A stretch of 64,000 nt of DNA from Hormiphora californensis (lineage: Eukaryota; Animalia; Ctenophora). How positions within the stretch are numbered: position 1 is the first letter of the stretch; each line of letters opens with the position of its first letter. Shown piece after piece: positions 1-64,000 of this stretch. The notes beneath the pieces are model-generated. The model made no database searches. It was not told the DNA's origin and was given only the letters and a program-made list of their open reading frames with translations. The stretch spans positions 7,564,001 to 7,628,000 of the forward strand of contig CM035352.1 of NCBI GenBank assembly GCA_020137815.1. Direction: 5' to 3'. The translations under genes and the position numbers were made by a program.

Positions 1-2
1 GG

Positions 3-1265
3 TCCTGCTTCTCCCAACCAATTGATGTGGCCAAAACAAGAATGATGAACCAAAAACTACAGGAAAATGCTTCTGTAAGTGGCTTTATTCTGTTTTGCAG
101 GGCGCGGTGAGACTTGGTCGGGTAACTGCAAGGCTCTTTTCTCTAACTGGAAAACTGTATTGTTATGATGCATACAATCTAGATCGATCTACTGATTTAT
201 ATTGAGGCAGATTGATAACTGCACAGTCTCACTCAATACACTCTATATAGTGATCTGGATTCTTCCATATATACCTATTAGCTGTTCAGACTCTGTACGT
301 GCACCTCATGTCTCAACACTAATAAGAAGAAGGGCTGTACGGCACCCAATTTGATTCTCAAATCTTAGCGCTTGACAGTGCGCTCAGATGGAGTCACGGC
401 GCCAGGCAGAAGATGGGGCGTGTAAGTGTAAGTGGGGGGGGGGGTTTAGATTTATTGGTTTAGTGGTTTGATCACTTTCAGTTAGGGGGGGGTTGACACA
501 ACATGTAACATGTGTAACACATATTGGGACACTACATGTGTAACATATCCACTTGCATTTCCTTTATCAAAGACAGTGCGGCGGTGCAGCTCTACAGACC
601 AGACGTTAGCGTGTGTTAAAACAGATACCATATGTTAATCTCTCCACCCCCTCTCTCTGACCTCTCTCTCTTCCCCCTCTCTCTTTCTCTCCTCTGTGTG
701 AAGCTAGACGTGTTGGTGGTGTTGGTACTTGGTGTTGGTGCATTTTAATGAAACTTCTTCACTTGTTGCAAGGAACAAGTACCATGAATTATCCAAGGAT
801 CAAGTACTGCTAGGATACCATATATTATCTCCAGGGAATGATAGGATACTACACCTAGGAACTAGGCAGGGGTTAGGGTATTCGATGAACTAACCTCCCT
901 TCAATTCATTCAAGTTTTATCAAAGTTCATCCACACAACAAGTGCCACTTCAATGATGATAACAACTTCCCAACTGTTGCCCTGCTCGACCCTGTTTCAC
1001 TGCACCCCGGAGGGTTAGAACATAGCAACCCAACTGTACAACTATACTAACTCCCCCCCCCCCCCCCCTCCAGGTCCGACTGTACAAGAGTGTGAGTGAC
1101 ACCATGATATGTACTGTAAAGCACGAGGGGCTCCCAGCTCTATGGAAGGGCTTCATACCAACTTTCTGCCGGCTTGGTCCCTGGAACGTCCTATTTTTCA
1201 TGAGTTTGGAACAGTTTAGAGTGCTGGATAACAAAATTAATGGAAGGACTAAAGCTGTCTTTTAG
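3..1265 (+). CDS. SLC25A30: Mitochondrial carrier, UCP5/BMCP1-KMCP1 (SLC25A14/30)-like; last two exons, 5'-partial
   Basis: Exons <3-74 and 1074-1265, GT..AG intron, phase 0. Translation: SCFSQPIDVAKTRMMNQKLQENAS|VRLYKSVSDTMICTVKHEGLPALWKGFIPTFCRLGPWNVLFFMSLEQFRVLDNKINGRTKAVF*. The Px[DE]xx[KR]xR carrier signature and KHEG..RLGPWN..FF..EQ match repeat 3 of SLC25A14/30. The choice between the two paralog names is arbitrary. Confidence 0.85.
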
Positions 1266-2603
1266 AAGACTCATCTCTTTATTATCGTGTAATAGAGTCT
1301 CATCTGGCAGCTGTTGTTGAGTTACTCAACAAGTCAGCTGTCTGCCTGAGCAGACTCAATCTTTCAGCTGTCTGGAGGCACTGACCCTGTTTTTGAGCGT
1401 GCGACAATGCGCTTAGATCAGGTCGGCGCTGGCAGACAGACAGGGTGTATCAGGAACATTTATATATTATGTAACTGCAGGTGTTTTTGTAAATTGTGAC
1501 AGTGTTTTGTGACAGTGTGTGACAGTGTTTTGTGAGCGTGTGTAGATTTGTATATTTAGAAGCGTATTGACTCCATTTGAATCTTTATATCATGTTTTAG
1601 CTGTCAGAGCATTGGCCTGACAGTGTTTTAGTAGGGGGCTGATTCTTTTGATGAGTGCCCCTGATATTGGACCTACCATTTATTTGTAATTTAGATTCCG
1701 TGTTTTTCTTTGATATTCAGAAAATAACTTGGCTTCCCCTTTATAGCTATGGACTTCTAAAGTCAGCGTGGAACCTGATAAAGTGTGATCAATGGATAAA
1801 TCTACTGATACAGTGTGGCAACAGCAGATAAATCTACGGTTGTCGGAAATGAGGTTGATTCACCGCTGAATAATATGTAGGTTTTTTTGAAACCCGGGGG
1901 GGGGGGGGGGGTGTGAAAGAGGCGTCTAGATATGGTCAAGTAAGACTACTAACTGACCCCATTTTGATGCTGAGCAGGCGACAGTGCGATCAGATCGGGT
2001 CGGCCGCGCCAGACGGTCGGATTGTTAGTTGAATTGTTAGTTGAATTGTCTGCATCTCACTATTATAGTGTAAACACAAGTCCCTCATTGTTGGTAAAAC
2101 TCCAGGAAAAGTGAGGGGGATTAGGGTCGTAAAATTCAGTGACCATGTGCATTGGGCAAGGAAAAGTGAGGGGCGATAAGGCCCGTGAATATAGTGAGGG
2201 GGCATGCTGTTTTCTCGCAACGTTAAAAGGTTTAGGGACTAGGGTGATCACCGGTTTAGGATCCAATGGCCAATTTAGGTCTATCTGATCAGGTACAAGA
2301 TACAAAACACACAGATCTATAATCCTTGAGCACAAATAAATGCAAATTAAAATCTCACAATTCACAATACTCGGGTAAAAACAACAGACATATCCCCCCG
2401 AAAACAAAACATATTTCAATAGATCACATGTATCTGATAGAGCATCCAAACCTCTGATTGGGTAATTCAACAACATCTGATTGGTATCCCAGCCTCTGAT
2501 TTCGTTGAGTAACTCAGCTTGGTACATGTATTATCTGACCATGTGCTGGAACAAAAAGCAGCATCTTTGCAGTGTGGGGCACAAACAACAACAACTTCTG
2601 AAC

Positions 2604-2687
2604 CTAGTCCCAGGATTGGTCACCATGGCAACCCCGTCCTAGTCCCAGGATTGGGTACTCAACATGAACAACTAATCCCATGATTGG
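2604..2687 (-). repeat. Triplication of the receptor's last codons plus stop codon into the 3' UTR
   Basis: Functional CAA TCA TGG GAT TAG at 2687-2672; copies CAA TCC TGG GAC TAG at 2654-2639 and 2619-2604. Confidence 0.8.
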
Positions 2688-5600
2688 AAGCCCTGATCAC
2701 TTGCATCAGTTAAATAACAAACAGAATCCCGTGACTTTTGAAGTGAGTCCTGCACTCCAATCAGATCCTTCCTGACCCTGAGACTAGTTAACCGTGTAGC
2801 CGGGTCACCAGCCCAGCACTCTGATATCAGTCTACTGAGAGGGGATGGCAGGATCCCGGTCAGGGAGGGTCTAGTCCGTGAGGTCACAACAACCCCCTCC
2901 ATATCCTGTATAGAGGGGTCAGTGGGGACATTCTGTTGATAGGGGTACTCGTAGGGCAGATCACTCACCCTCCTTCCTATCTCCCACATGACTAAGCCCA
3001 ACATGTACATGTCACATCTCCTGAATGATTCAAATGTAGTCAGGTTGATTGTTGAGGATAATATCTCGGGGGCCATGTACCGGCGTGTCCCAACCGTGTA
3101 GTGGAATGAAGGCTTGTCTGGGAGTTTATCAAAGTAGTCAGACCGGGCTGATAACCCAAAGTCAGCTATACTACATTCTGAACCGTGTTCTGTGGTCTTT
3201 ATTAGGATGTTCTTGCTTTTCAAGTCTCGGTGGGCGATGGAGGGTTTGGCAACTGATGATCTGATCTCTGTGTGAAGGTAGTCCAGACCAGAGGTGAGGG
3301 AGAGACAAAGTAGAATGCACTCCTGAGGGGAGGGGTGTTAGGTATAGACTAAGTAGAATGCACTCCTGAGAGGGGGAGGGGGTGTTAGGGAGAGACAGAG
3401 TAGAATGCACTCCTGAGAGGAGGGGGTGTTAGTTGAGAGCTTTCGTTAGAATTTAGAGCCTAGGCCTAATTCAAATGTTATTTTGTACTATTTCTACTAC
3501 TCTCTCGTAACGTCTCTATCCCCTACCTCTTGTGTTATGGTGTTGGTTTGTAGGAAATCAAAGAGTGATCCCTGGGGGTGGTAACTGAGAACTAGGTAGT
3601 ATTCCATACTGGTCACACAATCTTTCTGGTCCGCACCTGGATAGGGAGATAGAGTGGTTATTAGTGTGTTGATTAGGCCGAGTTGATTAAAAGTGAATAA
3701 TACAACTAGTACACCCTCACAGAGCCCACTACAGTGTGAGCCACACTGACACAAATACAAACTCACCGATGAAAGATAAGATGTTATCGTGACGTAACCA
3801 ATAGTTCTGATACATCTCAGCCTCATGCCACCAACTCGCCTCCTCTCTCCTACTAAACACTTTCACGGCCACCTGACCCCCCGCTCTCCAGTTGCCCCTC
3901 CACACAGCCCCATACCGGCCCTTTCCTATCCGCTCCACAAATGTGATCTCTCTGATTAGGGTCCGTTCTGTTAGTCTCGTGTTGCCAGAGCCGCTGGAAC
4001 ACGATGACGTCATCTCCTGGCCAGGAACCGGCTGAAGAGAAGGTTGTGTGTATTATAGTTGTTGTGAAGAGGGTTGTGGGTATTAGTTTCTGTGAAGAGG
4101 GTTTTTGTTAGTTGTTGTTGAGAGTTAATAAAGTCTACTATATATGTCAGTTATAAGTCACCAGTATGAGTTACCATTTAAGACCTTTTGTCAACCAATA
4201 TGTCAAGATAGGATGAGAGAACCGCTATGAATGGCAACTGCTCTTCGAACCAATCGAGAGTACTTGTCTATTTAGTCGGTATATAAATCCATTTTGTTGT
4301 TGTTGTTGTTGTGTAGAAGGTTGTGTATTAGTTATTGTGGAGAAGGTTGTGTGACGTGTGTTAGTTGTTGTGTAGAAGGTCGTATATTAGTTGTTGTGTG
4401 CCCCCGGTTGTTGAGTGCCCCCGGTTACTGTTTGGATTTAGTGCCCATTCCAAATTGAACTCTTACACGGTCGCTTGTAGTGGAAAAACGGTAATGGAAA
4501 ACGGAGATACAGTAAGACGACGCGCAACCGTGGCCAATCAGGGCGCTAGTACGTGCTGAACAAATGCACTTTTTGCCACGCGTTATGCAAAGTTTGCGTC
4601 TCGTTACAGTATTTCCATTACGGTAATGCGACTACAAGCAGCACTGTTAGTATGAAATAAGTATTCCCTCCCCTCTGTCTCTTCTTACCTGCCATCCCTG
4701 CGTTGAGAAGCCTGGTGCCATTATTACAGGGGGAGGACTTGGTTTGTTCTTATTGTGGGTATGGGATCTGCAGAATCGTGCTAGTAACATGGTACCCATC
4801 GCCATTGCTGGGAGAAGAGAGGAGGTTAGCGTGGGGGAGGAGAGGAGATTCAGATAGGGTGCAAAACAATAAAAGATAAAGTTTAAGGGGGGGGGGTAAC
4901 ATAGGGTGTAACATGGTTCCCATTATCAATGGTTGGAGGGAAGGGGAGATTCAGTTAGAATTCAAAACAGTCACAGTACAGAGAACTATTGAAGAAGATA
5001 AAGTGGTTACAACATGTGGTTAGTGGATGACACAGCTAGATAGGATTCAAGACTCACCTACAAGAAAGACAGCTAGATAGAATTCAAGACTCACCTACTA
5101 GAAAGACAGCTAGATAGGATTCAAGACTCACCTACTAGAAAGACAGCTAGATAGGATTCAAGACTCACCTACTAGAAAGACAGCTAGATAGGATTCAAGA
5201 CTCACCTACAAGGAAGACAATTCCCCCAACAATGTAAAGTGGGTAGGTAGGAGTGTTGTTTCTACTCTCACCACCCTTCCATCTGTCCTCTCTCCTGGGG
5301 TTCACTCCCTCAGTCACTACCTCCTCCTCCTCTCCTAACTCCCCGGGTGGGGTGATAGTGGTAGAGACGTGATCGGAGGTGGGAGGGAAGATTGTAGTGT
5401 CTAGGTAGTCTTCGTTACATAGCTCTCCCTGACAACACTGAGAGGGAGGGGGAGTGGGGTCAACAAACCATTAACTGTTATTGTGACATCACTGCGTGAT
5501 TGTAAGGTCATTGCGTGACTGTGACATCATTGCGTGATTATGTGACATCACTGCGTGATTGTGACGTCACTGCGTGATCATTGTGACGTCATTGCGTGAT

Positions 5601-6500
5601 TGTGCCGTCATCAGACTTACAACAAAGAGAGGGTCGTTAGGGCACAAGGTTGATTTCATGTACGCCAGGCCTATCTTGTTCTGGTTGAGGCAGCCTTGTT
5701 TCAGGACCACAAACTCTCCGTTGGTGTCCTTGTGCAGGCTTGTGAAGCAGAACCCAGAGGCAGAGAAACAAGTTCCTGTTTCATCGTGACACTGATTAGG
5801 GGTACATCTGGGGGGGGGGGGTGGGGGGTGGAGTAGGTGGCACTGGGGAGGTAGTGTGCAGTGTATGGGGGGGGGTACTGAGAGGGGGTGGTGGGGGTGT
5901 GTGGCTCGTGTATAGCGCTTTCAAGTCGGTGTCTACTCCCAATGGGGTGGAGGGGAGGTTTAAATGATAGTTCAATACGGCTGGGGGAGGTAGTCGTATC
6001 TAACCGCTCCGTGTATCATGCGGTTTGTGTCCGGTTTGTATTGGGACCCTTCCCAGTTGTTGCTAGTATATTCTACCGTAATGGTTCTTAGCATCAAGCA
6101 TTCTTATTCTTAATGTTTGAATTTAGAGTAACGTTGCCACCACTCAAAGACAGCGATTTGAAACAAATATTCACTGTGATTGAGACAACGAACAATAAAG
6201 CCTCTGCTAAGGCGGCAAGTTTGTTCCATGGTTTGGCCACGTGTCGTCTTACTGTATCTCCGTGGGATCTCCGTTTTCCATTACCGTTTTTCCACTACAA
6301 GCGACCGTGTACCCAATGAGGTTCTGTGACTGGTGGGGAGGGTTCTAAATCTCTTACTTGCAATTAATGGGTGGCGGGGAGGTGGTAGCGGTATCCTCAA
6401 CACCAGCTACCGTATATGGCATGTCCGTGTATTGTGGTCCAGGGTTGGTGGGGGTGATTGGGAACCCTTCCACAGAATGTTTTGGGGCCCTATTGTGTTG
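2672..6500 (-). CDS. TGF-beta/activin/BMP family type I receptor Ser/Thr kinase (N-terminus not resolved)
   Basis: Exons 6500(?)-6358, 5807-5621, 5437-5206, 4807-4689, 4031-3767, 3636-3527, 3322-2672, all GT-AG and phase-compatible. Cys-rich ectodomain with CCQGELCN box, TM segment ([20 protein letters not shown]), GS box SSCSSGSG, and kinase motifs [43 protein letters not shown]. Confidence 0.93.
3301..3432 (-). repeat. Triplicated splice acceptor plus exon start (43-47 bp units) of the last kinase exon
   Basis: Three copies of ctaacacccc..ctcag|GAGTGCATTCTA, with exon starts at 3412, 3365 and 3322; only 3322 reads through. Confidence 0.85.
4466..4646 (+). mobile_element. Short MITE-like element in a receptor intron
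   Basis: Imperfect terminal inverted repeats (cacggtcgcttgtagt / actacaagcagcactg) with TA flanks. A second copy lies inverted at about 6054-6309. Confidence 0.55.
5030..5219 (-). repeat. 37-bp tandem array carrying five copies of the TM-exon splice donor
   Basis: ctcaccta occurs at 5053, 5090, 5127, 5164 and 5201 (period 37). Minus-strand unit: GTGAGTcttgaatcctatctagctGTCTTTCTAGTAG. Confidence 0.92.
5480..5612. repeat. ~20-bp intronic minisatellite (ttgtgacatcactgcgtga)
   Basis: About 6 degenerate direct copies filling most of a short intron. Confidence 0.8.
6054..6309 (-). mobile_element. Second, inverted copy of the 4466-4646 MITE family
   Basis: 6235-6309 is the reverse complement of about 4466-4535 (gtcgtcttactgtatctccg..ttttccattaccgtttttccactacaagcgaccgtg); the other end is degenerate. 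Confidence 0.55.
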
Positions 6501-6519
6501 CTACAGCAGTAATGGGTTC

Positions 6520-9330
6520 CTCTACCTTTGGGCAAAACATGTTCATGGGGTTGAGTGTCTGTATAGGGAAATTTTGGAGAAATTTTAAGGCTAAATTTTC
6601 AAACCACTGCAAATGGGACGAATTTTGAAGTTGTCAAACACTAAATGGAACAACGAATTTAAAAAAAAAAATTTGGGGAAATAAAAAATCTACAAAACTA
6701 AAAAAAGGGCCGATGTACACAACATTATTCCAAATGGGAATTTGTGTCCCCTCACCCGGTTTTTAACCAATTAGTTGGCAAAATTTACTAGTTTTGTTGT
6801 GGACAACCCTTTGACCCAATAACCACCTCCAGTATCCGCCCCCCACTATCCAGTAGTAGAGTCACGCTCCCTCCCTCATATATATCCCCCTCCTCCCGTG
6901 TACCACCTCCCCCACCCGGTCCAGTAACTACCTATACGTCATGACCACGATAATTAACGGGGTTACAAAAGATCAAAAAGGGTGTCAAAAAGGGAAGGGT
7001 GGTTGAGAAAACACACTCTTGGAGCTTGTAAGAGATGGTTGTAACAAGGAAAGTTATATACTTTTATTAAAGGAGAGTTACATGCTTTCAGTAGGGGAGA
7101 GTTACATACTTTTATTAAAGGAGAGATACATACTTTAAGTAAAGGAGAGAGAGTTAATTTGAGTAAAAGGTTAGAAACCCAAGGGGTAAAAGGGGAAATT
7201 ATGGCTAAATCCCCTTTTGGCACCCGCTCACTCCACAGAACCAAAACCCCAGAGAGAACAACCACAAGTACAAAAAAACACACGAACACAGGGGGGAAAA
7301 GAGAGGAGAGAAGTTTTTTACAAATAAAAACACCACATAGTCAGAGTGAGTTACAGGAGTAACAAGAGTACAATGTACAGCTGTCTGGGTGTACTGTAAT
7401 GTTGACGGGGGTAATATTCAGAGCACAATCAAAAAGAAGGATAACTTTACAACGAATGGAAAGAAATGAAGAGAAGAGAAGGCACAACAATAAAGCAAAG
7501 CAAAAAGGGTGAAAAAAAAACAAAACATTGGGGGGTTGGGAAACAGGTGGCTTTTTAAATTCCGACAAACATGCCCGGGTACAAAAGATTGGGGGGAAAA
7601 CTTTTTAAGTAAAAGCGGAACCGGGAGATAAAAGCGGCCCAGAGTAGGGGCGGACCCAAGAATGGGCCCGGGCCCAAAGATAAAACATCCATATAGAAAC
7701 GGGCCCCGGGTAGAAGCGGACCCAGGAAAGGTAAGACAAAAAGCTGGAAACTAGGGAAAATTATGGGGCAAAATTGGTTTTTCCTGGTTTTTTTCCTATA
7801 AAACCCGATGTGATTGGTTTTCCCGGTTCCTTCCCTTTTCTCTCTCTTCTCCTCTCTCTCCTCTCCTCTTCTTCTCCCCTCTCTCTCTCCTCCCTTCCCT
7901 CTCTCTCTTCTCTCCCCCCTTTTCTCCCAGGGGGGGTCCTTCCTGGTTGTAGGGCCTTGGGGAAATTGGGGGCCTATCGCTGCTTCCCTTTTTTTTTCCC
8001 TTTTTTTTTCCCCCTCTTCTTTCTCCCCCTCTCCTACTAAACAAATGTCCCCTTTTTTTTGGTGGCCCCGGGTTTTTTTTTTAAATTTGGGGAAAAAAAG
8101 GGGGGGAGGAAGGAGGTAAAAATAGCCAGGTGGAAAAAAAAAAAGAACCAACCCCGGCCCCCCATTTATTCCCTTGGAAACCAGGGGTTTTATAGGGAGG
8201 GAAAGGAAAGGGCAAAAGAAGGAAAACAACAAAAGGAAAAAAAAAAGAAGGGGCCCCCGGAAGAGAGAAAACCCATTTTTTTTTGAAGGAAAGAGAGAAA
8301 GAGAGGAAGGAGAGGAAAGTAAAAAGGAAAAAGGAAGGAGAGGTTTAGAGAAGGGAAGAGAAAAGTGGGAAAATTAAAAAAGAGGGGCGAGAGAGAGAAG
8401 AGAAAGAAAATAGAAGGGGAGGAAGAAAAAAATTAAAGAGAATTCGAAAAAAGGGGGGTGGGGGTAATGGAAAAGCTTTCCGGGGGAAAAGGGGGCTTGG
8501 TTTTGGGGGGAAAAGGGGGAGGCCTTGCCCAAAAAGGGGGGGTTTAAAGTTAAGGGGGGAAAACTAACCCCTAGGGGGGTTTTTTTGGGGTTGGGGGTTT
8601 TTCTTAGTGGGTTTTTTCGCCCAGTGTTTTTTGGAAGGGGTAAAAAGAAATGGGGGGGGAAAAAGAATTTTTTAAAAAAAAGGGGGGGGGGTTAAGGGAT
8701 TTTTTTTTTTTTTTTTGTTTTTTTTTTCCCCTTTTTTTTCCCCCCTTTTTTCCCTTTTTGGGTTACAACCTCATTCTTTTCCCTCCCCCCCCCCGGGGGT
8801 TTTGGGGGAACCCTGGGTTTTAAACCCCGGGAAAAACCGGGGAATCACCATCCGGGAAGGAAAAACCCCCAAAACTGGAACATTTGGAAAAAATTTTAAA
8901 GTCCCCATCCTTTTACCCTTATATTTTCCCCCCCACCTCTACTTTCCCCCATATTATCCCCCCCACTTTTATTTCCCTTCCCCCCACCCCGCCGGTCCGT
9001 AACCACTCTTTAGGGGCTTTTAAAAAAACTGGGGGTTTTTTTTTTTTGAAGGGGTTTTCAAAAATAAAAAAAAAACAAAATGGGGAGGGGAGGCCGGTGC
9101 TAGATCAGGGGAGGAAGGAGGGAGGTTCTCTTCTAGGACCCCCCTTCAATAAAAGGTGATGAAAACCTAAAATTTGCAACAAATTGGCAAGATAACGGTA
9201 GTGTTTCACAGTCCACAATATGGGGACCGAGATAGTAGGAGACACTAGCGTGGTATGCGCAAAAAAATGTGCGCCACATACCTAAAAAAAAAGGTGGTTG
9301 TGGGCGGCATTTATTGGCGTACACGATAGT
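6520..9330. other. Probable low-quality, homopolymer-inflated sequence
   Basis: Abrupt excess of long A/T/G/C runs. The receptor's signal-peptide exon cannot be recovered here. Confidence 0.6.
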
Positions 9331-10019
9331 GTCTCCCTAAAAAGGGAGGAGTTCTGATAACATCACACACACGGAGAAAATAATTCTGAGGATCCCGCTT
9401 CGTGCACAAATGTCCAAAGAGACAAACGACAATGTAACACGGATTAGATCCTCTAATTCTCTAAATGGATATGCACTGAATGGAGGAATAATGCACAAAG
9501 AGAGGAGTGAGGAAAAGAATAACGAAACCTAATGCATTTTAGTGAATGGCATCTACGTTGCACCGGCCCAGTAAGCGAGACAGTGCCATTATAGGCCCCA
9601 GATACACACAGGGCCCAGATACACACAGGGCCCAATAACACACAGGCCAAAAGTAGTACCCGGTTGTTTGGCGCCCAACACTTTTTTAAAGTGCCTGTTA
9701 ATGGACTTTTATAGGGAATAAAAATAATAGGGCCAGATAAAGGAGTAGGCCCAAATTAGGTTGTTCAGGGGCCCCCCATACGTGGTAATGGTATTGAAAA
9801 GTGGTTCAACTCTCGCTCCCTTTCTTTTGAAAACAACAAGGTCCCGGAAGAAGGGTGAAAAACCTATTGAACAAAACTTGGAACTGTGCCCAGAACCTAA
9901 CGAACAATAGGGGGGCGGGTTCAAGGTTCAATCTAGCTCAATCTAAAACAAAAGGTCTGTTTTCTAGGCAACTGCTGCACTACAACGCACACCCTACTCC
10001 TTTCAGTCACTCACTTAGC

Positions 10020-10061
10020 TCTCTCACTCTCTCTCTCTCTCTCTCTCACCCTCTCTCACTC

Positions 10062-10115
<54 letters not shown>
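10020..10115. repeat. (CT)n microsatellite
   Basis: Direct inspection. Confidence 0.9.
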
Positions 10116-10118
<3 letters not shown>

Positions 10119-12178
10119 GTAATTACGTGCGTTATTTCCGCCTCACTTCAACTCTACACGTGATGGCCCCCTCCGATATATACCCGGGAGTGAGTGTTAA
10201 ACAAGATATGCATCGTGTACCCTAATTGGGATCAGGAAATGATGGGATCCTATATCTTGGGAAAAGTGGGGAAAGCAAAAGAGCATGATGATGGTCGGAG
10301 AACACCTGGGTGTGTGATTCATGCTTGGTTCTCGTTGTTCTGGGTTGTCCAGGTAGTATGGATAGTGGATGAAATGGGCGGGAAAAGTTGTGAAGGCAGC
10401 TGTGCTATAATAATAGCTGGTATGGAGTTGAACTTCACGTTCCCTCGTGCGGAAAAAAGACATTAGTAAGACGTCAAGTGGGAAGGAGGCGAATGCAATT
10501 GGTAAAGCTATCTACAGGGTATCATCTGGTGCTGAAACAAAGTTCAAGGCAGTGAAGTAGGTCTTAGGAAGAAACAGAAAACCACCAGAAGTAGGGCGAG
10601 CAGTATTTTATGGTATGAAGCATAAAATAAAATGCAAAGACTTTACTACTACAGGAGGCATGTGAGAGAAATGCTGGAGACGAATGGTCCGGGAAGAATT
10701 GGAAATGTATCGACGTGCATTGAAAGTGTCTCACCACAGAGATAGACAGAGATAAGGAGGTTCACTGAGAGAAGCGTCCTGATCAAAGGTATGATGATGA
10801 CTTCACAAGTAGAGAGATAGGTGGAGAGAGAGAGAGGGAGAGAGATTAAAAAAGATAGTGGATTTCAAAGTGTGCAACAACCACTTAATTCATTTGATGG
10901 TGCTACAAGGTAAATTCCAGGGACGAAGCAGTTAGAAGACCTCTCTGATTTCCACCCTCTCTCTCTCTCTCTCTCTCTTCCTAAAATTTGAATTATCACG
11001 TGACTAGAGAGGTGTGGTTAGAACCCTCAGATCCATACCGCAAGATACAAAAACACACTGGATGTGATGAGAACCCCTCCTCTGAAACCTGGATCTGAGA
11101 GCTGGGTGAGGACACCTAGCCTTGATCTGAGAGTAGAGAGAGAGCTGGGGTTTCACAATCTGAGGGTGGAGCAACAAAACAGCAAAACTAAAAAGCACTA
11201 TTCCATAAACCCGGGTTCTGACCAACTGTCATCAACAGACCTATAACAAGCTACTACATGACAACTACTAGTGGTATAGTAGACCTACAAGCTGCACGTG
11301 TCCTCCACCAGGGAGTCTACTGACTCTATCAGCTGTCAGCAGTTTAAACTAGACTGAATATATCCTGTCAGTTAGCTGTAGTATCGTGGTTTTAACATTG
11401 AATGTCAAGTGTGCACCTCCCATGATAGGATGGTGTTCTTCTATAACTCCAATCACGGCATGCTTCTTTTAGTCCGACTAATAATTATTAAGGATTCTAG
11501 AACGATTCTATAGTGTCGCCAGAACGTTGCAATATTCATGGTCGCCAGTAATGAAAAAATAGGAACACGCCTCAGAAAAAGAGGGTTGAGAAAGAGAGCG
11601 AGAGAGAGAGAGAGAGAGATAATAATACATGCCATTCTAATAGAGAAAAACTCACAGAATCATATTATATGGAGTCTTTACAGAAGAGTGCAGAAGAATT
11701 AGGCTACCCTGTCCCCTCTCTAACCCCTTCCGCACCCTCTCTAACCCCTGCCCCCTCACTCTAGCCCTGTCCCCTCTCTAACCCTGTCCCCTCTCTCTAG
11801 CCCCCTGTCCCATCCAATCCTATTTCAATCTGTCCCCAATCCCCTCTCTCTCTAGCCCCATAACCCTGTCTCACTCACTCTCTCCATTTAGCCCCATAAC
11901 CCTCCCTATTTTTCGAGTCAGCAGATCACAGCTGTAGGGGCTTATCAGGTGACGATTGTCGAGTATCTTCTATTCTGTTTAGCAAATCCATGACCTGTCT
12001 GTTTATCTATCCGTTTAAATAATATTTTGGAGCCTAAATCTTTTGGGGGAGGCACAGTGTGTCACCTCACAACCTCACTAAGAGGTTCTAGAAGGGTGAA
12101 TGGTATGGGATGGGAGCCTGCGTGTGAACTTTTATAAAGAGGGTGGGAGAGTGTGGAGGAGTGTTCCAAGTTCCTGTG

Positions 12179-12318
<140 letters not shown>

Positions 12319-13089
12319 GATAGAAGGGCATGGATTGCATACGATTAGTATGTGTTTTAATCTCCTTACCATCATGTGCAGGATGAATAAAACCCTACCA
12401 GTGATACTTTCTCTAAAATCTATTCTCTCTCTCCAGCCCTCTAAAATATGTTATTTCTCGACCAGTTCTATTCAGTCTGAACTGTGAAAGCAAACTTTAA
12501 CACCTTTCTTGAAACTACCAAATGCCCCATGAGAGAGAGAACAAGGCAACTTGTGAGATGAGGGCTAAATTAATATTAGTTCCCATAATGTTCATGATCG
12601 CCATAATAATAATAATTTACTGTAGAAACTATCCAAACGTGAAATAGGGCCGCGTTCCTGGAGAAGATCTACTGATCTACTGCAGTTAGGGGGGATGAAA
12701 TGCTCCAAACTAGGGAGAATCAATTAGAGTAATGAACCTTTTCTTACCAGAATCTCTGCTGCCAGTTGTTCCTTTCAGAATGACCTTCCAACGTTTCAGT
12801 AGATGACCCATGATAGTGATACTGGTGATGTAATTCTAATCCTCCTTTACGGTGAGAGAGGGGGTCGACCAGGACAAGGTGATACTGGGCAGGACAGCAG
12901 ACAAAATGAGACTTGCCAAATGGGGGATAGATCTTCTTAATAGCCTCCTCCTCCCCTATTAACCACTGAGCGTGTGGTTCCTGCCCCAAGGGGGAATACA
13001 GCCTTCATCCCTCTCTACTAACCCCCTTTTTTCATCTCGTTCTCTCTCTCTCTCCTCTCTCTTCCTCCGCTCTCGTCTTCATCTACTCT

Positions 13090-13984
13090 GCAATCGGATA
13101 GGCGTAAAAAAGCCTGATGGAGGAATCCCACTCTTCTCTATACCCTTTTCCCGTCGGATGCACCATGATTTATACCGTAGACGGAGCAAGAGAAGGGTGA
13201 AGATAGATAGACATACGGATCTCTTCAAGATATAACACTTGTGCATATGTTTATAATGCTATTTCCACCTCCCAACCGCACACGTCATCATTTCCTCCAC
13301 CCTCTCATAATGAATGTGGGTCGACCCGAGAAAGTATATTACGCTTGCTTCTTCATCCAAATCATGAAAATTATTAGGAACGGATTGAAATGATTGCAGC
13401 ATTCGATATGTTTATCAACATCACAGATGGTAGATCAATGGTAATGACATCTCCATGTGTCCTTATTATCGCCCCTCACGCCATCATCCTAATTCACTGC
13501 AGATGCCTTTCGTGCATACATCTCGTATCTGTTAGTTTTTCTAACAAATATGGCGACAGGCGACTGAGCTGTGAGTCGCGATGTCAACTTCAACAGACCG
13601 GGTGCTGTATACTAACAATCAATCAGATCAACCGAATTCGGGGTTTCAATCTCAGTTATGGAATTTAAGTATCCGGCACCGAAGCCAAGTTCGGGACGTG
13701 AATACAATGGAGGAGTAGTGTTTTTTGGTCAGACCGGGCGCAAGATGAAGGAGGATATAGTGTATATATCATGAGTTTTGAAGCGTACGCAGAAATGGGA
13801 CGATTGGAGAGGGACAGTTGAAACGAAGGATGAGAGGAAGAGCTTGCGGACCCCCAAGAATGGGAAAGTCTCATATGGTATCAATTTTGACCAAATTTAC
13901 TCTGAGAAACTGATGATGTTCAAACCAATACAAGCAGCTGAAAGAGAACTGACTCTGAAAGAGACAATAGAGATGATGTGGTGA
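13090..13984 (+). mobile_element. Possible highly degenerate Penelope-like retroelement fragment (RT thumb / GIY-YIG)
   Basis: Broken frames give DGGIPLF..DLYRR..HTD, then FFGQTGRKMKE and ERELTLKETIEM. These loosely recall the Penelope motifs LPFLD/VYRKPTHTD, YIGQTGR and RxIKEAIEI. Many frameshifts. Confidence 0.25.
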
Positions 13985-14770
13985 GAGGAGAGAGGAGATG
14001 AGTAAAGAGAGGATCGATGCTCTATGACCCAGTCAGTTGGGACGTTGAATCGGGCGGATGTTTTAGGCATCGCGAGGGTTAGTCGCGTCTCTCATCCCTA
14101 TCTCTTTTGGCTCATCCCGCTCCGGCTCTCCTCATCTCGACGGCTCAAAAAGGCGACACTCGGGAGAGGTACGCTACCAAGCGAGTCGGTCTCTCTCTCT
14201 CTGACACCAATCGCTCGACGCGGTTCCAAACAACAGTTGTACTGCTGTAGCATTGCAATTGGAGAAGGGATGACGGGCTAATACGATACAGAGACAAGGA
14301 AACAAGTAGTCTACCTCCTAGCCCCCAACAACAAGGACCCCTCTCTTTCTTTCTCTCTCTTTCTCTCTCCACAAATTGATAGGGGAAGACAGGTTTTTTA
14401 GGTTGTGAGCAGACAAGGAAAGGAAAACACCAATTAAATCAAAACACACACACAAATAACAAATTAGGTTGGACTGTGTAACAGCGACTGAAGAGTGAAG
14501 GCAGTACTGAGTACAGTATTGATACAGCACAGTATTGGTCTCAACTCCATCATTGATCATCAGCCAGGTAGCATCGAAGTTCGTGGATCACATGGTCATT
14601 GGTAATGCAGCAACATCCCCGGCCCACTAAAAAGCAGCAGAACGGAACTGAATACCAAGGACCGTTACGAATTAAAGCAGCTGGTCAAGAACTTTCATTT
14701 TACCGTTTTGGACACACTGAATGAGCGTGACAGGAATGTTTCGACCTCTCTAATGAGTTACAGGATCTGG

Positions 14771-14801
<31 letters not shown>

Positions 14802-17690
14802 CAGGTGGGAGGTTCTCTAAACAAAGTCATGACGTCACGCTATATATTAGTATCTCTCTCACTCTCTCTCTCTTTCTCTCCCTATCTCTCTCCTTTTCTC
14901 TCTGTAAAAGAGAGGAGGTTGTAACATGCCTGGTAAATTCTGTTCCTAACTATCCTACTTTCATTTCAAGAGAGTTCCTCTATGTACGATCCCCCCTCCA
15001 CCATTTTAGGACGCCACGATGGAGCCTCTAAAGTACCTTTCGACGGCCCCAATGACTGATCAACAGGATCGCCCCCATCTGATCGGTCTGTCCCCTGGTG
15101 ATCCCTTCCACGGATTACCACCTTGATATCCCCCATTTCCCCCCCCACAGGGCCCTAAAACCATGCCCTCTCTCCTTATTTTTTTTTAATTTCTTTTCCT
15201 TTTGTCCCAAAACCACACACAGTGCCCGCCGTGCCGGGTGACCAAACCTAAAAAACACCCCCACCTTCAACCCTTTTTTCCCTCCTTTTTCCCCCTCTCT
15301 ATCGTTCTCCTCCTTTTTTTCCCCTTTTTAATACAACCATCTTTCCCCGAATGTGTTTAAAGGACCAAACCAGTTTTACTGCAAAAGTATAGGCAAAGCA
15401 AAAGGAGAAAGAGGATAGGTATTTCTAATGTCAAGAGTGGTCGGGTGACTGTCAAAATGCCAGCTGGCGGGAAAATGTCAAAACCCAGATTTTTCAAAAA
15501 AATATCTAACCTATTCCTCCTCCCTACCTAGCCGTCTTGCCCCTCTCCGATCTACTTTCTCTCCTAAAAAGCCGTCTTGGGTCCCTCTCCTTGATCTACG
15601 TCTCCCAAATCCTCTCCTTTCTCCTCCGCCCCTTCCTCAAATTATTTTGGTATCGCCAATTCTTTTACTGAGGCTATCCTTAGTGAGGGGCGGGGTAGTG
15701 GCGGCATTTAACTGCTTCCCCTTGTCGCACAATCTCCTACTTCCCCCCCGCACCCCAAACTTCAAAAACTCACTATTTTTCTCCCCCCACCAACTTACTT
15801 TTTCCCCTCTCCCCCCCCCCCTTCCTTTTTCTCCCCCTCCCACCATCCTCAAAGGGGCCGGGGAAAAACATTTTGGGGGGTAAGAAAAAACAAAAATTTC
15901 GTTGTGCCCTTTCTTTTTTCTCTCGTCCTACCCGCCGGGGGAACAAAAAGAAAAGGGGAAGAGGGGGGAGAGAGGAGAAAATTGAGAATTGGATGTAGAG
16001 AGAAGGGGGAAGAAGGGGGTTTTAAAACCCGTTTGGGGGGGGATTTATTTTTTTAAAAAATTTTAAATCCCCCTTTTCCCCAAAACCCCCCCTCAAAAAA
16101 AACCCCAACCCAAAACTCCCCAAAACGAACCGTTTTTCTGAAAGCTTTTTATTTTAACAAAGGAAAAAACAAAAAATTCTTTGTTCAATGTAAAATCCCC
16201 AGAAAATTTATAATTAAATCTTTATAAGATATCCTAAAATTTTCCCGGGTTTTATGATATAATTTTTCCCTTTAAATTTTCCGGAAAATCGGTCCAATGA
16301 TCGAAGAAAACCTCCAACCCCAAATCCGGGGGTTCCGGAGGAACCACCCAAAAAAGAAAAAACCATCAAAAAAAAAAAAAAAAAACCGTTATTTTGGTCA
16401 CGTGATGGGGTTTCCGCCAATCAGGACCTATTCGGTCGTTCCCCCAAGGGGTAAAATCATTTAAATGGGGGCCAACCACGTAAAATGTTGCAATTGAGAA
16501 ATTAACATTTTGAGTAAAATTGAAATCACAAAAGATAGATGGGGGAAAAAAGGGGGAGAGAAAGAGAGGGAGAGAAGAAGGGGAAAGAGGAGGTTTTTGG
16601 GTCATACCAGCACCAAGCGGAAATACACTATTTGGGCGGCTAAGAAATAAGCAATAAGCTTGCAGTATGACTGCCATATAATGCGTGTGTGACTCTGCTT
16701 GTCATACTGCTCAGCCGGGCCTAACTAAAAAAGCCACAGGGACCGCGACCCTGAGATGATTCAGACTTGAGCATATACTCCCGAGAGAGGATGAGGGAAG
16801 GAGTAGACGACGGCAGGAGTTGGTGAAGAGGATGAGGCGGGCAACGCGCAGATGAGAAGAGAGAGGGAGAGAGACGATGAGGAGAGTGAGGAGGAGATGA
16901 GAGAGAGAGAGAGAGAGGAGAGAGAGGGAGAGAGAGAGACAGATGGAGAGGAGAGGGATGGAGATATAGTTTAAGCAGTTGAACAGACATACTGACATGT
17001 CAAGGAGAGCACAGGAACACTCAAAAATAGCACTACACTCTTGAACATGAACCAGTGTCATACTGCAGACGAACAAATTGCAATTTATTGGTGAAATCAG
17101 TAGTGAAACTAAACGAAAGAAATATCTTAGTAATCTAATAGTATCGAGTATCGCGTTACTTGAAATTAAGTGAGTAATTAGATCTGTTCAAGTATCAGAT
17201 ATACCTAGGAAATATATCCCGGGTTTTGAATGATCGTAGTAATATCTATCGGTCCAACATGACTCGGAATGAAACTCAAGACTCCAACAGAGTCACGAAG
17301 GGATTCCAGAGAGGTAAGATATGAACCGACCGAATCAGGAAATACTGGTCCCTGATGAAGGTATTCCAGAGGGGGGGGGGTAAGATCATTAATAATGGAG
17401 GACCAACCGTTACAGTAAACATGTATGCACATTGGGGGCAGGAGGAATTTTACCATCCAATGAGAGTATATGATTGAAGATTCACGATAGAGAGAGAGAG
17501 GGAGAGTGGGGGTGGAAGAGAGAGAGAGAGAGAGAAGAGAGGAGAGAAGAGAGAGAGAGAGGGGGGGGGGGGGTTTTTTGGGTTTGCCTCACAACACACC
17601 TTGCAGTTCAAGGTTTACAGTGACAGATGGCACTACAATATTTCCCCAACAATCCTTTACCAACTATTTAGTAGCCCCCAAACAACCCCC

Positions 17691-17754
<64 letters not shown>

Positions 17755-20169
17755 GAGTGAAAGTTCAACTTCCAAAGAGGAAAGCGAGACTTGGAGGAGT
17801 CATAATCAGCACTGAAGATGGTTCATCAAGAGTTAAGAGAGGAGAGCAGCTGAAAAGAGTAGGTATTTAGTGGGGACTACTGGGATGAGGGGGTCTAGAA
17901 AAACGCTACTGATCTTTTTCAGTTGTTTTAAAATCTGCACTAAAAATATTTAAATAAAGTTTGGTCTGCTTGCATGAATAATATACACATTTTGAGACTA
18001 GACTGATCGAGGATTAGGAATGTTTACTGCAGTCTGTAACAGCTGGAGAGAAAGAGAGGGTCGAACAAGGCAAGTAGTAGAGCCTGGATCATTACAAGGT
18101 CCCATGAGATAGGGATAGAGACTGGAGAGACTAGAGATAGAGAGAGAAACAGAGAGATAGAGACTTGAGATAGAGAGGAAGAGAAACATAAGGAGACCCG
18201 GCCATAGAGAACATAACAGAATAGTTACAAGCGATTATCATCATCTTGCGTAAGGGTATAAGTAGCCATCTATACTTTCTATTTCTACTCTGTGTCTTTA
18301 CAGCAGGCTAGGACAATAGCCATAACCTGTCACACAATCTTCTTATTTTCCATTATTCTAATTTCAAAATGATCTAATAATATTCCATCTCTACCTCGAT
18401 CATCTTTCACTAACTCCTTAGTCGGTTTGGATGACTGTGCGAGTGTGCATTTGTGCATCAGTTATATGTGATGGGGAACATAATATATCGTATATACTCT
18501 GTCTCTTTCTCCCAGAGGTAATTGAACTCGTAATATAAAAACCACTAAAGATTCTCGCCCTCTATAAGGGGTCTCTCTCTTTCTCAGCTCTCTCTCTTTC
18601 TCTCACTATCTCCTAGGACGATCTCTGTATAGTGTGGTCTTACGTTTGAGTCAGTAGTTTGACGATTGGAACTTATGACCACCAAATGAACATGACACAG
18701 TGTCAGTGATGCCACATTGTCTCCGGAACGATTGGAAAGTAGAATGAGGAATGCAAATTATTCTTCCCACATGAACCCACAAATCGTGCAATGATCGGAA
18801 AATGGAAATTAGAAACAAGGAACGGAAATAACTATTGATCAGAAAGAATAAGAAAGGATCATAATGATGATAATTCAATAATAATATGGATTAGAGCGAC
18901 GGATATATCCGTAAAGCGTGGAATTAATTATGGTACTCAACCCCTGAGTCTTCATCAGCAGTTCCGCCTTCTATTCGTTCGTTTCCCATCATATACTATC
19001 GTTTACATATCCCTAGACCCCCCCCTCGTTTCTTCTCCCCTTTCCTACACCTATCCTCCCCTCCACATCCCACCTCTTAGCTATCTACCTTTCACCCAAA
19101 CGTATAATGGCTCACTTGCTTAGTGCGTTATGCATCCCCTGATAAGATTTTTCGTGATTATTGGCACCCTCCCGATTCCGGTTGTACGCTACCTCGCTCT
19201 ACGGATTTCGAGAACTATGCAGTCTGTTTCCGGCCTCCGTGATTGCCACCTCTTTTGCTTCCTGCATGCGGGTGTCAAGTTGAAGGTTTCCGGAGGCTTG
19301 GGTGCGCCGCAGCAGGTGAATTACTATTTGCGAGATGCTGGCGTTTTCGGATTTACCCTGGTGTTGAGAATTCTGTGCACTTTGGGGAAAGATGAAGCCT
19401 ACCATTGAGTATTAGGAGGCAGAAGGCCAACATCGCGATTTGTGATCGACGGAGTGACGGAGATACAATATAAGCACACACATCTTCACTTCACGTTGTT
19501 ACTACTAACCGTTTATTTAGTAGTAGGAAGGAGAGAACCACACAGACACTCTGTGATATATGATTTTATTTTTTGGCAAGCGTGAAATGATTGCACATGA
19601 GAGAGGTATGATAAGTAGGTTGGGCAAAGACGAGAAGCAATGGTAGCACGCTGGCTGGCAGGCAGAAAGAGGAAAGAAGAGGAGCGAATCGTAATTATAA
19701 TGGCTAAAAAGAGAGGATGAATAAGGAATAGGGAGAAGGAGCGAGAGAGGGACAAAGAGAGAGAGAGATGAGAGATAGCAGCGTAGGAGAGTAGAGTTCA
19801 TTAGTGAGCGAGAAGGACGAGAGAGAGGATAGAGAGAGAGAGGAGAAGAGAGAAGAGAGATGATAGAGTGAAGAGCAGATTATAATGAGAATAGTAGAGC
19901 GTATCATAGTAGAAAAGGGATCGAGATGCCGAGAGGAGCTCTATTATTAGTATCTAAATTTTCAGTTCTATATCTATCTCCTATATCTCTCTCTCTCTAT
20001 ATCTCTCTTCTCTCTCTCTCTCTCTCTCTCTCCCCCATATTCTCTATCTCGAGTCTCTGTCCGGAATTGTTGAGGGTCGAGGGCGTGGTCATGGGACCGA
20101 GCCGTAACGCATATACCATAGACCTGTGCTGCTGCTCCTCACTCCATGTCGGAGAGAGAGATAGAGAGG

Positions 20170-20201
<32 letters not shown>

Positions 20202-20412
20202 GAGAGAGAGAAGGTAGAAACAGGGTAGAGATGATATAGTAAGAATGAATCATGGGGAAAGTGTTTGAAGTTGCAGCCAGCAAAGAGTTTACAGCTGCTG
20301 TGGAGACTGAAAAAGTAACGGATGACTGCTGCAGGCACACACGTGGGCGTGCATAGTAGGGGAATTTGGGATAAAAACACACCACCCTCCCCTTGCCACG
20401 TGATATTATATG

Positions 20413-20683
20413 ATTAGATGACTGGTTAAAATGGTCTATTACTATTTAGTGCACGAGGCCGAAGGCCGAGTGTTCTAAATACAACAATAATGAACCGAGA
20501 CCGATAGGTCGAGGTAGATCCTTTTACTTAGCTGCCGAGCCTGCGAGGCACGCTAAGTGTAACTACTGAGCGAGCCTGCGAGCTCTGTAGTTGTACTTTT
20601 GGGCCGAGCCTGCGAGGCCTAAAAGTGAAAGAATCTTTAACATTATTGTTGTGTAATAGAGCATGTAAAAGCAGTCATCTAAT
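20413..20683. mobile_element. Small non-autonomous element with 12-bp TIRs and clustered GC-rich mini-hairpins
   Basis: TIRs attagatgactg (20413) and cagtcatctaat (20672). Internal ggccGAAggcc, gaccGATAggtc and gcctGCGaggc motifs. Confidence 0.45.
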
Positions 20684-20987
20684 TTTATTAGATGATTTTG
20701 GAAACAAACTGGGTGAACAGATAAAGATTTTGTGTGAGAGAGAGAGAGAGAGAGAAATAGGGAAAGAGAGAATCGAAGGCAGAGAGGGAAAGCAGATGCA
20801 GGACGCTCATTGGGGTGGTGCCATCACGTGACGATCACGTGACCTATAGTTGCAGAGGGGAAGAAATGATAAGGGTTAGGGCGTGTACTGTGTAGTGACG
20901 TAATGTGCGTGTGACTAGAAAGTGTCTAATTTTTCACATACCACTGCAACGGTATTTTACTTTATGATTACTAGTGTTTTGCAGTGG

Positions 20988-21065
20988 TCTAAGTTTTCAC
21001 AGTGCACCGTTTCCGGTGGTCTAAGTGGTTAGACCACCGGAAACGGTGCACTGTGAAAACTTAGA
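20988..21065. repeat. Perfect 37-bp-arm palindrome with 4-nt loop
   Basis: tctaagttttcacagtgcaccgtttccggtggtctaa-gtgg-ttagaccaccggaaacggtgcactgtgaaaacttaga. Confidence 0.9.
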
Positions 21066-23285
21066 TCACCGGTCAAAATTGTCTAATTATGAATTAAGCA
21101 ACCACATGCAAGGGGAATTTGGGTAAAAACACCCTTCCCCACGTGATATTAATGAAGCACGTGCTGGAGTGTGGAGTGTCAATTGTCAATGGAAAACCCG
21201 CCCCTGCCCCGTCTAAAGTCCCAACCATGTGGACAAACAAACCGGGCATTATAATTAAAATGGGGAGCACTGTGTGAATCACTGGGGCCTTTACCGTGTA
21301 TAACAGTGAGGGTACATGTCTGTACTAATGGTACTGAACCACTTGTCAAGTGCACAATCAGGCCCCAACAAGATGGGGGTCCAAGAGAGAGGTAAATAAT
21401 GATAATATTTTATGCAGTTACTAACTCTTCGACCTTCTATATCTAGTAGATATAAATTACCCAAGAGATATGTGAAATATCAGCTACCCCCTCCCCCCAA
21501 AGTACTGCTGCGTGGGAGGGGTCAAATATGTAAAACATGTGACACATACCAACAAAATACCTCCCCCACTCACGATACCCCCTGATATCATGGAGCTATA
21601 TGTACCCCCTTATATTATAATATGAAGCTCACTGCTCGATTGGGCGGTTTCAAGGGATGGCCTGCTAGGATTCTACATCTACGAAGCCTCCAAAAGTAAC
21701 AGAAGTAAATGATAGGTACTGAAGAATGAAATCAATTTCAGTAAGCCAAAGGCAATTCAAAGCAGTTGATAAACACCAGGACCAAACATAATGGTAGGCG
21801 GTAGTATACGTTCGATGTTCGTATAAGCAATTCGGGCTTTAGTGTGTAATAACTGGTGATCGATCGAGCCGATAAACTGTTTGACAAGGTATCCAGACAC
21901 GCCGACATGCTTTAATAAAGATAGAGAGAAGTGAGCATGTAGGAGAGAGAAGGAGAACAAGGAGGGAGAGATAAATCGAGAGCTCTAGGGGGCTAAACAG
22001 CTAGGTCGATTAGCGACAGTCAAACCATTAACAACCAGCTGATCACCTTGTCGAGATAGAGAGAGAGAAGCATAGCGATGAGAAAGAGAGAGAGAACTCT
22101 CAAAAGCGTGAGTAGTAAAAAGAGAGCACTTCATGGCACTGTTTAGAGTTTGGGTCTGCGCTTCTGATACTACCTGAGTGGAGGAGAGTCTAGACTTGAC
22201 CAGCTCTCTCTATCTATCTATCTCTCTAGCTATCTCTCTCTCTGGAGGGTTTTTAGTAATCACCCAATTTCGGGAGACACCAAATTTTGTACAACTCTCC
22301 TCCCCCTCTTTCACTACTATTCGGTATTCCCCCTCTTTCACTACTATTTCCAATCCAGTACTCAAATTTTTGACCACTGTCATTGCCATGCTTTTTCTAT
22401 CTTTTTTTTCAACAGTCTCTTTCTCCCAATGCTTGTCCTTCCTCTCAAAAAGGAAAACAGTTAATACTTCCTCACTCTCTCTCTCTCTGTCTCTCTCTAT
22501 CTATCAATTTCTCCAACTATATCTCCCTCTCTATCTACCACCAATTCCTCCAACTATATCTTCATCTCTCTCAATGTCTATCTACCAGTTTCTCCCTCTC
22601 TTCCGGAGATGCACACAGCACGTGAGGACAAAACAAGGGCGGAATTTCACAAATCGCTACTACTACTACGTTCTATATACTGAGCAGTGTGAGTTTTAAA
22701 GTCACAACACACCAGAAAAAAAGATAATCTCGTGCTAGATTTTTAAAACAGAGAGAGAGAGAGAGAGAGATATGGTGCGAGAGAGAAGCTCAGTGTGTTA
22801 AGAAGCCTGAGCTGTTCCTGCATGCCATAACATAAACGAAGATGAAAAACAGGGCCACAACACCAGATTGAAAGGGGTGACCTCACGGCGCTAAAAGCTC
22901 AGGGTGATGTCATAACACGTCAAGTATAACATCAAGATGAGCAGGGTGGTAGTGGAGAGTGAAGAACGATTAGTAATGCTCCAAAGACCCCCACTCAGTA
23001 GTGAAACAGAGCGAGTGGAAGAGAGGAAGAGAGAGTGGGTGTGGGTGTGTGAGAGAAACAGAAAAGATATATCACACAATTTGTCAGTGCTGATCCCCCT
23101 ATTAATAGCTTGATACTGATTGCATCTGAAGCGAATGTGAAACTGACGTGATCTGAAGATAGATCCACTCTCCCTCTCTCCCTCTCTCTCCTCACTTCAG
23201 TGAAGCGAGAAGAGAAGAGAGAGAAGGGCGGGGATCACTCATTAGCATAACAAAACACAACTATTTAATCTTGTTGAGTAACAAA

Positions 23286-23519
23286 TTAAATCCTACCTGA
23301 TCTCAGGATGGTAGGTGGAAGAAGGGGAGGTTGGTAAGGTTTCAGGTTTTCATAGTTCTCATCTAGGCTCACATAATCACTCTCTCCCCGGGATGGTCCC
23401 CTCATGTTCATTACATAGTCACTCTCAGTTCTTGAGGGGGCTCTGCTTGGATCCCCCTCATGTCGCTGGATCTCATTGACAATCTCGTAGTATCCCCCAG
23501 GGTAGTAGGTACTATACAT
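23286..23519 (-). CDS. Candidate exon or small ORF rich in Tyr motifs; unknown product
   Basis: Non-repetitive ORF MYSTYYPGGYYEIV..ESDYVM..ESDYVS..ENYENLKPYQPPLLPP, preceded by an acceptor-like ctccctag. No family recognised. Confidence 0.35.
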   Translation of the reverse strand: MYSTYYPGGYYEIVNEIQRHEGDPSRAPSRTESDYVMNMRGPSRGESDYVSLDENYENLKPYQPPLLPPTILRSGRI

Positions 23520-23774
23520 TGCCTCACCTCATAGCTAGGGAGATGGTTATTGTTATAGTGCGATAGACAGTTTTTGGGGCATTGGCTACAGGCCGATATA
23601 TATTGGTCATCAATAACGCTTACTTTAGCGAGATGTAAGTAAGATAAAGCTATAAAATGGCCCAGGCAGTAGAAACGAATCCAAGCTAAACCAACACAAA
23701 CGCTAATGGGACTTATTTTATGGGACTTATTTTATGGGACTTATTTTATGGGAACCCAATACATGTCCAGAGGA

Positions 23775-24180
23775 GGAGAGGTGGCTAGGAGAGAACTGTG
23801 GCGACAAGAGGTGGCTAGGAGAGAACTGTGGCGACAAGAGGTGGCTAGGAGAGATAGAACTGTGGCTAGGAGAGGTGGCTAGGAGAGAACTGTGGCGACT
23901 AGAGGTGGCTGAGAGAGAGAACTGTGGCGACGAGAGGTGGCTAGGAGAGAACTGTGTCGACAAGAGGTGGCTAGGAGAGATAGAACTGTGGCTAGGAGAG
24001 GTGGCTAGGAGAGAACTGTGGCGACTAGAGGTGGCTAGGAGAGAGAACTGTGGCTACGAGAGGTGGCTAGGAGAGAACTGTGGCGACGAGAGGTGGCTAG
24101 GAGAGAACTGTGGCGACTAGAGGTGGCTAATAGAGAACTGTGACGACTAGAGGTGACTAGGAAAGGACTGTGGCGACAAG
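23775..24180. repeat. ~30-bp minisatellite (gagaggtggctaggagagaactgtggcgac)
   Basis: More than 10 degenerate copies; accounts for the WLGENCGDKR ORF. Confidence 0.9.
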
Positions 24181-26122
24181 AGGACGAAGCGTACTTACGC
24201 AGCGAATACACTGTATATAACTCTGTATTTGCTATAGCATGCACAATGCATGTCAATCTGGAGTGGGGTTTAAAAACTCGAACTCCAAGATAGAGAGATA
24301 CTGACGATAGAGAGGGAGAAAGATGAACGAAGATGTAGAGATGAAGAATGAGAGAGAGGGAGAGATGTAGAGATGAAGAATGAGAGAGAGATAGAGAGAT
24401 AGAGAAAGAAAGATGGAGAGAAATAGAGAGATGAAGAATGGGAGAGAGGGAGAGATGAACGAAGAGCTGAAGATACTAGCGAGAGAAGTGCACCTCCCTT
24501 GGTATGCACACTTTCTCTCTCTATCTCGTGTAATTCTGCTTTGTGATCGAGTGTGCTTGAGAACTCAAGGGGGGCTCGTTCATTTTCAATCTCGTGTTAG
24601 CCCCTCCTATCACTGTAGTGGACTAGTCTAACATGCGGCCAAGTTAAGCTCCAGGAAAACCTTACTCCAACAACGCACCAAAATAAAACTTTCATATCCA
24701 GACTTTCGTCGTAGTGAAATTACTGCATCGTTCTAGTGTTCAAAATTGGATATTAAGATTTAGAAGTCACAGCTTTGGAAAACGTTATATTAATGATCAA
24801 TTTCCAACGGGCATTGCAATTTTGTTTGAATTATTCATGTTTTCTGTGTTCCGTACACACTGCACAACACGACAACAGTGTCAGGTGACTCAAGAATTGG
24901 TGTCATTTGAGTTGGGAGTCGGGACCCTGGTTCTGCCACCCGGCACCCCTGAGTGGGGCTGCCAGCTGGGCTCCAGCTGCTGGGGTCTCCACTCTCCATT
25001 TGAACAGTGAAGTAGAAGTGGAGGGGGCCAGGGAGGTTGTTGTATCCTTCTACCCTTGTCCCTTAGCTTCCTTCACATTTTCTTCAGTTCGGTTGGCAGC
25101 GCTTTTCAATCAGTTCGGGTGTTTTTGAAAACTTCCGAAATTTGCGCTTTAAAAAACTCGCTTGGAAAACGGATTGCAATTTTAAATCGAATATCTGTTT
25201 TTTGTGCGCGCAGTTGTCACGCGCATTTATTGTGCCGCGCGATGAGTATATCGAAATTCGTCGCAAACCTTCTAAAATTTGAGGCCATTTTGATTTCCGA
25301 CCATCGCGATTTGTGTTTGTAATTGTGTACAAATGTAAATTGTCTGTTTTCTATTTCTGTTAAATATAATTCAAATAATACAGCAATGGGTACAATAAAG
25401 ACTGACTGCAACCGTAGAGTTGGACTGATCTATCACTCTGCGTCTAGAGTGTAGTCACAATCTGTCACTCACATATTATCCACACGTTCAATAGCGTGGT
25501 ATAGCAGGTTATAGAAATATCACATACCACATGTATTTCATAATATATAAACCACTAAAATCGTTATATTCCATGCGTTTTCATAATACACAGTATATAA
25601 ATCGGGCTGAAGGGGCATGCAATATAATTCCTACCCAATACTACATCTCAATATATCTGCAACACTCTCTCTCTACACAGCACTACCTTGTACAAATACT
25701 ATAAATCTATCGACAATGATGTATTCGATAGTAAGAATTCAACAATGTCATTTGGTATGACTATATCAGTATAAACTACCAGTTAAATATGTTCTTTATA
25801 GCTGCTGACACACATGATTTATTAGATCTGAAAGAGTCTGTCAGAGAAGTTAGGTTTAATAATTTCGGGACATGCTACAACACAAAACTGTACATTAATT
25901 ATTGTCATACTAGAATGTCTGAATTTCTGTATAAATATTGCTTTCAGAAACACAAAACCCATTTCGCACATGCTTTTTATTTAGTGCACTGTATAAGTCA
26001 CACCTAGATCAGTTAAACTGGCTCAATACTCCTGACAATGAACAATTCAACTCAACATTAGATTAAGTACCACGTGTTGAGTAACAACAAAGTAACACTT
26101 GTTATTACTGCAGTGATGTTTC

Positions 26123-37812
<11,690 letters not shown>

Positions 37813-39029
37813 AATCCAATCTTTCAAGCAGTTGTTTAGCACAGGGAACAATGAGGGATGAAGGTATCGGGAAAACAGGTATTATAGAGGTGTAGTGGTG
37901 TGTAGGTGTCTCTCTTTTCCGCGGGATGTTACTTCATGTGGCCTATGATAAAAGGAGAGAGATGGGGGTTAGAGAATGAAGGAGAAGGTAAAGAACTGGT
38001 GGGATAAAATAATATGAGGGAGAGAGAGGAGAGAGAGATGGGGGAGAACAAGTGATATAAAACAGGTGAGAGACAGAGAGGCGATGACCAGCTGGGGAAG
38101 GTAAAAGAAAAGGGCTCAAACGGCAAACCGAAGTGCACTTGGAACGTGAGCAAGTGATGAGGGGAGAGAAACAACAACAAAGCGAGTGTGGAAGAGAGGG
38201 AGGGAGAGACAGAGAGAACAGAGTGGGTGTCAAAGAGAGAACAGAGAGAACAAGGGAGGGACATAAATAGAGAGAACAGAGGAGAGAGAGAACAAGGAAT
38301 AAAAAAAAGGTGTACAGAGCTGCTGGAAGGGCGGTAAATTCAAATGTTCAGAGGGCAACTGTTAGAATACTGAAAATGAAAAGTGAAGTAACACTGACAC
38401 GAGCGACTCGTTCGTTACGTTGCATTTCGTTTCACTTTTGCTTGTCTCAGACACCAAAAAGGGCTATTTTCCTCAATAAAATGCAACTCAAATCTGTCTC
38501 TAGTTCTCATTTCCATCACACATGACCTCCCAGTTACCACTGAACTGTCTCTCAGGCCTGGCCTAGTTTCCTCACTAAACTACAGCTACATTCTTGGCCA
38601 ATATTACCCACCGCCCCACCCCCACCCGCCCTCCCCCACCCACCTCTCCCAATATAGCGGGCATTGCTAAACACCACACTACAGAGACAATCCTTGTGTT
38701 TTGGTGCACTAAGTCGCTTATCGCGTGTAACAATTAATAAATGTTCTTATCTGTCCCATCCGCATAGTATTCTAGAACATTTTACAGTCTATTGCATTGT
38801 ATTGGTGCTACATTCAGTCCTACCCCTTATCTGTGTTTAATCGTTTTTGTTGATCTTCATCTCCACTGGAAATGGATACACCTCTCATCTCATAATCAAC
38901 AACATCACGGTACCAATCATCCATCAAAATTCTGTAAGTTCACCTGTCCGTATTGTCTGTTCACAGATTGTGTAAAGTTTATATTGTGAATGTAATTGAC
39001 TATTCAAAACACGGTATACATCGGGATTC

Positions 39030-39280
39030 CAGACCCAAACTCAAGACACTCTCAAAGGCAAAACGTTACCTTGTTCCAGACCAAACTAAACTCAAGACAC
39101 TCTCAAAGGCAAAACGTTACCTTGATCCAGACTAAACCAAACACAAGAATCTCTCCAAGGGATACCGTTACCTTGTTCCAGACCAAACTTAAGAGTCTCT
39201 CAAAGGCAAAACGCTACCTTGTTCCAGATCAAATCAAGCTCAAGAATCTCTCAAAGGCAAAACGTTACCTAGTTCCAGAT
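39030..39280. repeat. 51-bp tandem repeat, ~5 copies
   Basis: aaactcaagacactctcaaaggcaaaacgttaccttgttccagaccaaact at 39037, 39088 and onward. Confidence 0.85.
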
Positions 39281-42200
39281 TAATATAGGGAATTCCCAAG
39301 TTTTACTTGGTTAGGCCGGGAGTTAGACTCCTTGGAGCGTTTGAGGCGATATGCTCTGCATAGTCCGAATCGCAGCACCACAACAACAACAACTGACACG
39401 AGCAGTAGCTGAAATCAAGCAAATGGGAGAGATCAGAGGACAAAGTAATGAAAATATCTCTCTGACTCTCTGGGGGAGGCGGGGGATAGTATTTTTGGGA
39501 AAAACTCACTGGAAAGGTAAAGAGTGGGGATGGAAGAAAAAAGAATGGGGATGGAGGAGAATGGGGGGGAGGGGGGGGAGAGGCGGGGGGGCAAAGGGTT
39601 TGGGGGGCGAGGGGGGGTTTTTTTGGGAGGGTGAAAAAGGAAAGGGGCAAAGTTTAAAACCAAGCGCCAAATGGAGCAGAGAAAGAGGACCACCGGATCT
39701 CTCAAAAAAATTTACAACCCCGTGGGGGGGTATTTGTACAAATTTGTGGTCAGGTTTTAAAACGAATATTGCATGAGGAGAAGAGAGGGGAGTGAGGGGA
39801 GGAGAGAGAGAGAAGAGAGAAGGAGGAGGGAGGAGAGAGAGAAGAGGATACAATAGAGACAAGAGACATGGGAGAGGGACCCTAATCACCAATATGAGCT
39901 CTAATAACTACATACTACCCAGGGGAGGGGCGTCTGATATCACGACAGTCACGACAGAGGGGGTACTCGGGTATCCTTATAAAAAACTGCTTTTTTTTCT
40001 CCTTCATCTCTCCCCTTTTCCCCTCTCTCTAACTATCAATGTCTGTATTTAAGCACAAAAAGGGAATGACTGGGCCCCAAAATAACCCAAGATTATCGGA
40101 GATGAGGCTGGGTGGACCATGCAATAACACGCAAGAGAGAATTCAAAATAAAGGAGCAGGAATCCGAGCGGGAAGATTGAATTTGATTACAGGAGAGAGA
40201 GAAGAGATATAGTGAGAGAGATATAGTGCACGCAACGGCTAAACTAACAAGCAACAAGGAGGTGGGGGACGCGGGGAGAGAGTAGCAGCGCGGCGGCAGT
40301 GGCTGAGAGATAGAGAGAGAAACACCTGCGCAAGAGAGCCGAGCTGCAGCTGCTGCTGTACAACTCTCTCTCTCTCTATCTTTCTCTCTCTCTCTGTAGA
40401 GAGTCACATGGCCCGAGCACGGGGTCAGTGTAATGGGCTCTGTAGAACCACAGGTAGCGGGGGCCACGAAATTTTTCCCGTCAAAACAAAAAGGGTTGGG
40501 GTTTTTTCCCCAAAATTTTTTGGGGGGGGGGGGGGCCGGGGGGGAAAAAAAGGGGGGGTAAAAAAAAAAAAAAAAATTTTTTTTTTTTTTTTTAAAAAAA
40601 AGGAAGGAGGAAAAGAAAAAAGAGAGAGGGGGGAAAAGAAAAAAAAAGGGGAAAAACGGGGGGGGTAGGGAAAAAAGGGGGAGGGGAAAAGGGGGAGAGG
40701 GGAAAAAAAGGGGGGGGCCCCAATTTTAAAAGCAAAAATTTGGGGGGACCCCCAAAATTGCGCCCCATCTAAGGGGGAGGGGGGAAAAATAGGAGGGATG
40801 TGCCCAAAAACTCCCCCCCCTTTTTTTTTTAAAAAGGGAAAACCCCGGGGGAAAGGGGAAAAATGAATGGGGGGGGGGGGAAAGAAAAGGCGGGAGGAAA
40901 AAAAGGGCAGAGGGGAAAAGGGGAATGGGGGGAAGGAGAAGGGAAAGGGAAAAAAGGGGAAAAAAAGGGAACCCGGGGGGAGAGAGAGGGGGTTGGGAGA
41001 GAAGAGAAAATCGGAGGGGGAAAGGAGGGGGGAAAGAGAGCAAGGAGGGGGGGGGAAGGGCGAGATGAAAGGGGGGGAGGGGGAAGAGGGGAATGGGGAG
41101 AGAGGAGGAGGGCGGGAAAGGGAAAGGAGGGGAAGGGAAAAAGGTTGAAAAGGAAGAAGGAGGAGAAGAGAGAGAGAGAAAAAAAGGGAAAGGGAGGAGA
41201 GGGAGAGAGGGAGAGAGAGAGGGGAGAGAGAGAGAGAGAGGATGGGGAGAGAAGAAGGGGGGGAGAGAGGGAGGGGGGGGGGGGGGGGGGTAAGTGAGAG
41301 AGGAAGCTAGGGTGCAGTGTAATTGTGGGAAAGCATTGTCCATGGTTCACTGTTCACTTCCTAGGACCCCCATTCTCCCCCATGCCCCCTCTCTCTCTCT
41401 CTATTCACCCCCATTCTTCCTATCTCTATTCACCATCCAACCCTATTTAGATCTAGCCTCTCTCTCTCTTCAGTTAGTCTCTTTTAGGGCGTGGCAGATA
41501 AACAATGCAAGAACCACTGAGCTGAGGATGAAACAACTACCCTCTCTCTCAAAAACAATTCTTTGGCAACACACGACACACGGAACTCCCCAAACTCTAG
41601 AGACCCCCCTTCCCTCTGGAGCTCTATAGACCCCTCCCTGACCTCTATAGACCCAGCTCCGAATTCTAGAGCATGTCACACGTTCCTATCAGGTATCACA
41701 CATAGTTGTACACGCTCTATAATCCCATTACCACCTTCCCTAGAAAACAGTTGAAGAAACAACATCAACACGAGGCCCTTCTACGAGTACTGAACGAGAA
41801 CAGATGAAGTGAACATATATGATTCAGTGAAACAAGAAGAATACAATATCCAGTTGTTTCACAAAAGACTGCCCTCTCAAACCGCCATGTAGCAGTGAAG
41901 AAGAAGAGGAATAAAATGTTTGGGGACTACAGAGAGCTTGATCCGGAATGAGGTAACTTCTCTCGGGCCGGTCTTGTAGCCTGAAGGAAGGACCCCCCCC
42001 TCTAGTGACCCACCCCTCACACTCATTCAGGTTACCCGATATGTTGGAAATGCTATACCTCCTAACCCCTTATCAGTTAACCAAGCAGGCCCCTCCGCTG
42101 CAATTCGATAGGCAGGCTTTACTCTTTTTACTTTCTGTGTGTGTGGTATACGTGTAAAACTTGCCTGCCTGTTTTAATATTTGGATCTTGCCCTCGCTCT

Positions 42201-42380
42201 CTTACAAAATCTCCCCAATATATCTCCAATATCTCTCAAATGCAGTCAATGGGGACGCAGTTAATCCCCCTTTTCAATGTTTAAATTTAAACCTCAAATT
42301 ACACTCCAATGGTATATTATCCATTCCCTGCCCTGCAACCAGTTAACCCCCAATTGTGTGATTCAGGAGGTGACGTCATC

Positions 42381-45300
42381 ATGGCTGAGGGAGGTGATCA
42401 TGAGGTTGAGGAGTTAGCAGGGAAGGAGGAACAGGACGAGAAGGCAGCCCCTCCTCCCGTGTCGAGACTCAACAGCCTCTCAGGCAGAGTCAGTGAGGTA
42501 AGAACAGAAGGAAGAGAGACTCAATAGCCTCTCAGGCAGAGTCAGCGAGGTAAGAGTGGAAGGATGAGAGACTCAATAGGGTCTCTGGTCGAGTTAGTGA
42601 GGTAAGAACAGAAGGATGAGAGACTGAATAGCCTGTCAGGCAGAGTCAGTGAGGTAAGAAGAGAAGGAAGAGAGCCTGGCGGCGCCGACCCGATCTGAAC
42701 GCACTGTCTAGAATCAAAACGGGGTCTGGTGCCGCCAGACAGCTCCAGCAGAGACACTGTCTCAGATAGTGAGGCAAGATGAACCCCCAAACAACTCCCG
42801 TTGATAGAACTCAGTTGTCTCCTACATCTCTATATTTTCTAGGTGACTGATAAGACCCGGAAGTTGCTGAGTGATATCCGAGATAGGCAGAACTCCAAGA
42901 CGGGCAACCCCACTGCAGCGGTCACCCAGCCACCCCCCACTGCCAAGTCTCTGGATGGGGTAATGATCGACAGGAGACTCACCGAACCATCAGGTACAAT
43001 TAGATGTACGGGATAGACACGATATATAGACATCGTATAGACACGGTATAGACACAGTTTAGACACGGAATAGACGCGGAATAGACGCGGATTAGGGAAC
43101 AATAAATTTAATTCTGAAGACTCTGAACAAGTCAAAGCATCTATTTTCAAGCAATGAGAGAGACTGGTAACGTGAGATGGTCTCACCACACACTCCCGCC
43201 CCAATCTAACACCCCACCCTCCCCTCCAATCAGACCCTTGCATACCCACCTCCAGTCTACAAGATGTACATGTGCCCTCTCTCCAATCAGACCTCCTGAA
43301 CCCCTCTCACCCCACTGCAGCAGCACATGTGCCTCATACAGTTCGGCCACTATAATATCACACCTTGTGCCCTAAAGCATACAATCTGTCAAACAATCCC
43401 CATATTCCCTGCGGCCATTGCTACCGTCGGGGCGGGTAATCAATATTAATCAACCTATAATAACCCCCTAAAAATCAAAACACCAGGACAAAAAAACTAA
43501 AGTTATTCCGTCCAGGTGTCCTCTACAAAGCCAAGATGATAGGGAGTCTAAGCGTAGCAAACCACAAAGGAGACAAAATGGCAGTTGACGCAATGAGGAA
43601 CCTGAAAGTGATGGCAAAGACGAGTGGAAGACACAAGGATAGGATCATGATACGGATCTCAATTCAGGGTCTACACATACTGGAGACGGAGACACTAAGA
43701 CAGGTATGGAATGTGTGGTGTCTCTCTATCTCTCTCTCTCTATATCTCTCTCTTTCCACCGCAATAGAAATATTAATTGGAATGTGAGATATTGAGCATT
43801 CCCGGTATTGAGAGTTACCAGTGCTTTAATTAATTAGTATTCTCATCTACTAATAGGAGAAGTACCAACAATAGGGCTGGGACATGGGATAGGTACACTA
43901 GAAATAACCTCTCCTTCCAGGCGTCCACTAGGTCCGCCCTTCCAATATTCTCTAGGCCCAAAATTGGGGTAAAAAATCGGTCGACCCCCCTTCTCAACTA
44001 AAATCCCGAGATTGATACCAACTCCCCCCATCAGATACATATCCACGATCTGGACAAGATCTCCTACCTAGCAGAGGACCCAGATGACAAAAAAGTGTTC
44101 TCCTACATCTACAACAAACGGATACAAAACAAGGAAACTGGCAAGACGACCTCTGTACACCGACTCTTTGCGATCAAGACCCCTAAATGTACCCTAGTGG
44201 TGTCCAATATGAAGGCAGTGTTTCACTATATGCACGACATGAGAATGGGTTTCTCGGATCCTAATGTGGTTGATATGAAGGCAGCTAGGGAGGCAGTAAT
44301 AGCGGAGAGGGTGGAGGAAGAGGTGAAGGAGGAGGAGAAGCCTGAGGAGGATGATCCTCTAGGTAGGTTTTTAATGGGGGTCAGGACGAACAGTTCAATA
44401 TGTAGGAGGAAGTAAGAGAGGGTGAGAGAGAGAGAGAGGGAGAGAGAGAGGGGGGTGGGGTAATGAGAGGTAATCAGGTGACGTAACCCCAGGGGCAGGG
44501 ACCGGGGTAGAATAACACTCTGGGCATGCCCTATTCTGCCAGCTATCAGAATATCCATCCTCAATACTGTCCTAGCTTGTTCAGCCCACCCCTTACTCAA
44601 TACTGTCCTAGCTGCAGCAGACCAACACAAGATCTTGCCCCCTAACCTTCTAGCAAGAAATAACTAACAATAAAAGCTTCAATTGCAACTAATTAACATA
44701 TATTCCAACCCCTCAGGATTTGGGTATGCCCAGTTGGTTGACATTATAGACACAGAGACACTAATCGTACCCAAAGTACCCGAACCACCCTTGAGGAAGA
44801 CGAACCTACCACCCCTGCTGCAGTTAACCTATATGTGACTGCACCTACTGGGAACAGGTTAGCAGTCCCAGAGGAAGAAGGGACGCCATTACTGCGCGGG
44901 CATTCAGTTAGAGTTTCCCCTTAGGTAAGGTACCTAATCTGGTGAGAATTTTTTAGGGCCTAATCTCATTTAATGAATAATCTGGTGATGAATAAGGGTC
45001 AGTTCTCTCGACCCAAATTAAGATGTGAGACCTTGATAAGCAACAAAACATAATGCCAATGGGTGCACAGGTTGCGAGACTTTGAGATTCTAGAAAGCTT
45101 GAACTTTTGCCTTGAGTATCTCAACTAAGAGAGAAGGGATAACCAGGCGGTGGAAAATAAATCCTAATACTTAGCTCTATATTCCATCTCTCGCCCACTC
45201 GTGAGGGGGGGGGGGGACTCGTGCTAGTCTCAGTCTCCCAAACCAACCAAATGAGTAGCTACCCCCTCTTTCTCTATCTGTCTCTCTGATCTATCTCTCT

Positions 45301-48300
45301 GTCTCAGGCCGTTAAAGAAGACCCATTCGACATGATGGGAACACTGAATCCAGCGTGGAGCACGTGCGAGGCTAACAGCAGGTAACATTAACACAGGGTG
45401 TTTCTCAAAACAGCAGGTAACAAGAAATACAGAGAGTGTCTCAAAACAGCAGGTAAGTAAGTGGTAACACTGACAGGCCAATGATCCTGACAAAGGTAAC
45501 ATGAAATACACATGGTTTTTCAAAATGGGACACCCTGCACAAAACACTTGAATAATGTTTTGACTTTAAGGAACACCCTGTTTAACAAATTTAAAACAAA
45601 TTTAAAACAATACCAGCTGTATAACAAATGAGAATGTATAATGATATCGGCTATAAACACACGGCTTGAGTTACATCAAGACACACACAAGGATAGTGAC
45701 ATGAGTGGTATATTTGTTGTTATTGCACCCCAGATAGTGCAACTCATGACACATTTTCTCAACACGACATGGCAGAGAGCGATTTAAAGAAACATACACC
45801 ATACGGGCACAATACCTAATATAAGGGGCATCACGTAACAGCAATCCCCGGTCAGCAACTGAGCCGAAGCAACAGACAGCAACTACCCTAAGGGTAAGGG
45901 GAGGCAGCCTGTATAGACACAAGAAATGAGGGAGGCTACTTCTTGCCTGAGTTGTTACAATGCCTGAGGGTTAAGGACACTAAAATTTCAATTTAAAGCT
46001 CTCTCATCTAAAATAGATTTATTGCTCTGTATTAAATCATGTAAATTGGTATCAAGAAGGTAGTTTCAGACAATTTGCAATGATAGGAATATAAATTCAC
46101 CCAACCTCCTAATATTAATGTCCCTAACTTCTCTCCCAACCTCATCTACCACCCTCCCAATCCCCCCTCTAACACCCCCTCTAACACCCATCCCCTCCCC
46201 AGTTTGGACACTCTTTAACACCCCTCCCTCCCCAGTTTGGAACCGAAACCATGGTCCCTAGACCATACACAGGCCCGGTAGCACATCCCCAAGTTGGAGG
46301 AGACACTTTGAGGCCCCTTCCCAACCAGTCCTGTGCTGTTTACAATGCCACGCGCGGAGTATGATCGACATGGCCCCAAGACCCCAGTTGGAGAATTATG
46401 AACTACGTGGTACCTGTAGTAACTATGGGCCCTGCTAACTAAACCTGTTAAAGTAACCCACCAAAGTTGAAGTAGCGCCGTGGTCTGGAGGTTTCAATGG
46501 CCCAGCCTCTGAGACAACAAAAAATATGCCCCACCCGTTTAGAGGCAACGAAACCGTGTCCTGGACCATAAATGGGCCCTCTCTAACCCCTTAACACTTC
46601 AACACCCTCCCCTCCCAGTTTGGAGGACACTGAAGACCCGTGGTCCCTGGACCGATACAATGGGCCCGGTAGTACCAGTAGCGAGGAAAGTGAGGAGGAA
46701 CATACGTTTGGAGTGGCCCCCTCCCAGCCAGTACCTAGTGCCGTGTTCGTGGACCAGGGGGAGTATGAATGGGACATTGGGGAACCAGCAAGAACGTGAG
46801 TAATTAGTAACTAGTTAGTAACTAGTAACTAATGAGCAACTAGTGAGTAACTAATTAGAAATTAGTGAGTAACTGATTAGTAACTAAACACAAAAATTAA
46901 AGTCCGCCAGCGTCCTTAGCGGGAGGTGTGAATTGCACAACACGTCTCTTACATGTCTGAGTGAGACAACAAAATAGTATTGGAATCTAGACTTGGTTGT
47001 TAATTGGGGCTAACTGCTCAATCAAGTTCACCCAATTTAGGAATAGAGCTCAGTTAAATAGGGGGCTTGGGAAAGTAGTACACACGACATGCAATCAACC
47101 ATAAAATTGCAATGGTGCAGTAGTGAAAACAAGGAAGAGAGAGAGAGAGAGAGGGCTGAGGGGGAGATAGAGAGAGGTAGAGAGAGAGCAGAGATAGAAA
47201 GACAAAGATAGAGAGAGGCGAGACAGAGATAGAGGGAGAGAAGCGTGACTTCGAGTGTAAAAAGTCTCTAGGTTTGAAACCGGTGATAACCGGAAAACAA
47301 GGGATTAATAGGCTAGAAAACAAAATACTTGCATTCGTTTTGTAACGAGAAATCAGAAAAGCATATCGGGGGGGGGGGGTAGAAATGTAAGCTAAAAGAG
47401 AGGGATATCAAGAGGGATATCGAGAGGGTTATAAGAGAGGGGGAAGGATAAAGAGGGATATCGATAGTTAAAGATCATAGATGGCAACTGTCGTTTAGTG
47501 GTGGGATACGATTGCATGATGTACATCGTTTCTCTCTCTTTCTCTCTGCTCTCTCGAGATTACAAGAGGAGTATTGTTTACAGACCCCCGGTCCGAGAAC
47601 AATAAGTTGTTTGAACTCTCGACCTCATCAATTAGACCATTTACTGTTGGCCGATGTCACCTAGAACTCTATTTCCCTAGTTACACAGAGGACTAGAATT
47701 CTAATTCCCTAGTTACACTGAGGAATAGAATTCTAACTCCCTAGTTACACCAAGGACTAGAATTCTATTTCCCTAGTTACACCAAGGACTAGAATTCTAT
47801 TTCCCTAGTTACACAGAGGACTAGAATTCTAACTCCCTAGGACTAGAATTCTAACTCCCTAGTTACACTGAGGACTAGAATTCTAACTCCCTAGTTAAAC
47901 AGAGGACTAGAATTCTAACTCCCTAGTTACACAGAGGACTATAATTCTAACTCCCTAGTTACACAGAGGACTAGAATTCTAAATCCCTAGTTACACAGAG
48001 GACTAGAATTCTATTTCCCTAGTTACACAGAGGACTAGAATTCTATTTCCCTAGTTACACAGAGGACTAGAATTCTAATTCCCTAGTTACACTGAGGACT
48101 AGAATTCTAACTCCCTAGTTACACCAAGGACTAGAATTCTATTTCCCTAGTTACACCAAGGACTAGAATTCTATTTCCCTAGTTACACAGAGGACTAGAA
48201 TTCTAACTCCCTAGTTACACTGAGGACTAGAATTCTAACTCCCTAGTTACACTGAGGACTAGAATTCTAACTCCCTAGTTACACTGAGGACTAGAATTCT

Positions 48301-49442
48301 AACTCCCTAGTTACACTGAGGACTATAATTCTAACTCCCTAGTTACACAGAGGACTAGAATTCTATTTCCCTAGTTACACAGAGGACTATAACTCTATTT
48401 CCCTAGTTACACAGAGGACCAAGTGACTCTATCCGAGAGCAGGGAACGACTGTCAACTGTTACCAAGAAAGCTGTGGCTTCTCTGGAGAAAAGCCGGCAA
48501 GAGAAACAAAAAACAAATCCTGCACCAACTGGCAGCAGTCTTATTGACTTCTCTACATTTGAGGACAGGTAAGTGTTCCAGCTTATCGAAAGGTACCCGC
48601 ACTGCACCTTTCTCGACTAACCGTTCCCCAGTAAAATATAGATTAGAGCACAACAAAACAGACAGTTCCAATATCTACTGCAGCTATTCCTGGTAGTGAC
48701 ATCTGAACATGCCCCCCGGGGAACCTCAGTACAACTCACGTGAAGCGTCATCATGACTGCCAAAAACTCCTTCTTCACTGTAAATTCACACATAACCTGC
48801 AGCCCCTCCACCATCTTATCCTGTCCCCCTGCATCCATTCTCCCATTTTATCAAGCACCCCATTCCCCCATTTTGGCTTGTTGAGTACTCAACAAATTCT
48901 CACTGTATGTAACCCCCAACAGGTTGGAGAGCAGTACTGCAGTTGACTTGTTTGACTCCCTAGCAACACCCCAGACAACCACCACTACTACTAGATCTGC
49001 ATCTCCTGCTAAAACTGGTGGGCTGGCTGATGATCTGTTCTCACTGGACCTTAGCACCCCCGCAAAGGATTCCAACAAGGTGAGTGTATGATGTTGGGTT
49101 AAGTTAAATCAATGGGGGTACTGGGGGTAATGGGTGGTAACTAGTGGTGGGTTTGGATTGGATTTCTATTGTGGGACAGGTCCAAACTGTCTGGCTGATG
49201 GGGCGAGACTGAATGGCATCGAGTCATCCTTTCATGCTCGGGAAAGTACGGCATGCCTTGTTGAGTAAGGGGTGAGAGGGGGTCAACAAGGCATGCTAGG
49301 CAAACATGAATTGGACACAGGTCGAGAAACGATGGAGCTTACACTTCAACTAAACAGAGGACTTGTTGAGTAACAGAGGACCACTAAGAGGAACTGTGGT
49401 GTAAATTAGCACGCTGGAGAGGATCTATTGAACAACGGAGCG

Positions 49443-49540
<98 letters not shown>

Positions 49541-51373
49541 ATGTATGCAGTGAAGGAAGCTAGAAGGAAGTTACCACAACTCCAAGTTGTAATTACAACA
49601 GGGAGTGCCACACCCATTACCAGGTGCCAGATTAGGATGCAGTACAAGATCACTATAATAAGGAGATCTGATCAGATTAGGTCAACCAAGCAGGACTGTG
49701 GGAAATGTCGAGAGATCGCAAACAACTCTGGTGTGATTGTCAACCTCTCGAAATTGTACAAATCTACACAGTAGCTGGTTACCATGGAAACTGCCGTTGG
49801 TTTTATCTCATCTCATTAATTTTGTTGGCTGAAGTCTCGTGGGGGGGGGGGGGTAATAATGAAATTTCTGATAAGGACCTCCCCATGCAGGAGTGATGGC
49901 ACTCTTGTCCCCTCACTCCAATGGTGACCTCACTCCCCTCCATTATTGCAGGGAGGCATGCCGGTTGTAGCCCCGACCTCACTCTCCCCATTATTACAGG
50001 GAGGCATGCCCCGACCTCACTCCCCCCATTATTACAGGGAGGCATGCCCCGACCTCACTCCCCCCATTATTACAGGGAGGCATGCCGGTTGTAGCCCCGA
50101 CCTAACTCCCCCATTATTACAGGGAGGCATGCCCGTTGTAGCCCCGACCTCACTCCCCCCCCATTATTACAGGGAGGTATGCCCGTTGTAGCCCCGACCT
50201 CACTCTCCCCATTATTACAGGGAGGCATGCCCGTTGTAGCCCCGACCTCACTCCCCCCCCATTATTACAGGGAGGCATGCCCGTTGTAGCCCCGACCTCA
50301 CTCCCCCCCCATTATTACAGGGAGGTATGCCCGTTGTAGCCCCGACCTCACTCCCCCCCCATTATTACAGGGAGGTATGCCCGTTGTAGCCCCGACCTAA
50401 CTCCCCCCATTATTACAGGGAGGCATGCCCGTTGTAGCCCCGACCTCACTCCCCCCATTATTACAGGGAGGCATGCCCCGACCTCACTCTCCCCATTATT
50501 GCAGGGAGGTATGCCGGTTGTAGCCCCGACCTCTGAGTCACGAAAGTATGAGCTGGATATCTCGTCCCTCCTGGGCCCCACCCCAACTCAACCAACACCA
50601 CCATCAGGTATCTATCTACAGTTTCGTAGTTTTTGAGGAGTATATCACTAGGCTGGTATGGCACCAGGGTATCATACTCAGCTCTGGCAAACGCCCACTC
50701 AAGAATGTGATAATAACCAAATAATACCAAACAATAAACATAACTTCATTTTTAGGTACACAACAACAACCTAACTGGGGCGCATTCGGTAGTCAACCGG
50801 CTGCCACATCTGGTAGCATGTCAGGATTCGGTAGTCAACCCACAGCCACCTCTGGCTTCCAGGCATTTGGTGGCATGTCAGCATTTGGGGCAACTTCCCA
50901 ACCGGCAGGATTCGGGGCTACTAGCACCCAACCGGCAGGATTTGGAGGATCAAGTAGTGGGGGCACATTCGGGGCATCCCAGCCTACTCCCTCCTTTGGA
51001 GCTCAGCCATCTACTGCTGCAGGGAGCTTTGGTGGGTTCGGAGCTGCCCCACAGCAACCTAACTATCAACCAAACTTCGCTTTTCCTGTAAACTTCGGAG
51101 AAACGGTACGTAAATAGATTCATCATGGCCATACAGAAATGTTGTCTGACTAAGTAGTTGAACAAAATGCACTTCTTTTACCTTGTTATGTAACCCTCCT
51201 TTACATTTGTAAACACAGTCTAGCTAGGCAACTTTTACCTATACTTTTGATCTTTTCAGAGCACCACTACTGTCAAACCAGCCAAGTCGACAAACCCATT
51301 TCACCAGCCCCCTGCTAAAACCAACTCAACAACTTTTGATCCGTTTAGTGACTTGATGGGTGATGCCATTTAG
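42381..51373 (+). CDS. DAB: Disabled-like PTB-domain clathrin adaptor
   Basis: Exons 42381-42497, 42843-42993, 43516-43703, 44035-44362, 44717-~44924 (frame disrupted), 45308-45381, 46619-46795, 48407-48568, 48923-49079, 50505-50607, 50756-51105, 51260-51373. PTB domain GVLYKAKMIG..KGDK..HKDRIMIRISIQG..ISYLAED..FSYI..HRLFAIKT. The tail carries DPF, DPW, LIDF, DLF and NPF endocytic motifs. Confidence 0.88.
42464..42670 (+). repeat. 52-bp tandem array with four copies of the Dab exon-1 3' end plus donor
   Basis: Four copies of AGACTCAACAGCCTCTCAGGCAGAGTCAGTGAG|gtaaga, period 52. Confidence 0.9.
45374..45460 (+). repeat. Triplicated splice donor (AACAGCAG|gtaa), 35-36 bp period
   Basis: GT at 45382, 45417 and 45453. 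Confidence 0.75.
46165..46600 (+). pseudogene. Degenerate upstream copies of the Dab acceptor and exon 46619-46795
   Basis: ccccag|tttgga occurs twice (about 46202 and 46235). 46236-46390 aligns gappily to the whole exon, and 46535-46580 to its 5' part. Confidence 0.6.
47661..48419 (+). repeat. 32-bp tandem array with 24 copies of a Dab splice acceptor plus exon start
   Basis: Unit tagaattctaactccctag|TTACACAGAGGAC. Acceptors recur every 32 bp from 47680 to 48406, with one shortened unit. Confidence 0.93.
49445..49540. repeat. (GA)n microsatellite
   Basis: Direct inspection. Confidence 0.9.
49925..50532 (+). repeat. 38-50-bp tandem array with ~13 copies of a Dab acceptor plus exon start
   Basis: Unit cactcccccccattattacag|GGAGGCATGCCCGTTGTAGCCCCGACCT; the last copy (50505) continues into the exon. 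Confidence 0.9.
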
Positions 51374-51946
51374 ATACAGCTGCAGGGGTCCTTTATATGA
51401 ATATAACTATAAGAAAAGATAGTTTTTATGAATAGGTTAACTCACCATTTCTCCTCTTTTTTGGGTCGTCTTTGTTTTTAGTAGTGTGAAGTTAGTAGCT
51501 GCAACCTTTTCCATAGTTTATTGTTTCCATCCTATCTAATCAATATAGAAATGGAGTGATATATTGTTGTAAAAACGAGTGTTTTGTGTGTTAATTAATT
51601 GTGTGCAAATGTAGAGATTTGGATTAAAATATAACTCTGTGTTAAGCTTTTGTTAAAACTAGTATTAATAGGTATATTTCTACACACACTCAATTCTTCA
51701 AAACATATGTTCAAAAACAAAACGAAAAAAACACGAGGTTAAAACATGACGTATTACAGTGAGGATGGTTTGAGTAAGAAAAAAAAGAGAGATCACACAG
51801 TGACACAAGTTTTAGCGAAAAAGTGGCGTGTGTGTTCCATCAGTAGGAAACACTCCTCTAGCAACAGTTGCTATGAAACACTCCCCTAGCAACAGTTGCT
51901 ATGGAACACTCCTCCAGGAACAACACTTCTCCAGCGATTCCACTCT

Positions 51947-54900
51947 CTAGTACTGGTGGTTAGCGATGAAGAGACTGTCTCCAGCACTGGCTCCCTCGAT
52001 CTCACCGTGGTACTTGCCCAGACATGCCATGTGGTTAGCATAGGCCCTCTTTCGCAGCTCGTTCTGTGCAGCGGCCACATTTTCAGGTTTTCCCTGCCAT
52101 GCCTTCAGGACACTAGCCTGGAGAGCTCGTCCGTAGGAGAAAGAGAGGGCCCAGGGTTTGCGAGCTGAGGAAGGGAGAAATATGTGAGTGGGTGAATTGG
52201 AAGAGTACTGAAAGTGAGATCAAGAGATAGTTAGGGGCGGGAAGCCGAATATCGGCTATGAATGGGAAAATCAATGCAACAATCTGATTTCTTCACCAAT
52301 GTGTCCCCAATGGTGTCCTTTATCACCAAAAAAAAGTGTAACATCCGGCTCGGAGTGGAACATGCTCAAAATTTAGAAAAACCATATGGGCGTGGTCGAG
52401 CGTGGGAAATTTTTTTACCATCAACCTAAATGGAAAAACGAGGGCACTAGAATGTGCAGAATCATCGCATTAGTGGGGGTAGGTGCCGGAATTAAGTCTC
52501 TATCTCATCCGGTTAATTAGATAATTGGATAATTAGGTTTGCGCATAATTTTCCTTTGGTTATATGGCTATAGCCACTTAGGAAAGGAGTAGAGACAAAA
52601 CCGAGGGCACTAAAATGATCAGCGTCCTCGAATTAATGGGGGTAGGTGCTGGAATTAAGTCTCTATCTCATTCGGGTAATTAGATAATTGGATAATTAGG
52701 TTTGCGCATAACCGTTTTTTGGCTATATATGGCTATAGTCACTTAGGAATGGTTTAGAGACTTTTCATTGGTGCCATTTTGTAGGTAATGGTCAAGTTAT
52801 GGGGGGTCGACGTCGGACTATTAAGCTCTATCTTCAACCGTTTAGCCGTTATTTGACTTTAAAGGTGCTCAAAATGAGCGAAAAACGGTAAAAAGCCCGA
52901 TTTTGAGCACCTTTAAAGTCAAATAACGGCTAAACGGTTGAAGATAGAGCTTAAAAGTCCGACGTCGACCCCCCATAACTTGACCATTGCCTACAAAATG
53001 GCGCCAATGAAAAGTCTCTAAACCATTCCTAAGTGGCTATAGCCATATAGCCAAAAAACGGTTATGCGCAAACCTAATTATCCTATTATCTAATTACCCG
53101 AATGAGATAGAGACTTAATTCCAGCACCTACCCCAACTAATTCGAGGACGCTGATCATTTTAGTGCCCTCGGTTTTGTCTCTACTCCTTTCCTAAGTGGC
53201 TATAGCCATATAACCAAAGGAAAATTATGCACAAACCTAATTATCCAATTATCTAATTAACCGGATGAGATAGAGACTTAATTCCGGCACCTACCCCCAC
53301 TAATGCGATGATTCTGCACATTCTAGTGCCCTCGTTTTTCCATTTAGGTTGATGGTAAAAAAAATCCCACGCTCGACCACGCCCATATGGTTTTTCTAAA
53401 TTTTGAGCATGCTCCACTCCGAGCCGGATGTTACACTTTTTTTTGGTGATAAAGGACACCATTGGGGACACATTGGTGAAGAAATCAGCTTGTTGCATTG
53501 ATTTTCCCATTCAGGCTGGTCTAGCCCCTAACTAAGATATATTGGGCTGATTGATAGTTCTATTTCAATTTCGTCCGAAAGAGATTAGAGATAGACTCAC
53601 CCTTATCACCGAAGTTGTTGATGGCATTAAGGTTCTGGGATGCAGCCTCCTCACTCTGTCCTCCAGAGAGGAAAGTGATTCCCACAACAGCAGGAGGGAC
53701 AGTCCTGGAGAGAGCTGAAATGGGGTATTGAGTTAGTGCTGTTCAGTTGTAGTAGCCTGCTACTAAAATCAACAAGTTAGCGGGGATGATGGGGGGATGA
53801 AGTATTCAGTGATGGATGGGGAACTTTGCTGACCGATTTGATTTAGACTGATAAAGTTTCACTAAACACAGGATATCAACAGATCTGATAACCCAGCAAT
53901 ATCAGATAACACCCCCCCCCCCTCAGATATCTAGTTAGGGGCGGGAAGCCGAATATCGGCTATGAATGGGAAAATCAATGCAACAATCTGATTTCTTCAC
54001 CAATGTGTCCCCAATGGTGTCCTTTATCACCAAAAAAAAGTGTAACATCCGGCTCGGAGTGGAACATGCTCAAAATTTAGAAAAACCATATGGGCGTGGT
54101 CGAGCGTGGGAAATTTTTTTACCATCAACCTAAATGGAAAAACGAGGGCACTAGAATGTGCAGAATCATCGCATTAGTGGGGGTAGGTGCCGGAATTAAG
54201 TCTCTATCTCATCCGGTTAATTAGATAATTGGATAATTAGGTTTGCGCATAATTTTCCTTTGGTTATATGGCTATAGCCACTTAGGAAAGGAGTAGAGAC
54301 AAAACCGAGGGCACTAAAATGATCAGCGTCCTCGAATTAATGGGGGTAGGTGCTGGAATTAAGTCTCTATCTCATTCGGGTAATTAGATAATTGGATAAT
54401 TAGGTTTGCGCATAACCGTTTTTTGGCTATATATGGCTATAGTCACTTAGGAATGGTTTAGAGACTTTTCATTGGTGCCATTTTGTAGGTAATGGTCAAG
54501 TTATGGGGGGTCGACGTCGGACTATTAAGCTCTATCTTCAACCGTTTAGCCGTTATTTGACTTTAAAGGTGCTCAAAATGAGCGAAAAACGGTAAAAAGC
54601 CCGATTTTGAGCACCTTTAAAGTCAAATAACGGCTAAACGGTTGAAGATAGAGCTTAAAAGTCCGACGTCGACCCCCCATAACTTGACCATTGCCTACAA
54701 AATGGCGCCAATGAAAAGTCTCTAAACCATTCCTAAGTGGCTATAGCCATATAGCCAAAAAACGGTTATGCGCAAACCTAATTATCCTATTATCTAATTA
54801 CCCGAATGAGATAGAGACTTAATTCCAGCACCTACCCCAACTAATTCGAGGACGCTGATCATTTTAGTGCCCTCGGTTTTGTCTCTACTCCTTTCCTAAG

Positions 54901-57900
54901 TGGCTATAGCCATATAACCAAAGGAAAATTATGCACAAACCTAATTATCCAATTATCTAATTAACCGGATGAGATAGAGACTTAATTCCGGCACCTACCC
55001 CCACTAATGCGATGATTCTGCACATTCTAGTGCCCTCGTTTTTCCATTTAGGTTGATGGTAAAAAAAATCCCACGCTCGACCACGCCCATATGGTTTTTC
55101 TAAATTTTGAGCATGCTCCACTCCGAGCCGGATGTTACACTTTTTTTTGGTGATAAAGGACACCATTGGGGACACATTGGTGAAGAAATCAGCTTGTTGC
55201 ATTGATTTTCCCATTCAGGCTGGTCTAGCCCCTAACTAATCAGGTTTTATCCGATGATAGATGAGGTGACAAGATGGACCAGTCCCGCTTCGTGCTGCTA
55301 ACAATATCTACTCTCGTAGCGCGCCCAGAGCCCCGACCCCGCGCGCGCTGCCAAGTCCCGAATCTCTAATTTCTCGATCACTCTCCCAGTCTCTCAGCGA
55401 TCGTGATGTGTGGGAATGTTCTAGCATGCTTGATGAGATTGAATGGCTAGTGGCCACAATAAATGAACGCAGGTGGCTCCTTTTTCAGAAAATAATGCAC
55501 TACAAACTCGATAAATACAGGGAAACATCTCACGCTATAAACATCAGTTGTTGTTCTAACATGATTTGTGTTCGTTCAGATCACGTTCACGATAAATAAA
55601 CAGTATCACTACCAGGCCCATTTTAATTTCACACCAACTTCCTTCTTGTATCAAGTCATATGGCCCAAATCACATCTGTGTACACACTAACAATATCAGA
55701 GTGCTAGCTGTTGGCCCAAATCGCACACACACACACTCTCTAGTCTCTCTCTCTCTCCCTGTCTCCCATATCAGAGCACTGCTGTTTAGAGGATATATGG
55801 TGGCGGGGGAGGGGGGAGGATGGGGAACCTAAATCTTGTTTAGTCGGCAAATATGATTTGCATTAATTCATTTAGTGCTCCCTCTTACATCCCTCCTTGC
55901 CTAGCTCCCTCGTACATCGTATTATCCCTCCTTTCCTACCCTAGCTCCATCTCTAACCCCTTTATCCACCCCTTTACAACCCCATCTCGCCTTTCTAACC
56001 CCTTTATATCCACCCCTGCACACTACCCTCCACCTGTCTTTTAATATTGTTCGGTAATAAAGAGAAATGACTTGCTTGGAAAGCAAGATGTGTGTGTAGC
56101 CTATCAAATTCTAACTAATCTCCCCCCCCCCCCCCCCCCGTGTGTATTGTGGTGGGGAAGGAAGTGCATAATATTATATGAGTCGAGATTCCAGAACTTT
56201 CTACACACTGAGTCCACAGAAAAGAAGGAATAATTTACACTCCCCCATCGCGATGCATCGTTTCTATCTCTTTCTCTCTCTCTCTCTTTCTTTCTCTCTC
56301 TCTCTCTGTCTCTCTGCCTCCTTCTAGAAGAATAAATTTCGGTTGCTATGTACAGAGCGGACAGAGCCGACAGAGAGCCTCTTGATATGCATTCACTCCC
56401 CACTCATTACATATGCAAAGCAGCAGCTGTCAGCTAGTACAGTCAGCTACTCACAGCTAGGCTCTCTCCAAGAAAGCAACTAGCAATCGTATACAATGGT
56501 GAATGAGATATGATTATATGGTCTCCCAAGATAGAAGAAAGTGGTATCCCGTCTCCTACCGCCCGGAGAGAGAACTGATAAGGTTGGACTGTTATAGAAC
56601 TGCCGGTTTGCTAGCCTAGCCAGGTGTGATTCTTGGTGAACCTGCCCAACACAACAACTACAACCCCACCACTACCACTACCACCCTATATTATCTACGT
56701 ACCAAATGGCAAATATTGCTACAATTACCATTTACCACCTTTTAATAATCTACTTACCAGTAACAGTAGCACAGGCGACCTGTTCAGGGGTTGCCTTCAC
56801 TGGACACTGCATACCAGGAGTCACCATATTGGGCTTTAGAAGGGATCCCTCTAGGTAGAGGTTGTGATCAAGACACGCCTGGGAAGGGGAGGATTAGAGA
56901 TTAGTAAGGGATCCCTCTAGGTAGAGGTTGTGATCCAGACATGCCTGGGAAGGGGAGGATTAGAGATTAGTAAGGGATCCCTCTAGATATAGGTTGTGAT
57001 CCAGACATGCCTGGGAAGGGGAGGATTAGAGATTAGTAAGGGATCCCTCTAGGTAGAGGTTGTGATCAAGACACGCCTGGGAAGGGGAGGATTAGAGATT
57101 AGTAAGGGATCCCTCTAGGTAGAGGTTGTGGTCCAGACACGCCTGGGTTAGGGAGGATTAGAGATTAGTAAGGGATCCCTCTAGGTAGAGGTTGTGATCC
57201 AGACACGCCTGGGAAGGGGAGGATTAGAGATTAGTAAGGGATCCCTCTAGGTAGAGGTTGTGATCAAGACACGCCTGGGAAGGGGAGGATTAGAGATTAG
57301 TAAGGGATCCCTCTAGGTAGAGGTTGTGATCAAGACACGCCTGGGAAGGGGAGGATTAGAGATTAGTAAGGGATCCCTCTAGGTAGAGGTTGTGATCCAG
57401 ACACGCCTGGGAAGGGGAGGATTAGAGATTAGTAAGGGATCCCTCTAGGTAGAGGTTGTGATCAAGACACGCCTGGGAAGGGGAGGATTAGAGATTAGTA
57501 AGGGATCCCTCTAGGTAGAGGTTGTGGTCCAGACATGCCTGGGGGAAGGGGGAGGATTAGAGATTAGTAAGGGATCCCTCTAGGTATAGGTTGTGGTCCA
57601 GACACGCCTGGGAAGGGGAGGATTAGAGATTAGTAAGGGATCCCTCTAGGTACAGGTTGTGGTCCAGACACGCCTGGGAAGGGGAGGATTAGAGATTAGT
57701 AAGGGATCCCTCTAGGTAGAGGTTGTGATCCAGACATGCCTGGGAAGGGGAGGATTAGAGATTAGTAAGGGATCCCTCTAGATATAGGTTGTGATCCAGA
57801 CATGCCTGGGAAGGGGAGGATTAGAGATTAGTAAGGGATCCCTCTAGGTAGAGGTTGTGATCAAGACACGCCTGGGAAGGGGAGGATTAGAGATTAGTAA

Positions 57901-60900
57901 GGGATCCCTCTAGGTAGAGGTTGTGGTCCAGACACGCCTGGGTTAGGGAGGATTAGAGATTAGTAAGGGATCCCTCTAGGTAGAGGTTGTGATCCAGACA
58001 CGCCTGGGAAGGGGAGGATTAGAGATTAGTAAGGGATCCCTCTAGGTAGAGGTTGTGATCAAGACACGCCTGGGAAGGGGAGGATTAGAGATTAGTAAGG
58101 GATCCCTCTAGGTAGAGGTTGTGATCAAGACACGCCTGGGAAGGGGAGGATTAGAGATTAGTAAGGGATCCCTCTAGGTAGAGGTTGTGATCCAGACACG
58201 CCTGGGAAGGGGAGGATTAGAGATTAGTAAGGGATCCCTCTAGGTAGAGGTTGTGATCAAGACACGCCTGGGAAGGGGAGGATTAGAGATTAGTAAGGGA
58301 TCCCTCTAGGTAGAGGTTGTGGTCCAGACATGCCTGGGGGAAGGGGGAGGATTAGAGATTAGTAAGGGATCCCTCTAGGTATAGGTTGTGGTCCAGACAC
58401 GCCTGGGAAGGGGAGGATTAGAGATTAGTAAGGGATCCCTCTAGGTACAGGTTGTGGTCCAGACACGCCTGGGAAGGGGAGGATTAGAGATTAGTAAGGG
58501 ATCCCTCTAGGTAGAGGTTGTGGTCCAGACACGCCTGGGAAGGGGAGGATTAGAGATTAGTAAGGGATCCCTCTAGATATAGGTTGTGGTCCAGACATGC
58601 CTGGGAAGGGGAGGATTAGAGATTAGTAAGGGATCCCTCTAGGTACAGGTTGTGGTCCAGACATGCCTGGGAAGGGGAGGATTAGAGATTAGTAAGGGAT
58701 CCCTCTAGGTACAGGTTGTGATCCAGACACGCCTGGGAAGGGGAGGATTAGAGATTAGTAAGGGATCCCTCTAGGTAGAGGTTGTGGTCCAGACATGCCT
58801 GGGGGAAGGGGGAGGATTAGAGCTTAGTAAGAGATCCCTCTAGGTAGAGGTTGTGATCAAGACACGCCTGGGAAGGGGAGGATTAGAGATTAGTAAGGGA
58901 TCCCTCTAGGTACAGGTTGTGGTCCAGACACGCCTGGGAAGGGGAGGATTAGAGATTAGTAAGGGATCCCTCTAGATATAGGTTGTGGTCCAGACACGCC
59001 TGGAGAGGATTAGAGATTAGTAAGGGATCCCTCTAGGTACAGGTTGTGATCCAGACACGCCTGGGAAGGGGAGGATTAGAGATTAGTAAGGGATCCCTCT
59101 AGGTAGAGGTTGTGGTCCAGACACGCCTGGGAAGGGGAGGATTAGAGATTAGTAAGGGATCCCTCTAGGTATAGGTTGTGGTCCAGACATGCCTGGGAAG
59201 GGGAGGATTAGAGATTAGTAAGGGATCCCTCTAGGTAGAGGTTGTGGTCCAGACATGCCTGGGAAGGGGAGGATTAGAGATTAGTAAGGGATCCCTCTAG
59301 GTATAGGTTGTGGTCCAGACACGCCTGGGAAGGGGGAGGATTAGAGATTAGTAAGGGATCCCTCTAGATATAGGTTGTGATCCAGACATGCCTGGGAAGG
59401 GGAGGATTAGAGATTAGTAAGGGATCCCTCTAGGTACAGGTTGTGGTCCAGACATTCCTGGGAAGGGGAGGATTAGAGATTAGTAAGGGATCCCTCTAGG
59501 TACAGGTTGTGGTCCAGACATGCCTGGGAAGGGGAGGATTAGAGATTAGTAAGGGATCCCTCTAGGTAGAGGTTGTGGTCCAGACACGCCTGGGAAGGGG
59601 AGGATTAGAGATTAGTAAGGGATCCCTCTAGATATAGGTTGTGATCCAGACACGCCTGGGAAGGGGAGGATTAGATATTAGTAAGGGATCCCTCTAGGTA
59701 TAGGTTGTGGTCCAGACATGCCTGGGAAGGGGAGGATTAGAGATTAGTAAGGGATCCTTCTAGATATAGGTTATTATGGTCCAGACACGCCTGGGTTAGG
59801 GAGGATAATGACTCACTCACATAACCTAACCACTAATTATAAAGATATGTTTTAACTAATTAGTTGTAAATTGTAATTAGCTGCCAGGCACCCACTAATT
59901 AATTTCCACACACCTTGTAAACAGCAGCAAAGACCCTCTCAGAGACCTCCTGGCACCGTTCCAAGGTATGGGTCCCATCACACAGGACCTCAGGCTCTAC
60001 AATTGGAACAAGTCCGTTCTGTTGGCAGATGGTAGCGTACCTGGCCAGAGTGTAGGCATTCTCTTGGATAGCCAGCTCTGGAGGGGGAGGGAAGGGGGTT
60101 ATTTCAAATTTATTCTGGAAAGCAAGATAGGTGTTTTTTGTAGCTTTTAAAGTTCTAACTAATCTCCCCCCCCTGTGTGTTGTGGCAACTAAGGAAGCCG
60201 AAGAAAGTGCTATGCACGCGTCAAGATTCCAGAACTTTCCAAAGAGCACTGCATAAAAACATTTAGTGGAGCAGGAGTTTTTAAATTCTTTGGGGGAGGC
60301 CGGAGGGCTAAATATAGGAACTTTTAACCTCAATAACTCTATATCTAAACCCACACATACCAGATGGACCGTAGTCGGAGATCTTCAGGACAGCCCTCCA
60401 CTTAGCAAACTGAGCCCCACCTGCCTTGTACTTAGCACATCTCTCACCCAGTCCGTCAATACCCTGGGAAACACAAGATAAACTAGTAGAGTCGATAACT
60501 ACATCGACCTCTCCCAATTGTTCCAGTTTTTGTCACATCTGTTTGGAGCCTCGACACGACCTCTAAACAGGTGTTACTTTTTCACAAACTGTTTTCATCT
60601 TGGTGCATGTAATCAGCAGTTGAAATGTTGTTAATCATAACAAAAACCTAACTATTTTTTTTCAACTTGGGGTAAAACCATGGGTGTCAAAAGTTAGCTC
60701 TAGGTCCCCTGAGTAACCATCCGGAGACTCTAAGAGATATTTCAAGCCGTTCTCCCGTAATCATTAATCCCGGTGGAGAAAAAAATACAATGCGGACGTA
60801 CGTGAGCGCTGGCAGGCTGTTTACATGTTATTGTATGTCACAAATAAAAACAAGGAAGTTTAGTTCAACAGTTTACACATGTTTCAATACAAAATTGTAT

Positions 60901-62367
60901 TTCATCAGTTCTGATGAAATACAATTTTGTATTGAAACATGTGTAAACTGTTGAACTAAACTTCCTTGTTTTTATTTGTAAACAGCTCCTCCTGGTGAGT
61001 AGAGCACTATCCGAGGCAAGGACAATCAGCTATAGTTATTGTATGTCTCTCACTCTCTCTGGAAAAACCGCACGTGCGGTTGCGCCGCGCGAGATAACTC
61101 TTTCTCAAGGGGGAGAAAAGAGAGAGACGCACATTAACGTTATACATTAAAGTTGAGGTTGTAGGCAATTGCACGTACGTCCATACTCAAATATGTGCTC
61201 TACCGGGATTAATGATTACAGGAGAACGGCTTGAAATATCTCTTAGAGTCTCCGGATGGTTACTCAGGGGACCTAGAGCTAACTTTTGACACCCATGGTT
61301 TTACCCCAAGTTGAAAAAAAAATAGTTAGGTTTTTGTTATGATTAACAACATTTCAACTGCTGCTTACACCAAGATGAAAACAGTTTGTGAAAAAGTAAC
61401 ACCTGTTTAGAGGTCGTGTCGAGGCTCCAAACAGATGTGACAAAAACTGGAACAATTGGGAGAGGTCGATGTAGTTATCGACTCTACTAAACAACGAATA
61501 TGCATTATATAGTGGTTACTATAGTATTTTATTGGGTTGAACTATTTTGGGTGATACACTTATCACTTATAAAATAGTGGTTACTAGTAGGTACTAAATT
61601 AGTAAGTAAAGAATCCTAAAGAATAACACTTTGTTTCTTTCTTACCTGGGTGACGGTCTCTCCATCAGTACCAGGGAGGGGTACAACACCCTTATCGACC
61701 TTGATACCTGGTAGGGGAGATAGTTTTTAGGAGGCGGTTGTGATTTAGATGATATTTCCCCTCCAGAGGAGAGAATACACCACTGTGGCATGGTTGTACT
61801 TTTTTCACAAAAAAGAGAGGGAAAGAGAGAGGAAGAAAGAGAGATAGATTTAAAGACAAATCATGTCACCTGGGATGATATTGTGCTCCTGAAGGATCTG
61901 AACGAGGGGTGTCCCATCAGCTCCCTTCTGGAAGAGTGTCTCCTCAAAGAGGATGCATCCCCCGATGTAGTTCCCAATACCTGCCTCTTTGTCCAGAGAG
62001 AAGAGAAGCTCACGGTAGTCCCGCCTGTTGGTCTGAAGTGATGGGGGCGATTAGAAAAAGGAGGGTATCTTTCGGTCTAGTGATAGGATGTGATTAGAGA
62101 TAGGATTTGTACAAACGATATGATATTGATCTTATTCAGTAGCAAGTTGGGGGCGAAACTCTTAGAACGAATGGTTTGAGTGAGAAAGGTACAAAGGGGA
62201 GGTTCACCACTTACCTCGTTATTTTCAACACCAATACCAGCAAATCGTTTTCCGATTGTTCCAGTGCTCTCATCGGCAGCTAGGATACCCTTTCCATTGT
62301 CCACAATCGCATGAGCGATCTGCCTTAGTTCATCCTGTTGTTCCTTGGTTAGAGCAGCGGGTGCCAT
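51947..62367 (-). CDS. ALDO: Fructose-bisphosphate aldolase, class I
   Basis: Exons 62367-62215, 62032-61870, 61707-61646, 60463-60361, 60077-59914, 56878-56758, 53714-53601, 52164-51947, all GT-AG and in phase. Motifs: [31 protein letters not shown], Schiff-base [30 protein letters not shown]-terminal SLFIANHQY*. Confidence 0.97.
52228..53534. mobile_element. 1307-bp non-autonomous foldback element, Academ-like (TAG termini, 3-bp TSD), copy 1
   Basis: AGA|tagttaggggc ... gcccctaacta|AGA. Near-perfect arms of about 620 bp with a loop of about 25 bp near 52878-52900. Confidence 0.82.
53932..55238. mobile_element. 1307-bp Academ-like foldback element, copy 2
   Basis: ATC|tagttaggggc ... gcccctaacta|ATC. 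Appears identical to copy 1 but has a different TSD. Confidence 0.82.
56840..59810 (-). repeat. 66-bp tandem array with ~45 copies of the aldolase exon-6 acceptor plus first 13 codons
   Basis: Minus-strand unit actaatctctaatcctccccttcccag|GCGTGTCTGGATCACAACCTCTACCTAGAGGGATCCCTT. It fills almost the whole of intron 5. Confidence 0.95.
60484..61489. mobile_element. 1006-bp Academ-like non-autonomous element (second family)
   Basis: AAC|tagtagagtcgataac ... gttatcgactctacta|AAC. TIRs of about 290 bp and an internal perfect palindrome at 60840-60979. Confidence 0.82.
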
Positions 62368-62470
62368 GGTAACCTAGTTGAGAGTTAGGGTCATGGTTAC
62401 CTTGTTGGGATTTAGAGTCATGGTTAATGGGAGAGACATGGTTACCTAGTTAGATTTAGAGTCATGGTTA
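62364..62470 (-). repeat. Degenerate repeats of the acceptor plus ATG just upstream of the aldolase start
   Basis: ag|gt(t/a)accATG three times, plus further taaccATG partial copies. Confidence 0.7.
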
Positions 62471-62764
62471 ACAACCGGGGGGGGGGGGGGGGGGGTCTAG
62501 TACAAGGGGGGAAGAGGTGTTTGTCGAGGTAGCTGAAGACAACACAAGCTGAGAAGAGGATGGGAGAACAAGAGGCGGGTTTTTAGTAAAAGGAGCTTTA
62601 AAAAAGGTAGGCGTATATTTACAGATCAGGACATTTAAAAAACACTGATAATTTAACACACACCAGTCACTATAAATATATGAGCTATGTCATCTGGACC
62701 GTTAATAAATTAAGGGGGTTACCCGTTGTGCGAGAAAGTCTGAACACATCACGAAGGTTAGTCC

Positions 62765-64000
62765 CTAATTCCCTCCTAGCCTCTCAAACACTTTGGTTTG
62801 CCGCTCAAGCAACTCATTATTCCTCTCCAGCAACTCGATTATTTTATCTAATTTCTGGTGGTAAGATGAGGATTGATCTCCCTGACCAGTACAGAATGGA
62901 CGAGGGGATGGACGAGGTGATGTTAACTCTTCAATCGCTGGTTTAACCAAACCCCCAATAGACCCAGGTAACTTCAAATCAATTCGGTTCTCTTCCCCTA
63001 CTAGAACACCAATATTTGTGGCTGGCACAACAGCAGACTCCCTTCCTAGTGTATTATCACCTCGGAGAGTATCCAGGGAACTATAGTAGTGCTCATGGGC
63101 GCGGGCGAAGTGGCTTGCCGGGGCAGAGTAAGATCTGTTCATTGGTTCATACTCTATATAAGGCTCTACAACCCTCTCCGTCAGATGAACCTCCCTCTCT
63201 GTGGGCTTGGTGGCTGAAGGGAAGGCTGCTGCGACAGGGTCCTCTTTGTGCTTCCAGTTTAGTGATAACAAGTTGGCATCACGGAACGCAATCCCGCCAC
63301 ATCTGAATCCTGGATCAAGGGATATTTTACAGTGCATCAACAGCTTTTCCTTCTCAACTCTGTAAATGGTGACAGAGCATACATTGAACCCTGATACGGC
63401 CGCTAAGTAGGTTTGTTGGCAGAAGGTTAGATGACAGGGTGATATGAGACCGGTGAGATGAGTCTCTACTAGGGTATGTAGATTATAGTTGATTATCTTT
63501 AGCTGTCCTAGCCCTGAGTTATCTAGAGATGTCCTAGGTAGAACCATGCTGTCCATGTTAACAGGATCCCCTGTGAACAGATCCCGGTCTGCGCTACCAA
63601 GCTGCATTTTACCCTCAAATGTTGTAAGAAACCCAAATTGTGTCAGAGAGAAGGCAAGGGCGGCCAGTCCACTGATGAAGATAACTTCACCATTGCGATA
63701 ACATTTGGTTGATTTACCGTCTGATACCAGAACGGCAATGTGTTTAACCTCTGAGGAGCCCGGGGAGAATTCAGCAGCGATTGCGGTACATTTACTAATA
63801 GGATCTATTGGAGTGACATAACTCCTTTCGCCGGTGCTAAAGTTGTGGATTGTTAGTTTATCCGTCGTCACAGACACCGTATGTCCTGATAACAGGTAGA
63901 AACACCCCAAAACTGGCGTTGGTAAAACGATCTTTTTCTTAACGTCTGCTGGTCGCGATGATCGGAACTCTTGAAGACCGTTTTCTGTGACGACCACCTT
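62765..64000 (-). CDS. WD-repeat and coiled-coil protein (WDCP/C2orf44-like), 5'-partial, uninterrupted ORF
   Basis: Open frame of more than 410 aa running to the window edge. Beta-rich region GLISPCHLTF..AAVS..VTIYRV..ISLD..RCGGIAF..LL recalls WDCP (similarity from memory, not a search). C-terminal heptads KLDKIIELLERNNELLERQ. Confidence 0.75.
   Translation of the reverse strand, partial: KVVVTENGLQEFRSSRPADVKKKIVLPTPVLGCFYLLSGHTVSVTTDKLTIHNFSTGERSYVTPIDPISKCTAIAAEFSPGSSEVKHIAVLVSDGKSTKCYRNGEVIFISGLAALAFSLTQFGFLTTFEGKMQLGSADRDLFTGDPVNMDSMVLPRTSLDNSGLGQLKIINYNLHTLVETHLTGLISPCHLTFCQQTYLAAVSGFNVCSVTIYRVEKEKLLMHCKISLDPGFRCGGIAFRDANLLSLNWKHKEDPVAAAFPSATKPTEREVHLTERVVEPYIEYEPMNRSYSAPASHFARAHEHYYSSLDTLRGDNTLGRESAVVPATNIGVLVGEENRIDLKLPGSIGGLVKPAIEELTSPRPSPRPFCTGQGDQSSSYHQKLDKIIELLERNNELLERQTKVFERLGGN

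Follow-up and report, generated by a model that had tools for sequence, protein, structure and literature searches.

Some minisatellites have a repeat unit that crosses an exon-intron boundary and carries the splice signal with it. They are known as mirages, a term reportedly coined in a 2002 paper. In amphioxus they occur in Adh3, where units measure 10-72 bp, in the globin genes BflGb6 and BflGb9, in troponin C and in PGBD5 (PMC3087553, PMC3902484). As far as the main texts of these papers go, either end of an exon may be affected, splicing is apparently normal, haplotypes differ in copy number, and the units at the boundary escape homogenisation. The mechanism that generates mirages is called unclear in PMC3087553, where intra-allelic homogenisation is invoked, and the word 'synonymous' is absent from the main texts of both papers.

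Similar repeats are found in humans. Intron 7 of F7 holds a 37-bp VNTR, with further cases in CBS, lamin B2 and PDGF (PMC1557585). In that account the first F7 monomer crosses the donor, copy number is polymorphic and the most upstream donor, which gives the shortest exon, is used; the unit has only four exon bases, lies on the donor side only and is given no codon analysis. At human minisatellites inter-allelic exchange is described as the usual driver, with variant units passing between alleles non-reciprocally (PMC2599865). Their units hold no selected coding copy, and no codon signature is expected of them.

Here we describe nine arrays at CDS boundaries in a 64,000-nucleotide window of the genome of a ctenophore, Hormiphora californensis, all nine lying where a preliminary description of the sequence had placed them. 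That description knew of no named class for such elements; there is one, since the arrays are mirage minisatellites in the sense of PMC3087553. They share the amphioxus traits listed above and, with F7, the use of the shortest-exon site. They differ from the amphioxus cases in their host, in repeating a stop and a start codon as well, and in having an excess of silent changes and an allele match that point to inter-allelic exchange; unlike F7, they lie on both sides of exons. What is likely new is this silent-site bias and the exchange it points to, the repeat type being already known. Among open papers, judged by title and the start of the abstract, none reports such a bias; the unit alignment that supplements PMC3087553 could bear on the point.

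Two haplotypes of the host are ~7-10% apart in exons, mostly at silent sites, and their intron interiors are partly unalignable. Three genes carry the arrays. A TGF-beta/activin type I receptor gene (2672..5807, minus strand) has six coding exons that form a single open frame, supported by RNA joints, with its 5' exon not fixed. A PID/PTB-domain adaptor gene (42381..51373, plus strand), which from its motifs we label Disabled-like, has PF00640 on its protein-search match; two of its exons searched singly against Pfam gave no match. A fructose-bisphosphate aldolase gene (51947..62367, minus strand) has eight coding exons and a 365-aa open frame. The window also holds a PP2C gene model with approximate edges, some unpolished-looking stretches and a 1308-bp duplicate that is 100% identical.

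The receptor gene has three arrays, all on the minus strand. At 2604..2687 the last five codons occur three times, two copies lying beyond the stop at 2672 in the likely 3' UTR, away from any splice site. A 47-bp unit with 26 exon bases occurs three times at 3297..3432 (working acceptor 3322), and a 37-bp unit with 13 exon bases five times at 5032..5219 (working donor 5206). In the adaptor gene (plus strand) a 52-bp unit with 33 exon bases is present in four copies (42464..42674; donor 42497), a 36-bp unit with eight exon bases in three (45374..45456; donor 45381), a 32-bp unit with 13 exon bases in 23 and one truncated (47661..48419; acceptor 48407), and a unit of 50 bp (38-50 bp) with 27 exon bases in 13 (49926..50533; acceptor 50505). 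The largest array, in the aldolase gene, consists of 45 copies of a 66-bp unit with 39 exon bases (56836..59806, minus strand; acceptor 56878). Finally, a 27-bp unit is repeated up to the aldolase ATG at 62367 (62365..62470, minus strand), three times by our search key and 4.3 times by TRF; in each unit the ATG is preceded at six bases by an AG, a possible acceptor. The unit thus crosses an exon-intron boundary in seven arrays, the stop array being excluded and the start array counting only if that AG is an acceptor.

The 66-bp array has the mirage trait of concerted evolution inside with the boundary unit left out: it contains 14 recombined unit types and a 12-unit block duplication, shows all four gametes at three site pairs, and is most diverged in the unit farthest from the exon. 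Units of the working type are concentrated near the exon (rho 0.47, for units that are not independent).

Which of the repeated splice sites is used? The claim that it is always the one giving the shortest exon was borne out wherever it could be compared: by RNA contig joints at 3322 (the X7 joint 3321-3526) and 5206, two of the seven splice arrays, and by protein alignment at three more. A 364-aa aldolase record matches the gene model in 356 of 365 aligned columns, without an insertion at 56878, and for the adaptor gene the orthologue from Mnemiopsis aligns colinearly through both 42497 and 48407. In a ctenophore, then, the shortest exon prevails over up to 44 intact upstream acceptors. All 89 spare sites retain their AG or GT, and none of the 89 gives an open in-frame extension, in agreement with the earlier statement that the extra copies hit stops or shift the frame. 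No joint using an extra site occurs in the X7 or X8 contigs over 2500-6000, contigs being assemblies that drop rare isoforms. A system of alternative splice sites or duplicated exons was rejected on these two results.

The exon-derived bases differ mainly by synonymous changes, as had been noted by eye. Pooled over arrays there are 36 distinct substitutions, 27 synonymous and nine non-synonymous (one of the nine an alignment artefact next to a 3-base insertion), where about 11 synonymous would be expected by chance; for an expected fraction of 0.23-0.30, P is 6e-11 to 3e-8, and dN/dS is 0.10-0.14. Dropping any single array leaves P below 5e-6. Synonymous and non-synonymous changes number 9 and 2 in the 66-bp array (one of the two being the artefact), 8 and 2 in the 52-bp array, and 2 and 0 in both the stop array and the 50-bp array; the 32-bp (2:3) and 47-bp (2:2) arrays have no excess. 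Since the 36-bp array has no change in its exon part and the exon part of the start array is the ATG alone, without codon information, the signal is carried by seven of the nine. Among recurrent changes 15 of 16 are synonymous, among singletons 12 of 20. Changes amount to 27 per ~40 synonymous sites, at most 30 per 118 intron-derived sites and nine per ~134 non-synonymous sites. Variation that came in by way of exon homology should give this order; the intron figure could also be lowered by constraint on the branch point and the pyrimidine tract.

How can untranslated copies come to vary like coding sequence? The preliminary description proposed exchange with the live exon edge, archiving past or segregating silent alleles. 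The part that invokes highly polymorphic alleles is supported. Allelic exon differences are synonymous in 30 of 36 cases, a spectrum not different from that of the arrays (P 0.56). Moreover, the exon end of another allele recurs exactly in the non-coding units of the 37-bp array: in the spliced X7 RNA contig the last 11 letters of the exon at 5206 are those of units 2-4 and not those of the window's own exon, and unit 5 is intermediate between the two. This match involves a single array, two sites in it and a single RNA contig, and shared ancestry followed by two later changes in the window's exon would also account for it.

The part that invokes past alleles of one lineage fell. Such an archive, in which repeated copying from the exon over time left units that record its past silent substitutions and exchange occurred only within one allele, is unlikely. 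It would suit the position of working-type units near the exon and the divergence of the farthest unit, and the 37-bp units could retain an ancestral state common to the other allele. It predicts a dN/dS of at least about 0.5, however, which 27 of 36 rejects (P 5e-6 to 4e-4), and the intron parts of the 37-bp units vary at one site across five copies, so that the units look too young to precede two silent substitutions in four codons. Duplication inside one lineage cannot yield a dN/dS this low. A first simulation, with small populations, was saturated and gave 0.40-1.00 in all nine settings and no low value. In a second toy simulation within-allele turnover gave 0.8-1.9 (0.83, 1.88 and 1.23), inter-allelic crossover lowered dN/dS from 0.41 to 0.23 (recurrent changes, 0.20 to 0.10) as exchange rose, and import from an allele pool gave 0.01-0.44 in five of six cases. 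Only inter-allelic models attained the observed value in this second simulation, with exchange assumed to be thousands of times as frequent as point mutation.

It is very unlikely that the units are used directly, the exon bases of an inner unit reaching the mRNA because the array collapses in somatic cells or splicing is unusual, with every unit thereby exposed to selection. Conservation at the protein level and the intact splice signals would fit, and PMC3087553 cites a report that the Adh3 mirages of amphioxus are somatically unstable. Against this stand the closed frames, RNA joints at the shortest-exon site, a haplotype (X5) that lacks the 37-bp array altogether, a 10-base frameshift deletion in three of 12 units of the 50-bp array, and an E-to-K change in four of 22 units of the 32-bp array. 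Collapse would also restore the same protein, hence with no evident gain. The earlier suggestion of non-canonical use in mRNA thus finds no support.

An assembly artefact, in which reads from more than one haplotype or animal were piled up into tandem copies and brought silent differences with them, seems just as improbable. The unpolished stretches, the identical duplicate, the 12-unit block and the unequal depth of the two X1 haplotypes (13-19 against 24-31) would favour it, as would the range of the contig comparison, 2500-6000, outside which lie five splice arrays, the four largest included, and the start array. Within that range, however, the 47-bp array is spanned at equal length by single contigs of two samples that come from different studies (X1 record 3, X5 record 11), the stop array is covered end to end without a difference by one contig from X5 DNA and another from the X8 RNA library, and the 37-bp array has exact flanking contigs (depth 105 against 18-19). 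Of the seven splice arrays the two so compared thus differ in length between haplotypes in one case, the 37-bp array, and agree in the other. Nor, we reason, would stacked alleles produce one precise intron-to-exon junction 44 times.

Hardly credible is a mutation bias or non-coding constraint that by chance spared first and second codon positions: transitions, more often silent, make up 15 of the 36 changes, but the excess persists in transitions (14 of 15 synonymous) and transversions (13 of 21) apart and in a permutation of the same changes (mean 11.2 synonymous, maximum 24 in 2,000,000), and is gone in the wrong frames (5/36 and 4/36).

We therefore think it likely that the arrays are untranslated mirage minisatellites whose silent-site bias comes from recombination with other alleles of their own exon, selection acting only on the one working copy. 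A short tandem duplication, perhaps at microhomology, as short motifs shared at most junctions suggest, would copy the exon edge with its splice signal, as seen here. Splicing would keep the shortest-exon site, as the RNA joints and protein alignments indicate, so that the copies are tolerated, and unequal exchange would enlarge and shuffle the array, to which the recombined unit types attest. Given the many silent differences between alleles, exchange between homologues by crossover or conversion would carry other alleles' exon edges into the units, as the 37-bp array illustrates and the others may repeat. Amino-acid-changing variants would be rare because imported sequence was already filtered in working exons, and those moving into the working copy would be removed by selection; the toy simulation reproduces both effects. 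The arrays are probably by-products, not devices. The spread of the E-to-K change and of the frameshift deletion counts against this explanation, as do the two arrays that have no silent excess. Protein searches for same-species alleles at the two non-synonymous exceptions returned only relatives at 62-71% identity.

In chicken immunoglobulin pseudo-V genes and Borrelia vlsE, too, untranslated copies keep coding features because they trade sequence with a locus that is expressed. Both are programmed systems in which the amino acids are diversified, whereas the variation described here is silent, lies in genes with housekeeping or signalling roles and comes with no evident programme. A cassette system whose donors diversify the protein was rejected, 15 of the 16 recurrent changes being silent.

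For a repeat class of known form and, according to PMC3087553, unclear origin, the codon-shaped signature directly indicates the source of variation among units and lends itself to genome-wide tests on existing phased assemblies. If our reading is true, untranslated DNA would appear to be under protein selection; low dN/dS in a repeat would be no proof of translation, and gene finders could be misled. Many alleles of an exon edge would lie within one genome, making inter-allelic exchange estimable. Duplication would be concentrated at exon edges, where alleles cease to align, with a bearing on intron gain and splice-site sliding.

We extend this only tentatively, to a mechanism we regard as possible rather than likely. 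In animals with high polymorphism, where alleles have exons but not the interiors of introns in common, repair from the homologue may end at exon edges and seed mirages there. Sequence would then pass in both directions between the arrays and working alleles, untranslated DNA would be under protein-level selection by proxy and one genome would hold a sample of the exon alleles present in the population; this might be the general mechanism so far lacking for mirages across marine invertebrates. Counted by position, a nearby copy occurs at seven of 74 coding edges and 7.9% of non-coding positions (P 0.37). Because that count includes the interiors of expanded arrays, we rely on array-level tests, which give a 2- to 5-fold enrichment at coding edges, its size depending on the null.

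All nine tandem arrays that the preliminary description placed at coding-sequence edges are present in the window sequence: four at acceptors (3322, 48407, 50505 and 56878), three at donors (5206, 42497 and 45381), one at a start (62367) and one at a stop (2672). Three genes host them all: a TGF-beta type I receptor (2672-5807, minus strand), a PID-domain adaptor (42381-51373, plus strand) and an aldolase (51947-62367, minus strand). Splicing in silico gives open models for the receptor, the aldolase and the adaptor's 3' part. Two window proteins have their closest named relatives in Mnemiopsis leidyi and Bolinopsis microptera, both ctenophores, and this homology points to a ctenophore as host. 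Arrays occupy 7 of the 56 modelled splice junctions in these genes and the mid-window PP2C gene, which has no array across any coding edge.

The site giving the shortest exon is the working one, as had been proposed; RNA contig joints confirm this at 3322 and 5206, and protein alignments support it at 56878, 42497 and 48407. The spare sites, extra copies beyond the working edge, keep AG or GT in 89 of 89 cases. The earlier view that they do not extend the frame also holds, since none of the 89 has an open in-frame extension. The arrays are real and non-coding. Contigs from four sequencing runs were compared with the window over 2500-6000 only, and the unit order given for the 66-, 50- and 32-mer arrays (acceptors 56878, 50505 and 48407) is that of the assembly. 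The 47-mer (acceptor 3322) is crossed by one unbroken contig in each of two samples, with 0 and 3 differences and no gaps. One DNA contig and one RNA-library contig span the stop array without difference, and the 37-mer (donor 5206) has exact flanking contigs, with a depth of 105 versus 18-19. One run, X1, may be the window's source sample. Homopolymer-rich stretches at 6550-9400, 15000-16600, 39480-39860 and 40470-41300 resemble unpolished, low-quality sequence.

The central claim, that exon-derived bases differ mainly silently, is upheld. When every distinct change is entered once, the pooled arrays hold 27 synonymous and 9 non-synonymous changes. The synonymous fraction expected by chance is 0.23-0.30 (P 6e-11 to 3e-8), and pooled dN/dS is 0.10-0.14. 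Third codon positions hold 29 of the 36 changes. Wrong reading frames score only 5 and 4 synonymous out of 36, and a permutation preserving the base changes never attained 27 in 2,000,000 draws. P stays below 5e-6 whichever array is removed. The synonymous to non-synonymous ratio is 15:1 for recurrent changes and 12:8 for singletons. Two of the nine arrays give no codon information, and two show no excess: the 47-mer (2:2) and the 32-mer (2:3), where 4 of the 22 units carry an E-to-K change. In the 50-mer, 3 of 12 units carry a frameshift deletion. Variable positions are most frequent at synonymous sites (27 per ~40) and least at non-synonymous sites (9 per ~134); intron-derived positions lie between, at no more than 30 per 118. 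That last figure is too high, since it also counts gap placements and the far flank, which cannot be aligned.

What is the source of this variation? X1 carries two haplotypes, whose exons differ at 14 of 199 and 31 of 330 bases. Among the 40 differences listed, of 130, 34 lie in exons. Two more from a loose contig end bring these to 36, of which 30 are synonymous; 4 of the non-synonymous 6 adjoin a 6-base indel. The allelic and array spectra do not differ (P 0.56). X1 depth over 2828-5570 is 13-19 for the window's haplotype and 24-31 for the other, not 1:1, reflecting either a pooled sample or bias. High heterozygosity and indel-rich non-coding DNA have been described in a ctenophore genome (PMC8527503). 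Inside the introns, one haplotype's sequence partly replaces the other's, with joints at 4078-4407, 4433-4678 and 4870-5187. The other haplotype has edge duplications private to it: in X1 a back-jump from 2701 to 2672 across the stop, at 3765-3770 a repeated and new donor whose 29-letter insert is palindromic, and at 3640-3672 a repeat ahead of the 3636 acceptor.

The idea that arrays exchange sequence with polymorphic alleles gains support from one array. In a spliced contig of X7 (RNA), the exon end at 5206 has 11 letters identical to 37-mer units 2-4 and unlike the window's own exon, and beyond it the contig goes on with variants of the other allele. Unit 5 has an intermediate sequence, and the array is absent from X5 (DNA). 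The single-lineage version, an archive of past exon states, is rejected (P 5e-6 to 4e-4): it predicts dN/dS of ~0.5 because every unit would add its own neutral changes. In the 66-mer, 44 units comprise 14 five-site types, three site pairs show all four gametes, and working-type units lie closer to the exon (rho 0.47, P 0.001, with units non-independent).

Toy simulations at nine small-population settings gave dN/dS of 0.40-1.00. In a second, better scaled set, within-allele turnover gave 0.83, 1.88 and 1.23. Inter-allelic unequal crossover gave 0.41 and 0.23 (0.20 and 0.10 for recurrent changes), with intron variation equal to synonymous variation. Import from an allele pool gave 1.07, 0.18, 0.03, 0.44 and 0.01, depending on import rate; strong import left intron variation far under synonymous. 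The real arrays, with dN/dS about 0.1 and an intron/synonymous ratio of about 0.3-0.4, fall between crossover and import, which argues that ordinary inter-allelic exchange, with selection on the terminal copy, would be sufficient at the assumed exchange rates. Inter-allelic exchange is described as the usual driver of human minisatellites (PMC2599865).

The codon signature can be accounted for by known processes. Nor is the repeat class unnamed, as had been supposed: the seven splice arrays match every tested defining feature of amphioxus 'mirages', minisatellites spanning exon-intron boundaries, as described in PMC3087553 and PMC3902484, and human F7-type VNTRs are the same sort of exon-edge array (PMC1557585). 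The word 'synonymous' is absent from the main texts of these three papers, and a literature search of open papers, judged by title and opening of the abstract, found no published silent-site bias in such arrays. The class is known; the strong codon signature seen here is apparently new to the literature.

Why exon edges? Arrays span coding edges in 8 of 32 cases against 2.0 expected (P 4e-4, array-level test), and within introns 7 of 23 lie at an edge against 3.0 (P 0.015). For intronic arrays of period < 100, 7 of 18 do so, where 1.3 would be expected per base and 3.2 per intron (P 0.023 for the latter). If arrays <=20 bases off an edge are included, a threshold picked post hoc, the count rises to 13 of 18 against 2.2. 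Tested by position, edges show no enrichment: 7 of 74 coding edges have a copy nearby, as do 7.9% of non-coding positions (P 0.37). The median intron, arrays collapsed, is about 350 bases, and part of the array-level enrichment arises because introns are short. Arrays may be seeded where allele homology ends. Purely intronic arrays <=20 bases from an exon edge lie at 4038-4103, 5480-5611, 32812-33454, 37444-37482, 43008-43095 and 46797-46887; the one at 32812 has 26 repeats of a branch-point-like and pyrimidine motif and lacks the AG. A 30-bp array of 13 copies (23776-24183) is distant from all modelled exons.

A donor-like motif repeated five times at 39035-39279 (minus strand), probably at the edge of a PP2C 5' untranslated exon, is a possible tenth array. 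In the adaptor, exon 46619-46795 has a degenerate copy at 46203-46410, which contains numerous small indels and has a two-copy acceptor of its own; this copy is either a duplicate that has died or an alternative exon whose sequence is poorly polished. The adaptor exon at 44717-44924 has no continuous frame, probably owing to indel errors; both halves resemble the Mnemiopsis orthologue. Two minus-strand open frames have no Pfam match: 411 amino acids at 62768-64000, and 80 at 23289-23528 with three tyrosine motifs. A 1308-bp foldback palindrome, its arms 96.6% alike, occurs as two 100% identical copies in successive aldolase introns (52228-53535 and 53932-55239), through either recent transposition or assembly error. 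Partly related to this palindrome is another foldback element, nested and roughly 4.7 kb long, inside a PP2C intron (27303-32028). A very high-copy short element with inverted ends lies at 4465-4650, in a receptor intron, and at 6280-6310, and also occurs in RNA-library contigs.

What the first reader, a model, noticed from the sequence alone, without database searches (positions are those of the whole stretch)
56840..59810. Aldolase intron built from ~45 decoy 3' splice sites carrying a library of synonymous exon starts
Each 66-bp unit has a branch point, tract, CAG and codons for [13 protein letters not shown], then ACT AAT CTC TAA. Only the final copy continues to the catalytic Schiff-base Lys (LLKPNMV). 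All five recurrent variable sites are third-position silent (GCG/A, CTT/G, GAT/C, CTC/A/G, TAC/T) and occur in mixed combinations. Singletons TCC>TCT, GAG>GAA and CAC>CAT are also silent. I saw only one replacement (GCA>GAA near 59456) and one 3-nt insertion in the outermost unit. A core glycolytic gene therefore tolerates 3 kb of perfect decoy acceptors that appear to be filtered at the protein level.
Basis: partly seen in the sequence, partly recalled or inferred. Interest (0 to 1): 0.88.

Follow-up and report, generated by a model that had tools for sequence, protein, structure and literature searches.

The report
Splice-junction repeat that archives exon alleles
In a marine animal, likely a comb jelly, the start of one aldolase exon and its splice signal are repeated 44 extra times inside the intron; the messenger RNAs seen skip the copies, and the copies differ almost only by silent changes, likely because they are copied from, and swapped with, working versions of the exon.

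Summary
Real. Aldolase intron 5 (minus strand) holds 44 decoy copies of a 66-bp unit (27 nt of intron end, AG, 39 nt of exon 6) ahead of the true exon. 9 of 10 distinct exon-part substitutions are silent (P about 1e-4). The structure is a known kind, the amphioxus 'mirage' minisatellite, and this scan has met it before on other DNA. Decoys cannot be filtered as protein: all 44 hit TAA, and both RNA contigs seen splice to the last copy. Added here: mRNAs from two other samples carry exon starts that match decoy haplotypes, not this window's exon. Five other exon-edge arrays in the window show the same bias (16 of 23 silent, P 1e-5). A published amphioxus alignment shows it too (15 of 21, by eye), unremarked in that paper's main text. 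Best reading: unequal recombination between alleles moves exon-edge sequence in and out of the array, so selection on the real exon leaves its mark on the decoys (inferred, 0.62). Not shown: direction and rate of exchange, or splicing in an array-carrying individual.

The parts
56879..59790 (-). 44 decoy units (mostly 66 bp): 39 nt copy of the exon 6 start, then 27 nt of intron end with CTAAT branch-like motifs, pyrimidine tract and CAG; in-frame TAA in each
56758..56878 (-). Aldolase exon 6, the only copy that continues to the Lys229 equivalent and has a GT donor 121 nt on
   Evidence: RNA contigs X15, X16
59791..59913 (-). Unique 5' part of intron 5 (123 nt): donor GTGTGT to the first (decoy) acceptor
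   Evidence: DNA contigs of X3 and X5 match it with 0 differences
59914..60077 (-). Aldolase exon 5
56871..58522 (.). 12-unit higher-order duplication: 56871-57727 equals 57666-58522 (857 nt exact, lag 795)
59722..59790 (-). Outermost unit 1: 3-nt in-frame insertion and two private silent changes; also present in DNA runs X3 and X5
59456..59456 (-). The only replacement change in the array (Ala to Glu, unit 6, singleton)
60361..60463 (-). Aldolase exon 4; a contig of DNA run X3 shows a tandem duplication of its acceptor and start that the window lacks
   Evidence: (tables 5, 5c)
61646..62367 (-). Aldolase coding exons 1-3 (62367-62215, 62032-61870, 61707-61646)
   Evidence: ends of exons 2 and 3 corrected by one base from the printed splice dinucleotides
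62365..62470 (-). Small 27-bp array repeating the acceptor and ATG of the first coding exon
51947..53714 (-). Aldolase exons 7 (53714-53601) and 8 (52164-51947)

Best explanation
This is a 'mirage' minisatellite: a tandem repeat of the intron 5/exon 6 boundary whose copies are skipped in the mRNAs seen, and whose exon parts are likely copied from, and swapped with, different working alleles of exon 6 by unequal recombination. Step 1 (shown): the boundary is duplicated 44 times and each copy ends in a stop. Step 2 (shown in two RNA contigs from other samples): splicing goes to the last acceptor. Step 3 (inferred): the last one wins by position, being next to the exon's strong donor, since its 27 intron bases are identical to those before most decoys; any wrongly spliced RNA would be lost to nonsense-mediated decay. 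Step 4 (inferred): misaligned exchange between a unit of one chromosome and the real exon start of the other puts exon alleles into the array and unit bases into the exon. Aldolase selection allows only silent alleles in the exon, so the array inherits silent variants without being selected itself. Patchy exchange among units then shuffles the variants.
For: Silent bias 9 of 10. RNA run X16: exon 6 starts GCA.TGT.CTG.GAC.CAC.AAC.CTC.TAC and continues into the real exon; this is array haplotype AGCCC (4 units), 3 differences from the window's exon. RNA run X15: CTG.GAC...CTC.TAC, as in decoys (first codon not read directly). The sister-species mRNA L001 has CTG, GAC, CTG, TAT. So 5 of the 6 recurrent decoy alleles that differ from this exon occur in a working exon elsewhere: 3 in RNA of the same or a very close species, 2 only in L001. 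GCA is in neither the window's exon nor L001, so a single-lineage history does not supply it. X16 differs from the window at 3 of the 39 shared bases but 1 of 216 other exon bases laid (Fisher P 0.012, post hoc). 14 haplotypes at 5 sites within 24 bp, with all four combinations at several site pairs. Units nearer the exon resemble it more (rho -0.56, P 0.001 with one copy of the block removed). Five other coding-edge arrays: 16 of 23 silent, P 1.3e-5; frames set by the only open frame and splice phase or Pfam. Amphioxus BflGb6 mirage: 15 of 21 silent by my eye count. Precedent for flow from a skipped copy into the exon: human CBS 844ins68, proposed gene conversion (PMC2630376, passages).
Against: No exchange event was observed; the genomes behind the RNA runs are unknown. 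X15 shows no concentration of differences in the shared 39 nt (2 of 39 vs 9 of 325, P 0.33). CTA at codon 7 (12 units) was seen in no working exon. 3 of 7 L001 differences are absent from the array, and L001 is near saturation at silent sites, so its matches are weak evidence. Polarity is not significant in units 1-20 alone (P 0.17), and units 43 and 44, next to the exon, differ from it by 4 and 2 bases. Two of the five other arrays show little bias (2 of 4 and 2 of 5 silent). RNA evidence is one contig per run at depth 3-7, and X20 and X7 gave nothing.
Confidence: 0.62

Rival explanations
1. Back-flow purge: variants arise inside the array, and units overwrite the exon so often that haplotypes carrying replacement units are removed by selection. 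The array is then itself under indirect protein selection. This is closest to the first reader's idea.
For: 3 of 4 singleton substitutions are silent (P 0.06). X16's differences cluster in the shared 39 nt (P 0.012), as array-to-exon flow predicts. CBS precedent.
Against: A replacement unit survives at unit 6 and a nonsense change in the 32-bp array. Two of the silent singletons lie in the outermost unit, which may be an old captured allele. Selection on a distant unit would be very weak (inference).
Confidence: 0.15
2. Time capsule without exchange between alleles: units were duplicated from one lineage's own exon edge at different times, and record its past silent states.
For: The commonest unit alleles at codons 3 and 4 equal the outgroup state. 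Units near the exon look like today's exon.
Against: GCA (15 units) is in X16's mRNA but in neither this exon nor the outgroup. Three states at codon 7 and all-four-combination patterns need shuffling.
Confidence: 0.1
3. The decoys are used at RNA level: either as a regulated dead end (stop codon, decay) that tunes aldolase, or by stepwise re-splicing, since joining exon 5 to a decoy recreates AAG|GCRTGT, close to the real donor AAG|GTGTGT.
For: The first decoy lies 123 nt from the donor, a normal short intron. Decay would hide such RNA. The reformed junction is one or two bases from the true donor (sequence).
Against: No RNA contig covers a unit's intron part (0 depth at 56897-56944). Neither route explains codon-position bias. 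The other acceptor arrays start GGA, TTA or GAG and cannot reform a donor.
Confidence: 0.07
4. Chance or mutation bias gives the third-position pattern.
For: Only 10 variants; they may descend from three or four founder sequences.
Against: P stays below 5e-4 at a transition bias of 8; other frames 0 of 10 and 0 of 9; repeated in other arrays, 25 of 33 overall.
Confidence: 0.03
5. Assembly artefact: alleles of a heterozygous or pooled sample strung in tandem.
For: The 12-unit block is an exact copy; no long reads were available.
Against: In DNA runs X3 and X5, contigs cross from the unique intron into unit 1 with 0 differences, and summed depth on unit sequence is 264,280 and 678,386 against 191 and 596 on the flank. 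If contigs overlap at most 31 deep (my assumption), that is at least about 45 and 37 copies. One of the two runs may be the source sample; both cannot be.
Confidence: 0.03

Closest known systems
Amphioxus 'mirage' minisatellites (Adh3, globins BflGb6/BflGb9, troponin C, PGBD5); PMC3087553 (passages and supplement 4 read), PMC3902484 (passages read); the original Adh3 paper (Canestro et al. 2002) could not be fetched
   Same: Unit spans an intron-exon boundary, repeats a splice site, mRNA is normal, outer unit diverged. The BflGb6 alignment also looks silent-biased (15 of 21 by eye).
   Different: 44 decoys against 3-6 in BflGb6; likely a ctenophore; decoy haplotypes here are matched to expressed alleles of other samples. 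The globin paper calls the mechanism unclear and its main text has 0 hits for 'synonymous' or 'silent'.
Human CBS 844ins68 (PMC2630376, passages read)
   Same: Duplicated intron/exon junction; the downstream site is used and the upstream copy is spliced out; gene conversion from the skipped copy into the exon is proposed.
   Different: One extra copy, carrying a harmful replacement; here 44 copies with silent variants.
Human F7 IVS7 37-bp VNTR (PMC1557585, abstract and Discussion read)
   Same: Five to nine identical splice sites in tandem; only the one next to the exon is used, by position.
   Different: Donor side; tested by mutation in cells; no coding variation discussed in the parts read.
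Human minisatellites mutating by inter-allelic processes (PMC2599865, search listing and start of abstract only)
   Same: Internal variant shuffling attributed to exchange between alleles.
   Different: Not tied to a coding exon, so no protein filter on the variants.

Membership tests
Mirage minisatellite | Tandem unit spans an exon-intron boundary | tested here: met
   39 nt exon plus 27 nt intron per unit; boundary fixed by RNA
Mirage minisatellite | Splice signals are duplicated | tested here: met
   45 CAG acceptors; 36 of 44 intron parts identical, including the one before the real exon
Mirage minisatellite | Normal mRNA, no aberrant splice products | tested here: met
   2 of 2 RNA contigs at the junction use the last acceptor; weak: low depth, other individuals, contigs drop rare forms
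Mirage minisatellite | Length instability between alleles or cells | tested here: inconclusive
   12-unit block duplication; an exon 4 acceptor duplication present in X3 and absent in the window; length of this array in other animals not measured
Mirage minisatellite | Somatic mosaicism (reported for Adh3, via PMC3087553) | not testable with these tools
   needs single-molecule data from tissues
Mutually exclusive exon cluster (Dscam type; features recalled) | Each copy is a whole exon with its own donor and open frame | tested here: not met
   44 of 44 decoys stop in frame; no consensus donor inside a unit
Recursive-splicing (ratchet) sites (features recalled) | AG immediately followed by a usable GT donor | tested here: not met
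   Acceptors are followed by GC (43 of 44 decoys) or GA (1), never GT; use as GC donors not tested
Class I fructose-bisphosphate aldolase (host gene) | PF00274 domain and Schiff-base Lys229 | tested here: met
   PF00274 E 4e-169 for the related full protein P0001; window exons 87-98% identical to it in the single-exon matches; Lys aligned

The most novel reading that the evidence does not exclude
Mirage arrays are two-way allele reservoirs: they store exon-edge alleles of a population and write them back into working exons, so exon edges in these animals evolve by conversion from intronic decoys and the decoys carry a protein-selection signature without ever being translated. This would be a general, unreported property of mirages from comb jellies to amphioxus, and would explain how they form.
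Probability: 0.35. Interest if true: 0.72.

Novelty: new member of a known kind. Interest (0 to 1): 0.5.

Why it matters
Mirages have been a curiosity since 2002 and the globin paper calls their origin unclear. Silent-only variation, and matches between decoys and expressed alleles, point to recombination between alleles at exon edges and make this testable with phased genomes. Silent variants also bar-code each unit, so RNA reads can show which of 45 near-identical acceptors is used: a natural test of splice-site choice by position. In practice such arrays corrupt gene models (P0013 appears to contain one) and give false signals of purifying selection in introns.

Tried and rejected
No whole genome is held for this window, so no genome-wide count. 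RNA run X20 and run X7 laid nothing: no evidence either way. One metagenome pattern scan gave 1 locus, an mRNA of a relative, and no genomic copy. The original mirage paper was not held under DOI, PMC id or PubMed id; it may already remark on silent variants. Literature searches with no paper holding the terms; one search gave 2 papers, one search gave 4 (passages of PMC8527503 read: high heterozygosity and 13% tandem repeats in Hormiphora, nothing on splice-site repeats in the passages shown). Left out of the pooled silent test: the 51-bp array (exon status unclear), the 36-bp and 27-bp arrays (no informative coding variation), the 45-bp array (no open frame), 3 deleted units of the 50-bp array and 1 of the 32-bp array. 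Rejected: alternative-exon cluster, coding repeat, mutation bias. The amphioxus alignment was counted by eye only, leaving out the region after a 1-nt deletion.
Full report
Observation. The array lies at 56836-59806, period 66, 44.9 copies. On the minus strand it is 44 decoy units followed by aldolase exon 6. Each decoy has 39 nt of the exon start and 27 nt of intron end closing in CAG, with an in-frame TAA. Exon 6 carries the residue that aligns with aldolase A Lys229. A full spliced mRNA from a relative (L001, 81-90% identical across exon matches) and splice phases give an eight-exon coding model, with the array in intron 5.

Silent bias. Of 10 distinct substitutions in the exon part, 9 are silent; 25-34% would be expected (P 3e-5 to 5e-4). 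All 6 recurrent ones are silent, and none is silent in the other two frames. Against the real exon the result is the same (P 6e-5). Copies are not independent: units 21-32 equal 33-44, and the variants may descend from a few founders. I therefore counted distinct alleles, not copies.

Is it real DNA? Contigs of DNA runs X3 and X5 (two samples, two studies) run from the unique intron into unit 1 with no differences. Summed depth on unit sequence is about a thousand times the flank. The tool warns that this sum is not a copy number. If overlapping contigs stack at most 31 deep, the floor is about 45 and 37 copies. One run may be the source sample. No long reads were available.

Splicing. RNA runs X15 and X16 each give one contig that joins exon 5 to the last copy and runs on into the real exon. 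No RNA contig covers the intron part of unit 44. X20 and X7 gave nothing. This is thin: depth 3-7, other individuals whose arrays are unknown, and decay would hide decoy products. The real acceptor has the same 27 bases as most decoys, so it likely wins by position next to the exon's donor, as shown for the human F7 donor repeat (PMC1557585, Discussion) and described for CBS 844ins68 (PMC2630376, passages).

Where the variants come from. The window's exon has haplotype GTTCC at the five recurrent sites. X16's mRNA has AGCCC, found in 4 decoys; X15's has CTG, GAC, CTC, TAC, as in decoys (loose ends and pieces). L001 has CTG, GAC, CTG, TAT. Five of the six recurrent decoy alleles that differ from this exon are thus seen in working exons; the sixth (CTA) was not. 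GCA is absent from both this exon and the outgroup yet present in 15 decoys and in X16's mRNA, which needs exchange across haplotypes in one direction or the other. X16's differences cluster in the shared 39 nt (3 of 39 vs 1 of 216, P 0.012, post hoc); X15's do not (P 0.33). Units resemble the exon more near it (rho -0.56), though not within units 1-20 alone, and the two nearest units differ from it by 4 and 2 bases.

It is a habit of this genome. At least eight other arrays in the 64 kb repeat a splice site or its signals. Five with informative coding parts give 16 of 23 silent changes (P 1.3e-5): 8 of 10, 2 of 2, 2 of 2, 2 of 4 and 2 of 5. X3 shows a duplication of the exon 4 acceptor that the window lacks. 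Protein P0013 (96% to P0001) repeats the end of exon 5 four times before exon 6, which I read as a donor-side array in the same intron of a relative, mis-annotated as coding; its DNA was not seen. Its id prefix is, from recall, that of Pleurobrachia gene models, so the animal is likely a ctenophore.

Mechanism. Shown: structure, stops, silent bias, splicing to the last copy in two contigs, allele sharing. Inferred: misaligned recombination or conversion between a unit and the real exon start of the other chromosome, which is reciprocal, so exon alleles enter the array and unit bases enter the exon; selection on aldolase acts at the exon; exchange among units shuffles variants into 14 haplotypes. 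I put this at 0.62, back-flow purge as the main filter at 0.15, a one-lineage time capsule at 0.10, use at RNA level at 0.07, chance and artefact at 0.03 each.

Known relatives. Repeats spanning exon-intron boundaries are the amphioxus mirages (PMC3087553, passages; PMC3902484, passages). Earlier notes of this scan pointed me to that name and report such arrays in annelids, sea urchins and a clam; I checked the papers, not those loci. The array meets three mirage features tested here, with instability inconclusive. In the BflGb6 alignment (supplement 4) I count by eye 15 silent of 21 substitutions, and the main text has no hit for 'synonymous' or 'silent'. Searches found no paper on silent bias in such repeats or on ctenophore cases; the 2002 Adh3 paper could not be read and may bear on this.

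Verdict. A large, real member of a known class. The part worth pursuing is the allele sharing between decoys and working exons, which offers a testable origin for mirages. Interest 0.5.

Noticed in passing
window 3297-3432 (-), 5032-5219 (-), 42464-42674 (+), 47661-48419 (+), 49926-50533 (+): Five more exon-edge arrays (2 to 23 extra splice sites) in a TGF-beta-type receptor kinase gene and a PTB-domain (Disabled-like) gene; pooled 16 of 23 changes silent.
   Followed up: yes
window 39035-39279 (-), 45374-45456 (+), 62365-62470 (-), 46200-46340 (+): Further donor or acceptor repeats, and decayed copies of the acceptor of the exon at 46619; coding status or variation not informative.
   Followed up: partly
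window 32812-33454 (-), 36643-36735 (-), 4038-4103 (-): Arrays that repeat only the branch-point-like motif and pyrimidine tract just before an acceptor, without the AG.
   Followed up: no
window 52228-53535 and 53932-55239: Two identical 1308-nt palindromic elements (MITE-like, TA flanks) in aldolase introns 7 and 6, on both sides of exon 7; a recent local hop or an assembly duplication.
   Followed up: partly
window 60484-61489: Another palindromic MITE-like element in aldolase intron 3.
   Followed up: no
window 60270-60470 in DNA runs X3 and X5: X3 has joints going back 65 and 42 bases at the exon 4 acceptor, a divergent intron 4 allele, and a deep contig that leaves the window sequence inside exon 4 at 60383; X5 depth rises over the exon 4 start.
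   Followed up: partly
P0013 residues 209-272: A relative's aldolase gene model repeats the exon 5 end four times, likely a donor-side array in the same intron read as coding.
   Followed up: partly
window 62768-64000 (-): A 410-codon open frame upstream of aldolase with no Pfam match above cut-off.
   Followed up: no
window 56095-56129 and 60139-60173: A shared 35-nt motif with a C run on the plus strand in aldolase introns 6 and 4.
   Followed up: no
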